Virus record (IMG/VR): IMGVR_UViG_3300022555_000013
Length of the DNA: 64,000 bases
Source of the DNA: an uncultured virus (IMG/VR IMGVR_UViG_3300022555_000013)
Taxonomy: Duplodnaviria > Heunggongvirae > Uroviricota > Caudoviricetes
Strand: one strand, 5' to 3'
Notes under the pieces: model-generated
The model's database searches: none
Told to the model about the DNA's origin: nothing
Seen by the model: the letters and a program-made list of their open reading frames with translations, nothing else
Translations under genes and position numbers: made by a program
Shown here: piece after piece, positions 1-64,000 of the stretch
How positions within the stretch are numbered: position 1 is the stretch's first letter
Layout of the letters: the number at the start of each line of letters is the position of its first letter

Positions 1-922
1 ATCCACGAGAATAATTAGTTTTTATCAAAAACCCATCTTTTTCTAAAATTGATTTAATTTCATCTGAAATGTTAATGTCTTTAATATAAACACTACTAAA
101 TCCCGCTTTACTTGTTTTAGTTATTGTATCATAAATTAGTTCAATTTCAGATTCTTTCTGAAAATCGGTTTTTATTTTAGAATTTTCCACATTTAACCTT
201 GCACCTGTCGCTGATATTCGTTTGTTATTTTTTACTTCTACCCCAAAATATTCACGCTGAACTTTAGTAAATGGTGATTTTTCCTGTTCCAAAACAGTAC
301 CGTTATATTTGAAGATATTTTCGTTTGGACATTCAAAATTATCACAGAACAATTCAATATCGTTTAATTGTGTTAATTGTCTATTACAATCAGGACAAAT
401 TGGTGGTTCAATAGAAACCTTATTTTCACCGATTGGATGTTCAATTACATATTTAATTCGTCTAACTATGGCGTTGGTATTAGGAAATCCGTTTCGTTTG
501 ATATCCCAATTTTCAATTTCCCATTTTAATTCTTTTTCGACCAATTTCCAATCAATTCCACCGATATTAACATTTTTAAATTCTGATTGGTGTTTTAACC
601 AATCAACAAATGAATCGGATGTTTGAATTACCGTCTTACTATAATATTCCGTCCAACGCCTGTTCAATTCTTTCCAATTAACTGATGTGTCCACTGGTGT
701 ATCAAACATATTTTTGATAATATATTGCTGGTCACAGTTTTTACAAGAAATATATAAATCCTTATCATTTGGTGACATCATTTCACTTAAACGGTGAGCA
801 ATAAATTTATGTTCACAAAATGTTTTCGGGTGTTTATTGTATATTTTCGATAAAATCAATTTCCACCAACTATATTTCATTAAATTGGTTGATGCCTCCG
901 TAACTGCGTAATATGTTTTCAT
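1..922 (-). CDS. Hypothetical protein with Cys motifs, cut by the window edge (>307 aa); occupies the slot downstream of IS607 tnpA
   Basis: Translated by hand from ATG at 922 (MKTYYAVTEASTNLMKYSWW...) with no stop to base 1. Contains CKNC and CPDC-x13-CDNFEC. Not in the ORF track. Confidence 0.75.
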   Translation of the reverse strand, partial: MKTYYAVTEASTNLMKYSWWKLILSKIYNKHPKTFCEHKFIAHRLSEMMSPNDKDLYISCKNCDQQYIIKNMFDTPVDTSVNWKELNRRWTEYYSKTVIQTSDSFVDWLKHQSEFKNVNIGGIDWKLVEKELKWEIENWDIKRNGFPNTNAIVRRIKYVIEHPIGENKVSIEPPICPDCNRQLTQLNDIELFCDNFECPNENIFKYNGTVLEQEKSPFTKVQREYFGVEVKNNKRISATGARLNVENSKIKTDFQKESEIELIYDTITKTSKAGFSSVYIKDINISDEIKSILEKDGFLIKTNYSRG

Positions 923-951
923 ATCTTTTATTTTTTAATGAATATACAACA

Positions 952-1605
952 TTATATTGGTTTTTCCAAATTTTGTTGTTGTTCTTTTAATTTTTGTTCT
1001 TTAATTTCTTTCTTTCGTTTAACACTTCTTTTTCCATAGAGTTTCCCTGAGAACGAAGCCATCAACATCATAATATCATTAACGAATTCTTCTTCATTTG
1101 ATATGTTATTATTTTCCACACATTCAATTTCCACATCATAACTTTCAAAAAATATTTTAATCAGATTGAACTGAAATCGTGTTAAACGGTCTTTATTCTC
1201 AATTATAACCTTGTTTATTTTCTTTTTAATAACCAAGTCCACCATCTTAACGAAACCCGTTCTTGTATCAGATAAACCACTACCAACATCTTTTATGATG
1301 TGGTGAACAACATATTTTTTCTTGGCACAGTATTCAGACAATCGTTGTGATTGTCTATCCAAATCACCTTTGGTTTTTTGTTCGTGTGAACTGACACGAC
1401 TGTAAGTTACAACTATGTTAGTTATTTTTTCTTCAACACCTGTTTCACCGACAAACTTGTTCACATCATCTTCACGGTAACGCCTGTGACCACCTACTGT
1501 TTTAACTGGTATGATATTGATACCTTTCTTATCCCATTCTCGTAATGTGTTTTGGGATACATTTAAAATTCGTGATGTTTGTTCAATGGTCAGTAGTTTA
1601 CTCAT
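952..1605 (-). CDS. tnpA: IS607-family transposase (MerR-like HTH plus serine recombinase)
   Basis: N-terminal LTIEQTSRILNVSQNTLREWD...KTVGGHRRY; catalytic YSRVSSHEQ; DVGSGL; ENKDRLTRF; MASFSGKLYGKRS. Confidence 0.93.
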   Translation of the reverse strand: MSKLLTIEQTSRILNVSQNTLREWDKKGINIIPVKTVGGHRRYREDDVNKFVGETGVEEKITNIVVTYSRVSSHEQKTKGDLDRQSQRLSEYCAKKKYVVHHIIKDVGSGLSDTRTGFVKMVDLVIKKKINKVIIENKDRLTRFQFNLIKIFFESYDVEIECVENNNISNEEEFVNDIMMLMASFSGKLYGKRSVKRKKEIKEQKLKEQQQNLEKPI

Positions 1606-1792
1606 TTGTTTGTTCAAGTATTTTTAGGATGGTTTCTTTGGAAGAATCCAAAATCTTCTGGAACTCTTCGACAGAAACATCTTCATCTACATCCAATTCA
1701 AATGGAATTGGGTAGACATCACCATTATCGAGTTCGAATTCGTGTTTATCCACACGCACGACTTTTAACGGGTTATTCTTTAAATTTTCCAT
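1598..1792 (-). CDS. Small acidic protein overlapping the tnpA start, inside the IS end
   Basis: MENLKNNPLKVVRVDKHEFELDNGDVYPIP... Its stop overlaps the tnpA start, and it is preceded by a TATATATA motif. Confidence 0.7.
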   Translation of the reverse strand: MENLKNNPLKVVRVDKHEFELDNGDVYPIPFELDVDEDVSVEEFQKILDSSKETILKILEQTNE

Positions 1793-1849
1793 AATAGTGT
1801 TTCTCTTTTTCATATATATACTTTTATTTTTGTCAAAAACCCGATTTTA

Positions 1850-1920
1850 GTGTTAAATTATAGTTAAATTTTGTTAAATAGTTGTAAATAATGTTAGATT
1901 TTTATTAACAGTTAATTAAC
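1850..1920. repeat. About six degenerate ~10-bp direct repeats (GTTAAAT core), probable TnpA-binding IS end
   Basis: tgttaaatta tagttaaatt ttgttaaata gttgtaaata atgttagatt tttattaaca gttaattaac, spaced at about one helical turn. Confidence 0.7.
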
Positions 1921-2091
1921 CCCTATATTAAATCGTTGAAAACATTTTTCGCAACATAAATTAATTGATCCACCACCACTTGCACCTTCAATCATATTTC
2001 CACCACATGATGGGCATTTATTATCTTCGATGAAACTAATTTCCCAGTTTGTAGCTGACTCACCAACTTTACTTCTTTTTGGGGTTAGCAT
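1912..2091 (-). CDS. Small Zn-ribbon protein (59 aa), probably truncated by the IS607 insertion
   Basis: Hand-translated MLTPKRSKVG...CPSCGGNMIEGASGGGSINLCCEKCFQRFNIGVN*. The stop lies two codons inside the repeat-bearing IS end. Confidence 0.65.
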   Translation of the reverse strand: MLTPKRSKVGESATNWEISFIEDNKCPSCGGNMIEGASGGGSINLCCEKCFQRFNIGVN

Positions 2092-2413
2092 TTATTTTTT
2101 TCATTTTTTTCCTTCGTTCTCGTTTAACATCGACATACTCATTCGGAAAATTATCATAATCCAGAACTGGTTTATCACATGCTGTTCGCATCCATTCGAG
2201 TGTCGTTTTTAAATCAGCAATCGGATCATCAATATCATCATCCTCATAAACCCTTGGATTCATAGATTCTTCAGTACAAGAATCTGGATTATTATTATCA
2301 TCATAAAAAACTTCATACAATCCAAATTCAATTATGGTTGTATCAATTAAATCTTTACCTACTCGTTTTTTAGTCTTGATTCTTTTTGCTAATACTCTGT
2401 GGTTCCAATGCAT
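2069..2413 (-). CDS. Hypothetical protein with C-terminal RxxK[LIM]xx[IL] tag
   Basis: ORF track; ends RRKKMKKINANPKKK. Confidence 0.8.
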   Translation of the reverse strand: MHWNHRVLAKRIKTKKRVGKDLIDTTIIEFGLYEVFYDDNNNPDSCTEESMNPRVYEDDDIDDPIADLKTTLEWMRTACDKPVLDYDNFPNEYVDVKRERRKKMKKINANPKKK

Positions 2414-2519
2414 TTTTTAAATATTTTTCAACATGATAAATAACATCACTTGGTTTAACTACTTCCTTTCTTCTTCAACCTTTTCCTTTGGCATTTGTTC
2501 AAGAATTGTTTTCAATTCT

Positions 2520-2951
2520 TTAATCGATACTGATTTTTTCATATATCTTATTTAGTTTTAATTTTCTGTTTTGTTTAAGAATTTCTGGAAATTGATCGGG
2601 ATGAATTAATCTTCTTGCCCAAGAATTCAAATGATAGTTCCATTGTTTATCTAAAATTGTATATCGATATTGAACAGATTCGGTATTATCATTTATGCCC
2701 CATGGGTCAAAAACTTCTTTAATTTTTTGATTGAAACTATCATATTGGTGTATATCACATTCTTCAATATGCTTATTAATTTGTATTTTAATATGAATTA
2801 ATAAATGTTCAAAAAATTCATCATACAAAAAATAATATTCTTTTCGTAATTCAGGTGAACATAAATGATCCAATTTTAAATTGTACCACCTAAGTAATGG
2901 TTCTCTTTCCTGTGGTGTAATTTCGTATGGAATACTAATTGGCGGAAGCAT
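2520..2951 (-). CDS. Hypothetical protein with C-terminal RxxKLxxI tag
   Basis: ORF track; ends QNRKLKLNKIYEKISID. Confidence 0.8.
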   Translation of the reverse strand: MLPPISIPYEITPQEREPLLRWYNLKLDHLCSPELRKEYYFLYDEFFEHLLIHIKIQINKHIEECDIHQYDSFNQKIKEVFDPWGINDNTESVQYRYTILDKQWNYHLNSWARRLIHPDQFPEILKQNRKLKLNKIYEKISID

Positions 2952-3099
2952 CTTTCTTCAATGTTGGGAATAATTTATAAAATCTCTTCCATGCAGTCTT
3001 TCTACATTTTTTAGGGTATCTAATTCTACCACCGTTATGTAAATTACCAGTTCCAGTATTTCTATATGTTTTATTATCTTGCCGTGGTAATTTTGGCAT
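2935..3099 (-). CDS. Small basic hypothetical protein
   Basis: Likely start MPKLPRQD at 3099; IRYPKKCRKTAWKRFYKLFP; overlaps the next gene. Confidence 0.65.
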   Translation of the reverse strand: MPKLPRQDNKTYRNTGTGNLHNGGRIRYPKKCRKTAWKRFYKLFPTLKKDASAN

Positions 3100-3224
3100 A
3101 GTATTATAATATGAAGAATTATAAAAACTATAAATAAAGAATTCCCTCATGACATACTTTATTTTAATAACTGTTATAATATTAATAGATAATGCTTGAA
3201 ATTAACAATAACTATAATTAATAT

Positions 3225-3401
3225 TTAAGTTAAATCATTTAATACCTTATCACCCCACCACAAATGAAACTGGTAGTGATAATCTACTTTTTTCCTTTTA
3301 AACACGTAGGTAATTGCACTTAAGATAAGACAAGGGTATAATATCAGGGCTGATATACACCAACTAAAAATCCAGACTATAATAGAATATATTGTTTTCA
3401 T
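3225..3401 (-). CDS. Small membrane protein (58 aa)
   Basis: Hand-translated MKTIYSIIVWIFSWCISALILYPCLILSAITYVFKRKK...; preceded by AAACTC-N16-TATAAT. Confidence 0.6.
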   Translation of the reverse strand: MKTIYSIIVWIFSWCISALILYPCLILSAITYVFKRKKVDYHYQFHLWWGDKVLNDLT

Positions 3402-3454
3402 ATTCCATTATAGTCAAAATATATATTAGAGTTTTAGTTTTTAGGGGAATGAAC

Positions 3455-3706
3455 TTAAATAGTTATTACAGATGTAATATTTCTCAATTTTAAATAACTT
3501 TGAATTCGCTCAATTTTATCGAGTTTTACAAGTTCGTTTGTGGAAACTTTGATAAGCTCCCAGTAATATGGCATACCTTTAAAATCATCAATTTTTCGAA
3601 TACAAAAATCATGTTTTTCAACTTCTACCATGATCTTTAATTCCTGTAAAAGTTCACTAACCTTCTTATTTTTTTCGATTAACTGATCCAAGATATTTTC
3701 TATCAT
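3455..3706 (-). CDS. Hypothetical protein
   Basis: ORF track; directly downstream of a TAnnTTTG promoter motif. Confidence 0.7.
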   Translation of the reverse strand: MIENILDQLIEKNKKVSELLQELKIMVEVEKHDFCIRKIDDFKGMPYYWELIKVSTNELVKLDKIERIQSYLKLRNITSVITI

Positions 3707-3731
3707 GCTACAAAGTTTTTAGTTTAGGTGA

Positions 3732-3762
3732 CAAAGATATAAACAATATCCGAATAAAAAAA
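3732..3762 (-). promoter_or_regulatory. Bacteroidota-type promoter (TAnnTTTG -7 element with upstream T-tract)
   Basis: Minus strand reads TTTTTTATTCGGATATTGTTTATATCTTTG, ending 26 nt before the ATG at 3706. Confidence 0.7.
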
Positions 3763-3770
3763 GATTGGAA

Positions 3771-4358
3771 TTATTTTCTGTTAAATTGTGCCTGAAGTCT
3801 TTCACGAACCTCTTCAATGTTTGTACCATCATATCGTACAACATTCGGATGCTTGAAATCTTTGTTGTGTTCATGTGCTGGCATGATCACCAAACCCCTT
3901 GGTCTGTGTTTCAACCAAGCTTGAATATACTCTGGAAAATCATCAACCAGCACCCAGCCATAAACTAATCCTTTATCATTGGTGATGGTTACGCCATTAA
4001 TATACTCCTTCATATTTTTATGGCACCATTCGACTTTTTCAGACCAAGCTGAAAATTTTCTGGATGGGCCTTTTGTGAGCACAACTATTTTGAATCCAAC
4101 TTTCTTCAATTCCACAAGAACATCAAACCCAAGCTTAAATTTTTTCAATTTAAGCCACCAACCAACCTGTGACGTGATCATGTGTCTACGGGCTTCTAAA
4201 TAGCCTCCACCCTTATAAATATCACCGCTGTTAATTGGCGGCTCATTTGGTGATGCAATTTTCTGGAGGTCTATTTCTAACTGACCATCATAATCGGCAC
4301 ATGTACCATCCAAATCTACTAAAGCAACTTTTTCGATTTCGGCTATTTTTTCAATCAT
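3771..4358 (-). CDS. HAD-superfamily 5'(3')-deoxyribonucleotidase (NT5C-like)
   Basis: Motif I ALVDLDGTCADY, motif II VLTKGP, and KGLVYGWVLVDDFP. Confidence 0.85.
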   Translation of the reverse strand: MIEKIAEIEKVALVDLDGTCADYDGQLEIDLQKIASPNEPPINSGDIYKGGGYLEARRHMITSQVGWWLKLKKFKLGFDVLVELKKVGFKIVVLTKGPSRKFSAWSEKVEWCHKNMKEYINGVTITNDKGLVYGWVLVDDFPEYIQAWLKHRPRGLVIMPAHEHNKDFKHPNVVRYDGTNIEEVRERLQAQFNRK

Positions 4359-4942
4359 AAGTCAAATCTATTGGAAAGTTTAAATTTATCATATTCTGTC
4401 ATACATATTTTTTGAGTTAAAAATCTGATATCTGAAAGTTTGAAGCACAAAAAAGCATCGCCTTCATATGCCCCAAGCGAAATAAGAAATGACTTTATGT
4501 CTTTAAATATTACATCAGAAACATCATCAGCACAATCATCGACAAAAAGGCACATTTCATTATCGTTAACGCCATTTAAATAAAATTCAAAATTACAAAT
4601 TTTTTTATATAATGTCTCATTATTAATTATTATCTTTTTTTCAAAAAAAATGAGCCTTATCCATTTAGATTCGATATGAGCATCAACATTTGGGTGAGCA
4701 ACTGAAAGATAATCTTCATCGGCATCAACAAGCTGGCAAATAAAATTGAATAACGATTTTATAAAATTGTAATATAATTTTTCTGTGATTCTTTTGATTG
4801 GTTTAATATTCATATATGGTCTCTTCCATTCATCTTCAAATCTTCGCTTCTGCTCTTCTACAGACAATACAGAATTTATACTTTTGGCTGAGCTTATAGA
4901 ATTTTTTATTCTATCATTTTCTTTTTTAGAATATTTTTTCAT
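4355..4942 (-). CDS. Hypothetical protein with C-terminal RFDL tag
   Basis: Ends EYDKFKLSNRFDL; ATGA overlaps at both ends. Confidence 0.8.
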   Translation of the reverse strand: MKKYSKKENDRIKNSISSAKSINSVLSVEEQKRRFEDEWKRPYMNIKPIKRITEKLYYNFIKSLFNFICQLVDADEDYLSVAHPNVDAHIESKWIRLIFFEKKIIINNETLYKKICNFEFYLNGVNDNEMCLFVDDCADDVSDVIFKDIKSFLISLGAYEGDAFLCFKLSDIRFLTQKICMTEYDKFKLSNRFDL

Positions 4943-5190
4943 AAGTCAAATTTTTTAAAATTTCTATTTTTTTCGTATTCGAGATTACTTTCCTTAAAAT
5001 GCTCACGCTTAAAATAACTTAATGCGCCTATTGATGTTCTTACATAATATGGTGCATTTGAAAACGTGGCATTGTTTCCATTTGGAAAAATTCTTAAAAC
5101 TTCAGTCTGCTCAATTTTATCATCATTGAACGCTGTCGCCAATCCAACCTTTATACCATTTAATTCCTGTACGGTTTTATATTTTTTCAT
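4939..5190 (-). CDS. Hypothetical protein with MKKYKTVQE leader and C-terminal KFDL tag
   Basis: Ends EYEKNRNFKKFDL. Confidence 0.8.
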   Translation of the reverse strand: MKKYKTVQELNGIKVGLATAFNDDKIEQTEVLRIFPNGNNATFSNAPYYVRTSIGALSYFKREHFKESNLEYEKNRNFKKFDL

Positions 5191-5262
5191 TTCAAAGAAT
5201 TTTCAAGATACTCAATAACATGCCCTGACCATTTAATATTATTTCGCTCATAATTTAACACT

Positions 5263-6018
5263 TTATTCAAAAATTGCAAAAATTTCTTCTTTCGATTTGG
5301 CATTATACACTTTCTGTTTTTGTTCTATAGTAAGCGAATCAATAAAATCAACCCATTTACTTTCCAATTCGGTCAGCACTTTATAATACTCCCGTCTGTT
5401 TGATGTTCTCCGTACTTGACCTGATTCAAGAAGTGGTTTCATCCAACGTATTATATTCGTTTTACTCTTTTCATTTAATATCTGGCTAAGATCATCGAGT
5501 GTCAATACGTATTTTATGTTAATTAAATCCAACAAAAATTCAGGACTATATTTTGGTTTTCTCCACTCCTTTGGGCTACGCCTTGGTTTAAATTCCTTTT
5601 CCTTTTTTGGTTTAATTCTTTTCTCCATTTTTTTAGCATCCCTATATTTATTTACCTTATCAGTATTGTTTTTAACCCAATCACTATGGTATGAAGAATT
5701 TTTTTCCGTCCATTTTTTATGATAATTCGGATTTATAAAAAGCCTATATTTTCTTTGATACTCTTTCTGATAATCTTCCGTATTTTTCGAAGGTGGGGCA
5801 ATTATAATATTTGGGGTAATATAATCATGGTAAAATCTTTCACATTTTTTATCATAAGCCCATATTTTATGCTCCGTGATAGATTCACGCAGCATTCTGG
5901 TTAACATATTTTTTGAAATTTTAAAAATTTTAACTAACTCATTATCAGATACCAATTGTTTTAACTTAATAGTGTTGATGATTTCTGATACAATGCTGAT
6001 ATTTTCTGATTTTAGCAT
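5263..6018 (-). CDS. Putative DNA-binding protein (HTH-like segments)
   Basis: Basic protein; LTLDDLSQILNEKSKTNIIRWMKPLLESGQV resembles a winged HTH. Confidence 0.5.
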   Translation of the reverse strand: MLKSENISIVSEIINTIKLKQLVSDNELVKIFKISKNMLTRMLRESITEHKIWAYDKKCERFYHDYITPNIIIAPPSKNTEDYQKEYQRKYRLFINPNYHKKWTEKNSSYHSDWVKNNTDKVNKYRDAKKMEKRIKPKKEKEFKPRRSPKEWRKPKYSPEFLLDLINIKYVLTLDDLSQILNEKSKTNIIRWMKPLLESGQVRRTSNRREYYKVLTELESKWVDFIDSLTIEQKQKVYNAKSKEEIFAIFE

Positions 6019-6046
6019 AATTTTAAAGATTTAGTAATCAACGGCA

Positions 6047-6078
6047 CAAATATATAAACAATTTATGAGAAAAAAAAA
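6047..6078 (-). promoter_or_regulatory. Bacteroidota-type promoter (TATATTTG)
   Basis: Minus strand TTTTTTTCTCATAAATTGTTTATATATTTG; nearly identical to the copies at 18181-18211 and 24693-24724. Confidence 0.7.
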
Positions 6079-6105
6079 TAAATTATAAAAAAAAAATTAA
6101 AAAGT

Positions 6106-6137
6106 AAAAAAAAAGCCAGCACGTTGCTGGCTTTTTT
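6106..6137. terminator. Intrinsic terminator (bidirectional shape)
   Basis: A-tract, GCCAGCA-cgt-TGCTGGC stem-loop, T-tract, after the gene at 6162-6602. Confidence 0.85.
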
Positions 6138-6161
6138 CAATTCACATGTAAAACACTTTCT

Positions 6162-6602
6162 TTACTTCTTCGCTGGTGCGGCAGTCTTTGTAGGTGTTGC
6201 CGTTTTCTCCTTATATCGCTTGTCGGGTGTACCATCCTTTTTTACAGGTGTCGCAGTGGCGGTAACAGGGGTAGTTGTTTTATTCTCCTTGTATCGCTTA
6301 TCTGGTGTGCCATCATTTTTCATGGGGGTAGTGGGGGTAGCGTTTTTCGTGGGTGTAGTAGCATTAATAGCAGCATGCGAAGCGTGAGCAGCGGCAGATG
6401 AACGATTTTCATCAGCCTTTACGGGTACTTGAGTCGCATGAGCGGGGGTCGTTGCGGGTGAAGTTACAGTAGTTGCAGCGGGTGCAACAGCAGTTTTGGT
6501 TGTTTGTGTTGCCTTCATTCCATTATGGGTGTCATTTGTCTGTGCAAACGAGCCAAAGGCGAAGAACATCAGAATTCCGAATAACAATGCAATCTTTTTC
6601 AT
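6162..6602 (-). CDS. Secreted Thr/Pro/Ala-rich protein with two K[KN]DGTPDKRYKE repeats
   Basis: Sec signal peptide MKKIALLFGILMFFAFGSFA|Q; MKNDGTPDKRYKE and VKKDGTPDKRYKE; own TATCTTTG promoter at 6657-6664 and own terminator. Confidence 0.8.
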   Translation of the reverse strand: MKKIALLFGILMFFAFGSFAQTNDTHNGMKATQTTKTAVAPAATTVTSPATTPAHATQVPVKADENRSSAAAHASHAAINATTPTKNATPTTPMKNDGTPDKRYKENKTTTPVTATATPVKKDGTPDKRYKEKTATPTKTAAPAKK

Positions 6603-6614
6603 AGGTTTAAAATT

Positions 6615-6890
6615 TTAGTTAATAATGATTGAATAATACTTTGTTAATTGAGAGTGCAAAGATATAAATAGTTTTTGGATAAAAAAAATTAAGTTTACAT
6701 AAAAATTAAACTTTCGTGTTTTAAAATTTATTCCGCTCACATTATCAAACATACCATTGGAAACTCTTTTCATAAGGTCAACCCTTTCATCAAGTTGAGC
6801 TAATAGATCAACCACATTTGGAAATTTGAATAAGTGACAACCAAACTCATTAGGATCATTAATTTTAAAATCTTCTTTATGTGTTTCCAT
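6615..6890 (-). CDS. Hypothetical protein
   Basis: ORF track. Its 3' part runs through the promoter of the next gene, so it may be truncated. Confidence 0.45.
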   Translation of the reverse strand: METHKEDFKINDPNEFGCHLFKFPNVVDLLAQLDERVDLMKRVSNGMFDNVSGINFKTRKFNFYVNLIFFIQKLFISLHSQLTKYYSIIIN

Positions 6891-7284
6891 TTTCCTTGGA
6901 ATTTATTTTTTTAAGTTTCTTATTTCTTGATTTTTTATATTTTTCAAAATACTCATTAAGACCCGATGTCATATCTGGACCAGTTAAAATAAAATGAGCA
7001 TCTGATAATATTTCAGTCAATGCCCTTACTTGATCATTCACCCAAAAAACCCACGAATCTTCTTCTTGATTAGTTGTACCCTTAGGTAACCTATCAATTC
7101 TTTTTAGATAATTTTCTATACTCTTTAAATATTGTATCCAGTCGGGTAGGACGTAATATTTTTTATCACCGTTTGTATACGCTTGGGATTCTTCTACAAT
7201 ATCTTCCAGATCATGAGAATTATACTTTTCTAATAATTTAAAATGTTCTTCTGTGATAAGAACAACTAAAGATTTCTTTGCCAT
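6877..7284 (-). CDS. Hypothetical protein with C-terminal RxxKLxxI tag
   Basis: Ends KSRNKKLKKINSKENGNT. Confidence 0.8.
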   Translation of the reverse strand: MAKKSLVVLITEEHFKLLEKYNSHDLEDIVEESQAYTNGDKKYYVLPDWIQYLKSIENYLKRIDRLPKGTTNQEEDSWVFWVNDQVRALTEILSDAHFILTGPDMTSGLNEYFEKYKKSRNKKLKKINSKENGNT

Positions 7285-7291
7285 ATTATTA

Positions 7292-7615
7292 CTATTTTTT
7301 TATATTATCAATAGCTTTCAAATACTGATCTTTTGATAAATATTGATCAACACTTTTATACCAATCTTCATATTTACACTCACCATTTTCTGGATATATA
7401 AAATCTATACCCCTATAAATAACTTCAATCTCATCCCCGTCTGGAACAACCCCTGCACGATATTTATAGACATAAACTTCACCGTCATAACTACAATCAT
7501 CATAATTAGTTTTTATATATCTAACCCATGCGCCTTCGAAATCGGATCGGGCGTTTTTGTTAACTTTAAATCCATATTCCGCCATTGCGGTTTTTAATTT
7601 ATCATTTTTTTCCAT
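7292..7615 (-). CDS. Hypothetical protein
   Basis: ORF track; likely ATG at 7615 overlapping the upstream RHH-like gene. Confidence 0.75.
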   Translation of the reverse strand: MEKNDKLKTAMAEYGFKVNKNARSDFEGAWVRYIKTNYDDCSYDGEVYVYKYRAGVVPDGDEIEVIYRGIDFIYPENGECKYEDWYKSVDQYLSKDQYLKAIDNIKK

Positions 7616-7766
7616 TTTTATCAATATCTTTTTTTATCAAATCCTCAATGTATTGAGATTTTGATAACTTCTTCTCCTCAATAACCTTATCCAGCAACTG
7701 ATCCAGTTCCGTGTTGATCGTGAGTGAAATCGCAACTTTCTTATTTGAAATTTTTGGTCTTCCCAT
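7602..7766 (-). CDS. Small ribbon-helix-helix (CopG/Arc-like) protein, 54 aa
   Basis: Hand-translated MGRPKISNKKVAISLTINTELDQLLDKVIEEKKLSKSQYIEDLIKKDIDKNGKK; near-identical copy at 54753-54908. Confidence 0.8.
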   Translation of the reverse strand: MGRPKISNKKVAISLTINTELDQLLDKVIEEKKLSKSQYIEDLIKKDIDKNGKK

Positions 7767-7856
7767 TTTTTTTTATTTTTATAGATATTTTTTTAAAAAA
7801 AGTTTAAAAATAGCAAAAAACGGCTTTTTTATTTTAATATATACTATTAAAAAGCT

Positions 7857-8018
7857 ATGAAAAAGGTTAAAACTAAGAAGAAGGTTAGTATAACCATGGA
7901 TCAGGATATTCTAAAGTATCTGGAAGATAACTTCGAGAATAAGTCCAAATACGTAGAATACCTCATTTATAAAGATTTGAAGGATGCTGGTGTAGTAAAA
8001 AAAGATATGATATTATGA
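7857..8018 (+). CDS. Small RHH-like protein, 53 aa, coupled to the downstream endonuclease
   Basis: Hand-translated MKKVKTKKKVSITMDQDILKYLEDNFENKSKYVEYLIYKDLKDAGVVKKDMIL; ATGA overlap with the start at 8015. Confidence 0.75.
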   Translation: MKKVKTKKKVSITMDQDILKYLEDNFENKSKYVEYLIYKDLKDAGVVKKDMIL

Positions 8019-9001
8019 ATAAGATTATTTGGACTAAAGAAAAGTTGCAAGAAGAATGTAATAAATATGAAACTGTTGGCGAGTTAAATTCACACAATGG
8101 AAGTGCATACAATGCAGCAAGGCGATTAAATATTATTTACACATTATTTGAAAATCATCCAAATAGTGGGTTTACATACAAGCAAAAGAAAGCTGGATAT
8201 TGGACAATTGAAAGATTACAAGAAGAATGCAATAAATATGAAACTGTTGGAAAATTTCAAAAAGACAGTCCTTCAGCATATAATGCAGTTCGTAAACAAA
8301 ACTTATTTTCAAAATTATTTAAAAATCATAAAAATGGCGGTTATTTATTAAATAAAAAAGGTTTTTGGACAAATAAAATATTACAAATTGAATGTGATAA
8401 ATATAACACAAGAAAAGAATTTAGAGATAAAAATTATCCAGCTTACATCGCAGCAAAGAAACAAAAATTACTTAACGAATTATTTAAAAATCATAAAAAT
8501 AAAGGCTATAGTATAAAAAACGACTGGAAAGATAATCGTCATGTTATATACGTGTATGAAATAACAAATTTTAATAAAGCATATGTTGGTTTAACAAACA
8601 ATATTCAACGAAGAGATCGAGAACATCTATTTAGGGTTGATGAGGTATTGATGAATTTCTGTAAAAAAAATAATTTATCATTACCAAATTACAAAATATT
8701 GGAGGAAAGATTATCACCAATGAAAGCCAAAGAAAGAGAGAATTATTGGTTAGAGTATTATAAAAATAATAATTGGGAAATGTTAAATGTAGCCAGAACT
8801 GGATCACTGGGTGGTAGCATTTCAAAGTGGAATAAACGAAAGTTACAAGTAGAAGCTAATAAATATAAAAATCGGAAAGATTTTAGAACTTATTGTTCTA
8901 ATGGATATGATGCTGCATTGAAAAGAAAATTATTAGACGAATTATTTATAAACCATTGCAATCGAGGTTATACAAGGTTATGCATAATAAAAAAGCTATA
9001 G
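8015..9001 (+). CDS. Free-standing GIY-YIG homing-endonuclease-like protein with repeated DNA-binding modules
   Basis: VIYVYE...AYVGLTNNIQRRDREH...ERENYW...MLNVARTGSLGG; four W[TN]xxxLQxE[CA]xKY repeats. Confidence 0.85.
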   Translation: MNKIIWTKEKLQEECNKYETVGELNSHNGSAYNAARRLNIIYTLFENHPNSGFTYKQKKAGYWTIERLQEECNKYETVGKFQKDSPSAYNAVRKQNLFSKLFKNHKNGGYLLNKKGFWTNKILQIECDKYNTRKEFRDKNYPAYIAAKKQKLLNELFKNHKNKGYSIKNDWKDNRHVIYVYEITNFNKAYVGLTNNIQRRDREHLFRVDEVLMNFCKKNNLSLPNYKILEERLSPMKAKERENYWLEYYKNNNWEMLNVARTGSLGGSISKWNKRKLQVEANKYKNRKDFRTYCSNGYDAALKRKLLDELFINHCNRGYTRLCIIKKL

Positions 9002-9024
9002 TTCGTTCAAAACTATAGCTTTTT
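8989..9024. terminator. Bidirectional intrinsic terminator between the convergent endonuclease and dnaK genes
   Basis: AAAAAGCTATAGTT-loop-AACTATAGCTTTTT. Confidence 0.8.
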
Positions 9025-9031
9025 CACGCTA

Positions 9032-10909
9032 TTATTTTACATCTTCATATTCAATATCAGAAACGTCCCCAGACTCCGTTTTTAAATGGTCATCAGGTTG
9101 TTGTTGAGTCTGTGCCTGTGAGTATAATTTCGAGCTGATACGATTCCAAACCTCGTTCAATTCTTTGGAATATTTGTCCAGATCAATCAGATTCTGGGTC
9201 TTGTGAGACTCTTTCAACTTCAAAATCATAGAATTTAATTCGTTCTTATCGGTTTCAGTCAATTTATCACCAAGGTCCTTAATCTGTTTTTCGGTTTGGA
9301 AAATCAATGAATCAGCCTGATTGAGTTTATCAATCTTTTCTTTTTCCTTTCGATCATTTTCGGCATTCTGCTCGGCTTCCGCTTTCATTCTCTCAATATC
9401 ATCTTTTGAAAGTGATGTGGAACCTTCAATACAAATTTTGTTCTCTTTTCCTGTAGCCTTATCTTTAGCTTTAACACTAACAATCCCATCATTAGATACC
9501 GTGAAATCAACCTCAATTTGAGGTATTCCTCGTGGTGCAGGGGGCAAATTATCCAATGTAAATTCACCTATTTTTTTGTTATCCTTTGCCATTGGTCGAT
9601 TCCCTTGAAGGACTACGATTTGTACTGATGGCTGGTTATCGGATGCTGTACTAAAAACCTGTGATTTTGAAATCGGTATTGTACTGTTACCCTCTATCAT
9701 GATGGTTGACACCCCACCGTATGTCTCTATCGATAAATTTAATGGGGTTACATCGAGTAGGAGTATATCTTTATTTTCACCAGAAATAACAGACCCCTGA
9801 ATACACGCCCCAGTCGAAATGGCATAATCTGGGTTAAGATTTCTATTAGCTTTTTTACCATCAAAGAATTCTTCAATCTTTTCTACAAGATACGGTACCC
9901 TTGTTGTTCCACCCACCAGAATTATTTGAGATAACTCAACTTTTTTCTTTTTTCCATCCGTAAGAGCCTTTTGGCAAAGCTCCAATGTTTCTTTAACATA
10001 AAAATCGATAAGTTGATTCAATTTTGCACGGTTAATTTTTTTTACCAGATGTCTTGGAATACCATCAATAACCGTAATATATGGCAAATTTATTTCAGTT
10101 TCAACAGTTGATGAAAGTTCAATCTTAGCTTTTTCAGCAGCTTCAACCAATCTCTGGAGTGCGAATGGGTCTTTACGTAGGTCAATATTGAACTCTTTTT
10201 GAAATTCATCTGCGATCATATTGACAATTGCCTCATCAATCAAATTTCCACCTAAATCGAGTGACCCAGCCTGAGATATAGTCTCATATAATTCGTTAGA
10301 TATATCAATAATTGAAATGTCGGTTGTGCACCCACCTGAGTCAATGACCATATACAAATTACCATCTTTGCTCTTATCACTAATGTTTAATGCGCTTGCG
10401 GTAGGTTCTGAGATAATTCTTTCTACTTTAAACCCAGCAATTTCAGCAGCTTGGCGAGTACTTGCCCTCTGATCGCTATTAAAATATGCAGGGACCGTAA
10501 CTACACAGCGGCTGACTTCTTCACCAAGATAGTCCTCAGCAGTTCTCTTAATTTTCTGTAAAATGATAGCTGAAATTTCTTCTGGTGAATATACTTTATC
10601 GCCAATCTTAACAGCGGCTCTGCCATTATTATCAACAATCTGATAAGGTCTTTTCAGATGTTTAACTTCATCGTATGAACGACCAATCAATCTTTTAATA
10701 TTGAATATTGTATTCTTTGGGTTCAGTGCAGCTTGACGCTTTGCTGGTTCTCCAACTTTCATTTCATTTGTTTTTTCATCCCATGAAACAATGGATGGGG
10801 TGTTGCTTGAGCCTTCAGAATTTGGTATTACAGTTGGTTGCCCACCTTCCATAACAGATACAACGCTCATGTAACTTCCCAAGTCAATTCCAATAATTTT
10901 ATTTCCCAT
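9032..10909 (-). CDS. dnaK: Hsp70/DnaK chaperone with divergent ATP-site motifs
   Basis: IIGIDLG, VTVPAYFN, EPTA, LVEAAEKAKIELSS, ILVGGTTRVP, LLLDVTPL, PAPRGIPQIEV; full length, 625 aa. Confidence 0.95.
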   Translation of the reverse strand: MGNKIIGIDLGSYMSVVSVMEGGQPTVIPNSEGSSNTPSIVSWDEKTNEMKVGEPAKRQAALNPKNTIFNIKRLIGRSYDEVKHLKRPYQIVDNNGRAAVKIGDKVYSPEEISAIILQKIKRTAEDYLGEEVSRCVVTVPAYFNSDQRASTRQAAEIAGFKVERIISEPTASALNISDKSKDGNLYMVIDSGGCTTDISIIDISNELYETISQAGSLDLGGNLIDEAIVNMIADEFQKEFNIDLRKDPFALQRLVEAAEKAKIELSSTVETEINLPYITVIDGIPRHLVKKINRAKLNQLIDFYVKETLELCQKALTDGKKKKVELSQIILVGGTTRVPYLVEKIEEFFDGKKANRNLNPDYAISTGACIQGSVISGENKDILLLDVTPLNLSIETYGGVSTIMIEGNSTIPISKSQVFSTASDNQPSVQIVVLQGNRPMAKDNKKIGEFTLDNLPPAPRGIPQIEVDFTVSNDGIVSVKAKDKATGKENKICIEGSTSLSKDDIERMKAEAEQNAENDRKEKEKIDKLNQADSLIFQTEKQIKDLGDKLTETDKNELNSMILKLKESHKTQNLIDLDKYSKELNEVWNRISSKLYSQAQTQQQPDDHLKTESGDVSDIEYEDVK

Positions 10910-10961
10910 AATATTTAATTTTTGTTTGTTTGCTATTTATCAATTTTTATACCAAGGCACT

Positions 10962-11207
10962 TTATATGTCATTTTGTCCGTTTAGTTTAAAAAATTTAGT
11001 TAGTGAATCAATCATTTGCCTTGCATTCGCCATATCAAGAGGTGTGATTACCGAATCTATATCTAACGATCTAATTAATTCATCCAATTCTTCGATAAGA
11101 CCATCATCAGGGATAGCTAAATTTTCAAGTTGCATTAATTTTCGTTTTCTAAGTTCTTTTTTCCTAAAGAATTTAGCATGTTCAACCAATTTCTGGCGGT
11201 GATTCAT
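10962..11207 (-). CDS. Hypothetical protein with internal RxxKLxxL motif
   Basis: ELRKRKLMQLEN near the N-terminus. Confidence 0.7.
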   Translation of the reverse strand: MNHRQKLVEHAKFFRKKELRKRKLMQLENLAIPDDGLIEELDELIRSLDIDSVITPLDMANARQMIDSLTKFFKLNGQNDI

Positions 11208-11328
11208 CTTTTAATTTTTTTAATTTTTCGACCCTCTTTTTTCTTAATGCTTGCTTATCTAAAACATCTACTATTTGTTTCAGAACATCACTAATATCTT
11301 TAAGTGTTATTGGATTTTTAATTTCCAT
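11182..11328 (-). CDS. Small protein (48 aa) with RxxKLxxL tag
   Basis: Hand-translated MEIKNPITLKDISDVLKQIVDVLDKQALRKKRVEKLKKLKDESPPEIG; overlaps both neighbours. Confidence 0.7.
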   Translation of the reverse strand: MEIKNPITLKDISDVLKQIVDVLDKQALRKKRVEKLKKLKDESPPEIG

Positions 11329-11704
11329 TCAACTTACTTATTTTCATTTTACGAATTTCAGATTCAGTATAAAAATAATCATTGAAAAGTCTTTTACGAA
11401 TTTTTGATGGAATTTCTTGATCACCAAGTTGCTTTAAAAAAACAACAGTCCCACTTCGATGTGAATTTGGATTTTCACATTCAATATTCCAATACCGCAC
11501 TAAAATTGTGCTGAAACCTTCAACCTCTTGATATTTAGAACCATGAACATTATCACAACCATATGCTTGCCCACATTTAAATGTTACAATTTCAATTCCA
11601 TTAGAAAATTTGTGATGAAAATCTTTCTTACAAAGAGCCGTAAACTTAGATTCTAATTGTGTTTTTTGACCAAAATATCGTGATGATTGTGCAACTACTG
11701 GCAT
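11318..11704 (-). CDS. Hypothetical protein (CKK...F..G..Y paralogue family) with tag
   Basis: LCKKDF...FKCGQAY; ends FNDYFYTESEIRKMKISKLNGN. Confidence 0.75.
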   Translation of the reverse strand: MPVVAQSSRYFGQKTQLESKFTALCKKDFHHKFSNGIEIVTFKCGQAYGCDNVHGSKYQEVEGFSTILVRYWNIECENPNSHRSGTVVFLKQLGDQEIPSKIRKRLFNDYFYTESEIRKMKISKLNGN

Positions 11705-12033
11705 GATTCATTTTCTTTTAATTTTTCCAATTTTTTGATTCGTTCTTCACGTTTTCTTTTCTTAACCAATATTGGAAGTAATTTGTTTACTCTATCTATG
11801 GTAGCATTTGTTTTCTTTATGGATCGTTCCAACGACCAATCCATTATTGGTAATGCTATTAACATCAGAATAATTAATATTGGAGCACCAACAAATAATA
11901 AAATATATGGAGCACCAATAACCCACCATGACCAATTTATGATACCAAATATATTTAAAAAAGATAATGGCATTGGTGCCATAAAAATTAAAAATCCTAT
12001 CCATTGAAATATTTTTAATATTTTTTTTGTCAT
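11695..12033 (-). CDS. Membrane protein with C-terminal tag
   Basis: Hydrophobic segments around INWSWWVIGAP; ends REERIKKLEKLKENESCQ. Confidence 0.8.
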   Translation of the reverse strand: MTKKILKIFQWIGFLIFMAPMPLSFLNIFGIINWSWWVIGAPYILLFVGAPILIILMLIALPIMDWSLERSIKKTNATIDRVNKLLPILVKKRKREERIKKLEKLKENESCQ

Positions 12034-12042
12034 TTTGGCAGA

Positions 12043-12375
12043 TTAGGTTATAGTATTATTTATCTTATCAAGTTTTAATTTTCTCTGGTGAACATCTATA
12101 AAATAATCGCCAAAATATTCATAAAAATCATTTTTTAGTATAGATGATTTAATTTTATTTTTTACAAATGAAAATCTCATTCCAGGAAGCACATCTATCA
12201 ATTTTCGTTTACTACTATTATTATAATCAATCATATCTTCCGCATGGTAATACACATAAATAATGTCTTCGGTAACATCAAGTTTGGCTGCTCTTGTATA
12301 TGTTTTACCAGCATGAAATGTTCCAAAAGAGCCTTCATATGTTTTTATACAAATATATTTAACGTTAAGTTCCAA
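12043..12375 (-). CDS. Hypothetical protein (CKK-family paralogue) with tag
   Basis: ICIKTY...FHAGKTY; ends FGDYFIDVHQRKLKLDKINNTIT. Confidence 0.75.
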   Translation of the reverse strand: MELNVKYICIKTYEGSFGTFHAGKTYTRAAKLDVTEDIIYVYYHAEDMIDYNNSSKRKLIDVLPGMRFSFVKNKIKSSILKNDFYEYFGDYFIDVHQRKLKLDKINNTIT

Positions 12376-12708
12376 GTTTTTTCAATTTTCTTTTTCTAAG
12401 TTCTGAATCCGAATAAAAAATATCATTATAGTCGGCCCAATCTCCTCTCCCCCTTTTTCTATCTTCTTCAACATACGGTTCTTGACCTATATCTTTAAAT
12501 AAAAATGCCCTCATAAAGTTGCCCCAAAACTTTTTTCAGAAGAGCTTACTGCTAAAGCTACCGCTGTTCTTTCATCATTCCAATAATCACAAAAAGTAAT
12601 AATATAACTTTTATCAACAGCAAAATCCAAAGACATTTCAGACATAATTCTACTTGAATAGTTCTTTTTACAAATTACTGTATCACCAACGTTAAACGGT
12701 AGTTTCAA
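12365..12708 (-). pseudogene. CKK-family paralogue split into two frames (12511-12708 and 12365-12514)
   Basis: The N-half has ICKKNY...FAVDKSY. The C-half (-1 frame) is MRAFLFKDIG...YNDIFYSDSELRKRKLKKLGT. The break falls near the A6/T4/G4 homopolymer runs at about 12522-12536. Confidence 0.6.
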
Positions 12709-12739
12709 TTTTTTTAAGTTTTAATTTTCTAACTTCCTA

Positions 12740-13291
12740 TCATAAACCTTCAATCTTTTTTAACTTAAGCTGCCTGACAAGTGCTTTTGTATCATTTGGG
12801 TAAGCCTTAATTGAGGCTTCTTGAACAATATCTTTAAGTGGTGGCTTGTTAATTATTTTAACATTCTCAAAACATCCCATAAATTCAGTATAAATACTGG
12901 ATATTTTAGTATCTAAATATTTATAAAATATTCTTGGTGCAGGAAACCCAACAACAAAATTACCGATATCAGCAACTTTGTCATAACAAATTTTATAAAT
13001 TAGAGTCATTTTAATCGTTTGACAACTATTTCCTTTATCTTCTTTATCAATAGAAAATCCCCACCCATATTCATTAATAAAGAATACTAATTTTCTACCG
13101 TCATCATTTTTAGGCGGAGAATATACAGAAAATCCAGCACACACAAAAAATTCTCTAAGGTCTTTGAATGCAATATTCCATATTCTTTGTTCATCCGATT
13201 TGCATTTTTTTTGAAATGCAATTTTATTTTTTTCTATGATCGAAAATTTTGTTGCGAAATCCCTTGGTGTATGAAATTTATATGCTGCCAT
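12740..13291 (-). CDS. Hypothetical protein with tag
   Basis: Ends LVRQLKLKKIEGL. Confidence 0.8.
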   Translation of the reverse strand: MAAYKFHTPRDFATKFSIIEKNKIAFQKKCKSDEQRIWNIAFKDLREFFVCAGFSVYSPPKNDDGRKLVFFINEYGWGFSIDKEDKGNSCQTIKMTLIYKICYDKVADIGNFVVGFPAPRIFYKYLDTKISSIYTEFMGCFENVKIINKPPLKDIVQEASIKAYPNDTKALVRQLKLKKIEGL

Positions 13292-13619
13292 TTATTTCTT
13301 GAAGTTTTTTTGTTCTTAACCACTTTTGATCTACCTTAAAATTAAAAATACAATTTATGTAATCCTGAGACAATTTCATAACATTATGAAAATGGTACTC
13401 ATAATTAAGCCCACGTTTTCCAACAATCGTTAAGAAACGACATTGCTCGTCAAAAGAAAATCCATCATGCTCACCATTTTCAAAAATAATAGCAACCCCA
13501 CGCTTATTACTATGGGTAAAGTCATCATATGTATCATATACGACACCTATTGCGCCAGCATCATTACCTAAGCAAGATACCAATAATTTAACTTGAGTTC
13601 CAACTATCATTTGATTCAT
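13278..13619 (-). CDS. Hypothetical protein with tag
   Basis: Ends WLRTKKLQEINGSI; TAATTTTG motif at 13624-13631 on the minus strand. Confidence 0.8.
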   Translation of the reverse strand: MNQMIVGTQVKLLVSCLGNDAGAIGVVYDTYDDFTHSNKRGVAIIFENGEHDGFSFDEQCRFLTIVGKRGLNYEYHFHNVMKLSQDYINCIFNFKVDQKWLRTKKLQEINGSI

Positions 13620-13654
13620 ACTTCAAAATTAATGAATATTTTTATAGGAAAAAA

Positions 13655-13684
13655 TTTTTTTATTGAAATATTTCACTATATTTG
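13655..13684 (+). promoter_or_regulatory. Bacteroidota-type promoter (TATATTTG at 13677-13684), divergent from a minus-strand TAATTTTG
   Basis: T-tract followed by TATATTTG, ending 16 nt before the ATG at 13700. Confidence 0.65.
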
Positions 13685-13699
13685 CACAAATTACACTTC

Positions 13700-14023
13700 A
13701 TGAATGTAAAAATAAGTTATTCCGTTGAAAATAACATAAGATATCGGGAAATTTTTTTTGAAGAAAAACCGCCAAATGAAATTGAATTGGTCAAATTTCT
13801 AAAAGAATATGAATGGAATAAGCTCAGTGTTATTAAAAATGGAGTGCTGCGAGGGCCGTTCTACACCAGATTTGAAAAGGGGCACAATGATTTTGGACCA
13901 TGTTTCAAAGAAAACAACACCGAAGTTTATATGATCAACGATGAAGAGCTGACCCATGATGACTTCATGAAGTATCAAAGAAAAGAAAAATTAAACAAAA
14001 TCACTAAAAATAAAAAGCCATGA
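13700..14023 (+). CDS. Hypothetical protein with tag
   Basis: Likely start MNVKISY at 13700; ends YQRKEKLNKITKNKKP. Confidence 0.8.
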   Translation: MNVKISYSVENNIRYREIFFEEKPPNEIELVKFLKEYEWNKLSVIKNGVLRGPFYTRFEKGHNDFGPCFKENNTEVYMINDEELTHDDFMKYQRKEKLNKITKNKKP

Positions 14024-14154
14024 AAGTAAAATTGACAAAATCCCAGATTTTTCTGACTCAAGTAATGTTGGAAGACAATATGAATGAAATGAAGAAAAAT
14101 AAACGTAAGATTTCAAAACGCATTTTGAAGAAACTGGAAAAAGCCTTAGCTTAA
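14020..14154 (+). CDS. Small basic protein (44 aa)
   Basis: Hand-translated MKVKLTKSQIFLTQVMLEDNMNEMKKNKRKISKRILKKLEKALA; ATGA overlap with the previous gene. Confidence 0.55.
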   Translation: MKVKLTKSQIFLTQVMLEDNMNEMKKNKRKISKRILKKLEKALA

Positions 14155-14727
14155 TCCGACATATGCTTGCAAATTGCATTTATTTAAAATATTCCATCCA
14201 GCATTTCTATATTTTTCAACATAATATCCTTCCAATGTAGATGCACTTTCGACTGGAATATAATCTGAAATTTGAATCCTAATAGGATTTAGGTTTGTTA
14301 GCATTATATGACTTGTAACTGAATCTGATATATCGTTATTCCTATTTTGCTCTCTTATTTTTAAATTGTATGTTATTCCAACATATACGTGATTATCAGG
14401 AAATTCGTATGAATATACACATCGATATTTTAAATTACCGCAAATTTTCATATGTTGACAAATATCATCCAGCCAATTATTATTATATGCAGAATCATAT
14501 GCACTTGGAAAATTATTTAATGCAACATCCTTACATTTATCAAAGTCCCAATAATTATGAGGTTTATTAACTTCAGGCATATGTAAACAAAACTCATTTA
14601 GCCATCCATTAATACGAGACAGCTTAAATGCCCGACTGAATTTTTTACAAAATTCTACCTTACTTTGACATAATAATGCAGCATCTTTACATCGTTCTTT
14701 ATTCCAATACCCTCTTTTTTTCCTCAT
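14146..14727 (-). CDS. GIY-YIG homing-endonuclease-like protein, possibly degenerate
   Basis: YWNKERCKDAA and YWDFDKCKDVA repeats (the second is shortened); CVYSYEF...VYVGITYN; ends soon after WNILNK. Confidence 0.75.
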   Translation of the reverse strand: MRKKRGYWNKERCKDAALLCQSKVEFCKKFSRAFKLSRINGWLNEFCLHMPEVNKPHNYWDFDKCKDVALNNFPSAYDSAYNNNWLDDICQHMKICGNLKYRCVYSYEFPDNHVYVGITYNLKIREQNRNNDISDSVTSHIMLTNLNPIRIQISDYIPVESASTLEGYYVEKYRNAGWNILNKCNLQAYVGLS

Positions 14728-14730
14728 ATA

Positions 14731-15108
14731 TTAATCCTCATCAGATACCTCAATACTCGTATATCTTTTTTTTACAGCCTGTCTTATAGTATTTTTAAAG
14801 TTTTCAAGGGTTCCACTATACCACTTTGGTGGACTGGAAAATGCCCCCATTCTTGATAAAGCGTTCCTTGCATGACTGGGTGTCCCTATTGGAAAATGAT
14901 CCTTATCATCAGTTACACTCGAATGGCTCTTTGGAAAAACAAAACCTTTAACATCTGGGTCTTCTCGTTCATTTAATGTCTCAAGCTCTTCTTTTAAAAC
15001 ATCTTTAGCCACGCCAGTTCTCTTTGTTGGCTTATTTTCTTTGAATAAATCATTCTCTGTGAATGTTTTAAAGTCTACTAAATTATTTAATTTTTTATCA
15101 GTCGCCAT
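14731..15108 (-). CDS. Putative virion-internal protein with shared N-terminal propeptide
   Basis: Leader DKKLNNLVDF...PTKRTGVAKDVLKE is shared with 38538-39254; core HFPIGTPSHARNALSR; TAATATATAC upstream. Confidence 0.65.
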   Translation of the reverse strand: MATDKKLNNLVDFKTFTENDLFKENKPTKRTGVAKDVLKEELETLNEREDPDVKGFVFPKSHSSVTDDKDHFPIGTPSHARNALSRMGAFSSPPKWYSGTLENFKNTIRQAVKKRYTSIEVSDED

Positions 15109-15136
15109 TTTTATAAGGATTCTTTTTATGTATATA

Positions 15137-15367
15137 TTATTTTGCTTCGAACAATTTTAAGTTCTTCTTAATTGTTCCGCCAGTTAAACTAACTGTTTTA
15201 TCTGTACCATCTTCAAAGAATATTACAATTGAAAAACTATTGAAGTTAAATCCAAAATCTTGGAAATCCAATAGTTCGTGGTGTGCGCTTATAATAACAA
15301 CATTCTTATTATGATAAACACCTCTTCGACCAACATAATATTCACTAAATTGTGTATCCTTTTTCAT
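15137..15367 (-). CDS. Hypothetical protein
   Basis: ORF track; abuts the upstream gene. Confidence 0.7.
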   Translation of the reverse strand: MKKDTQFSEYYVGRRGVYHNKNVVIISAHHELLDFQDFGFNFNSFSIVIFFEDGTDKTVSLTGGTIKKNLKLFEAK

Positions 15368-15877
15368 TTATTTGGGTATAATTTTATTGGCGACATACAT
15401 CATTGAATTGAATCGAGCCTTTTCAAACATTTCTACAGTTACAACTGAAACATCATTGAAATTAACAACCTCATTTAAATTATCCTGAAGGGCTTTCTTT
15501 GCGGCTTCATTTCTCACCACCTCATTCATTTGTTCCTGTTGACGATGCATCATTATTTCATTCAACTTATCTTCTTTTTGCTGTCTACGAACTTCATTCA
15601 CATTTTCGAATGGTTCATCATTAAATCTTTTCTCAATAATAAATTCGTTTAGATTATCATTTTGTGAATATTGTGTACGAGAAACTTCATTCAAATTTAT
15701 ATTTGGATTGTTAAAATTTGAAAGTTTTCCATAATCTGGAGTTTCTCTGATCATTTCATTTTTATTGAAACTTTGAGTGTCGTTATTTCTAAGTTGCTCA
15801 TAATCATAATTTTTTACAGTTACATTTGTATCTCTGACCTGTTTAAATAGGTTTAAATAATCTTCATCTAATAACAT
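15368..15877 (-). CDS. Asn/Glu-rich protein with six [LVM]NE repeats (scaffold/core-like)
   Basis: NLNEV, NLNEF, NVNEV, KLNEI, QMNEV, NLNEV; TAATATATAA upstream. Confidence 0.6.
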   Translation of the reverse strand: MLLDEDYLNLFKQVRDTNVTVKNYDYEQLRNNDTQSFNKNEMIRETPDYGKLSNFNNPNINLNEVSRTQYSQNDNLNEFIIEKRFNDEPFENVNEVRRQQKEDKLNEIMMHRQQEQMNEVVRNEAAKKALQDNLNEVVNFNDVSVVTVEMFEKARFNSMMYVANKIIPK

Positions 15878-15996
15878 ATTAGTATCATTATTTTTTGTTA
15901 TATATTAATTTTCAGCCTGTTCATTATTTTTTGTATATATTTTTTTTATTCAACAATTATTTCTATTTTTGCCATCAACATTTAAATATTAAATAA

Positions 15997-16311
15997 ATGA
16001 GCAAAAAAACAGGTCAATTCACACCAACACAACTCAATCGTTTACCTAAGCAAGGTTATTGGTTAGACCTACGTTACCCAACACTTGGAAATCCATCTGC
16101 ATATTGTATTCTAAATGGTGAATGTAAATATATTCACGGTCTTTGGGGGAGTGATTCTGGATGGTACACACTTCTTTGGTCTTGTTCCCCAACTCATAAA
16201 GATTGTGCAGACCCTAAAATGGAATACTTTGCAGCTCATTCGGATATGATGATTGCACACCCAGAGCTCGCCAATTCAGTCTATTCAGTTAAAGCACCTA
16301 ACGACAAATAA
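15997..16311 (+). CDS. Hypothetical protein
   Basis: ORF track; TATTTTTG promoter motif at 15964-15971. Confidence 0.7.
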   Translation: MSKKTGQFTPTQLNRLPKQGYWLDLRYPTLGNPSAYCILNGECKYIHGLWGSDSGWYTLLWSCSPTHKDCADPKMEYFAAHSDMMIAHPELANSVYSVKAPNDK

Positions 16312-16312
16312 T

Positions 16313-16633
16313 ATGAAAATAGCATTATACATTATAACATTCTTGGCAATGGCTTCAGTATTCGCAATGTGTGCTGGAACTTCCACTAAAAATGACCAAC
16401 CAAAAACAATTCAATCTGATAACGGTCCTATTGGGCAAGAAGCCGCAGAAGCCATGGATCAAGCATTCTCGAATCTTGCTTATTATAAGGATGAAACTAC
16501 TGGGGTGTGCTATGCTGCTATGTATCATCGGATAAATAGTGAATATAGCCAAATAGTAATGGTTGTTCTACCAAGTGATTATCAAATACAAACATTTAAG
16601 TATAAACGTTTCAAATCAAAAGTATGGAATTAA
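16313..16633 (+). CDS. Exported or membrane-anchored hypothetical protein
   Basis: Likely start MKIALYIITFLAMASVFAMCAG (signal-like); YYKDETTGVCYA. Confidence 0.65.
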   Translation: MKIALYIITFLAMASVFAMCAGTSTKNDQPKTIQSDNGPIGQEAAEAMDQAFSNLAYYKDETTGVCYAAMYHRINSEYSQIVMVVLPSDYQIQTFKYKRFKSKVWN

Positions 16634-16914
16634 AAATAAAAAGTAAGTCACAACTTGAAATGCTCGGCACAAAAAGGCTTTTAGCCTACTATAAGGCTGA
16701 AAGACAGCGTTTCATTTCATTCGAACAATACACAATGTGTACTTGCGGATGCGGGATGCACAATTGGGAATTACATTCAATGAAACACAAATTCTGGAAT
16801 CAGTATCAGGAAGAAAAAATCACATATAAAATGTGGAGTAAATATCTGAAGGACATTAAGGCTGTTCTTGGAACAAGGGAGCACGTCAAAAACACAGTAA
16901 AAACTAAAAAATAA
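16624..16914 (+). CDS. Hypothetical protein
   Basis: ORF track; TKRLLAYYKAER, CTCGC, LGTREHV. Confidence 0.75.
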   Translation: MELKIKSKSQLEMLGTKRLLAYYKAERQRFISFEQYTMCTCGCGMHNWELHSMKHKFWNQYQEEKITYKMWSKYLKDIKAVLGTREHVKNTVKTKK

Positions 16915-16920
16915 TCCACC

Positions 16921-17256
16921 ATGAAAACAAAGGAAAAGCTCACAGTCCCGCTTATGACCATTAATGACATCGATATAAATAAAATCCCATGTGATTCACC
17001 AATACCAGAAATTCAAATAGGTACAATATTAGATTATTCTGGTAACTACATCAATGGATTTGAAAGAGGGGCATCAAAAGTGGCACTCATATACTGTGAT
17101 GTCATTAATGTAAATGGACTCCCATCAGATGATCAAGAAGGCGCAATTTGGGCTCAACTTGAAAATGAAAAATGCATATTACTTGGGCATAATTCACCTG
17201 ATGGCAAAATTCCATATAAAGATATATTAAAATTAATTGCTAATTCTGAATACTGA
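16921..17256 (+). CDS. Hypothetical protein
   Basis: ORF track, same operon. Confidence 0.7.
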   Translation: MKTKEKLTVPLMTINDIDINKIPCDSPIPEIQIGTILDYSGNYINGFERGASKVALIYCDVINVNGLPSDDQEGAIWAQLENEKCILLGHNSPDGKIPYKDILKLIANSEY

Positions 17257-17524
17257 AAAATGAAAAATTATAATGAATATCAAATAGATGCTATAGAAAA
17301 TTATAAAAATAGCATGGTTGGAAAAAATATCAATGACATTTGTTTTCAATACCATTATTCCACTTGACATTATTAAAAAATTACCACTGTCAATTTGGGA
17401 TGATACTATATTAGATACACATCATGATAATGATATGAAAAAATATGAAGTTAAAACGTTAAAGAATTTTCTACTTGGTAAGCGAACACCAAAAGAAATT
17501 AAGGATTATCTTTTATCGATCTAA

Positions 17525-18133
17525 TTACTTATCCTTATTTAAGGCTCGTTCAATTGATTTGTTGATATCCTTATCAACTATTCTGGTTCCATCTAAAGCA
17601 TTCTTTTGTGCGCCAGCGTTAATTTTCTTTGCTGTCAATTCTTCTTTCAAATCTTTGAAAAATTCCTTCATACTTTTTTGTAATTTATAAAGCATTTCAA
17701 TACCTTCTTTCATTTCTTTTTGAAAAAATGATACAGCTTGAAATAATGCTGGCTCAGAACTACCACCATCAATCTGTTTCATAAGGTTGATCAGCCCACG
17801 TTTTGAGCAAGATATTGAAAATTTAAGATCACCAAGTGCCAGAGCATCATTCATAATTATATTATTGATGTTCTTATTCTTCATTATTTCCTCATCTAAA
17901 TATAAATTAGCAAGGCACTCCAGTGTTTCTCTTGATTCGTGACGTATTGCTTCAATATCTTTTTCATAATCATGAATTTCAGCCTTCATATCCATTGTCA
18001 CATCACTATTTTGTGGAAAGAAATCTGATGGATCAAAATCAATCTCATCTGTGGTTAATTTTATTTCTTCGGTTAATTTTGAAATATTATCCTCATACAA
18101 TTCCTTAAAATCCTTTTTAGTAGCTTCATCCAT
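17525..18133 (-). CDS. Helical hypothetical protein with weak resemblance to T4-type small terminase
   Basis: LMKQIDGGSSEPALFQAVSFFQKEMKEGIEMLYKLQK pattern; TAATATATAG upstream. Confidence 0.4.
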   Translation of the reverse strand: MDEATKKDFKELYEDNISKLTEEIKLTTDEIDFDPSDFFPQNSDVTMDMKAEIHDYEKDIEAIRHESRETLECLANLYLDEEIMKNKNINNIIMNDALALGDLKFSISCSKRGLINLMKQIDGGSSEPALFQAVSFFQKEMKEGIEMLYKLQKSMKEFFKDLKEELTAKKINAGAQKNALDGTRIVDKDINKSIERALNKDK

Positions 18134-18180
18134 AATAAAAAATATTTTTATCTATATATTAATAAATTGGTTCTTTCTAA

Positions 18181-18216
18181 TTTTTTTTCTCATAAATTGT
18201 TTGTACATTTGTCGGG
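18181..18216 (+). promoter_or_regulatory. Bacteroidota-type promoter (TACATTTG at 18204-18211)
   Basis: TTTTTTTTCTCATAAATTGTTTGTACATTTGTCGGG; one mismatch from the copy at about 24693-24729. Confidence 0.75.
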
Positions 18217-18233
18217 AAACTAAAAACTCAAAT

Positions 18234-18485
18234 ATGAAAATGTCAGACCTACCAGAAAAGTATTTAAATGGTGAAGAAAGAATCCCTCGTGATCTTATGC
18301 GTTCTATAATTGAAACTAAAAATAAAAATTCCACAGAACATTCCGCTGGTCTATCTTTGGATGAATTAAAAAGATTTGTATCCAAATCACATTTAGATCG
18401 AATTCTCAGCAATGGCTATCAAATAAACGCTATTCCCCCATGGAGTTTTTACCTAAGGTATAAATTGATTAATATCTCACTTTAA
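18234..18485 (+). CDS. Hypothetical protein
   Basis: Likely start MKMSDLPEKY just after the promoter. Confidence 0.6.
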   Translation: MKMSDLPEKYLNGEERIPRDLMRSIIETKNKNSTEHSAGLSLDELKRFVSKSHLDRILSNGYQINAIPPWSFYLRYKLINISL

Positions 18486-20450
18486 AGTTTTTCGAACTTT
18501 ACTTGGTCTAACGGGTTTCCACTTATGATACTTCTTTCTGGTGGCTTCCAAATCATCAATATAAAGATTATTTCTTAAATTGAACATCAATTTAAAAACA
18601 TGCTTAACAACTTTTCGTTGTTTAGTTTGCTGAGTAGTTCTATCATCTTTACTTAAATAAAACTCATTCAGTTTATATTTCTTAACAACCTTTGAAACAA
18701 AACTTGAAATAATTTTCAAATACATCGCTTCCTCAGGTCTTTTACTATTCCAATACCGTATTTTAGTTAAGAAGTCTGGTGACAAGTCACAAATAATGTT
18801 AAATCCTTCGTCCAACCAAAGCTCATAAAGCTGCTTGTAGTATTTAAAATTGTTTTTAAGCGGTCCAGCCAAATGCTCCTTAGATATAAACTTTCTATTG
18901 TTAATAATAAAGTTGAGCATTTCCAATTCTAACGCTTGATTTTCAACATCTTTTTCAGACCTTAATGTATCAACATTTTTTAATCTGGTATTTATAGCTT
19001 CGTCAGTAAACGTACTACTATCTTCATCATTATCATTATTCCACATTGTTAATGTGTCCCAATTAGTACCAACACCAGATAAATCTATTATTACTTTATT
19101 TTTCAAAAGGTCGAGATAATCATAATTGGTAGAAAAAAATCTATTTTTATCATAAGAACCGAAAATATTTGAAATTGTTCCAATTCCTTTATGACCACCT
19201 GAAAATGTCCTCTGATCATTATAATCTGCCTTATCTTCAAATATTTTAACAAGCCCTGTCATGTAATCACCAAGATGTCGTATTTTAGATTTATTTGGAG
19301 CAACAGGATAATCATCATTTTTAACATCATCAAGCCGAACATCAAAATCTGTTACCTGAATAGTATTTCCATACTGAAGCATCACGAAATTTATTGGTTG
19401 ATTGTCTATGATCCCACATCGCCTATCCTTTGTTACAAGTGATTTTATACGAATTGGATTTAGCCAAGTTCCTGGCGGAACAAATACCATGTTTCCAATT
19501 ATTTGGTATCCCTTTGGGGATAATTTATACTTGAAATTATTTGGATTTGATGGGTCTTTTTTAGATGCTTCAGTACTCCTCATCGCTTTAAAATCTTTAA
19601 AGAACTCCTTTGATGAAGCATATATTTTCTTAGTTATTCTACCTCGTGAGTCCATTATAAGACCTTTTTTTAATTTACCATCTTTATCGAAAAATTGATC
19701 TCCGCCACTACTTTTAGTTCTTCCTCTACCACGATTATTAACCTGTATCATTCTTTCTTGAGCACTTATTGAAAAATCAACTTCTTCGCCACTTATCCAG
19801 TCTATATTATTTTTAGCATAAAAAACTTTGAATAATCTGTAAAATTCATATAAAGATGGTTCTTTGGCAGCATTAAAAACTTCCAATAATGTTACAATAT
19901 CACCACGTTTAATCTGCTGATTAAAGCAAGATGCAAAATATAATTTCGGATTATGTGATCTTTTAATTTCACTCAAATCCATGTTTAAAATCTTAGTAAC
20001 ATCAATCTTATACTGCCCATAATTGGCTGAATCTATCATATCAATCCATTCAGATACTTCGGATGAAAGTGGCATACCAAGCACTTTTGCAATTCCAGTT
20101 GCAGCAGAATCGCTTTTGACTTTGATTGAATATCTTTTTTGCTTAAGTTTAGTTTCATCATCAAACACCCCATGATGATCAATATAAATATCAATATCTG
20201 GACAATCCTCAGAAAAATCAACAGCAATATTTATTAAATTCTTATCAATGTTGAAAGCCTTCCAGCTCTGCTGATAATTAATAACACCAGCTTGCTTTAT
20301 AGTAAATCCATGATTTAATAAATATTTCTTCATTATAATTCCCGAACAAATTCCGTCCATATCATCATGAAAATAGATACAAACATCTTTTCCAGATTTA
20401 CCTTTTTTCTTCCAAAAATTTATATCATTAGGGATTCTCGGTGCACTCAT
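18477..20450 (-). CDS. DHH-family phosphoesterase, long form
   Basis: YFHDDMDGICSG, AVDF, YIDHH and C-terminal SGGHKGIG motifs. Confidence 0.8.
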   Translation of the reverse strand: MSAPRIPNDINFWKKKGKSGKDVCIYFHDDMDGICSGIIMKKYLLNHGFTIKQAGVINYQQSWKAFNIDKNLINIAVDFSEDCPDIDIYIDHHGVFDDETKLKQKRYSIKVKSDSAATGIAKVLGMPLSSEVSEWIDMIDSANYGQYKIDVTKILNMDLSEIKRSHNPKLYFASCFNQQIKRGDIVTLLEVFNAAKEPSLYEFYRLFKVFYAKNNIDWISGEEVDFSISAQERMIQVNNRGRGRTKSSGGDQFFDKDGKLKKGLIMDSRGRITKKIYASSKEFFKDFKAMRSTEASKKDPSNPNNFKYKLSPKGYQIIGNMVFVPPGTWLNPIRIKSLVTKDRRCGIIDNQPINFVMLQYGNTIQVTDFDVRLDDVKNDDYPVAPNKSKIRHLGDYMTGLVKIFEDKADYNDQRTFSGGHKGIGTISNIFGSYDKNRFFSTNYDYLDLLKNKVIIDLSGVGTNWDTLTMWNNDNDEDSSTFTDEAINTRLKNVDTLRSEKDVENQALELEMLNFIINNRKFISKEHLAGPLKNNFKYYKQLYELWLDEGFNIICDLSPDFLTKIRYWNSKRPEEAMYLKIISSFVSKVVKKYKLNEFYLSKDDRTTQQTKQRKVVKHVFKLMFNLRNNLYIDDLEATRKKYHKWKPVRPSKVRKTLK

Positions 20451-20496
20451 ATCTACAACTTATTTTTTAAGATGTAGTATAAAAAATGCAATAAGT

Positions 20497-20754
20497 TTAT
20501 GATTTTACATTTTTACTATTCCATATGCTGATTTGATCAGCAAGCTGATGAGCTTCAGGATCATCTATTTCTCTTAGTCTATCAATAACTGGATCACAAA
20601 TGTTCCAACTGGCAGCACTCATATCATCAAATTCTTCGGTGCCTATAAATTGTTCAGCTTGATCTAATAAATAATTTAATTCTTGTTTATTAGTCCCAAA
20701 CATAACTTTTCCAGATTCGGAAATAAAATCTTCGATATTTATCAAATGATTCAT
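20497..20754 (-). CDS. Small acidic protein with capsid-targeting-like leader
   Basis: Starts MNHLINIEDFISES. Confidence 0.7.
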   Translation of the reverse strand: MNHLINIEDFISESGKVMFGTNKQELNYLLDQAEQFIGTEEFDDMSAASWNICDPVIDRLREIDDPEAHQLADQISIWNSKNVKS

Positions 20755-20761
20755 AATTCAG

Positions 20762-21310
20762 TTATCCTTTTTTAGAAAGCAACATAACAATATCACTTAA
20801 AACTTTATCTGAAAATTTAGGGTTTAATTTTTCAATAACTGAAAATTTAGCATTTCCTTTAATTTTAACTCCCTGTGAAATCCCAGATAAATTTTTAGTG
20901 GTACCATAAAATTTGAATAAACTATCCACAAATCTATTAACATCCAATTTTAATTCTTCATTAAACTTTACAATATGAATATCATTTCCTTTTTTTCTAA
21001 GAAAATAATTAGAATCAGCATATTTTGAATTTAATGCTTCATAAATATCTTTCATTTGAACATTATCAAATTTTACAATTTTACCTTCCAATACTTCAAC
21101 GTTAATTGTAATTTTGAAATTTTGTGATGGCTGTAATGTTGCACTTGTGCCAACAGGTAATTCTGGTTCTGGCTGCATTAAACCAGGTTGTGCGGCTGGT
21201 TCTAACTCATCACTGAGCTGTATTTCTTCAGCATCTGGAGTAACAAGAGCGGTAGCAGTATTTGCTTTATTCGTATATGCATCGAATCTCTGTAGTGGCA
21301 TAGGTTTCAT
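20762..21310 (-). CDS. Hypothetical protein, paralogue of 42055-42432
   Basis: Shared GK[IV]xKF...[VI]K[FY]N...GNxKFS[VI]I pattern. Confidence 0.75.
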   Translation of the reverse strand: MKPMPLQRFDAYTNKANTATALVTPDAEEIQLSDELEPAAQPGLMQPEPELPVGTSATLQPSQNFKITINVEVLEGKIVKFDNVQMKDIYEALNSKYADSNYFLRKKGNDIHIVKFNEELKLDVNRFVDSLFKFYGTTKNLSGISQGVKIKGNAKFSVIEKLNPKFSDKVLSDIVMLLSKKG

Positions 21311-21349
21311 TATTTTTTATTATATATTAATTATTAAAAGTCTTTTTTG

Positions 21350-21388
21350 AAAAAAAAAACGCACCCCTTTTTGAAGAGTGCGTTTTTT
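21350..21388. terminator. Intrinsic terminator
   Basis: A-tract, CGCAC...GTGCG stem, T-tract, downstream of 21406-21891. Confidence 0.75.
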
Positions 21389-21405
21389 CTAAAATTTATC
21401 ACTTT

Positions 21406-21891
21406 TTATATTTCTTGTGCTGGTACATCTGTTGCAGCAGCTTGTGCACCGCCTTGTGCTGGTGGTGGTGCTGGTGTGCCACTTTGAGCCTGAACCTGAG
21501 GAGTTGTTCCATCTTGAGCAGACGGTTGAGCTGCTGGCTGGGCTGTAGGCTGAGCCTGTACTGGCTGCGCTTGCATCTGAGTCATCTGAACCTGACCTTG
21601 TGCTGGTACACCAGTTACTATTTCTACTGCTGGTAGATTAAGCTCTGCTAAATTATCATGTACCCATTGTACAATCATTTCTGCTATACTCAGTTCACCT
21701 CTGGTTTGCCTAAGGTCTTTAGTTGTGGCATCTGTATATGCTTTACAAAATTTGGTAACTAATCCTTTGTCAACCAAAACTGGCAAAGAAACCATATATC
21801 CTTTATCAAAAGGTTCAACCAATTCATTTACTTGGGGTACCTTAGCTTTAAGTTCTTTAAAATCTTTTTGACTTAATAAGTAGTTTGACAT
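21406..21891 (-). CDS. Hypothetical protein with Gln/Pro/Ala-rich disordered tail
   Basis: ORF track; own TAATATATAA motif and own terminator. Confidence 0.8.
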   Translation of the reverse strand: MSNYLLSQKDFKELKAKVPQVNELVEPFDKGYMVSLPVLVDKGLVTKFCKAYTDATTKDLRQTRGELSIAEMIVQWVHDNLAELNLPAVEIVTGVPAQGQVQMTQMQAQPVQAQPTAQPAAQPSAQDGTTPQVQAQSGTPAPPPAQGGAQAAATDVPAQEI

Positions 21892-22027
21892 ACTCTCTCG
21901 ATTATTTTTTCTTTATATATTAATTCTTAAATTCCTTTTTTTCACTATCAGTAAAAACTCAGACATTTCTATATATTAATTTTTTTATTCGAAAAATAGA
22001 ACTTATATTTGCAAAAATATTATTTAT

Positions 22028-23761
22028 ATGAAAGACGTTAAAATAGCATTAAACCAGATAAATACAGTCACTGGTGATCTGGACGGAAATTACCAAAAGG
22101 TAGTTAACGGAATAACAAAATCCCTCGCTGATGGTGCTGATATCATCGTTTTTCCAGAAACCGCCATTACTGCATATTGCGTTGGTGCCTTGTGGGATAA
22201 TATTGATTTTATTTTTGAACAAGAGCACAAAGTCAAAGAACTTATTAAAATAATTCCTTACAATAAGGCACTTATCATTGGGTATGTAAGTTATCATGGA
22301 AAAAAACCTGACGGTTTTCCATTACTCAAAAATTCCGTTGCTGTCATCAATCGCAATAAAATGAGGCGATATGATAAACAGCTTCTTGCAAATGCCGATC
22401 ATCACGAAGATCGCAAATATTTTAAGAAAGGTAAAAAGACAAAAGTTTTCAATCTTGAATTAGAAAGCACCAGCATATGCGTTGGAATTCCAATTTGCGA
22501 AGATGCTTGGTACACCAACCACAAAAGAGATATTCCTGAAGAAATGGTTAAGCTTGGTGCCGAACTTTTGATTGTACCAAATCAATCATATTTTTACTAT
22601 CATAAAAACGATTATCGTAAAACGCTTTTCGGATCAATCGCAAACCGATTCAATATTCCAGTTCTAACATTAAACTCTGTTGGTATTGGTGATATCGTAA
22701 AAAATATTATCATTTTTGATGGGAATTCCATGATATTTGATGAAAATGGAAATTATGTGCACAAAATGGATGATTTCGGTGAAGATTATTTTGTGTACGG
22801 ATTATCGGATCAGCACATTGACAACCCACCTGTATCGAAAGGTAAATATTCAGAAATCATCGATGCCCTTATTTTTGAGCAGCGTGAATTCTTCAGGCTT
22901 CTTGGAATTAAAATAGCACAAGTTCATATCAGCGGTGGAGTTGACAGTGCAATAGTAGCTGCTCTTGAAGTACTTTCGATGGGTAAAGAAAATTGCAGAT
23001 TTATCACCAACCCTACCAATCTCAACAGTTCAAGCTTACCAATGGCTCAAAGGGTTGCTGGTGCACTTGGAGTTCATTTATACGTTGATCAGCTCGAAGA
23101 AATTGCCAAAGTATTTAAGGAATACGACACCAAAGCATTTGGTGAATGTTCACCACAAATTCAGAAAGAAATTGAAACAGTTTCTCACGCTGTTGGTAGA
23201 ACAGTTCAGGGATTAGCTGCTACTCACAGATTTCAATCTGGAATCGTTGCAACAGGAAATCATACAGAAATTGTTCTTGGGTGGGCAAATTTTCATGATA
23301 TTGGATCAATTGGAGTTCATATGCCACTCGGTGATTTAACAAAATTAGAATTGTTTGAAATATCACATGAACTGAACAACCGATTTGGTTATGAAGTTAT
23401 ACCTTTAGAATTGATTGATGGTACAATTAAACCAGCGGCACAACTACCAGATGCCAATGAGGACCCGATTGATTATGCAATTCAAAGTGGTTTATGTGCT
23501 GAAGTTATACGTCACAGAAAAACAAAAAAACAACTTATTGATGATTTTAGAAATAAAAACCTAACCGTTGATTTTTTCCTTCCTACAGTATACGAAAACT
23601 ATACAATGGATCAGTTCATTAACGAAGTCAATATAACTCTTTCAAAAAGCAGAACATCTGTTTTTAAAGCTGCACAAGGGGCACCAATCGTTATTGTTTC
23701 TCCAAGAAGTCGTGGATTCAGTAATCGTGAAACACTCATCAATATGTATAAAAATATTTAA
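22028..23761 (+). CDS. nadE: Glutamine-dependent NAD+ synthetase (nitrilase-like glutaminase plus synthetase)
   Basis: Nitrilase triad context FPETAITAY, YDKQLL, ICEDAW; PP-loop ISGGVDSA; TGNHTE; PLGDLTK. TATATTTG promoter at 22004-22011. Confidence 0.9.
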   Translation: MKDVKIALNQINTVTGDLDGNYQKVVNGITKSLADGADIIVFPETAITAYCVGALWDNIDFIFEQEHKVKELIKIIPYNKALIIGYVSYHGKKPDGFPLLKNSVAVINRNKMRRYDKQLLANADHHEDRKYFKKGKKTKVFNLELESTSICVGIPICEDAWYTNHKRDIPEEMVKLGAELLIVPNQSYFYYHKNDYRKTLFGSIANRFNIPVLTLNSVGIGDIVKNIIIFDGNSMIFDENGNYVHKMDDFGEDYFVYGLSDQHIDNPPVSKGKYSEIIDALIFEQREFFRLLGIKIAQVHISGGVDSAIVAALEVLSMGKENCRFITNPTNLNSSSLPMAQRVAGALGVHLYVDQLEEIAKVFKEYDTKAFGECSPQIQKEIETVSHAVGRTVQGLAATHRFQSGIVATGNHTEIVLGWANFHDIGSIGVHMPLGDLTKLELFEISHELNNRFGYEVIPLELIDGTIKPAAQLPDANEDPIDYAIQSGLCAEVIRHRKTKKQLIDDFRNKNLTVDFFLPTVYENYTMDQFINEVNITLSKSRTSVFKAAQGAPIVIVSPRSRGFSNRETLINMYKNI

Positions 23762-23764
23762 TTT

Positions 23765-24685
23765 ATGAAACACGATGAAAATTCCATTAAAGCTGTAATA
23801 GTAGCACTGTTAGGAAACTTTGCTATTGCGGTAATAAAAGTTATAGTATCATTAATAACGTTGAGTTCAGCAATGCTTGCAGAAGCCATTCACTCTTCGG
23901 CTGACTGCTTCAATCAAATTTTTCTTCTTATTGGAAACAAACGTTCCAAAAAACAATCAACTGAAAGGCATCCATTTGGGTATGGGAAAGAATCATTCTA
24001 TTGGGCGTTAAGAGTTGCAGATTTACTTTTTCTTGTTGGTGCAATATTTTCTGTATATGAGGGTATTCACAAACTTATGCATCCAGAACCATTACAGCAT
24101 ATTTACTGGATTTTTATTGTATTAACAATATCAATTGCAATAGAATTTAAATCATGGTCTGTAGCATATAAAGCATTTATTTTAAAAAAGAAAAAAGGCT
24201 CTGGATTTATAAAGGGGCTTGAAGATTCAACTGACACAAATCTTTTAGTTATTATTTTAGAAGATTCTGCGGCTCTAATGGGTCTTATTACAGTTTTAAT
24301 TACAACTACACTTGCAATATTTTATCCAATTTTTGATGGCATTGGTAGTATTTTAGTTGGATTAATTCTCGTATATGTTTCCTATAAATTATCAGATGAA
24401 GTAAGAAAATTAATTATTGATGAAAGTATCCCAAGAGAAAAAAGGCATTTAATACGCCAAATTTTGCACGATTATGAGATAGTAGAGCATATTAATCGAG
24501 TTCGAACAGTGGTTATAGGCAACGAAAAATATTTAATTATGATTTCCGTTGACATTGATGATGATGCTGCGGGATATCACGTTGAAGATATGTTCGAAGA
24601 AATAAGACTTGATATTAAAAACCAAATTCCAGAGGTCTTTGAAATTTATGTTGATGTCAAAAAAGCAAATTCCGAAAAAAATTAA
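23765..24685 (+). CDS. Cation diffusion facilitator (CDF) family transporter
   Basis: Six hydrophobic segments; AEAIHSSAD, HPFGYGKE, ILEDSAAL; C-terminal cytoplasmic domain. Confidence 0.9.
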   Translation: MKHDENSIKAVIVALLGNFAIAVIKVIVSLITLSSAMLAEAIHSSADCFNQIFLLIGNKRSKKQSTERHPFGYGKESFYWALRVADLLFLVGAIFSVYEGIHKLMHPEPLQHIYWIFIVLTISIAIEFKSWSVAYKAFILKKKKGSGFIKGLEDSTDTNLLVIILEDSAALMGLITVLITTTLAIFYPIFDGIGSILVGLILVYVSYKLSDEVRKLIIDESIPREKRHLIRQILHDYEIVEHINRVRTVVIGNEKYLIMISVDIDDDAAGYHVEDMFEEIRLDIKNQIPEVFEIYVDVKKANSEKN

Positions 24686-24692
24686 GTAAAAA

Positions 24693-24729
24693 TTTTTTTT
24701 TCTCATACATTGTTTGTACATTTGTCGGG
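24693..24729 (+). promoter_or_regulatory. Bacteroidota-type promoter (TACATTTG at 24717-24724)
   Basis: Near-duplicate of 18181-18216. Confidence 0.75.
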
Positions 24730-24747
24730 TAATTAAAATCCGAACAT

Positions 24748-25095
24748 ATGAAACTTAAATCCAAAGTAGTTAAATTGTGGGTAGCTAATAAAGAGCACTT
24801 ATTTGAACTTGGAAGCAAACTGCGAATTACAAAGGATGATTGTTGGTCTGTTGAATTCGATGCAGAAGGAAATGCACTCGGTTATTTTTGGTGGGATAGT
24901 TCCTTATGGAAAGATGCTCCTGATACAATTAGAAAACCAAAAAATGCCCATAAGATAATATCTTCCACATTGGATATAGGTCACGGTACTTTAAGAATGA
25001 CCGCACAAAAAAGAATTGAATTAGGTGTACAACCAAATTTTGACGATTTATCTGATTTCAGCTTATGGGAAAAGTCGGGTAAATTAAAAGTCTAA
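24748..25095 (+). CDS. Hypothetical protein
   Basis: ORF track. Confidence 0.75.
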   Translation: MKLKSKVVKLWVANKEHLFELGSKLRITKDDCWSVEFDAEGNALGYFWWDSSLWKDAPDTIRKPKNAHKIISSTLDIGHGTLRMTAQKRIELGVQPNFDDLSDFSLWEKSGKLKV

Positions 25096-25114
25096 CCTCA
25101 AAAACCTGAAAATT

Positions 25115-25387
25115 ATGGAAAATCCAATCTTAATGACAAAGGTAGTACGGTATTGTCTTTTCAAAAAAAGGATTGACGAGCCAGAATGTACACATTACTG
25201 CACCAGAATCTGGACAGAAAGCCCCTTCGGAACCGATTCACGGATGAAAGCCACATGGTCAATTGCACATGTTGTAAATAGCCTTGGTGTACCAGCCCCA
25301 ATTGGCCCCCCTATTGAAGGTGAACTTGCAGAAAAACTTGAAGCCGAATTCCAAGCATGGGTTAAAAAAGTTCAAAAAATCAAGTAA
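25115..25387 (+). CDS. Hypothetical protein
   Basis: ORF track. Confidence 0.7.
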   Translation: MENPILMTKVVRYCLFKKRIDEPECTHYCTRIWTESPFGTDSRMKATWSIAHVVNSLGVPAPIGPPIEGELAEKLEAEFQAWVKKVQKIK

Positions 25388-25461
25388 TATATTGATTTGA
25401 AGAGATTTAAGACCAAAATTATTTATTATTATATAAGTAGAATTATATCTTGCATGATTTT

Positions 25462-25484
25462 AAGCCCCCTCGTGGGGCTTTTTT
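25462..25484 (+). terminator. Intrinsic terminator
   Basis: AAGCCCC-ctcgt-GGGGCTT followed by a T-tract. Confidence 0.8.
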
Positions 25485-25524
25485 ATTAAACTTTATTCGT
25501 ACTTTTGCATACAATATGTGAAAT

Positions 25525-25794
25525 ATGGAAGAAGTAAGAATTACCGAACTCGAAGAAGGAAAATATTATACCTTATCACTTGATGTTAAAGAAAGATATA
25601 ATTCAAGTGGTGTTAATATTATTGAAGTGAAAGTTCTAATTAAATTAGGGCATTCAATAAAACTACATTTAATAGCTAAAAATTCTGAAGTGTGGTACTC
25701 AACAAATATCAGAATTTTATTATTTGATGAAATTCCTCCAAAATATTTTAGAAAAGATAAATTAAAAAATATAGAAAAAAATTTAGAAGAATGA
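25525..25794 (+). CDS. Hypothetical protein with tag
   Basis: Ends YFRKDKLKNIEKNLEE; AAACTT-N16-TACAAT upstream at 25488-25515. Confidence 0.8.
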   Translation: MEEVRITELEEGKYYTLSLDVKERYNSSGVNIIEVKVLIKLGHSIKLHLIAKNSEVWYSTNIRILLFDEIPPKYFRKDKLKNIEKNLEE

Positions 25795-26303
25795 ACGATT
25801 TGATATTACAATTAGCAACTGCACTCTTTGAAAATAAAGAATGCATAAATAAAAACATTTCATTTGTAACAAACTACAAAAAACACTTCGAACCATATTT
25901 TAATAAATCGGCTTTAAATAAAAAATGGTTTGATAAAATCAAAGAAATTTTATTTACAGAAAAAGTTGATTCTTTCAATCTTACAATAGAATTTGAATCT
26001 GGTAGACCAAAAATGCTTGATTCGAAAGACACATCGTTTTCTATAGGTTGGTATAGATGCCAATTTATTTTTCATGGTAAAACAGAAATTAATGTTGTCT
26101 TTGATAGTCTATCAGACTATTGTGGTTTGGGGCAATCAGATTTTAATCGATTTATGGGATTTAGAGAAACTGAGGATAACGGTGTTGTAGTTAAAAATAT
26201 TCCAGAAACAATACAAAATCTTGTCGATCTTAAAAATATTCTAATTGAAAATGGGCATAAAACAATCGCACAATTATCAAAAATAAAAGATTCAAACAAA
26301 TGA
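25791..26303 (+). CDS. Hypothetical protein
   Basis: ORF track; ATGA overlap. Confidence 0.75.
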   Translation: MNDLILQLATALFENKECINKNISFVTNYKKHFEPYFNKSALNKKWFDKIKEILFTEKVDSFNLTIEFESGRPKMLDSKDTSFSIGWYRCQFIFHGKTEINVVFDSLSDYCGLGQSDFNRFMGFRETEDNGVVVKNIPETIQNLVDLKNILIENGHKTIAQLSKIKDSNK

Positions 26304-26408
26304 CAGCAATTATTATTATATCAGCAGTTCTAATTGGTGGATATGCAATTTACTCCGTAATTGACATATTAAGAATTAGAAAAATAATTTTTAAAAAAAT
26401 CTCAAAAC

Positions 26409-26918
26409 ATGAAAATTAACATCATTGTATCAGCATCACTCAATTGGGTTATAGGAGCCAATAACAAATTATTATGGCGGCTTAAATCTGACCTTAAGCG
26501 ATTCAAAGAATTAACAACTGGGAAAATTGTAATCATGGGTCAAAAAACATACGAATCACTTCCCAATGGGGCATTACCAAATAGAACGAACATTGTTCTT
26601 ACTGATGATGAAGATTATTCTGGTGTTGATATCATTCTGGCATTTAATATTGAAGAAGCTCTTATCAAAGCAACATATTATGCTGGTGAAGATGCTGAAA
26701 TATTCATAATTGGTGGCGGGATGGTATATCGGCACTTCTTACCATTAGCAGCCACCATTTATCTGACACGAGTTCACACTTTGATCGAAGGTGATACTAT
26801 CTTCCCAAACATTGATGAAATGCCTGAATGGGTACCTCAAATAGCCGAAGCAGAAACTCATCCAATAGATGAGAACAATGAATATGCATATTCATATCAA
26901 AAATATATTAAAAAATAA
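26409..26918 (+). CDS. folA: Dihydrofolate reductase
   Basis: VIGANNKLLWRLKSDLKRFKELT, IMGQKTYESLP, LPNRTNIVLT, FIIGGGMVY, EGDTIFP. Confidence 0.95.
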   Translation: MKINIIVSASLNWVIGANNKLLWRLKSDLKRFKELTTGKIVIMGQKTYESLPNGALPNRTNIVLTDDEDYSGVDIILAFNIEEALIKATYYAGEDAEIFIIGGGMVYRHFLPLAATIYLTRVHTLIEGDTIFPNIDEMPEWVPQIAEAETHPIDENNEYAYSYQKYIKK

Positions 26919-26921
26919 AAA

Positions 26922-27266
26922 ATGAGCTACCAAGACAACGAAATAAATTATAATCATTTTCAACGTGTTAAGCAATCAATAGAAGCATTATATCTGGCAT
27001 TTGTTGAAACACACAATGAATATCTAAGAGTTATTGAGGATGTTGAATGCTTTGATGATGAGAAAATAAATGAAATTCACTCAACTCTTATGGAATATGA
27101 TGCTGAATTAGATAAAATGAAGGCAAGTTTATTTATGATGCAATCTAAAAACAAAACCATACGGTCCTATTTCAATCAAACCAGACTCATGAAAAAAGCA
27201 AGGCTTACCAAAATTGAGTCAAAAATGAACAAACCCGAAGATGACGATGATGGGTTACCATTTTAA
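26922..27266 (+). CDS. Coiled-coil hypothetical protein with acidic DDDDGLPF tail
   Basis: ORF track; variant tag KKARLTKIE before the tail. Confidence 0.75.
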   Translation: MSYQDNEINYNHFQRVKQSIEALYLAFVETHNEYLRVIEDVECFDDEKINEIHSTLMEYDAELDKMKASLFMMQSKNKTIRSYFNQTRLMKKARLTKIESKMNKPEDDDDGLPF

Positions 27267-27279
27267 AATAAATCTAAAA

Positions 27280-27519
27280 ATGATATTAAAAATTAAAGTA
27301 TCTCCATATACGACAGAAGCGGTTGAATTATTAGCTAAAAAACTTAAATGGAAAGAAGTAAGCCGTGGTGTTTGTCAAGGATTCGTTGGTCTTGGCGGAT
27401 GCAAAAATGATAAGTTTATCATAGAATATGACATTCCAAGTGATGATAGTGATTTTTCTGCCAGCGTAGAATTTGAAATCATAAAAAGTGATTATTCCAT
27501 TGAATATAAAGAATTATGA
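27280..27519 (+). CDS. Hypothetical protein
   Basis: Likely start MILKIKVSP within ORF 27241-27519. Confidence 0.65.
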   Translation: MILKIKVSPYTTEAVELLAKKLKWKEVSRGVCQGFVGLGGCKNDKFIIEYDIPSDDSDFSASVEFEIIKSDYSIEYKEL

Positions 27520-27707
27520 AGCACTACCAATGTAATATCTGCGGAGAATTTTTTAATTTATCTATAGGTACTAAAAGCTATTTGGTTAAATTAACTGCAT
27601 CAATCTGTCCAAAATGCAACTCATTTGAAATCAGTTTAACACCTCACGGAATTCGCCAATTGGAAAGAATAAGTAAAATAAAAAAACTAAATGAAAAAGA
27701 ACACTAA
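27516..27707 (+). CDS. Small Zn-ribbon protein with tag
   Basis: CNICG...CPKCNS; ends LERISKIKKLNEKEH. Confidence 0.75.
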   Translation: MKHYQCNICGEFFNLSIGTKSYLVKLTASICPKCNSFEISLTPHGIRQLERISKIKKLNEKEH

Positions 27708-27864
27708 GATATTGTTATTAATTTTCATAGGGTTATCAATTGGAGCGATTGTATGCTCATTTCTTGGCGCAGCGGTAGTTGGTGCTTGGTCAGCATCAAT
27801 AATGTATCTGGGGGCTTTATTTGCAGTAACACTCGCAGCGTTATATGAAAACGATGAACTATGA
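27691..27864 (+). CDS. Small two-TM membrane protein (57 aa)
   Basis: Hand-translated MKKNTKILLLIFIGLSIGAIVCSFLGAAVVGAWSASIMYLGALFAVTLAALYENDEL. Confidence 0.65.
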   Translation: MKKNTKILLLIFIGLSIGAIVCSFLGAAVVGAWSASIMYLGALFAVTLAALYENDEL

Positions 27865-28064
27865 AAAAATGTAAAGACTTTGTAATCTTCAAAATCAGAT
27901 ATTATGCTGATGAAAAGAAATTCCAAAAATATACACAAGAAGACCCATTACTAAGGCAACGAATGTAAACACACCGTACAAAATATTGAAGAAAACAAAT
28001 ATATTTTCTGTAAGAAAAAGATTACCATGGAAAAGAGATTATTATAAAAAAAACAACTTAAATT

Positions 28065-29153
28065 ATGATAGATAGAACACCAAAACTCGACTTTAACGAT
28101 TTACTCATACCGCCAGCACCTTTAAGTGAAATTACTTCACGAAAAGAAGTTAATGTTTTTGATCAGAATGGAATGCTTCCTCTTTTCACAGCACCAATGG
28201 ATACTGTAATCAGTCTTGAAAATTATAAAATTTTTGAAGACCAGAAAATTTATCCAATTTTACCAAGAACTACTCAGGTTTCAATTGATACTCATTCTGG
28301 ATGGGTTGCGCTTAGTTTAAAAGCATTTGAAGAATACTTTGGTAAATTTGGTGGAAGTCAAACACCAAACTATTGGCAAAAAGGATTTGTAGGTAAGAAG
28401 TATATTCTTTGTGATATTGCAAACGGTCACATGAAAAAATTAGTTGATATCGTTAAAATAGCCAAGTCACACTACGGAGATGATCTTGTATTGATGGTTG
28501 GTAATATTGCAAATCCTAAAACATTCGGAATACTAAATGACGCTGGAGCAGATTATATTCGTGTAGGTATTGGAAATGGTGGTGGATGCTTAACAACACA
28601 AAACACTGGGATCGGGTATCCTATGGCATCACTAATTGATGAAATAAGAACCATGTTTCCATTCACTAAAGCTAAATTGGTTGCTGATGGGGGAATGAAA
28701 GATTATCCAGATATCTATAAAGCATTAGCACTTGGAGCAGATTATTGTATGGTAGGGTCAATTTTAAATAAAGCTTTGGAGTCTGCTGGGGATACCTATT
28801 TCGCAAACATTCACCATCCAGACGGAACAACAGAACCTGGGAATCAGATTGACCAGTATTCAGAAGAAGCTAAATTAGCCCTTAGAATTCATGGTACCCG
28901 CCTTTACAAAAAGTTTAGGGGGATGAGTACTAAAGAAGTACAAAAAATAATAGGGAATGGTACATTGAGAACATCTGAAGGAATCACAAAAATGCAAACT
29001 GTAGAATATTCACTTTCTGGTTGGGTTGAAAATTTTAAAGACTACTTAGCTACACACATGTCTTATGTTGGAAAGAAAACATTAAGTGATTTTATTGGTA
29101 GAGTTGACTTAATTACAATTTCTCATGAAAGTCAAATGAGGTTCAAAAAATGA
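28065..29153 (+). CDS. IMPDH/GMP reductase family enzyme without CBS domains (GuaC-like)
   Basis: TAPMDTV, DIANGH, VGNIA, catalytic loop GIGNGGGCLT, ADGG, FRGMST, SEG. Confidence 0.88.
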   Translation: MIDRTPKLDFNDLLIPPAPLSEITSRKEVNVFDQNGMLPLFTAPMDTVISLENYKIFEDQKIYPILPRTTQVSIDTHSGWVALSLKAFEEYFGKFGGSQTPNYWQKGFVGKKYILCDIANGHMKKLVDIVKIAKSHYGDDLVLMVGNIANPKTFGILNDAGADYIRVGIGNGGGCLTTQNTGIGYPMASLIDEIRTMFPFTKAKLVADGGMKDYPDIYKALALGADYCMVGSILNKALESAGDTYFANIHHPDGTTEPGNQIDQYSEEAKLALRIHGTRLYKKFRGMSTKEVQKIIGNGTLRTSEGITKMQTVEYSLSGWVENFKDYLATHMSYVGKKTLSDFIGRVDLITISHESQMRFKK

Positions 29154-29353
29154 ACCAGCGTAAATTAGTAAGCAAACTAACAGCAGCCGCAAATCTTATA
29201 AAGATTAGTGGAACAACTTCAAAGGCTAATTGGGCAGTTGTAAAAAACCCATTAGCCATTGAAGAAGTAAAACGATTCATGGACGAACAAGATAGAAAAA
29301 CCAAGAATTATATTAGGAAAACTAAGATAAATAAATTAAATTGGAAAAAATAA
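29150..29353 (+). CDS. Small protein with tag
   Basis: Ends YIRKTKINKLNWKK. Confidence 0.7.
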   Translation: MNQRKLVSKLTAAANLIKISGTTSKANWAVVKNPLAIEEVKRFMDEQDRKTKNYIRKTKINKLNWKK

Positions 29354-29376
29354 TATCAAGTTCATACTTTTTCGTA

Positions 29377-30108
29377 TCATTTTCCACAGTAATATCTCAT
29401 CTCTATTAACTGATTTAATAAATCATTAGTATAATAGTCAGGTGATAAGCAATTACTTTTAGTTACAGGAGCTTCCACTGGATTAATTTCAATATCTTTT
29501 TGAAAAAGCCCCTTGAACAACATTAAAATTTTATATTTTGATTGGCATTCTGGGTTTGCAAGCGTTGTGACGTTATTGTAAGCCCCCCAGTTATCTATTA
29601 TTTTTTCAGCCCATTTTGCCCATTCTAATGTAGTATTTCCATTCCAAAATTGGTTGGTATATCCATTTATTGTGCCTTCAGAATTTAAAAACCATTCCAA
29701 GAATGAACATTTTGTTTCATCTTCAAACCCAATAATTGAAGTCTTTATTATTTTAGTGTTATGAACTGAATTTTCACGTGCTAATTTTTTAGACATCCCG
29801 TATGGGGTATCATCAGGTTCATCTGTATCTGGATGAATAATTTTAGCACCTAAATTATCAAGCCAAATAGGTAATTTAAAATTAACTTCATTGTACATCT
29901 TTTTATCTGGCTTCTTCTGGGGGATTATACCAATAGCATTTATTATAAAATCTGCTTTACAATCAGACACGAACTTCTTAAAAGATTTGGAGGGCCATCT
30001 ATGGATTGTTGTAACAACAGAATATCCTTCTTTGATAAAATATCTTAGGCACATATTTCCAAGCATACCTCGGTGCCCCAAAACTAAAATTTTAAATTTT
30101 TTGTTCAT
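29377..30108 (-). CDS. RmlD-like NDP-4-keto-6-deoxyhexose reductase (SDR)
   Basis: LGHRGMLG Rossmann motif, INAIG, YGMSK, TSIIG, WNGNTTLEWA. Confidence 0.8.
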   Translation of the reverse strand: MNKKFKILVLGHRGMLGNMCLRYFIKEGYSVVTTIHRWPSKSFKKFVSDCKADFIINAIGIIPQKKPDKKMYNEVNFKLPIWLDNLGAKIIHPDTDEPDDTPYGMSKKLARENSVHNTKIIKTSIIGFEDETKCSFLEWFLNSEGTINGYTNQFWNGNTTLEWAKWAEKIIDNWGAYNNVTTLANPECQSKYKILMLFKGLFQKDIEINPVEAPVTKSNCLSPDYYTNDLLNQLIEMRYYCGK

Positions 30109-31376
30109 AATCCAATCTTTATTTTTAATTCTTCATAATTATTTACTACCTGAATATCAGGAAAAGCGACAATATATTTGAAATTGTGATCCTTTAATTT
30201 TTCCATAATCATCTTTGAATAGTTCCATGCAAAAATAAACACGTAATCAGCATCATATTTCATCTCATCTCTTGAAACTATTGGAATATTCATGGATGGA
30301 ATAATTCGTCCATATCTTTCTGGAGATTCATCTACAATATAATCAATTTCATTGTTGGTAAGTCCAACAATATTGCAAAACATGTTTGCCCTACCAGAAG
30401 AGCCGTATCCAATTATTTTTTTATTTTTGGCTTTCAATTCAGAAATAAAACTTTTAATTGAATTTATATGATCATTAGTCATTTTTTTAAATGTGAATAA
30501 CTCCTTGTAAAGAAGCTTTTCATCTTCTATTGTTTTTTTAATTTTTTTATACTCTGTAGAAATCATAAATTTTTGCCAATCTGGTTGATTTAATCTTCCA
30601 TTTTTAACATAAAATCTTATTGACCCAGAATGTGTTGGAATTTCTTCAAAATCGACCAGCGTCATTTCGAATTCTTTCATAAAATTTTGAATAGCTGTAA
30701 CTGAATAATAAAAAATATGTTCGTGATAAACATTGTCCCACTGCTTGAGCTCTACTAAATTTTTTAGATAATGAACTTCAAACACAAATATTCCATCCGA
30801 ATCAAGAACATAGTTGATACCTCTTAAAACGCTTCTAATATCAGATATATGAGCGAATGTATTGTTTGCAATAACAACATCAAATAGACCACCCCAACCA
30901 AGGCTTTTAGCTTTCCTATAATTGAAATACCCAAGTTCAACCTCCAAACCTTTTTCTTCCGCTAAATCAACAATATTTTTGGCTGGGTCTATTCCAACAA
31001 TGTTAACTTCGAGTTTTTCTAAAGGTTCCATTAGCACACCATCATTACACCCAATTTCCAAAACCGTTTTATCTCTTAATTCAAGCTTATCGTATAAATA
31101 TTTAGCAACATCCTTAAAGTATCCGCTTAAACTCACTGATGATGAATATCTATAATCTTTAAATAACACATCTGGGTTAATTATTGAATCTGTTTGAACC
31201 AATCCACAATTAGGGCAAACCATCAAGTTAAGATCATATATTTTTTTATCATCTTCTCCTTTTTTTGGAAAATATCCAGCTAATGGAACTTTACCAAGTT
31301 CCAAAACATTTTGCAAATTTGAATTACAAACTGCACACTTTTTCCTTTTTTTATATGTTCTCGTTAGAAAGATCAT
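30105..31376 (-). CDS. NDP-hexose C-methyltransferase (Zn finger, SAM domain, C-terminal domain)
   Basis: CAVC...CPNCGLVQ, LEIGCNDG, ANNTFAHI, YHEHIFYYS, THSGSIR, GYGSSGR. Confidence 0.9.
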   Translation of the reverse strand: MIFLTRTYKKRKKCAVCNSNLQNVLELGKVPLAGYFPKKGEDDKKIYDLNLMVCPNCGLVQTDSIINPDVLFKDYRYSSSVSLSGYFKDVAKYLYDKLELRDKTVLEIGCNDGVLMEPLEKLEVNIVGIDPAKNIVDLAEEKGLEVELGYFNYRKAKSLGWGGLFDVVIANNTFAHISDIRSVLRGINYVLDSDGIFVFEVHYLKNLVELKQWDNVYHEHIFYYSVTAIQNFMKEFEMTLVDFEEIPTHSGSIRFYVKNGRLNQPDWQKFMISTEYKKIKKTIEDEKLLYKELFTFKKMTNDHINSIKSFISELKAKNKKIIGYGSSGRANMFCNIVGLTNNEIDYIVDESPERYGRIIPSMNIPIVSRDEMKYDADYVFIFAWNYSKMIMEKLKDHNFKYIVAFPDIQVVNNYEELKIKIGL

Positions 31377-33301
31377 AATTTTGGTTCTTTTTTGAAAAGA
31401 TAGAAATCAGAATCAGATAAATAAAATTTAACTTCTATCTTATTTATATCACGCATTTCAAAAGTTGTTTTAGAAATATGTGGGGTTGAATTATTTAATA
31501 TTTCATGTTCTCGATATTTTATATCGTTATCGTAAATATATTCAATTTTAAATTTTTCCTTGAAATCACCAGTTATTGTGAACGTCTGGGTGCTAATATT
31601 GAATTTACAATTTATATTATTTTTAACATCTGAGAAATCGAATTGTGTATACCATGGAAGTGGTCTTGTACTATCATTAACACGATTTTTTTCAATCAAT
31701 GACAATCCAGGATACTGATAGGCAACTTCAGTTTTTGTGACTGCTTGCTTTTTAAATCCTTTAACCATAGTGTTTAACCACATATCGGCTGGTTCCCAAG
31801 GCATATTCATTTTAGATAAATAAAAATTTCTTGACTCTTTGGTTAATAATATACAGTGTGCCCGTACTATTTGATCAACAATATAATATTCATTCTCTTC
31901 AAATATAATCCCTCCATTTAAATATTGTTTACCATAATCTTCAACCCACCAATAATTCCCACCAAACGAAAATTGATAAATACCATTTTCAGAGCAGTAC
32001 TTCAAAACTTTTTTTATTAGCATATAAAATTCCAACGGTGATGTTCGTAAAACACAATCACATTCACATAATAATAGTGCATCCAAATCTTCAGTGAAGT
32101 TATCTTCAATTGCCTTTTTAAATGATAAATATGCACCATAATGACCTTCATAATATGGTAGCCCAAGTCCATCCGTACATGGCGGAAATTCACCTTTAAA
32201 TGGTATGTTTACTTGCTGAATATATTTAATACCATTAAATATTGTTAATTTTTTAATAGATTCGATAGATTTTTTTTCCCTTTCGCTTTCAACATCAGTC
32301 AAAATATGAACAAGCTTAACATTTAAATTTGAACTTGGTTCAAATTTAATCTCATTTTTAATTGCATAAATCATCCCGCTGTCGTCAGTTAGCCAAGTAT
32401 CATTTTTCATTAGCACTTTAAAATTACTTTTGGTTAATTTATCCACAATTTTAGATACTTGCTTATTATCATTATCATGGAATTCAATTGCAAATTTTCT
32501 TACAATAGATAAATCCAAAGCTTCAATTATTTCATATTCGTTGCCTTCACAATCTATCTTCATGAAGTCTATTTTTGTAATATTGTTGTCCCGAATGAAA
32601 TCATTCAAACCAACAACTTTACATAATCGCCTTTCAAATAACCCATCACTTGAACTTCCTTGGGTATGATCATTAATTTTAGACTGCACCCCATCATATC
32701 TAATATCAATATAAGACTCATGACTTGTTGCTCCAACCGCAACATTATATAATTGAATTTGTGGTGTAGACTGACTTCTGGAATTTGTAAAATCATATAT
32801 TTCTTTTACTGGCTCAAAAGAATAACATGTTTTAGCTTTTTGATAATGTACTGACATCATAGAAAAAATTCCAACATTGGCTCCGATATCAAATACTATA
32901 TCATTTGGTTCAACTTTTACATCAGCAAACGAGTATTCATTCCCAAAAAATATTTCATATAATGGAACACCCAACAGACCGAATGGTAATTTAGCATCTC
33001 TACCATAATCTTTAAATATATTCAATGTGTCTTTTTCCCTTATATCTTTGGTGCCGTTATTATAAATATCCTTCGAAAAAATCAAATTTTGATCCATATC
33101 ATACACATTAAAAATTTTGTATGATACATCTACGAATTCTGTGATAAAGTACGAAACGTCTTTATTGAGTTCCATATAATTTTTATAAAATGGTAATTTA
33201 CTATGTCCATCCAAAAAATGACAGTTAACTTTTTTAATTTCTTCATCACCTTCCCATTTGAAATGAACTGTATTTTCTGAAAGTTTATATAAATTTATCA
33301 T
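31373..33301 (-). CDS. FkbM-family methyltransferase fused to a glycosyltransferase-like domain
   Basis: FDIGANVGIFS, SFEP, MKIDCEGNE, IEFH; C-terminal half GHYGAYLSF...CECDC...PADMW. Confidence 0.8.
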   Translation of the reverse strand: MINLYKLSENTVHFKWEGDEEIKKVNCHFLDGHSKLPFYKNYMELNKDVSYFITEFVDVSYKIFNVYDMDQNLIFSKDIYNNGTKDIREKDTLNIFKDYGRDAKLPFGLLGVPLYEIFFGNEYSFADVKVEPNDIVFDIGANVGIFSMMSVHYQKAKTCYSFEPVKEIYDFTNSRSQSTPQIQLYNVAVGATSHESYIDIRYDGVQSKINDHTQGSSSDGLFERRLCKVVGLNDFIRDNNITKIDFMKIDCEGNEYEIIEALDLSIVRKFAIEFHDNDNKQVSKIVDKLTKSNFKVLMKNDTWLTDDSGMIYAIKNEIKFEPSSNLNVKLVHILTDVESEREKKSIESIKKLTIFNGIKYIQQVNIPFKGEFPPCTDGLGLPYYEGHYGAYLSFKKAIEDNFTEDLDALLLCECDCVLRTSPLEFYMLIKKVLKYCSENGIYQFSFGGNYWWVEDYGKQYLNGGIIFEENEYYIVDQIVRAHCILLTKESRNFYLSKMNMPWEPADMWLNTMVKGFKKQAVTKTEVAYQYPGLSLIEKNRVNDSTRPLPWYTQFDFSDVKNNINCKFNISTQTFTITGDFKEKFKIEYIYDNDIKYREHEILNNSTPHISKTTFEMRDINKIEVKFYLSDSDFYLFKKEPKL

Positions 33302-34254
33302 ATTGCAAAATAGTTATTTTTTTCTAAAATATCAATAAGTTCAGCCTTTGAAACAACAAAATCTTTGCTACTATATTCATCATTTGGAAATTCTACAGGG
33401 TGTTCAACACCAGTTTGAATTTTTTCATAATGCATATAAAAATTGTTTGTTTCTATATCATAATTAACTCGTGGCATTTCTTCCTTCGAAATCATAAGTT
33501 CATGAATTTTTTCAGATATTCTTGGTTCACCAAGTTTATATGTAAGCCCAAATTTTTCATTGTAAATATCAAATAGGTCCTTAATTCTAAAACTTTTAAC
33601 AAATGGTATAACATTGTAACCATTTAACGATAATCCAAATTCAATAAGCTGCATTGCCCGTTCAATATCCAACATAAAACGTGTCATTTCATCTGAGTAT
33701 AATGTAAGGGGATATTTTTTCTTTATACTATCCCATATCAAGGGTATGATACTGCCAGTTGAGTTGAATACATTACCATAAATTGCAGATGATAATTTTA
33801 CTGGAAGCTTAGAAACACCAGCATTAACTATAAATAATTCCCCTGCGACAAATTTCATGGAGCCGTATAGTGTTGTGGCTGATCTGGACTTATCTGATGA
33901 AATAAAACATGCGGATTCCATTTTATTCTCCTCCGCACATCGTCTTGAATTTATAGCACCATCAATAATAACTTTAACCGCTTCTTCATAATTCTGATCA
34001 ACTGCGCCAATTTGCTTTAAACTGGCTGTAAATATACCAATATCGCACCCATCTGACATACGCTTCATAAGATCAAAATTTCTAACATCACCGATCTTAC
34101 AGATAATATTTGGAAATTCTTTTTTTAAGTAATAATGCTTAGCTTCATCCCTTGAAAAAACTACAATTTCATTTGAAGAATGATATCTTCTAACAAGGTT
34201 GCTTCCCAAATAACCAGCTCCGCCAGTTATAAAAATTCTTTTACCATTTAACAT
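33298..34254 (-). CDS. UDP-GlcNAc 4,6-dehydratase-like protein (PseB/FnlA/CapD family)
   Basis: ITGGAGYLG, FSRDEAK, IGDVRN, ISSDKS, YGSMK, YGNVFNSTGSIIP, MTRF, EKIHE. Confidence 0.9.
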   Translation of the reverse strand: MLNGKRIFITGGAGYLGSNLVRRYHSSNEIVVFSRDEAKHYYLKKEFPNIICKIGDVRNFDLMKRMSDGCDIGIFTASLKQIGAVDQNYEEAVKVIIDGAINSRRCAEENKMESACFISSDKSRSATTLYGSMKFVAGELFIVNAGVSKLPVKLSSAIYGNVFNSTGSIIPLIWDSIKKKYPLTLYSDEMTRFMLDIERAMQLIEFGLSLNGYNVIPFVKSFRIKDLFDIYNEKFGLTYKLGEPRISEKIHELMISKEEMPRVNYDIETNNFYMHYEKIQTGVEHPVEFPNDEYSSKDFVVSKAELIDILEKNNYFAI

Positions 34255-34268
34255 CAGCAGTTATTATT

Positions 34269-35279
34269 TTAAAGTATCTCAAATTCACTATGTGATTTAA
34301 ATAAATCTATGGTGCTTTGTGATATTTTTTTCCCATCAATTTCAATATTTATTTCATATTCGTTTGACAGGAAATCACCGTAAGTTATGGCAAATTCATA
34401 AAATAAATATTCGATCCGCTTAGTACATGATGTACTACTTATAAATCCAGACTTTTTTTCTTCAATAAAAATTTCGATATTAATTGGTTCTAAAATATTA
34501 AATACAAGTAAGTAAAATTCATCAGTATCTTTTTTTACCCCAATATGGAATTTAGCTTTTTCTAAAGAAAAAGCATCAAAAGGTGAATTATTTTCCACTA
34601 TTTCGCTTCCAGACGACTTAAATGTTTTATCGCCTTCGACATCCATAGTTGAATAGAAATCTGATGAATATTGTTCTGGTGTAAATTTAGAAAATAACAA
34701 CATCGATTTTTCTATTTTATAATCTAAATAATTTTCGGCAAACCCCAGATTTTTGGAATATTCATTAATATCTATAGAATCAAGAAAATTACTTCTGGTA
34801 CTAAATGCAGATAATACCATATTGATATTATCTTTGAAATAAAAAAGCACACCTTCAAATTTGTCATTTCTATCCAATTCTCTAATAATATTTTTAGCCA
34901 ATTTTTTTGTTATAATAACATCATAGTTTAAAATTATAACATTATCGTATCCAAGTCTTTTTAAATAATCAACGCCACGTTTCCACTGCTGTAATGCAGT
35001 ATATCCATAGTCATCCTTTACAATGGACATCTTAATTTTGGATTTTTCATGAATTCTCCAGAAAAATAAATGTTTTTCTGGGTACTTAAAAACTGGGTTT
35101 GATGAATCATAGATATAGTAATTAACTTGGTTTTGAATAAAATTTAATGGATAATGTGCATGAACACAAATATCAGCATCCAATGTCATTTCTTTTATAT
35201 TCAAAACGCATTCTAATAATGCGGATTCTTTCTTAGGCGTATTACAATATGACGTTATTAAGAAACAATTTTTGTTCAT
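34269..35279 (-). CDS. Putative glycosyltransferase-like protein, paralogue 1 of 3
   Basis: CFLITSYC...DICVHAHYPL...YYIYD...DYG...NYD. Confidence 0.55.
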   Translation of the reverse strand: MNKNCFLITSYCNTPKKESALLECVLNIKEMTLDADICVHAHYPLNFIQNQVNYYIYDSSNPVFKYPEKHLFFWRIHEKSKIKMSIVKDDYGYTALQQWKRGVDYLKRLGYDNVIILNYDVIITKKLAKNIIRELDRNDKFEGVLFYFKDNINMVLSAFSTRSNFLDSIDINEYSKNLGFAENYLDYKIEKSMLLFSKFTPEQYSSDFYSTMDVEGDKTFKSSGSEIVENNSPFDAFSLEKAKFHIGVKKDTDEFYLLVFNILEPINIEIFIEEKKSGFISSTSCTKRIEYLFYEFAITYGDFLSNEYEINIEIDGKKISQSTIDLFKSHSEFEIL

Positions 35280-35843
35280 TTATATAAATTTTTTTACTCT
35301 TCTATCATTTCGTCTCATCACAAATGTTATCCCAGTTTCATGAATTGGAAATGTCATTATATTTAATTGTGGGTAATTTAAATGAATATGATCCACGATT
35401 TTATAGGAATTTGAGCAATAAAAATCTTGAGTCAATCTATTATCTATAGGGTCTGAATCGTGAAATATTATTATTCCAAATTCATTCAATATTTTAAGCG
35501 AGTTTTCAAAATCTTTCAAAACTTGCGGAAACCGATGATCACCATCAATAAAAATTATATCATACGTTTTTTTATTCTTCGAAAAAAACTCATCACTTGT
35601 CATATTATTAAATATAATTCCATCCTTATCATCCATTTTATCTTCATAATCAACAGCTTCACACACATCAACTTCGTTTCTAATATTGTGTATGCACAAT
35701 CCATTTTCTACGCCAACTTCCAAATAAGTTTTACAATTTGTTAATTTAACAATCCACTTTATTAAATTGGAGTAGTGATCTTTCGTTGGTAAGTCAGATA
35801 AAAAATCGATATCATAAACTTTTGAATATCCGTATTTGTCCAT
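35280..35843 (-). CDS. Class I SAM-dependent methyltransferase (Methyltransf_24-like)
   Basis: YLEVGVENG, MTSDEFF, DIIFIDGDH, GIIIFHD. Confidence 0.88.
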   Translation of the reverse strand: MDKYGYSKVYDIDFLSDLPTKDHYSNLIKWIVKLTNCKTYLEVGVENGLCIHNIRNEVDVCEAVDYEDKMDDKDGIIFNNMTSDEFFSKNKKTYDIIFIDGDHRFPQVLKDFENSLKILNEFGIIIFHDSDPIDNRLTQDFYCSNSYKIVDHIHLNYPQLNIMTFPIHETGITFVMRRNDRRVKKFI

Positions 35844-35845
35844 AT

Positions 35846-36844
35846 TTAATTTTTATTTTTTAATAAATCATGCTCAATTGCAGATAGGCAAAATGTGTTT
35901 ATTGTATCTTGTTCTATAAGCTCACCATTGATATATAATTTGAATTCATGGTCCTGTTTGATAAAAACCCCGTTAACATATTCACCAATATATTTTTTGT
36001 AAATATCATCCATAGTTAACCCAGTATCTACAAATATTGGATCAGTATCGATAATAAGTTTTTCTTTAAAAACTTCTCCATCCAGACATAGCTTTAAATG
36101 AATAGGTTTTTGAATATTATAAAAGAAAATTTCAAATATATTTGTATATTTTTTTTCATTATTCTCCCATAAAATACGTTCACCAGCATGAAAATAGTAG
36201 CCATTTCTTTCATATCTTTCAAATTCATGCGGCTGATGCCTTATTTTAGAATCAACAAAATCGTTAAGGTATAAATTATTACCATAAAATTTATTGAATA
36301 TGTATTTTTCAGCATACCAATATTCATTCATTGATATATAATCTTCAACACTCATACTTTCAATAATTGGCAAATACTTTTTCATGTTATATGACATCAA
36401 AGTTGCACTGGTTTCATCTTCTTTCAATAAAAAAAACACTCCATCATAAATTTCACTTTGCTTGATCTTTAGTAAAAGCTCATCTGACACAATGGTGTCA
36501 TAATTTACAACGTGAATAATATCATATCCCAGATCATATAAATATAATGATCCATTTCGTATTTGGTATATTACAGTGGAGCCATAATCATGTTTAAGCA
36601 CATTTAGCTGATGTGTGAGGAACTTTCTCCACATAATGATACTTCGGGTGCCTAAAGGTATTATAGGGTTCGTAATGTCATATAAGTAATGATTTACTTT
36701 ACTTTGAATTTCAGCATCCAATGGATAATGCGCATGGATACAAATATCAATATTGTATTTTTTTAAGCTATCAATTGTTGATATTAAAATATCCATTTTT
36801 TCCTGTGTATCACAATATGATGTAATTAAAAAACATTCTTTCAT
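35846..36844 (-). CDS. Putative glycosyltransferase-like protein, paralogue 2 of 3
   Basis: MKECFLITSYCDT...DICIHAHYPL...DYG...NYD. Confidence 0.55.
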   Translation of the reverse strand: MKECFLITSYCDTQEKMDILISTIDSLKKYNIDICIHAHYPLDAEIQSKVNHYLYDITNPIIPLGTRSIIMWRKFLTHQLNVLKHDYGSTVIYQIRNGSLYLYDLGYDIIHVVNYDTIVSDELLLKIKQSEIYDGVFFLLKEDETSATLMSYNMKKYLPIIESMSVEDYISMNEYWYAEKYIFNKFYGNNLYLNDFVDSKIRHQPHEFERYERNGYYFHAGERILWENNEKKYTNIFEIFFYNIQKPIHLKLCLDGEVFKEKLIIDTDPIFVDTGLTMDDIYKKYIGEYVNGVFIKQDHEFKLYINGELIEQDTINTFCLSAIEHDLLKNKN

Positions 36845-37848
36845 ACGTATATTATTTTTGCATTTTGAATACCTTTAACAACAATATCATTTAGAATTTC
36901 AATATTATTAATTTTGATGGAAGCCTCATTTTTTTCATATAATGATACGAAATTATCATATGTTAAATGAGTTTCAAATGATTCAAAATTCATATTACCT
37001 ACGACATCCCCCTGAATAAGATTGGATGCTACACCACCCTTCTTAAAGCATGTGATTGACTCATCACCGATATTTATTTCAATGCTGATATTTTCTGATA
37101 TATTATAAATCAAAATTTCAAATAGCCCAAACGGTAGGTTCTGTACCATACGCTGACCAATAAATATCCTAAATGCATCGAACTTCAGTATATAAAATAA
37201 GTTTAATGATATTTTTTGATATAAATCAAATCCTTCTATTAAATTATTTGTTGCATCCATCACACTTTCTGATGTAATTTTAACGATATTATACTGCTCA
37301 TTTGAAATGAGTTGATCCAAGAATTCTTCCATAACCCAATCACTTCGCATACTTAAGTAATTTTCTAAATTAATTTTGTCAAAAAATTCAAGTATATTAT
37401 TTGGTTTAACTGAAAAAAAATATGGAACTAATCCATTCTTATAATAAAAAACACCATTATTATCGATTAAATATCTTGAATTCTCTTTAAAAAAGTTATC
37501 AGTAAACCCAGCATCATAATTAACAAAATGAACAGTATCATACATTTTGCTTAAAAATAATGATCCCCGCTTAAATTGATGTAGTACGGCAAGACCATAA
37601 TCATCATTTTCAACCGACAATGTTCTATGAATAGTTGCTTTATAGATATAAACTTTTCTATTAACTATAGCATTATCTGAGTCATAAATATAATATTCTA
37701 CACTTTTTTGTATTGAAGATGGTAAAGGAAAAGTTGCATATATGCAAATGTCAATATTGTGTTTTTTTAAATTTTCAACTGTTTCGCATAATACATTAAG
37801 TTTATCCTGAGTGTCACAATATGACGCAATTAAGAAACATTCTTTCAT
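36841..37848 (-). CDS. Putative glycosyltransferase-like protein, paralogue 3 of 3
   Basis: MKECFLIASYCDT...DICIYATFPL...DYG...NYD; AAACTT-N16-TATAAG upstream. Confidence 0.55.
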   Translation of the reverse strand: MKECFLIASYCDTQDKLNVLCETVENLKKHNIDICIYATFPLPSSIQKSVEYYIYDSDNAIVNRKVYIYKATIHRTLSVENDDYGLAVLHQFKRGSLFLSKMYDTVHFVNYDAGFTDNFFKENSRYLIDNNGVFYYKNGLVPYFFSVKPNNILEFFDKINLENYLSMRSDWVMEEFLDQLISNEQYNIVKITSESVMDATNNLIEGFDLYQKISLNLFYILKFDAFRIFIGQRMVQNLPFGLFEILIYNISENISIEINIGDESITCFKKGGVASNLIQGDVVGNMNFESFETHLTYDNFVSLYEKNEASIKINNIEILNDIVVKGIQNAKIIYV

Positions 37849-37911
37849 AATAACTTATAATCAAAAATAATAATTAAGTTTTTTAATATATACATAAAAT
37901 TAAATATTTAA

Positions 37912-38502
37912 ATGTCATTATTAAGACAGAGTTCTTCAGATCAAATGAATCGTATTGTGAATCAAATTCACAAAGAGATAGGTGGAGATATTGGTGAGGT
38001 TACCGCTGGAGTTGGGTCCAATTCAGCTAATTTTATAGCTATTAAAAATCCAATTAACAGAAAAATTGACACATATGATAAATTTACTAAACGGGATAAT
38101 AGATTACAAACCAGAGCATTTGTTTCAAAACATGTTAATAAACCTATAGTTAAAAAAATGTTGGATGGGAGTCAAAAAATAAAACCAAAAGGAAATGCAA
38201 ATGAGGGATCGAGATATATTTTGGATTTAGATACAAAAGATGTTAAATTAGCTGGAAACTCAGAATATCCAGTTGGAACAAAAATAAAATTTAAAGATGA
38301 AGGTCGAGAATTAACTGGAACATTAACTCACCCATTTGGATTTTGCCAAGGAGATGTCGGTGTTATTCTTGATGAAACTGGAATTTTTCAAGATGATAGA
38401 TGTTGCTTAAGAAATCACGAATATACTGTTATTGATCCTGAAATGTTAAATGATGTTGACAAATTCAAGAAAAATAGAACATTTAAAAGATTTGATTTAT
38501 AA
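37912..38502 (+). CDS. Hypothetical protein with C-terminal RFDL tag
   Basis: Ends DVDKFKKNRTFKRFDL; TAATATATAC at 37884-37893. Confidence 0.8.
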   Translation: MSLLRQSSSDQMNRIVNQIHKEIGGDIGEVTAGVGSNSANFIAIKNPINRKIDTYDKFTKRDNRLQTRAFVSKHVNKPIVKKMLDGSQKIKPKGNANEGSRYILDLDTKDVKLAGNSEYPVGTKIKFKDEGRELTGTLTHPFGFCQGDVGVILDETGIFQDDRCCLRNHEYTVIDPEMLNDVDKFKKNRTFKRFDL

Positions 38503-38537
38503 AAATTATATATACTAAAAAACATAATCCATAAAAA

Positions 38538-39254
38538 ATGGCAAAAGATAAATTAAACAACGTACTTTCCTTTACAGATCACCAAGCAAATTGGTCGCCA
38601 GTAAAAGCTAAGAAAACCAAAAGAACCGAAACAGGTTTAGATATTATAAATGAATATGCTGATAGCATGATGGAATGCCCAGATTGCGGTGCCGAAATTC
38701 AATATAACGAATTTGATACAGAAATTGAATGTGGAGAATGTGGAAGAATATTTCAATTTGATGATAATGGGCAGGAACACCCAGATATGGGTAATATTGG
38801 TATCAAATCATTTATACGTCAATCGCAAGAAGCCGAAGAATCTGGTATCATAGAAGCAAAAGAAGAAAAAGAAACCAAAGAAAAAGAAGAAAAGGGTGGA
38901 ATTTTCAGTAAAGAAAAAGAACTTAAATCAAATCCACTTTTCGGATACGCTGCTGTCAGGGATATGGAAATAAAAAAAATTGGTGAATTTGGAAGCAATC
39001 CATTCAATCTTAAAAATACAGATACCCCAAAAGAACGCCCAAGCTTGAATGCTGGTCAATTTATTGAAACCGAAAAAGTAAGCGGAAATATAAATAGAAT
39101 TGATGGCAGTAAAGTTTATATTGAATCTTTTGATGATCCTTTAAAAATTGTTGAAGTAGACCTTAAAGATGCTGTGAAAGATATCAAGGATAAAGATGGA
39201 TACTTACCAATTTGTAAAATTGAAGATTGGTGGGAACTGAACAAAAAGAAATAA
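38538..39254 (+). CDS. Putative virion-internal protein with shared propeptide and Zn ribbon
   Basis: Leader DKLNNVLSF...KTKRTETGLDIINE, then CPDCG...CGECG. Confidence 0.7.
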   Translation: MAKDKLNNVLSFTDHQANWSPVKAKKTKRTETGLDIINEYADSMMECPDCGAEIQYNEFDTEIECGECGRIFQFDDNGQEHPDMGNIGIKSFIRQSQEAEESGIIEAKEEKETKEKEEKGGIFSKEKELKSNPLFGYAAVRDMEIKKIGEFGSNPFNLKNTDTPKERPSLNAGQFIETEKVSGNINRIDGSKVYIESFDDPLKIVEVDLKDAVKDIKDKDGYLPICKIEDWWELNKKK

Positions 39255-39271
39255 TTCTCTCTCAAATAATG

Positions 39272-39307
39272 AAAAACGTGGGATAATCTTAAGATTCCCC
39301 ACGTTTT
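39272..39307. terminator. Hairpin between convergent genes
   Basis: AAAACGTGGG...CCCACGTTTT inverted repeat. Confidence 0.6.
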
Positions 39308-40290
39308 AATTCATTATCTAATTCACTATAGTTTTTATCAATTATAATAATATAATTATAGCCTAATAATTTACATTGTTTTTCTTTTAATATATTCATT
39401 TTTAAATATTTATTATACCAATATGAGGATTTTATTTCCACAATTAAATTTAAATTTGGTATATAAAAATCAGAATGATACATTTTAATTTCGCTATCCA
39501 ATAAATATTTAAGTGATTTCCCATTTTTTATGGTAATTTTATCATAATATTTTATTAAAAAATCCAATTCATATGACCCCTGATATAATAATTCAGTATT
39601 GTTGAATGTCTTTCTCCTCAATGAAGTAATTTGGGATTTTTTCATTATCTCATAATTCTTCATTGGATTATCAACACCATACTTATCAATAAATATTTCC
39701 TTAATTCTATCTTTTAATAAATCAGAATGCAATGTGCACTTACTACCCCACTTATTTAAATTGTATATTTCAGTTTTATTTTTCACATTTTCATTTTTAG
39801 GTGCCGAAATAAAACCATATTTTTTTAAATTGGTTTTATTTGTTTTGTTCCTTACATCTTCCACTTGTTGTGGATTTTCAACATTATATTTTTTAATACA
39901 AGTTGATTTTGATTTATTTCTATTGTTATAATTTTTATTATTATATTTAGCCTGTTTTGATTCTTTGGATAACTCCTTTATTTCATTCAATTGAAATCCA
40001 TTTTCAACTCCATATCTTTTCAACATAGTATTTTTATAACTTATCCTACTACATTTATTACAAGTATATTTGCCATCATCTTTACAACTCAAATAATAAT
40101 CCTGAATTCTTAATAATTTTTCGGTGCCACAATTATCGCATTTAATTAAAATTCTAATTTGGCTGTTTTTAGGCAAGTCTTCAACTTTAATGATGTTTTT
40201 TTCTTTAGTGTTAATATTATAACCTAATTCTCTATATCTTTTTATTGATATTCCTTTAATAAAAATATTTACTTCACTTGTCAGAATCAT
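39289..40290 (-). CDS. Free-standing homing-endonuclease-like protein (Zn finger, KYGVEN repeats, PD-(D/E)XK domain)
   Basis: CDNC...CNKC; repeated [KR]Y[GN]V[ED]N; C-terminal YHSDFYIPNLNLIVEIKS. Confidence 0.8.
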   Translation of the reverse strand: MILTSEVNIFIKGISIKRYRELGYNINTKEKNIIKVEDLPKNSQIRILIKCDNCGTEKLLRIQDYYLSCKDDGKYTCNKCSRISYKNTMLKRYGVENGFQLNEIKELSKESKQAKYNNKNYNNRNKSKSTCIKKYNVENPQQVEDVRNKTNKTNLKKYGFISAPKNENVKNKTEIYNLNKWGSKCTLHSDLLKDRIKEIFIDKYGVDNPMKNYEIMKKSQITSLRRKTFNNTELLYQGSYELDFLIKYYDKITIKNGKSLKYLLDSEIKMYHSDFYIPNLNLIVEIKSSYWYNKYLKMNILKEKQCKLLGYNYIIIIDKNYSELDNELKRGES

Positions 40291-40417
40291 TTTTATTTTT
40301 ATTTTTATATTCAGATATCAATTTTTCTATAAATTTAGATTTATTTAAACTTAAATCATTAAGATATTTTACCAGTTCTGTTTTTAATGAAATAGATATT
40401 TTTGTTTTATTCTTCAT
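40274..40417 (-). CDS. Small RHH-like protein, 47 aa, overlapping the endonuclease start
   Basis: Hand-translated MKNKTKISISLKTELVKYLNDLSLNKSKFIEKLISEYKNKNKNDSDK; TAATATATAA immediately upstream. Confidence 0.72.
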   Translation of the reverse strand: MKNKTKISISLKTELVKYLNDLSLNKSKFIEKLISEYKNKNKNDSDK

Positions 40418-40468
40418 ACGTTATATATTAAATATAAAAGTAGTATTTTGCTACTTTTTCATACCGTT

Positions 40469-41944
40469 TTATAAAATTTCTAAATTTTTAAGTTCATTTT
40501 TTAATTTTTCTAATTCCTCATGTTTTTCCATCATAATTTTTTTCCATTTTTTGCGATCATTATAAATTTCACCCATTACACAGGTGACCACACCAACCTC
40601 ATGTTTGAATACTGATCCATTGAGAGTTATAATATCATCATCATTAATCATAAGTTGGTGACCGTTAAAAATTGAATATTCCTTATCTTTAACTTTTTGA
40701 CCTTTATATGAATCTGCGGATATATTAAACTGCCGCATCGTTGTTGGATAAAGTGACGCAAAGTCATAGCAACATGTCCAACGTGCCATTCCTTTCACAG
40801 GTTCTTTTACCCAGCCACCCTTTACAGATTTATTTTCTGTATCTCCAAGATCATCATGCTCATCACGAACCAATACAACATTCTTTTGATCTCTTAATTT
40901 CTCCCTCAGGATTCCTTCAGTAAGAGCAAGGGTTGATAACGAATCTTTCACTTTAATCTTACCAAGAACAGCCATCCCATACATAATATCAACATATTTC
41001 ATTTTCTTATGAATCTGCTGAACAAGGGCGGAGTCAATCGCATTATAAAAAACGAATTTCTTATAATCTTCACGATACAATCTTTTCAGGTCACCTTCAT
41101 AGTTAACCTTTTTGCAATCCTTACCAAGAATCTTTTCTGATGCAAAATCCAAACTGGTACTTTCCTTAACTTTTACTGATGTGTCCCATTTAGAAAACAA
41201 TTCCATATAATCAACGATAATACGATGCGATGGAATTTCTGCATAAGAATTTTGAATACCACCTTTATATTGCATTGGTTCTATCAATTTCTTTGTAAAA
41301 GATGCAACAGATGGGTCAAGCCCAATATTTCTTGCCCTATTAACAAGGAACACCCAGTCATATTCCAAAAAATTCCAGCCAGTAATAACAGCCATTTTTG
41401 GCACAAGAACATTAAAATAATTATGCATCATATCATATTCAGTTTTAAACTGAACATATGTAAAATTATAATTTGTTTCGAATTTTTTAAAATGTAAGTT
41501 AATATCGCTTTTAATTGAATCGACTTGGTTTGAATTTAACGGCAAAGTGCCAATAACCATTATATTGTTTTTGTTTACAACAGAAATTGTTTGAATTTTA
41601 CTTTCTGCTGATCTTGGGTCTGGTCTTTTATCCAAAATTTCATTTTCGATATCACAAAACCAAATATCTGGTTCAGAATAATCATAAATTTCTTTACGTT
41701 CTTCCTCTGGTAAATTATCAATAAAATCGTAGATTGAATACTTATTTGGATACTTGGTATAAATTTCTTTTACGCTGCGACCATCCCATGTTACAAACCG
41801 ACCACTTTTTTCTGGATCATCATCCCCAGTTAATATAAATTTTGCTGGTCTTGACCAATTTTTATACTTTAATTTTATTTTACCATCACCGTTTATGTAA
41901 CTAATTATCAGATTATTACTACGAAATTCATGATCAACGAGCAT
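40469..41944 (-). CDS. Family-B DNA polymerase, N-terminal subunit only (3'-5' exonuclease, motif A, first fingers helix)
   Basis: ExoI CDIENE, ExoII GWNFLEYDW, ExoIII YNAIDS, KGGWVKEP, motif A YDFASLYP. Stops after RKKWKK and lacks KxxxNSxYG and YxDTDS. Confidence 0.9.
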   Translation of the reverse strand: MLVDHEFRSNNLIISYINGDGKIKLKYKNWSRPAKFILTGDDDPEKSGRFVTWDGRSVKEIYTKYPNKYSIYDFIDNLPEEERKEIYDYSEPDIWFCDIENEILDKRPDPRSAESKIQTISVVNKNNIMVIGTLPLNSNQVDSIKSDINLHFKKFETNYNFTYVQFKTEYDMMHNYFNVLVPKMAVITGWNFLEYDWVFLVNRARNIGLDPSVASFTKKLIEPMQYKGGIQNSYAEIPSHRIIVDYMELFSKWDTSVKVKESTSLDFASEKILGKDCKKVNYEGDLKRLYREDYKKFVFYNAIDSALVQQIHKKMKYVDIMYGMAVLGKIKVKDSLSTLALTEGILREKLRDQKNVVLVRDEHDDLGDTENKSVKGGWVKEPVKGMARWTCCYDFASLYPTTMRQFNISADSYKGQKVKDKEYSIFNGHQLMINDDDIITLNGSVFKHEVGVVTCVMGEIYNDRKKWKKIMMEKHEELEKLKNELKNLEIL

Positions 41945-42054
41945 ATAGATTTATTATTTTATTCTTATATATAAATACAAGAACAAAGTTTAAAACATTT
42001 TTAGCCAAAACAGACCTAACCTGAATAATATATACAATAAAAAACATAGCTTAA

Positions 42055-42432
42055 ATGGTTGAAAAAATTGATCTCCTTGGGAAAGTGGCTAAATTCCCAA
42101 AAAATACTAAGGCAAGCAAAGCATATAACTTTCTTGAAAATGTAAAAGTTTCAAAAAAGAAATTATGGTATATACTTATCGAAAAGGATGAGAATGAGCT
42201 TCAATGCATTAAATACAACAATAAAATGGGGGTCAATTTAACGCTATTTATTGAGCAACTTAAGGATTATTATAAAAAAGATAAAAGTATATCTGAATAT
42301 ATTAAGCAATTGAATATTGAAGGAAATGATAAATTTTCCATCATTAAAAATATTCCAGATGTTGAGGTAAAACCAGGTAAAAAAATGATAACATTTTTAA
42401 CCGAAAACCTTATCCAGCTTCTTTATAAGTAA
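42055..42432 (+). CDS. Hypothetical protein, paralogue of 20762-21310
   Basis: Shared domain; TAATATATAC at 42026-42035. Confidence 0.8.
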   Translation: MVEKIDLLGKVAKFPKNTKASKAYNFLENVKVSKKKLWYILIEKDENELQCIKYNNKMGVNLTLFIEQLKDYYKKDKSISEYIKQLNIEGNDKFSIIKNIPDVEVKPGKKMITFLTENLIQLLYK

Positions 42433-43659
42433 TTACGTTATTTCTACAAGAATACCATTTACAAAATGATATGTGCTTCCACCAACTGTAAATTGCCTTG
42501 TCACACCAGCCTTTTCGGTTGTTCCAGACATCGTTATAAAACCAGAATCACTATATACACTTTTACCTGATGCCATTTTAATGTCACTATTTTTATCGAA
42601 AAATGTGTTATTTGAATAGGTTATTGCCGATGATGATTTAACATCTGTATAATATGTAGATGCTGAAAGGGTTATTCCAGATGAATATGTTACTGCCGAT
42701 AAAACTTTAGCATCAGTGTAATATGTAGTGGCTGATAGTGAATATGTGACAGCCGATGTTGTAGCCGACAATACGACTATTTCAGTCTCAGTTTTTGTAT
42801 ACGTTGCACCAGTATAATAAAAAGATGGAAAAGATTTTAAATCAGTTCCACCAGTACCAAATGATTGATCTGAGCCATTTGTACCTCTCATTTTAATTCC
42901 AGTAACAAGCCCACCAGCAAGACTAAGCTGAACACTACCATTAGCTAAATTGTAGAGGTTTTGAACTGTCAATCCAGGTTCTACTCCACCAGTAAACCCA
43001 TATGAAGAATATCCATTTGAAAATGTTTGACCAGATACGACCATTGAATAACGACCTGACGGAAGAGCCCCTTCAGGATCATCAGTATTAATCCAATTTA
43101 CATACAAAGCGGCAGCCGCACCAGCGGTACCATGTAAAAATGATTTACCAATTACATTAAAATCTCCATCATAAGCCGATGTTGAAACTATTTTTCCAAT
43201 ATATACATTTCCACCATTAGCACTTTGAATATTTCCGCTTCCAATATCATTCCAATATGTTGCCCCAGTTGTCCCCGACATGGCAGTTCCACCACTGGTT
43301 AAACTCATCCAAGTTATCCCATTATATCCAAAGAAATCTTTAGATGTGCTATTGTATTGTATTGATCCCTCAGTGTTTCCATCTGCGGAACCAATAGTTA
43401 TAGCACCAGCAACTCTGAATTTTTCCGTACTTGTGCTTGATGTTCCAACTCCAACTTTACCACTATCATAATAAATATCACTTCCTATTTTTTTCCAATC
43501 GCTGGTTGGGCCTGTTCCACCACTGGAAACATAAATAATATTTCTAAGTTGATCCATAACCCATAATCCACCTGAGTCGTATCCAATATATACGTGACCA
43601 TCTTCTGGTGGATATGGTAAAGAAGCGTTCTCTATAATGGCAATTTTTTGGAAACTCAT
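42433..43659 (-). CDS. Ser/Thr/Gly-rich fibre-like virion protein
   Basis: GKVGVGTSS fibre-type motif, SGGT/SGTT units, repeated TYYTDxK...SA[VI]TYS. Confidence 0.65.
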   Translation of the reverse strand: MSFQKIAIIENASLPYPPEDGHVYIGYDSGGLWVMDQLRNIIYVSSGGTGPTSDWKKIGSDIYYDSGKVGVGTSSTSTEKFRVAGAITIGSADGNTEGSIQYNSTSKDFFGYNGITWMSLTSGGTAMSGTTGATYWNDIGSGNIQSANGGNVYIGKIVSTSAYDGDFNVIGKSFLHGTAGAAAALYVNWINTDDPEGALPSGRYSMVVSGQTFSNGYSSYGFTGGVEPGLTVQNLYNLANGSVQLSLAGGLVTGIKMRGTNGSDQSFGTGGTDLKSFPSFYYTGATYTKTETEIVVLSATTSAVTYSLSATTYYTDAKVLSAVTYSSGITLSASTYYTDVKSSSAITYSNNTFFDKNSDIKMASGKSVYSDSGFITMSGTTEKAGVTRQFTVGGSTYHFVNGILVEIT

Positions 43660-43709
43660 GTATCGTAGATTATTTTGTAAACTATATATAAAAATTTACA
43701 TTAAATAAT

Positions 43710-44168
43710 TCAGATGTTTCCAATTTTTTTATCTATCTGTTCAATTTTTAACTGGCGTTCTCTCTTAATTTTATACCCAAGCGGTATAAATTCCTCAATT
43801 AAAGAATATCTATCACACAAAATTTCATTTTTTGTAACATAATTCTCATTATAATCATTAGTTCCAAAACAATCTGTTCTTAATGATATAATTTCATCCC
43901 AAATTTCTGATGTTGCTATACGATATTCTTGCCAAACATTTTCGGCAACTTTTATATGAATAATTGCCCTTGAGAAAATAATAGGCGCACCACCCTCTAC
44001 AGAAATGCTAAGATTTCCATCCTTTCCACTTTTTAACCACCTTAAAACAATATTACTCAACTTCTTTTTAAATGCTGGTGTACATATATACGAACCTAAA
44101 TGTGGATGCGTGTAATATGATGATTCTTTCATTGAAACAAACTTACCATTTAAATAAATATTAGCCAT
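43710..44168 (-). CDS. Hypothetical protein with tag
   Basis: Ends RERQLKIEQIDKKIGNI. Confidence 0.75.
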   Translation of the reverse strand: MANIYLNGKFVSMKESSYYTHPHLGSYICTPAFKKKLSNIVLRWLKSGKDGNLSISVEGGAPIIFSRAIIHIKVAENVWQEYRIATSEIWDEIISLRTDCFGTNDYNENYVTKNEILCDRYSLIEEFIPLGYKIKRERQLKIEQIDKKIGNI

Positions 44169-44170
44169 TT

Positions 44171-46633
44171 TTATTTTATTTTTAATTCAATATCTAAAAT
44201 TTTATTGAATTTTAGAAATGTTATAATTATTTTGTCCGTTAAAGCATGTAAAACATCACCAGGTGATGTCCAAATAGAATATTCCTTCGCAAATGTCACA
44301 TCAGTTAAACATTGATATATTTTATATGGATTGTTACCATCTTTAATTTGAACGTGTAGTTCTGGGCTTCTATCTTCACCACTGTAATTAAAGGTTATTT
44401 TATTTTTTTCAATTTCATATGTTATATTAAATAATTCAGGAGTTATGCTAACATCATCTTTGGTATATTTATCAAAATCAAATGAAATTATTGGCTCAGC
44501 AACCAAGCTACCTTTGATAATTTGTTCAACAACCATATTAGGTGAAATATTTTTAGTGCATTCAAAATGTCGTTCAGTATCTCTATACTCTGGGCACCAA
44601 TCCCACGTTCCACGATCAAACTCATGTGAATTAAAACACCCATTGCATACATTAAAATTATGAACATTTATATTTCCAGTTTTAAATTCACAAATTGGAT
44701 CACTGAAGCCAGAAATCATTAAAACTTTCTTACCCAATGCCCAAGCAAGCCAACTCAGCCCAGAACCAATTCCAATAAAAAACTCACAATGAGAAAGCTC
44801 ATTAATCCTATGCTCGATTGGGAAATTACCAGTTCTATTAATAATATTTTTTAATTTTGTTGCTTGCTTACTAATAGCAACTACTTTATATCCCTGAACA
44901 TTTAGCCAGTCTACTAAAATTTGCCACCCAATATTCGAATCTTTGTATGGATAATGCCAATGTTTAGCATTAGCAGTTGAAAATTGGGCAATGCATACGT
45001 ATTTTTCTTTGATTGGTCTGGTGCCAATTGGTGCGTTAACTTTAGGGATAATTTCATTATATGGTAATCCTAAAATATCAGACGCTGTTTTTTGCAATGG
45101 TATTCTTTTATAATCATTTGGATTTTTTACTTTACTCCAAGGCTGAAACCATCCAATAATATATCTTGCATAAATCCCAGTCAAATTATCATCTGGCTCA
45201 ACAAAATTTATATTTGGATATTTTTTAATAAACCACTTATTCCAAAATGTGCTACAATACATTTCGCAATCATGAATTTTTCTAAACTCTTCAACATATG
45301 GAAACCAAGCTAACGTATCACCAATAGATTTACTATCAAGCTGGACAAAAACTCGTTTACCTTTTAAATTAAAATCATGAGATTCGATAAGATTTCCGCC
45401 TCGCATAACATTTACTTGCCATTCTCTATAATAAACAATATTTGTTTTTGCATGAAGAACTACAGAAGAATCAACAGTTTCGAGGGTTGTTTTATAATTG
45501 TTTATCGGGTTCTGTTTATCAATAAATTCTACATCAAAATTTATTCTTTTATTTGCGGTTACTTCAAATTTAGCCCCGTCAACAAAACTAATATTATAAT
45601 TATATTTTTCAGGTAAAATACTATCATATTCACTATACATTAAATCTTTGAATTTGTCAGAATCATCATTTTCATTTTTTCCTTTTAATCTGAAAGAAAA
45701 TTTATCTATAATAGTTTTGACATCAGTATCAATATCGCCAGTAAGATATGTTACTATTGAATCATATGAGTCTCCATATGTATCCAATTTTTTCAAAAAC
45801 ACTGGGATATTATATGAAAGTGCTTCTCTTACCGCCAATGGATTAAGTTCTAACGTGCTTGGATGTATTAACATATCTGATGCTTGATAGAAAATATCTA
45901 CATCAGAACGCTCCCCCCACACAAAGCAATTTTCAGGTTTATCGGTTAATAACGGTTCCCAATAATCTTTAAAATTAGTAGCTTGATTTCCTATAAAGTG
46001 AAAATTTACTTTATAATCTATCATTTTTTTAGCAATTTCAAAAACATATCCTTGGTTTTTAAATTCATTGAAAAGCCCAACATTTAAAATATGTAAATAT
46101 TCAGGATCAAATTCGAGTTTATCGATTGATTGACTTTTATTTATTTCTGGTGATGTAATTGGATATTCTGCCAAAGTTGACGGAATATTAAATTTGGAAT
46201 ATTGCTTCATACTATGCTGAGAAACAAACATAAATTTATCAGGAAAAAACTTTTTATCATCAACGTTAAAGGTTGATGTATGAGTACATTCGATAATTTT
46301 ATATGGTCTGTCTGGACGATAAAGCCATTCAGCATGCTCTTGACGCATAAACATTTCTGGAATTTCTTCCATGTGAATTACATCGGGTGATATTTTTTCA
46401 ATATATTCTGAAAAATGATCACGAAGTTCTTCTGTTTCATGCCGCCCAAGGGTAATAAAATGATCACCAAGCAATTCAATTAGCTTATCACGTTGAACAA
46501 CATATTTCCATGCTAATTGTTTATATTCAATAACATATACATCATGAATATCTTTTAATAATTCAACCCGTTTTAATACAACTTGAGGCATGCCTCCCGT
46601 AGACATATGACCAGCCAAAAACAATATTTTCAT
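44171..46633 (-). CDS. GT4-like glycosyltransferase fused to an autotransporter O-heptosyltransferase-like (Aah/TibC-type) domain
   Basis: N-terminal HMSTGGMPQ, NVGLFNEFKNQ, PSTLELNPLAVREA; C-terminal SKSIGDTLAWFPY, STANAKHW, FIGIGSGLSWLAWA, ISGFS, CNGC...WCP...FEC. Confidence 0.8.
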   Translation of the reverse strand: MKILFLAGHMSTGGMPQVVLKRVELLKDIHDVYVIEYKQLAWKYVVQRDKLIELLGDHFITLGRHETEELRDHFSEYIEKISPDVIHMEEIPEMFMRQEHAEWLYRPDRPYKIIECTHTSTFNVDDKKFFPDKFMFVSQHSMKQYSKFNIPSTLAEYPITSPEINKSQSIDKLEFDPEYLHILNVGLFNEFKNQGYVFEIAKKMIDYKVNFHFIGNQATNFKDYWEPLLTDKPENCFVWGERSDVDIFYQASDMLIHPSTLELNPLAVREALSYNIPVFLKKLDTYGDSYDSIVTYLTGDIDTDVKTIIDKFSFRLKGKNENDDSDKFKDLMYSEYDSILPEKYNYNISFVDGAKFEVTANKRINFDVEFIDKQNPINNYKTTLETVDSSVVLHAKTNIVYYREWQVNVMRGGNLIESHDFNLKGKRVFVQLDSKSIGDTLAWFPYVEEFRKIHDCEMYCSTFWNKWFIKKYPNINFVEPDDNLTGIYARYIIGWFQPWSKVKNPNDYKRIPLQKTASDILGLPYNEIIPKVNAPIGTRPIKEKYVCIAQFSTANAKHWHYPYKDSNIGWQILVDWLNVQGYKVVAISKQATKLKNIINRTGNFPIEHRINELSHCEFFIGIGSGLSWLAWALGKKVLMISGFSDPICEFKTGNINVHNFNVCNGCFNSHEFDRGTWDWCPEYRDTERHFECTKNISPNMVVEQIIKGSLVAEPIISFDFDKYTKDDVSITPELFNITYEIEKNKITFNYSGEDRSPELHVQIKDGNNPYKIYQCLTDVTFAKEYSIWTSPGDVLHALTDKIIITFLKFNKILDIELKIK

Positions 46634-46683
46634 CTACTATATTTTTTTTACTCATATAGATGAAAATATTATAAATGTTTGAA

Positions 46684-48165
46684 TCAGATTACAATAAATA
46701 ACAAATATTGTGTAATACTATTTCCGCATTTATCTGCAACATAAAACTTAACACAATAATAGCCAGCGACTGTAATATTGCCAACTTCACCTGATATATT
46801 AGCTACTAAAACACTTAAGCTATCTTTCGTTATACTTAAATCAACGGCATCTGTAACGGAGTCAATAATATTAAGAATAATATCAGCATGTGTTATTGAA
46901 GATAAACTAAAACCTGATAAACTTAAAGTAAATCCACTGGTTATAGTTATACCTGAAGTTATCCCAGTGATACCAGAATATGTAGTAGTATTTCCAGTCA
47001 TTGCAGTTAATACTCCAGCATAATATGCTATTACAGGAGGTGCATCATCAACATAAATTGTTGAAATTACATTTGTTGTTAAATTTCCAGCAATATCGCT
47101 CACACTTAATGTCAATCGATACATTCCCTCTTCTGTAATTTCAGTTAATTCTGGAATACTGCCAAATTTTTGTAGAGTAAGAGTAATGGCTGATATTGGA
47201 ATATTACCATCCCAAATATCAGTAACCCCACTTACAAAATAATCATTCAATTGTGATAATGTCCACCCAGTTATTGAATCGTGAATTAAATGCAAATATG
47301 CTGTAGATGGTGCGGTTATTCCTGTATATGGAGCATTATAATGGATAACAGGCGGTGTTGTATCGGTTCCACCAGATTGTACACAATTGGTATAAACATA
47401 ATCCTGATCTAAATATCTATGATCAATATCAGCCCACACAAACATCATTCTTGCATAAACCTGATTTTTATCAAATTCACTTAAAAAAGTAAGTGTATAC
47501 ATTTTTGTGGTGGTATAAATTAGTATTTTTTTAGGATTTAGTTCTTCTGGAATAAATGATGATATTGAATTAAATGGAATATATGCCACAGGGTCTGAAT
47601 TTGAATTCAAAACTTTGAATTGAGTTGATCCACAACCATTTTTGTCAGTTACAACATTATTCCAATATAAATTTGAAAATGTAGTTCCAGTATTAATTGT
47701 TACTGGCTCAATGACTTCAATATCAGCCTGAAGAATATCCAAAACAACATCATAGTCAAGGTTATTATTAAGATAAATCTGAGGTAATTTGCTTCCAGAC
47801 GATCCAGTTAATATCATCAATTTCCCAATTGGTCTTATGGTAAGTGGGTCATCTTCAAAATAATATTCAATGTTATATGAATCTTTTTCATATCTATAGT
47901 ATGGGTCATTAACAGTATCGTATGTAACTTTTATCATTAAAAATGTAGATGTCTGTCCTACAAATCCACATATTAATGGCTGATCCATAAGACCACTCTT
48001 AAGCACCATTCTGCCTCTATACTGAGCATCATATGTAATAGCCAAATCTTCTAAACTAAGTTTAGCTGTAACGTTAGGTCCTTCCGTTGCGATAAATGTA
48101 CAATTCCAGTTCTTTATACACTTCTCAGTGGGTTGTAAAAGGTCATTTGGAACAATCTTAGTCAT
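46684..48165 (-). CDS. Virion protein with two C-terminal Ig-like repeats
   Basis: Likely start MTKIVPND at 48165; DTTPPVI...VSDIAGN and DDAPPVI...VADKCGN; SGIT-type repeats. Confidence 0.65.
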   Translation of the reverse strand: MTKIVPNDLLQPTEKCIKNWNCTFIATEGPNVTAKLSLEDLAITYDAQYRGRMVLKSGLMDQPLICGFVGQTSTFLMIKVTYDTVNDPYYRYEKDSYNIEYYFEDDPLTIRPIGKLMILTGSSGSKLPQIYLNNNLDYDVVLDILQADIEVIEPVTINTGTTFSNLYWNNVVTDKNGCGSTQFKVLNSNSDPVAYIPFNSISSFIPEELNPKKILIYTTTKMYTLTFLSEFDKNQVYARMMFVWADIDHRYLDQDYVYTNCVQSGGTDTTPPVIHYNAPYTGITAPSTAYLHLIHDSITGWTLSQLNDYFVSGVTDIWDGNIPISAITLTLQKFGSIPELTEITEEGMYRLTLSVSDIAGNLTTNVISTIYVDDAPPVIAYYAGVLTAMTGNTTTYSGITGITSGITITSGFTLSLSGFSLSSITHADIILNIIDSVTDAVDLSITKDSLSVLVANISGEVGNITVAGYYCVKFYVADKCGNSITQYLLFIVI

Positions 48166-48224
48166 GGAAAAATATTTTTCTTTATATATAAAATTACCAA
48201 GCTGATTTTTTATATATATCTTCA

Positions 48225-48554
48225 ATGAAAGAAATGAAGTATATTTTAACAATGAAAACATTTGAAGGAAAAAAACGATATTCATTTAAAGAGTATCAAT
48301 TTCAAATTTTGGATTATGTTTTATTTTACAATAAAGACACTAATTATTTAGGGCTGGTTAAGGTTGAGAATATGTCAAGCTCTGAGATTTCATTTGAAGA
48401 TATTATACCTAAAAAATCAGACCCATCATTTAATTTTATAACATACGACATTAAACAAGAGGTACTTGCAGATGTTTTAGGAATATTTGATAATGAAGAA
48501 GAAGCAATTAAAGCATATCATCAAAAAATGGCTGAAAATAGATTTGATTTGTAA
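48225..48554 (+). CDS. Small protein with KYILTMKTFE leader and RFDL tag
   Basis: Ends AYHQKMAENRFDL; TATATATA upstream. Confidence 0.8.
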   Translation: MKEMKYILTMKTFEGKKRYSFKEYQFQILDYVLFYNKDTNYLGLVKVENMSSSEISFEDIIPKKSDPSFNFITYDIKQEVLADVLGIFDNEEEAIKAYHQKMAENRFDL

Positions 48555-48568
48555 AAAAAATAAATAAC

Positions 48569-51010
48569 ATGCAATATATTTTAAATAAAAGATTTGATGG
48601 AACATTCACGATGAACTGGGTTGGAACAGAAATATCAACTGCACAGAGAGATATAAAAACTTTTTTATCCGACCCAACACTTGGAATAAAGTCGATCACT
48701 AAATTCAATGATACTATTCGTGGAGCAACAACAGGCGGTACATCTCAGCACTATTTTGAAAGGTTATTTTCTTACAACAATGCCCGTAGTGGAGAAACTT
48801 GGATTGAAAATATTCCAATTTCTGCAATTACAATGGCTGTGTGTGATTTAAATAATTTTCAAATTGTACTAACATATTACAGAATTGATACCGATGTAAA
48901 AACACCAACTCTTTCTATTTCTGATATTGTAATCGAAGGCACATATGATATTGAAACTTCAACTGGAAATGTTGAAATTCCTTCAGGAAATACGTTTATT
49001 ATTATCACGCCTGTTGATATTTATAAAATATTCAAAATTACAGATTTCGAAATATATGGAATAAACACTGATCAGCTTAATATTAAATATAGAATAACTC
49101 AAGATGGTGGTAGGCATTACACCGAATGGGAGCCATTAACAATGGAGAACTTATCGACTATAAGAATTAATCCGCTCAGGTTTGCTCAGATGGAGTATTT
49201 GGTACAGAAAAAAGCTGGGTATGCTGGGTATGCAAAAATATATGACATTATTTTAGTTGGCGATTTTCAGAATATAAATTCAAATTATCTGAAATTAAAC
49301 AGATATGGGATAAAAGAAAATTGTGCTCATCCAACAAACGGTGGTACAAGCGGAACAAGTGGAACTGCTGGAAGCGGGGTTGATGTTTGTTTTTCAGGGA
49401 TGACAGTAAAAGGATGCACAACAGATCAAAATTATAATATGGATTGGAGCACTCAATTTTTAAGCTGTTATTTAAATTCCAATCCTTACAGTTTAACATC
49501 GAGTAACGCTGGGTCAATTGGAACCGTAAGTTCATCAATTGCTGCCGCTGGGCAATGGAAGCCATATGACTTTGAAAAAATTATAAGTTGGTACAATTTA
49601 CAAGCAATGCAAGTGAGTGATATGTTTGGATGGGATGTCGATTATCTGCTTAATGATCCAGATGGTAATGGTCAAGATATGACCCTACATGAAAATCAAC
49701 TTTTTAATATTGTGGATAGGCAAAAAGTTAAAATTATTGTAGATCAAAATCAATTCCCAGACAATCAAGTTCAAATTAATATTTACACACTTGATATGTT
49801 TGATACTTTTGAAGTTTTGATAATGAAGGATGAATTTAAAAAGGCATTTGGAATTGAAAAAAGACCAGCACAAAAAGATATTCTTAGCTTCTGTGTTACA
49901 AATAGGTTATATAGGGTTAAGCATGCTCAAATTTTTAAAGATATCATGTATGTTGGATTCTATTATAAGGTAGTATTAGAAAAATATGAAAAACTTGCCA
50001 ACGAAGATGTTGTGTCATCAGCAGCTCAGTCATTATTGACGGCATTAACTACAAATACAACACTTGACGAATTATTCAAATTTGAAAATAGAGAAGATAT
50101 GGGTAAAACAATTAAAAAGCAATTTAAGCCATTAACTCATGATCCATATCGTTCAGAAGTTAATCCGAAGGTTTCTATCGTAACAAAAGATATCATTAAC
50201 AATGGATTAGTTATTGCAAAGAGTTACTATGATTTCAATGCACTATCAGCATCAACAAGTGCAGTCACATATTCTATTTATGATCCAGAAATGTTGGTTA
50301 GTGATAATAGGGCATTTTCATTTTGGGTTAACTTCAACAATAAATATGATGAAAATAAAACCATAGACGAAAATGTATTTAACTCATATAATATTCCACT
50401 TAATTCATACTATGAATTTTTAAATAATTACGATGAAATTAATAAAAGTGGTTATAAAATTTGGTACAGTAATAAAATGTTTGGTGTTTTATTAAATGAT
50501 AAAACATATTTTGTTACTTGCAACGCATTAACAACAAACCTATGGTATGGTGTATTAATTAACATTAATAATAGGCAAAGAACTGTTGATTTAAGTGTGT
50601 ATAAAAGAGATTGTGAATACTATATTAAATTTTTTAACAAATCATACAATAGTGTATCTGTTGAATCATCAAATTTAACTGGAATAACATTTTATACAAG
50701 CACTGGGTATAAGCCTGTAAAAAACACCGATATATTGAAAAATATAGTAAACACATCTTTGCGTCAGCTTTACAGTCAAGAATACGATAATGTAGGACCA
50801 ATAAGTTTCATGGTTGATCAAACTATTACAGTAAATGCCTCCAATATTAAACTTACAAATATTAGAATTTTTGATGCTATTGTTCCAGATGAAGAAAAGA
50901 CTAATATTCTATGCCAAAATATCATTCATGATGGTAATCATTTAATTCTTGGGGATAATGCTAACAGACAACTTTATACCACAAATATACAGACTAAAAG
51001 ATGGGAATAA
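48569..51010 (+). CDS. Large structural protein with central T4 gp14-like neck domain and LamG-like C-terminus
   Basis: MFGWDVDYL...FEVLIMKDEFKKAFGIEKRPAQKDILSF...LYRV resembles gp14; AFSFWVN, NLWYGVLIN and LTNIRIFD are LamG-like. Confidence 0.6.
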   Translation: MQYILNKRFDGTFTMNWVGTEISTAQRDIKTFLSDPTLGIKSITKFNDTIRGATTGGTSQHYFERLFSYNNARSGETWIENIPISAITMAVCDLNNFQIVLTYYRIDTDVKTPTLSISDIVIEGTYDIETSTGNVEIPSGNTFIIITPVDIYKIFKITDFEIYGINTDQLNIKYRITQDGGRHYTEWEPLTMENLSTIRINPLRFAQMEYLVQKKAGYAGYAKIYDIILVGDFQNINSNYLKLNRYGIKENCAHPTNGGTSGTSGTAGSGVDVCFSGMTVKGCTTDQNYNMDWSTQFLSCYLNSNPYSLTSSNAGSIGTVSSSIAAAGQWKPYDFEKIISWYNLQAMQVSDMFGWDVDYLLNDPDGNGQDMTLHENQLFNIVDRQKVKIIVDQNQFPDNQVQINIYTLDMFDTFEVLIMKDEFKKAFGIEKRPAQKDILSFCVTNRLYRVKHAQIFKDIMYVGFYYKVVLEKYEKLANEDVVSSAAQSLLTALTTNTTLDELFKFENREDMGKTIKKQFKPLTHDPYRSEVNPKVSIVTKDIINNGLVIAKSYYDFNALSASTSAVTYSIYDPEMLVSDNRAFSFWVNFNNKYDENKTIDENVFNSYNIPLNSYYEFLNNYDEINKSGYKIWYSNKMFGVLLNDKTYFVTCNALTTNLWYGVLININNRQRTVDLSVYKRDCEYYIKFFNKSYNSVSVESSNLTGITFYTSTGYKPVKNTDILKNIVNTSLRQLYSQEYDNVGPISFMVDQTITVNASNIKLTNIRIFDAIVPDEEKTNILCQNIIHDGNHLILGDNANRQLYTTNIQTKRWE

Positions 51011-51525
51011 TAAAAATGTTCGAAGATTATACAGAGACTCAATGGACTTCAGAAATGAAACTAAAGTTTGATAATGCAAAATATATTGCTATAACTAAAT
51101 ATGAAGATTATGATGAACTAAATATAATAAAATTATACCAAGCTATTGTTGGAAATGCAAAAACTTTAATTCCAGCCAATACAAATACATTTAACCAAAC
51201 TTTGTCAAATCGTAGATTGCAAACTCAGAAAGATGATACATTTAATATTCTAATTTTTAAAGAGTCTATTGAATATATTTTAAATACGAAGATTATATCA
51301 TTTACCCAATTATATAAAAGTAATGATGATACAAGCCATGATACATCATCTGTATTAATTATAAAGACTTATATAATAAATGGACAACTTTATTTAGATG
51401 CTAAATATGATCCAACTAAAAATAGCTTTGGTTGGAAAATTCCAGTCGATATGAATATTCCAATAAAAATATGGAAAAAAGGAAAAGAAATAACTAAATG
51501 GGTAGCCAGTAGATTTGATCTTTAA
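51001..51525 (+). CDS. Hypothetical protein with IIKMFEDY leader and RFDL tag
   Basis: Ends EITKWVASRFDL. Confidence 0.8.
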   Translation: MGIIKMFEDYTETQWTSEMKLKFDNAKYIAITKYEDYDELNIIKLYQAIVGNAKTLIPANTNTFNQTLSNRRLQTQKDDTFNILIFKESIEYILNTKIISFTQLYKSNDDTSHDTSSVLIIKTYIINGQLYLDAKYDPTKNSFGWKIPVDMNIPIKIWKKGKEITKWVASRFDL

Positions 51526-51540
51526 TGATAAAGAAATCAT

Positions 51541-51580
51541 CGCCCCTTGGGGCGAGCGTGCGGGTTAACCCGCTTTTTTT
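51541..51580 (+). terminator. Tandem GC hairpins with T-tract
   Basis: CGCCCC-tt-GGGGCG, then GCGGGTTAACCCGC and a T-tract. Confidence 0.7.
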
Positions 51581-51586
51581 ATTTCA

Positions 51587-52498
51587 TTAAAGATATAAAT
51601 AAAATGTCCCACTTTTATTACCCTTCACCCAATCAACTTTATATTTAACTGGGCAAGCATCACCAGAAATAGGTTGATTATTGATATCGTAGCCATATGT
51701 TATTGTTGCACTTTTTTGATCTGATGGAATATTATATTTTCTAATTCCTTGGCATGGGTTCCAGTCGCAGATTTGACGAAAGACTACACTTTGCAAAATC
51801 TGGGTATAAAAATTCTCTCCGTTTCTGTTTTGACCCCAAGTGACTAAATTATCGTAACCGTCAGCACTTCCAAAACCATCAACAGTCATAATCAATGTAT
51901 GTTGATTAAAATCACCTGTGAAAGTTCTTAGTCTTCTTATATTCCAATTTTTGGTTGTATTATTTTCAAATGTTATTTCAACATTTCCTTCGATTTTATG
52001 AACAACAGATGTTATACTTCCACCAAGTTGAGAGATAAGCCCACCAGTAACATTTTTTAAAGATTTTTTTCCATTTATAATTATCCATTTACCATTTGAG
52101 ACCTTTGTCACTTTAAAGTTAATATGTTTAACTATAATTGTTGCGTCAGCTTCAACCCAATTGGTACCAACTTTTTTATCAATCTCAATTTGTCCATTTC
52201 TCAATTTCGTTCCAGCGCAGTTTAATCCATTATATGTGATGTAATAATGATTTGTATCATTGAATACTTTTACTGAATCCAATGTTGCATTACAAGGTAA
52301 AATTTCTGTACTTTTTAATGTACCAATCATTTCACTGGCATCATTCATACTCTCATCAATAGCATTATCAACTTTGAGATCATCTGAGGTTAATTGTTGT
52401 AGAGATGTAGTATCAATGATAACGGGGCTTTCTTTTTCTTTTTGGCAACCTAACATAAAAAATGCCACTAATCCAATAACAATAAGCAGTTTTTTCAT
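51587..52498 (-). CDS. Bacteroidota-type lipoprotein
   Basis: Signal peptide II MKKLLIVIGLVAFFMLG|C followed by QKEKE; beta-rich body with YYITYNGLNCAG..RNGQI. Confidence 0.8.
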   Translation of the reverse strand: MKKLLIVIGLVAFFMLGCQKEKESPVIIDTTSLQQLTSDDLKVDNAIDESMNDASEMIGTLKSTEILPCNATLDSVKVFNDTNHYYITYNGLNCAGTKLRNGQIEIDKKVGTNWVEADATIIVKHINFKVTKVSNGKWIIINGKKSLKNVTGGLISQLGGSITSVVHKIEGNVEITFENNTTKNWNIRRLRTFTGDFNQHTLIMTVDGFGSADGYDNLVTWGQNRNGENFYTQILQSVVFRQICDWNPCQGIRKYNIPSDQKSATITYGYDINNQPISGDACPVKYKVDWVKGNKSGTFYLYL

Positions 52499-52549
52499 AA
52501 ATATCTTTTTTTTTATATATAATACACCTTATATTATATTTACCCTTAT

Positions 52550-52577
52550 AAAAAAAGCGGGGCAACCCGCTTTTTTT
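52550..52577. terminator. Bidirectional intrinsic terminator
   Basis: AAAAAAGCGGG-gcaa-CCCGCTTTTTT. Confidence 0.85.
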
Positions 52578-52694
52578 ATTTCGAGCTGTGTGTAAAGGGT
52601 TTCTAAATTTGCCATACGATTTTTTAATTATTTTTTGAAAAAGCCTTTCGGCTTCTGTTGTAGTATATATGGCACTTTTTATAAAAAGTTTAAG

Positions 52695-52907
52695 TTATTT
52701 TGTTATTAATTGCAGTTTTCGCAATTTTTTTATTCTGGAGAGCCTTACTATCTCAAAGTATTCATTAAATGCTGGTTCCGTACTTTGAACTTTAAATCCC
52801 ATTCCGCTGACTTGATATTGATATTTTAAAATGAACTATACATATGTTATGACTTGGAAATTTTATGGTTAGAATATCTTCTATCCGTCTGGGGCGGAGA
52901 AGTTCAT
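52695..52907 (-). pseudogene. Frameshifted remnant of a tagged gene
   Basis: Fragments lie in different frames; the last one (52695-52802) reads MGFKVQSTEPAFNEYFEIVRLSRIKKLRKLQLITK. Confidence 0.5.
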
Positions 52908-53393
52908 TTATTCACCGATCAAATTTTTGATGTCCTTACTCTGAAAATATTTAACCTTTTTATCTTTAACTTTAAATTCGAAAATTTGAAAATCTTTTAT
53001 TGCCATTTCAATTTCATCAATAAATTTATTGAGGGCTTTAATTGATTTTTCATATGTTAAATCAGCTTGCCAATAATCAGGAAATCTTTTTCTGAAACTT
53101 ATTAATTCATTTTCAATTATTTTTACACTAATAAAAACATTTTTTTCGAAAATATTTGATTTAATCTTTAATATTTCAATCATATGAGTACTGAAACGAT
53201 GCACTAAATTGTCAGTTTCAATAACTTTAAGTAAGCCCATAACATATCCAAGTTCTTCAGAAATCGACACTGGCTTATTATCTTTGACGATTCCTTGGAT
53301 TTCACTTTCATTCTTATCTCTTAACGAGAATTTTTTATAGTCAAGCCATAATCCTCTTCGAATTATGTCATCAGGTGTGAGAGTAATAATCAT
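52908..53393 (-). CDS. Hypothetical protein
   Basis: ORF track. Confidence 0.8.
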   Translation of the reverse strand: MIITLTPDDIIRRGLWLDYKKFSLRDKNESEIQGIVKDNKPVSISEELGYVMGLLKVIETDNLVHRFSTHMIEILKIKSNIFEKNVFISVKIIENELISFRKRFPDYWQADLTYEKSIKALNKFIDEIEMAIKDFQIFEFKVKDKKVKYFQSKDIKNLIGE

Positions 53394-53471
53394 ATGTGGA
53401 GAGTTGTTTTTTTATCTTATTACAAATATTCAAAAAAGTTTTATTTATATATAGAAAAAAGATTGGACCTA

Positions 53472-53849
53472 ATGAAAAATAAAATCTTAATAGTAGATGA
53501 TGATACTGAAAGTTGTATATTACAGCAAGCAGTAACACAACGAATGGGGTTCTACACTCAATTAGCAGTGAATGGCATTGAAGCTATAAATGTCATAAAA
53601 GAGGATCAGCCAGATATGGTTTTATTAGACATTTTTATGCCACAAATGGATGGGTTTGAAACTGCCAAATTAATACATGATAAATTCAATATTCCTATTA
53701 TAATAATTACCGCTGGAGGAAATCAATCGATCAATAAAATTAAAGAAATGCAACTTGGGATAATACATTTTGTTCAAAAACCAATTAACCCGACACTTTT
53801 ACAGCATGAAATTGTAAAATGTGTGAATGAAATAAACAAAGCAAAATAA
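53472..53849 (+). CDS. Stand-alone response-regulator receiver (CheY-like)
   Basis: KILIVDDD, phospho-acceptor LLDIFMPQMDG, IITA, QKP; likely start at 53472. Confidence 0.9.
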   Translation: MKNKILIVDDDTESCILQQAVTQRMGFYTQLAVNGIEAINVIKEDQPDMVLLDIFMPQMDGFETAKLIHDKFNIPIIIITAGGNQSINKIKEMQLGIIHFVQKPINPTLLQHEIVKCVNEINKAK

Positions 53850-53859
53850 ATAAACTATA

Positions 53860-54726
53860 ATGTTAAAAGATTATTCTCAATACTTAATGGAAAATATAAA
53901 AACTCCAACGCTTAAGGTTCCAACAGATCAGGAAGTAGAAGAAGCAGAAAAAATATTGGCAGATGATGTCAATCCTGACTGGGATGCTAAAAATGGGTAT
54001 TTTATTATTGATGTATCTGGTAAATATCACGTATACTATACATTATGGAGATATAAACCATCGATGGCAAATCAATATATCAGTTCAATGGTTTTTATAA
54101 CAAATTTAAGTACCGATTTTTTGACAGCGGTAAATAAATCCAAAAAAATATGCGGGAGAACTCCTATAATAATCGATAAAATTGGATCACATCAAGGATT
54201 ATTCAAAGCTCAAAAATCACAAATCTTAACTTTCGGAAAATATCGTGGAAGCACAATGGGTGAAGTTTTTGCAACAGACCCAAAGTATTTAGTATTTATG
54301 GCAAATAAATACGAGGGTGGGAATGCTGAAAGAATGGCATTATTTCAATTTTACAAATCTCTTTATTTTGAAAATGTAACTAAAGAAAATCGTGAAAAAG
54401 GAGTATCACAATATGTTGGTAATGTTGGTGACGAAATTGAAAAAGAATTCACACTATATAAAATGGAAAAGGTAGCTGGATTCAATGCTGGTGACCCACC
54501 TTCAAATTTACTGAAATTGAGGGATGATGATAAAAATCAATACACCATTTATTACAATAAAGAAATATCACCTGATACAAAAATTGGTGATAAAATAGTG
54601 ATAAAGGCAAAAATTAAAAGCCATTATGAAACTCTTGGGCTTAAATATACCAGACTCTATTATCCAAAAAATTTTGTAAATAAATCGCTTAATAAAAGAA
54701 ATGCAATAAATAGATTCGATTTGTAG
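53860..54726 (+). CDS. Hypothetical protein with FGKYRG module, OB-fold-like C-terminal half and RFDL tag
   Basis: Leader MLKDYSQYLME; LTFGKYRGSTMGEVFATDPKYL; ends NAINRFDL. Confidence 0.75.
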   Translation: MLKDYSQYLMENIKTPTLKVPTDQEVEEAEKILADDVNPDWDAKNGYFIIDVSGKYHVYYTLWRYKPSMANQYISSMVFITNLSTDFLTAVNKSKKICGRTPIIIDKIGSHQGLFKAQKSQILTFGKYRGSTMGEVFATDPKYLVFMANKYEGGNAERMALFQFYKSLYFENVTKENREKGVSQYVGNVGDEIEKEFTLYKMEKVAGFNAGDPPSNLLKLRDDDKNQYTIYYNKEISPDTKIGDKIVIKAKIKSHYETLGLKYTRLYYPKNFVNKSLNKRNAINRFDL

Positions 54727-54752
54727 TATAATTTAAATGAAATAGTATAATT

Positions 54753-54908
54753 ATGGGTAGACCAAAAATTTCAAGTAAGAAAGTTGCAATTTCTTTAACT
54801 ATCAACACCGAATTGGATCAGTTGCTGGATAAGATTGTTGAGGAAAAGAAGCTATCAAAATCACAATATATTGAGGCTTTGATAAAAAAAGATATTCATA
54901 AACATTAG
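54753..54908 (+). CDS. Small RHH protein, 51 aa, near-duplicate of 7602-7766
   Basis: Hand-translated MGRPKISSKKVAISLTINTELDQLLDKIVEEKKLSKSQYIEALIKKDIHKH. Confidence 0.8.
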   Translation: MGRPKISSKKVAISLTINTELDQLLDKIVEEKKLSKSQYIEALIKKDIHKH

Positions 54909-54920
54909 TAAAATAAGTTA

Positions 54921-55688
54921 TTACTGGATTAGGTTACTATAATAATGAACGCCCTTGATCTTAAAATCGAAAATAAATTCATCTGGTAAAGATGAGGACA
55001 TTATTCTTACTTCATTGTTTTTAATTATACATTTCATTTTCACATTTATTTCATTCCCCCAAAAATCAAAATTAAATGCTGCATCTTGTACAAATTCATT
55101 TTCCCAAATAATTGATGACTCTTCTTTTCTTGCCAGTAATGTTAAATAGCGTGTTCCATATTGAAACAATTTCTTTTTTCTGTGAATTTCAAATGTATCA
55201 CCGACATTCAAAGATTTTATATCAGCTATTCGATCTTCGGTGATCATATACCCTTGATATTCTAAATGCTTATATGATAATATATTCCTCTTGGGGTGAT
55301 CTGTATGTATAATCTTGTAACAAAGATAATCTTTATTCTTCGCCCAGTGCTGCTCTTGATTTATCGTACTAATAAATCGCACCACTTCTGATAGCGTATC
55401 TTTATTATTAATATATATTTTTTCAATATTAACGGAATTGCTTTGATGTTCTATAATAGTCCACAACCTGATAATTTTAGAATGGTTATAGGTAATGAAA
55501 TATTTGTCACAGAACAAGATATTATATTTCACATCCAAGATAAATTCTGGAAACATCTTTCTCAATTCGCTCAATTTAACTTTATTATAATACTCCCAGA
55601 CTTGACCCGTACTTAATTTATCAGGATTTATGACGAAAAGGTTCATTATAATAATGGAATTCTTAAAGAAAAAGATAAAATTAGGCAA
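54921..55688 (-). CDS. Hypothetical protein (true start may be MNLFVINP)
   Basis: ORF track. Confidence 0.65.
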   Translation of the reverse strand: MPNFIFFFKNSIIIMNLFVINPDKLSTGQVWEYYNKVKLSELRKMFPEFILDVKYNILFCDKYFITYNHSKIIRLWTIIEHQSNSVNIEKIYINNKDTLSEVVRFISTINQEQHWAKNKDYLCYKIIHTDHPKRNILSYKHLEYQGYMITEDRIADIKSLNVGDTFEIHRKKKLFQYGTRYLTLLARKEESSIIWENEFVQDAAFNFDFWGNEINVKMKCIIKNNEVRIMSSSLPDEFIFDFKIKGVHYYSNLIQ

Positions 55689-55736
55689 CAGGAGATTACC
55701 AATTTTTTAAAATGTATATTTATAAGAATAAAAGAC

Positions 55737-57293
55737 TCATAAGGCAATTTTTCTTTCATCAAAATCGAATTTCTGTTTCTTATAGATTTCATCTCTTCGG
55801 GATTCATAATGAGATATTAATATTGTCTTTATGCCTGGATAAAAAACATCGACTAAATCAAATACAACGAGCTTGGCTTTTTCGGAATGTATACGCATTC
55901 CACGTCCCACCGACTGCATCACAACACGGAAACTTTTATAACTATCGCAGAATACAATATTTGTGATAGCACGAATAGATACACCAGTACTCAATGTTCC
56001 ATATGAGGCAACAAGTATTTTTGGGTTTCCACTTGTATCTTCCATCATTTTTTTTATATACTCTCTTTTCTCATTCTTAATGCTCCCATCAATAAAATAA
56101 ATATCTTTACCAACGCAATTATCTCTCAAAAAATCATATAGGTCGGTGCCATATTCAATTGTATGAAATAATAAGAGAGAATTTTGCGTGAATTTATCTA
56201 CTAACACTTTAATAAACTTTTTTCTTTTTGCAGAATTGTGGATATATTCACGTTCCAAATGGAACGCTTTGGCCCCGTCAAATTTTCTTATTTTTGCAAC
56301 TCCATTAGCAAATTCTCTATTGTTATGTTGCAACATTATTGCTTTTATTTTGATGTTAGTTATTAGTCCTTTATCCATCAAACTACGGGCACTAATATTG
56401 ACTAAAATTGGGCCCATCAAAGATTCTATGGTGAGAATTTCAGACGTAGTTGTGTCAGGAAAAGTTCCGCTCATCCCAAATCGCATTTTTGCTGTCCCAA
56501 ACGTGCGGCTTAAAATTGATATTAAAGATTGTGCTTTTGCAAGATGGCTTTCGTCACAACAAACAACATCAAACTTAGAAAAAAAATCACGCTGTTTTTT
56601 TTCCAAACTTTGATAAGTTCCAATGAAAATATTTGCTTCTTGTTCACCATGGTATTTTCGTGGATTATCCGACATTATTTCTTCAATTTTTATTTCCATA
56701 GGATTTTTATTTTCATTTTTAAATCCATAATTATAATCCATTATATCATTATAAAATTGAGTTACAAGATTTATATTTGGAACAATCAATAGAAATTTTG
56801 CCTGAGGATTAATAAATTTCAAATAATAAAAAAGCAATGAACCATATATTAATGACTTACCCCCTGCCGTAGCAACTTGCAAAAGACCGTAATGATATTT
56901 TAAAATTTGATAAATACCATCAATCTGATGATCGTGCGGGGTAAATGGACTTAAACCGTCTTGTGTTTTATGATCTTTGAAAAAATCTTTAACAAAAGCA
57001 TCAATTGTTTCTCTTGTTATACTTAGATCAATAGGAAACTGCTCTTGGTTTTGAATAATAAATGGATATCCATATTGCCTACAACACTTGTAGACTTCGT
57101 TCCATAAGCCAAAATCCATAAAACCATCTTTGAAATAGTCTATATCACCATTCCATAGACCTAATTTAAATCTTGGACTAAAACGGTAATTTTTTACTTT
57201 TCTTGTTAAGAACAATTTAAGCTGGTTTAGTTCAGCCTTTGTGCTTTCAACTAATATTATTTTAGAATTATCTGCATTAAGTTTTAATTTCAT
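55737..57293 (-). CDS. uvsW: SF2 DNA helicase, T4 UvsW-like
   Basis: FSPRFKLGLWNGDI, Walker A ATAGGKS, DESH, GMSGT, STGVSI, QSVGRGMR, FDLVD. Confidence 0.9.
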   Translation of the reverse strand: MKLKLNADNSKIILVESTKAELNQLKLFLTRKVKNYRFSPRFKLGLWNGDIDYFKDGFMDFGLWNEVYKCCRQYGYPFIIQNQEQFPIDLSITRETIDAFVKDFFKDHKTQDGLSPFTPHDHQIDGIYQILKYHYGLLQVATAGGKSLIYGSLLFYYLKFINPQAKFLLIVPNINLVTQFYNDIMDYNYGFKNENKNPMEIKIEEIMSDNPRKYHGEQEANIFIGTYQSLEKKQRDFFSKFDVVCCDESHLAKAQSLISILSRTFGTAKMRFGMSGTFPDTTTSEILTIESLMGPILVNISARSLMDKGLITNIKIKAIMLQHNNREFANGVAKIRKFDGAKAFHLEREYIHNSAKRKKFIKVLVDKFTQNSLLLFHTIEYGTDLYDFLRDNCVGKDIYFIDGSIKNEKREYIKKMMEDTSGNPKILVASYGTLSTGVSIRAITNIVFCDSYKSFRVVMQSVGRGMRIHSEKAKLVVFDLVDVFYPGIKTILISHYESRRDEIYKKQKFDFDERKIAL

Positions 57294-57597
57294 TAATTTG
57301 CCTTAATTTTCTTTTTCGTTGATTGCCTAATCTATTTTTATAATAAATATATTCAAAGCCGAATCTCTTATATAGTCCTAAAATTCCATTTTGTTCTTCA
57401 CCACATTTACTACAATATTTATGCTTGATAAGCCCGTCCCAGTCATCATTAAACGTTAATAATAGAATATGCTTATGTGAAAATGGCGAAGATGGGAATC
57501 CATTTATTTCATCTAACATCCAATTCAATGTGATTTGCTCAATAAACCGCCATCTATGATATACACATTTATGCCACATCTTATTTATATCCACCAA
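57277..57597 (-). CDS. Small protein with tag, between the uvsY-like gene and uvsW
   Basis: CVYHRW...CSKCG; ends NQRKRKLRQINEIKT. Confidence 0.7.
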   Translation of the reverse strand: MVDINKMWHKCVYHRWRFIEQITLNWMLDEINGFPSSPFSHKHILLLTFNDDWDGLIKHKYCSKCGEEQNGILGLYKRFGFEYIYYKNRLGNQRKRKLRQINEIKT

Positions 57598-58063
57598 TTA
57601 TGTTATACAGATCACCCTTGGTTTTAACACCGTAATAGATAGCGTCCAGATTTTTTGAAGTTTCTCTTAAAAATTGCACATGAGTATCAAATAGATCAAT
57701 TAAAAATTGATGATCAGCAAGATCAGCTTCAATTAATTTCATTTTTTCGCCACCATTTGTCTTTGGAGTATATTCTGTAGCATAAAATTCCCACTGCAAT
57801 TTCCAATTTTTTTTCATTGGTTGGCTATACTTGTATATTCGAACTGCATATTCGTGGATTTCATCTGTAATATTTTGACGCTGACTTATAGATTCTGCTT
57901 GGACATCAAGTATATTTTTAACATCTTGATCTTTTAACTGTGTTGCTAAATGCTGAACTATTCCATTCCACTGAGTTTGTGAAGTTTTGATATCTGTTAT
58001 TATTTTTAAAAATTTTGCTTCCCGCTGTTTTATCTGCTCAGGGGTTAGTTTTATTTCTGCCAT
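57581..58063 (-). CDS. Probable UvsY-like recombination mediator
   Basis: All-helical 160 aa protein near uvsW; WEFY...EKMKLIEAD...FLRET..L pattern. Confidence 0.55.
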   Translation of the reverse strand: MAEIKLTPEQIKQREAKFLKIITDIKTSQTQWNGIVQHLATQLKDQDVKNILDVQAESISQRQNITDEIHEYAVRIYKYSQPMKKNWKLQWEFYATEYTPKTNGGEKMKLIEADLADHQFLIDLFDTHVQFLRETSKNLDAIYYGVKTKGDLYNIIGGYK

Positions 58064-58111
58064 TTTATTAAATTATTTTTTATTTTTATATGCTTTAAAT
58101 GCCATTAAGTT

Positions 58112-58843
58112 TTAAACTTTAGAAAATACTATATCAAAGTAATAATCAAATGCGTACAATGACGATGATTTACTTTGGTTATACTGAACCGTTAAAGTTT
58201 GAAAATTATAAATGTCTAAATTTACTAAACTAAAATCTGTAACCAGATATTCATCACTATATACATCAACATCAAATTCTGGATTATATTGAAGAATAAT
58301 GTTCTTTTTTATTGACTGATCAATTTTTATATCTTTATACTTAACATAAAATTTCATACTATCAAATTTATATCTGCCGATAATATTATTTTTTATATAT
58401 TCATATGTGGCGTTATTGATATTTCCGCTATATACATCAGTATAATTTATAGATTTAAATAACCTACTTTCTTTGAATTTAAAAAATAGATAATCTTGAA
58501 GAATACTCTTAGCATTAATTTTAATTTGCCAACGTGTATTATTTTGCAAATTATTAGTTGTTTGATTCAACAGTGATATGCTTTGATTATTAGCCTTTAA
58601 ATCTGTTAAATTTTCAGAATATTCAAGCTCCCATTCGTCAGGTATTGTATCTTTATCAAAATATTGGTATCCGATATTACTACCACTTGAAACACAACTA
58701 AAATTGATGGTATCCGCATTAATAGTAATAACATTTTCAACATATGCTGCTTTTCCACCAAAAAAAGTTCTCAGCTCTTTCATATTCATAGTTCCAGAGA
58801 TAGGTGTTATGATAAACTTTTTTAGCATTAACGTACTTTTCAT
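58112..58843 (-). CDS. Probable structural protein
   Basis: Co-oriented with the large virion genes upstream. Confidence 0.5.
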   Translation of the reverse strand: MKSTLMLKKFIITPISGTMNMKELRTFFGGKAAYVENVITINADTINFSCVSSGSNIGYQYFDKDTIPDEWELEYSENLTDLKANNQSISLLNQTTNNLQNNTRWQIKINAKSILQDYLFFKFKESRLFKSINYTDVYSGNINNATYEYIKNNIIGRYKFDSMKFYVKYKDIKIDQSIKKNIILQYNPEFDVDVYSDEYLVTDFSLVNLDIYNFQTLTVQYNQSKSSSLYAFDYYFDIVFSKV

Positions 58844-58857
58844 ATTTGATTAGTTTT

Positions 58858-61800
58858 TTATGCTGAAGCATTCCCAAATGGAATACTTGGTTGTGTAACA
58901 ACTACAAAGTTTGTTGCAAAACTTTTCGTGTTTACTATCTGATCTGGATTAGTCAAAACGTAAAATTCTCTATCCCAAGAAGAATTAAATATAAATCTTG
59001 AAGAATATTGATATCCATATTCGTCAACCCTTGGATATATTGACATATCCTGATCAGTATTTTTCAATTTCAAAGGAACAATCTTCGGGTTAACCTTCGA
59101 AAATATCATTTCTTCAATAACCCCAAATCCTTGAAGTGAAGTATCAAATTTATAATTACTACCCCAGCCATTAATAGTGGTTTGCGTCTTACCACTGTTC
59201 ACGCTATTAAATATATATGAGCACCCAAATAAAGGAATATCCTTAAAAATTGGCTCGTATGAACCATTATATCTGAACACTACATTATTAGAAGTTATCT
59301 TATTGGAAGCATAAATAGTATTAATATTTGAAACCTTTTGATTTGGATATATCGCCCTTGCTAATGGTTCTGTAATATTAGATTTTTTCTTAGTTTGGTC
59401 ATCGTAATATGTCTTATATTTATCATAAATATTTGTTACTGGACCCTTAATTGGTACAGTAATATAAGATGATCGTTTAGTTTCAAGTGAAATAGGGTCT
59501 ACTATAGAAAGCATGTAAGGTGGAATATTCTTTGTCCACCCACTCAATGTTGACATTGAATTATTTGGATTGTAGACATTAATATTTCCAGTCGATCCAG
59601 AATTTCCATCGGCATCAATATAATAAAACGTAATACCAGAATCAAATTCAGTAATATTATTTAAATCCCCAAAAGCTGTAGTAAAATTAGCTGCGGTAAA
59701 TTTACTTGGGTCAAACTGCGGTGATGTTGCACTTAATGACTCACCATATACAGTTTTAGCGGTGTATAATCCAGTTTTTTCATTAAATATTGGCACATTG
59801 TTTAAATTAACAAATCCACTTTTAATCGGAATTGTCGCATTAACAATGATTAATAAATTTTTAAATTTTTCATTTAAAAAAACATGAATTGCATCAACGG
59901 TATTATCAATTACAGTATTACCAGATAGCCCATTTTCAACAATTCCTCCACCATCAATTAAATATACATCATTTAATATTATAGCGAATTTGTAACCGTT
60001 AAATGTTTTACTATTATCATAAATATAGTCAGTAATAGCACCAGTATCATTCCTTACTATATCAGATAAATAACCAGCGTTAAAATTTAATCCTTTGAAG
60101 ATTGTTGTAGATTGAGAATATTGATCACCACAATTAAAAACGGAATATTTTGATGTGGGCTTTAAATAATCAACATAATCTAATCTGTAATACATTTTAT
60201 TCTTAAAGAAGTATTCAAAATAGTCTACATTTGAATTTAAATATAATCCCAAATTAAACTTACTGCTTAATTTGTTCATTAAATCAGTTTCTATATTTGT
60301 TGATTGATTAAAATACCTAACTGTAACCCCAGTTGAGCCTATTGTTGTGTTACCAGAAAAGAAATTTCCTATTCTATAGAAGTAATCCAAATTCTTTTCA
60401 GCTTCATCTGGAAGATTTAAAATAGTGTTAGCTGTTCTATTGAAAATATCACCAACTTTAATTGAGTTGTTCATTTTATATGGGTAGTCACATTGGCACA
60501 ATGACCCAACCGCACCCCATTTAACATATGACTGATTTTTACGCCATATATCAGACAATTCACTATTATTATTTAAAACTTCAAATAGCTCATCATCCCC
60601 AATATATTCAGAGGCGGCATTCATAATTTGATATTGCCCGTCTTCCCCTCTTGCATGAATCATAAATTCTCTACCAATCGATTCATTCATATAATCAGTT
60701 GCATATATTTTGTGTTCATTTGTAAGATGATATGTATCTTTTTCATAGTCAAAATCAGCAAAATGGGTATTAACAATATCCATATCAAAATCTTTAACAT
60801 CTGTTAATTTTAATCTATACACTGGGTATGTAATTGGGGTTTGCTTGTAAGTTGAAACATTTTTAACAATCCTTGTTCCACTATCTTTTCCACCTTTCCA
60901 ATACTCTAAATATGTTGGAAATGAATTTATACCATAATCACTTTGAATAAAATAATCGGTACCTCTTTTCTTTAATATGTGATATATACCATCAATATTA
61001 ATTAAATATAAATCAGCATACATTGAATGTGTAACAGCATCGTTAGGATTTGAACTATAATAATCATCTATAACATCATACGGATCAATTTGAAATTTTG
61101 ATGTCATACCAGATACAAAATTTGTATATCCAGACGGATTGTTTATGGCACGGCAACGATAATTGAATCCGTGCTCATAGTTAATGATACAGCTATTATC
61201 ATAAATTTTACTAAAATCAATATCTTTCATATCACGATCACTTATTATCTTATAAAGATATTTATCGTCTTGCTGTACTTTTACGACCTCATAAAATTTA
61301 CCTTCATACTGAATCCAATATGTTATATTATCTTTGAACCCATCTACAAATGGAGATTCGATCATTTCTGTTGTTCCAGAACAAAAAATATTATTTATCA
61401 ATCCTATATCTGGCTTAAGTGATGGGGTCATATAAGACGTTAAATTAGTAACAAATTCTAACTTGTCAATGTAAAATCCATAATATCTATTCATCGAATA
61501 GTTCCTAACAAGCTCTGGTGTTGATGGAACATCATTAAATAAAAATTTCATATTTAATATGTTTGGATAAATCATATTATTTTCTTTATATCCGTCAACG
61601 ATCATTTTTTCAAGTCTAAAATGCGGCTGTTCATAAAATAGTGCGTCCTGTAAATATTTTTCCTTAACAACATAAGAACCGCTGGTATAATCAATCCCAG
61701 ACCATCTTGAAAAATTAAATCTTTTAAAATCCAATTCGAATGAATGAAGTGGGAATCTGGTATTATTAGTGAAATTTTTAGATAGAAAATATCCAAGATC

Positions 61801-62331
61801 GGATTGATATCTCATATCAAAAAAATTAACGCATTTCCACTTATCAACAATTTGATCATTAAAATTATCTTTATTGAGCTCCGATATTACAAATTCATTG
61901 TTAATCATTTCATATGGAGTTGGCTCATCCACTCGTAGAACAATAAACCCCTCAGGAAGAGTATCCTTCCTAATAAACAACGGTGCAAAATATTCATAAT
62001 CTTCGTTAAACCACTTATCTTCAACAGCTTTTGCACCACTCCAATACATATCATCAAACTGTTTATCATATGAACTTTGAACGATTTTATTGTCATTATC
62101 ATATTTTACATCAAATGCTAAATCTGATGGTAATCCTTTATAGAATCTAACCAATTGATCTTCATATAAAGAATTTTTGCTTATTTGAAAATGCTTATAC
62201 TTTTCATCACTAAGCTGCTTATTGGTGTCAAATGTTTCTAAGTATAATTTATAATCAGAACTAACAACTAATTTCAAATTAGTAGTTAATCTTGGGTTTG
62301 TTTTGAGTAGCTGAAAACTTCTATTTATCAT
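58858..62331 (-). CDS. Large probable virion (baseplate/tail-associated) protein, 1157 aa
   Basis: Size, SGxT units and position in the structural block. Confidence 0.55.
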   Translation of the reverse strand: MINRSFQLLKTNPRLTTNLKLVVSSDYKLYLETFDTNKQLSDEKYKHFQISKNSLYEDQLVRFYKGLPSDLAFDVKYDNDNKIVQSSYDKQFDDMYWSGAKAVEDKWFNEDYEYFAPLFIRKDTLPEGFIVLRVDEPTPYEMINNEFVISELNKDNFNDQIVDKWKCVNFFDMRYQSDLGYFLSKNFTNNTRFPLHSFELDFKRFNFSRWSGIDYTSGSYVVKEKYLQDALFYEQPHFRLEKMIVDGYKENNMIYPNILNMKFLFNDVPSTPELVRNYSMNRYYGFYIDKLEFVTNLTSYMTPSLKPDIGLINNIFCSGTTEMIESPFVDGFKDNITYWIQYEGKFYEVVKVQQDDKYLYKIISDRDMKDIDFSKIYDNSCIINYEHGFNYRCRAINNPSGYTNFVSGMTSKFQIDPYDVIDDYYSSNPNDAVTHSMYADLYLINIDGIYHILKKRGTDYFIQSDYGINSFPTYLEYWKGGKDSGTRIVKNVSTYKQTPITYPVYRLKLTDVKDFDMDIVNTHFADFDYEKDTYHLTNEHKIYATDYMNESIGREFMIHARGEDGQYQIMNAASEYIGDDELFEVLNNNSELSDIWRKNQSYVKWGAVGSLCQCDYPYKMNNSIKVGDIFNRTANTILNLPDEAEKNLDYFYRIGNFFSGNTTIGSTGVTVRYFNQSTNIETDLMNKLSSKFNLGLYLNSNVDYFEYFFKNKMYYRLDYVDYLKPTSKYSVFNCGDQYSQSTTIFKGLNFNAGYLSDIVRNDTGAITDYIYDNSKTFNGYKFAIILNDVYLIDGGGIVENGLSGNTVIDNTVDAIHVFLNEKFKNLLIIVNATIPIKSGFVNLNNVPIFNEKTGLYTAKTVYGESLSATSPQFDPSKFTAANFTTAFGDLNNITEFDSGITFYYIDADGNSGSTGNINVYNPNNSMSTLSGWTKNIPPYMLSIVDPISLETKRSSYITVPIKGPVTNIYDKYKTYYDDQTKKKSNITEPLARAIYPNQKVSNINTIYASNKITSNNVVFRYNGSYEPIFKDIPLFGCSYIFNSVNSGKTQTTINGWGSNYKFDTSLQGFGVIEEMIFSKVNPKIVPLKLKNTDQDMSIYPRVDEYGYQYSSRFIFNSSWDREFYVLTNPDQIVNTKSFATNFVVVTQPSIPFGNASA

Positions 62332-64000
62332 GCACCTAACGCCCCTCCTTGAGCAATTGTTCCACCACCAGTACGAACTATGTATGTGTAATTTCTATAA
62401 ATTTTAAATACTAATTCGAATTCAAACGGACGTGATGAGTTTTCAATTTCCGCAAAAATTTTCAATCGCCTTGTAACAAATGATGAGGTGGTTGTATTTT
62501 GTGGAATATAAACGGCTGGATACGCTGATGTGCTTCCAGTTGACATTTTAAAATATATGATAATTGGTAGAGTTATTATACCATTCGCATCAATATATTT
62601 AACACCCCCCTTATCAGAATACACAAAATTGCTTATATCTACAATCTTTGGGTGAACAGAAGTCAAGAATGCTGTTGGGCCTCCAATCCCCCAGTTTTCT
62701 GTTGTGGATGATATTCCAGTCCACGGTAACGACATAATGCTTATTGGGTCTGCATAACTTAGATTGGCATCAGGTGAAGTTCTTCCAGAAATACCAACAT
62801 TATAATTATTTGATGATAATACTGAATTTTGCTCATTAATATAATTAGCCTGATTTGATGTAAACCCAGACCAGTATATTTGCTGTGTGCCAGTAGAATC
62901 ATCAATCCAAATGAATTGATTGTCTGTCTGAGCATATAGAATATCATTTTCATCAACATATGTGGCTAATGATCCTTTTGCTACAACAGGATTATAAAAC
63001 CTATTATCTGTTGTGCTCGTTGGAACAAATTTTCTATAAGAAAGTAGACCCAACTGGCTGCTTTTTGCAACATTTTGAAATTGAATATAATAATCCTCAA
63101 TTCCTTGTACACTATTAATGTAATTACGTGTACCGCCACTTGATTGTGCACTTTCTTCACACCTGACTGTTATTGTTACTGATGCTCCATTGGCAATAGT
63201 AGTAGGAACAGTGTCTTTAAATAATGTGACTGTAAGTTCACCTTTTGAACGAAGAATTTGCTCTTCTAATGAGGCAATTCTTGTATTTAAATTTATCAAA
63301 TATTGATATAATGTAAGCATATTTCCCGTATCATCCTTAAACGATGTCCCAAGATTTATATCCATATGGGCAATATATTGATCATTATTGTAAAATGACT
63401 GTTGCAAGTGATTTGATAAACCTTTAGCATTCAATTTGTTTTCAAGTGCATTTGCAATTGTATCATCTTGAGCTTCTTGTAATATTATAGAATTTTCATC
63501 ACCAATTTGTGATAAATCCGTTGGAAATCCAATTGTTAACACATTACTCCAGTCAGATTCAATCGGAGCATCGGGCCAACCAACTTCAGATATTGATTTA
63601 ATTCTAATTTCAACAGTTTCACCATTCTGAATAGCAATATCCAATTGATTAATATTAGGGGTATCTGCGTTAGACACATCTTCAATTACCCACGTCCAAA
63701 CATCCAAAACACTATTATATAATCGTTTTCTGGCATCGGATAAAAATTGATTCCAGTTTGAAAAATATCCAGTTGTATTTACAATTTGGGTTGTAACACT
63801 TGGATTTGTAAATGCTCTTGTCTGATCAGAAATATCACCAGTTGTTGTGGTTGTGTTATACGTGGTTTGATTCATTGTTAAATTAAACCCTTCGGTAGGT
63901 GGCTCTGACCCACCAGTCTTACTATAGCGATACTGCACTTTAAATTGTACAACTTCTTGCTTTGTTTGATATCCTTCATACCCAGTCAAAACTGGCTCTG
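62328..64000 (-). CDS. C-terminal part of a large probable virion protein (start lies outside the window)
   Basis: The frame is open to the window edge; Fn3-like IRIKSISEVGW...SDWS; Ser/Thr/Gly-rich. Confidence 0.65.
   Translation of the reverse strand, partial: EPVLTGYEGYQTKQEVVQFKVQYRYSKTGGSEPPTEGFNLTMNQTTYNTTTTTGDISDQTRAFTNPSVTTQIVNTTGYFSNWNQFLSDARKRLYNSVLDVWTWVIEDVSNADTPNINQLDIAIQNGETVEIRIKSISEVGWPDAPIESDWSNVLTIGFPTDLSQIGDENSIILQEAQDDTIANALENKLNAKGLSNHLQQSFYNNDQYIAHMDINLGTSFKDDTGNMLTLYQYLINLNTRIASLEEQILRSKGELTVTLFKDTVPTTIANGASVTITVRCEESAQSSGGTRNYINSVQGIEDYYIQFQNVAKSSQLGLLSYRKFVPTSTTDNRFYNPVVAKGSLATYVDENDILYAQTDNQFIWIDDSTGTQQIYWSGFTSNQANYINEQNSVLSSNNYNVGISGRTSPDANLSYADPISIMSLPWTGISSTTENWGIGGPTAFLTSVHPKIVDISNFVYSDKGGVKYIDANGIITLPIIIYFKMSTGSTSAYPAVYIPQNTTTSSFVTRRLKIFAEIENSSRPFEFELVFKIYRNYTYIVRTGGGTIAQGGALGA

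Follow-up and report, generated by a model that had tools for sequence, protein, structure and literature searches.

The adaptor SspB carries a C-terminal XB peptide that binds the N-domain of ClpX, and the C-terminus of MuA is a ClpX signal as well. In bacteriophage T4, a capsid targeting sequence (CTS) is located at the N-terminus of the internal proteins IPI–III and Alt and is cut by the prohead protease. Encapsulin cargo-loading peptides are C-terminal, occur on unrelated cargo and are read by the inner face of a shell with the HK97 fold, which is also the fold of tailed-phage capsids. Poxvirus ankyrin-repeat proteins end in PRANC, a folded domain of ~40 residues that resembles an F-box and docks to Skp1. 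The MIM1 helix of ESCRT-III binds the MIT domain of Vps4, the N-domain of this AAA+ ATPase. Finally, gp43, gp33 and gp55 of T4 and RB69 possess C-terminal tails that bind the sliding clamp.

The window analysed here, 64,000 nucleotides of an uncultured virus (IMGVR_UViG_3300022555_000013), represents part of a T4-like megaphage genome and encodes an Hsp70; the T4-like genes seen are UvsW, gp32 and a family-B polymerase. Roughly one sixth of the proteins encoded by this giant bacterial virus, for the most part small ones with no other relationship, bear a C-terminal tag of the form R-x-x-K-[LIM]-x-x-[IL]. No published description of this tag was found in the literature.

Like the SspB tether, the tag is a short C-terminal peptide behind a linker on a small β-rich binding body, and by analogy it would dock its carrier onto a single common machine. 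The tail of MuA belongs to a basic R-R-K-K-x-I type, and RRKKMKKI in the product of gene 2069 is similar in flavour. However, the tag consensus differs from both, the tag of the window clade lies 1 to 12 residues from the end instead of being terminal, and its scale, 11–25% of all genes across genomes, is another. No Clp or Lon gene was found in the window or among 127 scanned proteins of at least 170 aa from G001, a related 256-kb contig with 460 genes. As with the T4 CTS, which serves as an address, one short peptide is found on unrelated proteins of a T4-like phage, but the tag is on the C-terminal side, lacks a conserved cleavage motif and is borne by what seem to be early accessory genes. 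Encapsulin cargo peptides are likewise short, C-terminal and shared by unrelated proteins; they consist of a Gly-rich linker and a hydrophobic-Gly pattern, and far fewer cargo types carry them. The MIM1 helix shares the C-terminal amphipathic character and the basic-hydrophobic-x-x-hydrophobic pattern, but has Leu at the place of Arg1 in the tag; neither MIT nor Vps4-like genes were seen.

All 18 peptides listed in a preliminary description were found in the sequence as written, and 17 of them lie 2–9 residues ahead of a stop codon. The window gene set used for counting is our own codon-usage-based heuristic call of 92 genes, some small ORFs of which may be non-genes. Within it, the motif begins among the last 20 residues in 15 of 92 genes. 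These carriers measure 48–183 aa, and none of the 30 window genes above 200 aa is tagged, in line with the earlier remark that large enzymes and virion proteins lack it. Two further carriers fall outside the set (27516–27707, 63 aa; 52695–52802, 35 aa) and are the only motif-ended members of the ~377 remaining six-frame ORFs of at least 30 aa.

Could such a pattern be a by-product of an AT-rich genome whose C-termini are rich in Lys? They are indeed rich in Lys, Asn and Ile, because they overlap A-rich start regions. However, shuffling the last 20 residues of the 92 genes 2000 times yielded a mean of 0.37 motif starts (SD 0.60, maximum 3) against 15 observed, so that the earlier observation holds. 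Internal matches in window proteins number 3 in 17,374 positions, and neither the N-terminal 20 residues nor a search with the reversed motif gave any match in the 92 genes. In G001, 115 of 460 genes are tagged, compared with 15 matches at internal sites in 76,582 aa. In LR756504.1, a published 636-kb phage, the variant R-K-x-[KR]-I-[ED]-N-L-L-end occurs on 103 of 910 genes (shuffled: 7.0 ± 2.5), whereas the related but tagless LR756501.1, which bears a different tail, DPYGEExW, gives 6 observed and 5.3 shuffled. Composition-preserving shuffles thus refute this explanation, whose probability we consider negligible.

The first carriers of the window lie on the minus strand: 2069–2413 (114 aa, RRKKMKKI at nt 2093–2116 with a 7-residue tail), 2520–2951 (143 aa, RKLKLNKI at nt 2544–2567) and 6877–7284 (135 aa, RNKKLKKI at nt 6904–6927). 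The phage Hsp70/DnaK gene (9032–10909, minus), of interest as context only, lies directly downstream of a dense run of tagged genes. The run includes an 81-aa ORF (10962–11207, minus) in which the tag is internal, as described before, at residues 20–27; it holds a full-length module, FFRKKELRKRKLMQLEN, with its core at nt 11127–11150. Direct reading of the sequence places an ATG within this tag, and the internal module is probably a remnant or a fusion. Further minus-strand carriers are 11182–11328 (48 aa, RVEKLKKL at nt 11212–11235), whose product is identical to protein P0014 in a public collection, 11318–11704 (128 aa, RKMKISKL at nt 11330–11353), 11695–12033 (112 aa, with a hydrophobic, membrane-like N-terminal half; RIKKLEKL at nt 11719–11742), 12043–12375 (110 aa, SH3-like body; RKLKLDKI at nt 12061–12084), 12365–12514 (49 aa, RKRKLKKL at nt 12374–12397), 12740–13291 (183 aa, RQLKLKKI at nt 12752–12775) and 13278–13619 (113 aa, RTKKLQEI at nt 13293–13316). 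On the opposite strand follows a 113-aa carrier with RKEKLNKI at nt 13979–14002; its tag had been reported under position 13700 and is real, but the ORF spans 13682–14023 (plus). Its G001 homologue is tagged too. The run had been described as nine consecutive genes; nine are tagged, but out of ten, as gene 12511–12708 is untagged. Just upstream of that gene lies an orphan copy (12695–12739, minus), which reads EVRKLKLKKIETTV-stop in frame immediately past the two stop codons of gene 12740–13291. A tag-like RAFKLSRI (14611–14634, minus) in the N-terminal extension of a GIY-YIG ORF (14146–14727) may, with low confidence, be the remnant of a displaced carrier.

Elsewhere, plus-strand carriers are found at 25525–25794 (89 aa, RKDKLKNI at nt 25750–25773), 27516–27707 (a zinc-ribbon-like CxxC...CxxC protein, RISKIKKL at nt 27666–27689) and 29150–29353 (67 aa, RKTKINKL at nt 29315–29338), the last being the final gene ahead of a convergent gene. 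On the minus strand are 43710–44168 (152 aa, RQLKIEQI at nt 43734–43757), the ORF 52695–52802 of doubtful coding status (RIKKLRKL at nt 52713–52736) and 57277–57597 (106 aa, RKRKLRQI at nt 57295–57318). The tail of this last gene runs into the beginning of the UvsW-like helicase gene, and in G001 its slot is occupied by three different tagged genes.

Tagged genes are densely arrayed, and their overlap with the following gene is 8–26 nt, while 4 nt is usual elsewhere. In 23 of 107 cases in G001 and 4 of 14 in the window, the next start codon lies at +2 after the codon of position 8. With the next start right after the tag core, the Asn and Glu at positions 9–10 are largely explained by the ATG-AAA of the next gene. 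In one alternative reading, the tag would be a gene-junction device with a cis effect on how the following gene is expressed. Either the nascent peptide could pause the ribosome from within the exit tunnel at or near termination and so aid re-initiation at the overlapping start, or the coding DNA could be kept as an A-rich initiation region and a recombination joint of gene cassettes. Such a function would fit the finding that only 6 of 91 starts in the window genome have Shine-Dalgarno motifs, the starts being preceded by an A-rich stretch (−22 to −10), and the persistence of orphan tags directly upstream of genes (12695–12739 and inside ORF 10962). The two tandem tags borne by three database proteins and the use of one slot for tagged genes that differ between the window and G001 also speak for it. 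In addition, a close same-strand downstream gene is more frequent for tagged than for untagged genes of G001 (88/113 versus 147/242, Fisher p = 0.002). However, a downstream gene is not required: no same-strand start lies within 30 nt of 34/97 tagged genes in LR756504.1, 25/113 in G001 and 4/15 in the window (22–35%). Known arrest peptides act at a fixed distance, whereas the distances from tag to stop (0–12 residues) and to the next start are both broad.

The codons also weigh against a cis-acting device. As stated earlier, Arg is encoded by AGA, AGG, CGT, CGA and CGC; AGA accounts for 7 of 15 window tags (51% genome-wide) and CGN for 5 of 15, while Leu is encoded by TTA, CTT, TTG and CTA. 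In the window, G001 and LR756504.1, the Arg, Leu and Ile codons match genome-wide synonymous usage. Conservation therefore does not reside in the RNA sequence, and the proposed selection on the peptide rather than a DNA repeat is borne out. Together with the occurrence of one and the same Tad3-domain protein in tagged and untagged form, this renders the gene-junction function distinctly unlikely.

Arg1 and Lys4 are specific. In G001, the R..K form has 115 C-terminal and 15 internal matches, the K..K form 24 and 33, and the R..R form 1; the window clade shows no replacement of Arg1 by Lys or of Lys4 by Arg. Position 4 is only Lys in this clade, but Lys in 63 and Arg in 40 tags of LR756504.1. 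Position 5 is Leu in 109, Ile in 22 and Met in 1 of the 132 tags of the window and G001, but Ile in 97, Leu in 4 and Val in 2 of the 103 of LR756504.1; the most frequent tail length is 4 residues versus 1. The variants thus shift in concert across unrelated carriers of one lineage, as a common reader predicts, although gene conversion within arrays could have the same effect. A helix that merely sticks by charge to membrane, DNA or RNA would suit the Lys-rich (K at 2, 4 and 7), amphipathic tag of the window clade. Nevertheless, we consider it highly improbable, as the two basic residues are not interchangeable there, just two hydrophobic positions are conserved, and the LR756504.1 variant, whose positions 6–7 are Glu, Asp or Asn, is near neutral yet retains R1, K/R4, I5 and L8. 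Since net charge differs between clades, the conserved basic character assumed in the preliminary description does not stand.

Some 18 residues make up the tag, a portable C-terminal module. Its first part, aromatic or hydrophobic and commonly F-[YI]-[TS], is short and leads into an S/T-x-x-E helix cap. The core is a two-turn amphipathic helix with Arg1, Lys4, Leu/Ile5 and Leu/Ile8 on one face, and the short unconserved tail is often the start region of the next gene read in another frame. In predicted structures, the commonest carrier class comprises a small β-barrel, a short strand and a confident terminal helix at residues 74–90 (pLDDT 92–94 in the 71–90 blocks). For the gene 2069 product, AF2 places the tag in a separate helix (92–108) with low pLDDT.

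The helix might instead be inherited within one or a few fast-evolving superfamilies and retained because it serves folding or self-association; unrelated bodies would have acquired it by in-array recombination, and there would be no shared external reader. The small β-barrel plus helix is the commonest carrier (51 database matches, mostly 'MKVGDK..C..' proteins), its helix is predicted with high confidence, and tandem paralogue arrays exist, with G001 families of 19, 11 and 6 members; as many carriers have such a body, paralogue expansion accounts for part of the spread. However, 127 carrier bodies fall into 86 BLAST clusters, which confirms the reported diversity, and the 103 of LR756504.1 into 78. 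Membrane-like, zinc-ribbon-like and Tad3-domain proteins are tagged too, and the helix of the gene 2069 product is modelled, with low confidence, apart from its body. Furthermore, Arg and Lys on the same face as the two hydrophobic residues would be odd for self-packing or a coiled coil.

Tad3-domain (anti-Thoeris) proteins illustrate the portability of the tag; published Tad3 binds the Thoeris sensor ThsB directly. Among 120 listed of the 488 homologues at E ≤ 0.001, 85 carry the tag and 35 do not. In 79 of the 85, the tag lies 13 residues beyond the point where the last conserved motif of the body begins, while most of the 35 untagged proteins end 2–12 residues past that motif. The tag is therefore an add-on behind a complete body, and an inherited family helix is rather unlikely. 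In the 79 distinct tagged homologues among those listed, R1 and K4 have a column entropy of 0, L5 one of 0.17 and position 8 one of 0.87, compared with 1.5–3.1 for the x positions and the tail. Homologues of gene 2069–2413 show R-x-K-K-[LM]-x-x-I in 7 of 8 database proteins (44–98% identity; the eighth is truncated), and those in L001 and G001 are tagged as well. The key residues are thus conserved in both sets of homologues.

A second tail tag, [RK]FDL-end, is found on 5 of 92 window genes: 4355–4942 (minus, 195 aa, NRFDL), 4939–5190 (minus, 83 aa, KKFDL), 37912–38502 (plus, 196 aa, KRFDL; NKFNL in the G001 homologue), 51001–51525 (plus, 174 aa, SRFDL) and 53860–54726 (plus, 288 aa, NRFDL), the last with an ExoX-like_C domain and a G001 orthologue (42% identity) ending in ANFNM. 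G001 carries this tag, mostly as KFN[LI]-end, on 62 of 460 genes, including four ankyrin proteins. Being hydrophobic/acidic, placed at the very C-terminus and present on several T4-like phage proteins, among them the one with the ExoX-like_C domain, it resembles the clamp-binding tails of T4 and RB69, but 62 carriers, ankyrin proteins among them, far exceed the usual clients of the clamp. The poxvirus proteins offer another parallel, namely a large viral multigene set in which the target-binding bodies vary and one C-terminal docking element is conserved: G001 has ankyrin proteins with the second tag and a Tad3-domain protein with the main tag. Unlike PRANC, however, the main tag is a two-turn helix and not a folded domain.

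We moderately favour the reading of the main tag as an address or docking helix for one co-evolving partner. The interpretation proposed earlier is supported in part, namely in its peptide selection, orthologue conservation, carrier diversity and portability, though the helix is not generically basic. The link to gene junctions, the second tail tag and the far greater extent of the main tag in relatives had escaped the preliminary description. From these features we infer a single partner that reads the tag, as well as the action of that partner. By analogy with SspB and the poxvirus ankyrin/F-box proteins, a carrier might bring the host protein held in its variable body to a shared unfoldase, protease or chaperone, which is possible but doubtful. 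A degron for the timed clearance of early proteins is unlikely, and a capsid-loading signal for co-injected accessory proteins is very unlikely, as is some other localisation signal. In the favoured docking reading, megaphages of this group would fuse the module to small, fast-turning-over accessory proteins, and one common reader would recognise the R/K/L/L helix face and change together with the tag.

Short C-terminal peptide tags are found on many otherwise unrelated small proteins encoded in the window. The main tag, R-x-x-K-[LIM]-x-x-[IL], numbered here from its arginine (Arg1), had been listed for 18 ORFs in a preliminary description, and all 18 peptides are found as written. In 17 of them the tag lies 2-9 residues ahead of the stop, while in ORF 10962-11207 it is internal. 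Among 92 genes called by us with a codon-usage score, the motif begins within the last 20 residues in 15, compared with 0.37 ± 0.60 (maximum 3) when the last 20 residues of each gene were shuffled 2000 times. The same genes contain three internal matches in 17,374 positions, no match in the N-terminal 20 residues and no match to the reversed motif. Two further carriers, 27516 and 52695 (genes are named by their low coordinate), are small ORFs outside the 92-gene set. Carriers are 48-183 aa long and none of the 30 genes exceeding 200 aa is tagged, in agreement with the earlier claim that the large enzymes and virion proteins do not end in the tag.

Tagged genes form a dense run upstream of the Hsp70 gene. 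What had been described as nine consecutive tagged genes is actually nine carriers in ten genes, the untagged gap gene being 12511-12708. This gap gene is preceded by an orphan copy of the tag (12695-12739, minus strand), located in frame right after the two stop codons of gene 12740. Further copies occur inside the N-terminal part of ORF 10962 (11127-11150, minus strand) and inside the N-terminal extension of a GIY-YIG ORF (14611-14634, minus strand). Located away from normal gene ends, such copies resemble relics of carriers that were lost or displaced. Family scans of the window carriers against Pfam and PHROGs returned nothing informative, and the sole match of gene 12740 in a homologue search was itself.

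The window has a G+C content of 27-34%. It encodes a full-length Hsp70/DnaK at 9032-10909 on the minus strand (Pfam HSP70, E = 7.5e-195), a UvsW-type helicase, the N-terminal part of a family-B DNA polymerase, DHFR, NAD synthase, sugar and methyl transferases, GIY-YIG endonucleases and many small ORFs without a family match. Relatives identified through Hsp70 comprise IMG/VR phage contigs of 114-256 kb, including G001 (256,033 bp, completeness rating 36%), and published uncultured phages of 484-735 kb; no cultured relatives were found in the phage collection searched. Gene content and megaphage relatives together mark the window as a fragment of a T4-like megaphage. A capsid protein was not identified within the 64 kb. 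A Shine-Dalgarno motif is present at just 6 of 91 window gene starts, and positions -22 to -10 show a strong preference for A, which reaches 74%; this pattern fits Bacteroidota-style translation initiation.

Several other features of the gene content were observed. The family-B DNA polymerase ORF (40469-41944, minus strand) ends past the exonuclease domain and the beginning of the polymerase domain, and is followed by a DUF7487 gene (39289-40290, minus strand), an arrangement shared by G001; the second, C-terminal half of the split gene was not found. A MerR-HTH serine resolvase is encoded at 952-1617 (minus strand), another adjoins a 533-aa gene in G001 (78008-80244), and elsewhere in G001 a further gene matches OrfB_IS605/TnpB. 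The resolvase and TnpB-like genes suggest mobile elements within the phage genome. Four small ribbon-helix-helix-like paralogues (7602-7766, 7857-8018, 40274-40417 and 54753-54908) have similar C-terminal parts, ..KSQYIE.LIKKDI.., and each is located beside or near a homing-endonuclease-like or mobile gene.

The tag is also frequent in close relatives. L001, a stretch with an Hsp70 73% identical to that of the window, contains 14 tagged ORFs within 14.7 kb, and L003/L010 (Hsp70 65% identical) about 18 within 22 kb. Across the whole of G001, 115 of 460 called genes are tagged, and the gene call missed about eight more tagged ORFs. Anchored on Arg1, 132 instances yield the consensus F(-7)-[IY]-[TS]-[KL]-K-E-[ILY]-R-K-x-K-L-x-K-[LI]-N-[EK], followed in the window clade by a tail of 1-12 residues (mode 4). 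When the tag is trimmed, 127 carrier bodies fall into 86 BLAST clusters, 75 of them singletons, with expanded families of 19, 11 and 6. A profile of the tag module built from 129 sequences was run against 1.84 billion representative proteins and retrieved 51 at E ≤ 0.001, every one 41-126 aa long; in 47 of these the match stops at most 4 residues from the C-terminus. Most are small 'MKVGDK..C..' proteins. Three small database proteins (P0017, P0037 and P0041) contain two tandem modules, as expected if a stop was lost between neighbouring cassettes. No cellular proteins with the module were returned by this search, a weak hint, for so short a motif, that the tag may not be a copy of a host signal. 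Assignment of the commonest carrier body to Pfam PF24203 (Phage_ProQ_C_like) was rejected, as its best score of 25.6 bits lies below the curated cut-off of 27 bits; 6 of 27 scanned profile-matching proteins gave weak matches at E ≤ 0.022, all below the cut-off.

Codon usage at the tag speaks to the level at which selection operates. In window tags Arg1 is encoded by AGA (7), CGA (3), AGG (3), CGT (1) and CGC (1), with genome-wide shares of 51% for AGA, 15% for CGT and 14% each for CGA and AGG. Leu5 uses TTA, CTT, TTG and CTA in genome-like proportions, and genome-like synonymous codons are also found in the 115 tags of G001 and in 103 tags of LR756504.1, a published uncultured megaphage of 636 kb. 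In six-frame scans the stop-adjacent motif is nearly restricted to real gene ends. Genome-like synonymous usage and confinement to gene ends therefore indicate, as had been proposed, that selection acts on the peptide and not on a DNA repeat. A degenerate DNA pattern count was uninformative, its values lying near the control. The tag is specific for Arg1 and Lys4: in G001, positions 1 and 4 read R..K in 115 C-terminal versus 15 internal matches, K..K in 24 versus 33, and R..R in a single C-terminal match.

The position of the tag at gene junctions raises the alternative that its role is purely cis-acting. The overlap between a tagged gene and the next one is 8-26 nt; for untagged small genes it is mostly the 4 nt of ATGA. 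Counted from the position-8 codon, the next start is at +2 in 23 of 107 cases in G001 and in 4 of 14 in the window. Asn9-Glu10 is therefore largely the ATG-AAA of the next gene in another frame, and the 'tail' is read-through. A junction role would also agree with the greater frequency of close same-strand downstream genes after tagged than untagged genes, both in G001 (88/113 versus 147/242, p = 0.002) and in LR756504.1 (63/97 versus 250/529, p = 0.002). However, 22-35% of tagged genes have no such neighbour, and synonymous sites within the tag are free. The cis-acting role is therefore ranked below the reading of the tag as an address or docking label acting at the protein level.

Orthologues retain the tag. 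Seven of eight database homologues of gene 2069-2413 (minus strand; 44-98% identity) keep R-x-K-K-[LM]-x-x-I, while their tails vary and the eighth is truncated; the homologues in L001 and G001 are tagged as well. The most clear-cut example is that of G001 24592-25164, a tagged protein with a Pfam Tad3 domain. Among the Tad3-domain homologues listed (120 of 488 at E ≤ 0.001), 85 are tagged and 35 are untagged. The tag is found 13 residues past the start of the conserved body end in 79 of the 85 tagged homologues listed, and most of the 35 untagged ones end 2-12 residues past the body. For the 79 distinct tagged members listed, column entropy is 0 at R1 and K4, 0.17 at L5 and 0.87 at position 8, and 1.5-3.1 at the variable positions and the tail. 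Since Tad3 bodies occur with and without it, the tag is an add-on to complete domains. Families with the same body in tagged and untagged form are ready-made experimental controls. According to a 2026 review (PMC13728456), Tad3 directly binds the Thoeris sensor ThsB. At least one of the carrier bodies thus belongs to a type that takes hold of a defence protein of the host. In G001, anti-defence proteins with a Tad3 domain (L013:5592-6161) and an Acb3 domain (L019:5432-6196) are encoded, as are a Cas6 and Cas3-like pair (L018:13664-14365 and 16997-19291) and at least eight ankyrin-repeat proteins.

The commonest carrier class, modelled from a 40-sequence alignment, is predicted to form a small SH3-like barrel, followed by a short strand that corresponds to the F-Y-T part and by a helix at the C-terminal end (residues 74-90). 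Mean pLDDT is 86, with values of 92-94 in the 71-90 blocks. Fold searches returned nothing beyond weak SH3- and KOW-like rows, with no match at E ≤ 0.001 in PDB or BFVD. In the model of the gene 2069 product, the tag forms a helix of its own (92-108), predicted with low confidence. In such a helix, tag positions 1, 4, 5 and 8 would lie on the same face.

In more distant megaphages the tag takes other forms. The module profile gave 0-2 weak matches in each of five complete megaphages and missed the variant of LR756504.1. Motif counting in the 910 genes called by us in this genome revealed 56 strict and 103 broad (R..[KR][LIMV]..[ILMV]) C-terminal matches, the latter versus 7.0 ± 2.5 in 300 shuffles (maximum 16). 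The consensus of this variant is R-K-x-[KR]-I-[ED]-N-L-L-end, most often with one tail residue, and several carriers keep the same lead-in, F-x-T-x-x-E-Y. The carrier bodies form 78 clusters, and 102 of the 103 carriers have no Pfam match; the one that does, matching ribosomal protein S21, probably has the motif by chance. LR756501.1 (735 kb, 979 gene calls), another published uncultured megaphage, does not have the tag (6 matches versus 5.3 ± 2.1 shuffled). Here, DPYGEE[DEN]W ends 41 of the 979 genes and occurs 109 times across 94 genes. This peptide is also seen in L002, L004, L006 and L007, stretches from other relatives, and is absent from the window, G001 and LR756504.1. Fourteen LR756501.1 genes end in K-R-T-[KE]-L-I-D-[KE]-h-L, likely a derivative of the tag. 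Position 5 is L in 109, I in 22 and M in one instance of the window clade, versus I in 97, L in 4 and V in 2 in LR756504.1. Each lineage uses its own version across all its carriers, and the core shared by these two versions (R1, K/R4, hydrophobic residues at 5 and 8) is therefore old in this phage group.

A second tag is located at the very C-terminus. In the window, an exact [RK]-F-D-L end is found in 5 of 92 genes (4355-4942, 4939-5190, 37912-38502, 51001-51525 and 53860-54726) versus 0.045 shuffled, and in G001 a [KN]-F-N-[LIM] end is found in 62 of 460 genes versus 0.29 shuffled. Both forms are preceded by a helix with an S/T-x-x-E cap. Two orthologous pairs show a switch of form with lineage: ExoX-like proteins, 42% identical, end in NRFDL in the window and ANFNM in G001, and gene 37912 ends in KRFDL and its G001 homologue in NKFNL. 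Carriers are ankyrin-repeat (four in G001), ExoX-like and uncharacterised proteins. The G001 form is skewed in its nucleotides, with the last codon always NTA and AAC used at 50% versus 9% genome-wide; part of this skew reflects TA-TGA start overlap. Together, the main and second tags mark 177 of 460 G001 genes (38%). The second tag resembles clamp-binding C-terminal tails in its hydrophobic/acidic motif at the very last residues; such tails occur on DNA polymerase and late-transcription factors and bind the clamp.

In its presumed mode of action the main tag resembles known docking peptides, namely the SspB XB tether, the MuA ClpX signal, the T4 capsid targeting sequence, encapsulin cargo peptides, poxvirus ANK-PRANC and ESCRT-III MIM1, yet it lacks the defining hallmarks of each that could be tested. 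The SspB XB and MuA signals bind the ClpX N-domain or direct ClpXP degradation, and like them the tag is a short C-terminal peptide on otherwise unrelated proteins (15/92 window and 115/460 G001 genes). However, ClpX signals end in L-R-V-V-K or R-R-K-K-A-I at the very end, whereas the tag has a different consensus and, in the window clade, 1-12 residues beyond R-x-x-K-[LI]-x-x-[LI]. The T4 capsid targeting sequence is N-terminal and removed by the prohead protease, and its carriers are packaged in the head; the tag differs in being C-terminal, with the motif in the first 20 residues of 0/92 genes. Encapsulin cargo-loading peptides are likewise C-terminal on unrelated proteins and bind the inner face of an HK97-fold shell protein. 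No description of the tag was found in the literature searched, subscription-journal full text being outside its coverage, and in one preprint 'conserved C-terminal' refers to sortase signals.

Candidate readers of the tag were sought in the gene content. Hsp70 was considered as the reader. Its gene is flanked by tagged arrays in the window, in L001 and in L003/L010, an adjacency that is not independent since the relatives were found through Hsp70; in LR756504.1 no more than four tagged genes are located within roughly 8 kb of it. J-domain co-chaperones of Hsp70 have a J domain with an HPD motif. No DnaJ match was obtained among 74 window proteins scanned (E ≤ 0.01), no GrpE was seen among the scanned window proteins, and neither PF00226 nor a GrpE partner is present in G001 or the related contigs G002 and G003. 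Clp and Lon genes were not seen among the scanned window and G001 proteins. A comparison of gene content yielded no reader candidate: the genes that LR756504.1 and the window clade have and LR756501.1 lacks are limited to homing endonucleases, a nuclease, an IMPDH-like gene, a SIS protein and a resolvase with the gene that partners it.

The C-terminal helix tag is thus real, strongly enriched, portable and under selection at the peptide level, and it occurs on a proteome scale in this megaphage group, with lineage-wide variants and a sister tag. On balance, we lean towards its being an address or docking label. A broader and distinctly more tentative idea is a proteome-scale addressing code, in which clade-specific C-terminal tags (R-x-x-K-h-x-x-h; KFN[LI]-end/RFDL-end; DPYGEExW) would each be read by a co-evolving phage-encoded receptor, jointly sorting up to a third of gene products. 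In one form of this code, small target-binding bodies (SH3-like, ankyrin, Tad3-like) would serve as adaptors that hand over defence proteins of the host to one shared machine for destruction or sequestration, making them a proposed bacterial-virus counterpart of poxvirus ANK-F-box adaptors. In a second form, the tags would package a set of anti-defence proteins in the capsid, to be injected along with the DNA.

Megaphage genomes consist mostly of genes of unknown function. A label on 11-25% of megaphage proteins would bring hundreds of orphan proteins together in one pathway, with the tag peptide as bait offering a direct handle on the pathway hub. If it is a tether, degron or packaging signal, the tag would be a portable tool for Bacteroidota-type hosts. 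Furthermore, it would flag genes with a likely role in host takeover and anti-defence, a Tad3 anti-Thoeris domain being present in one carrier family.
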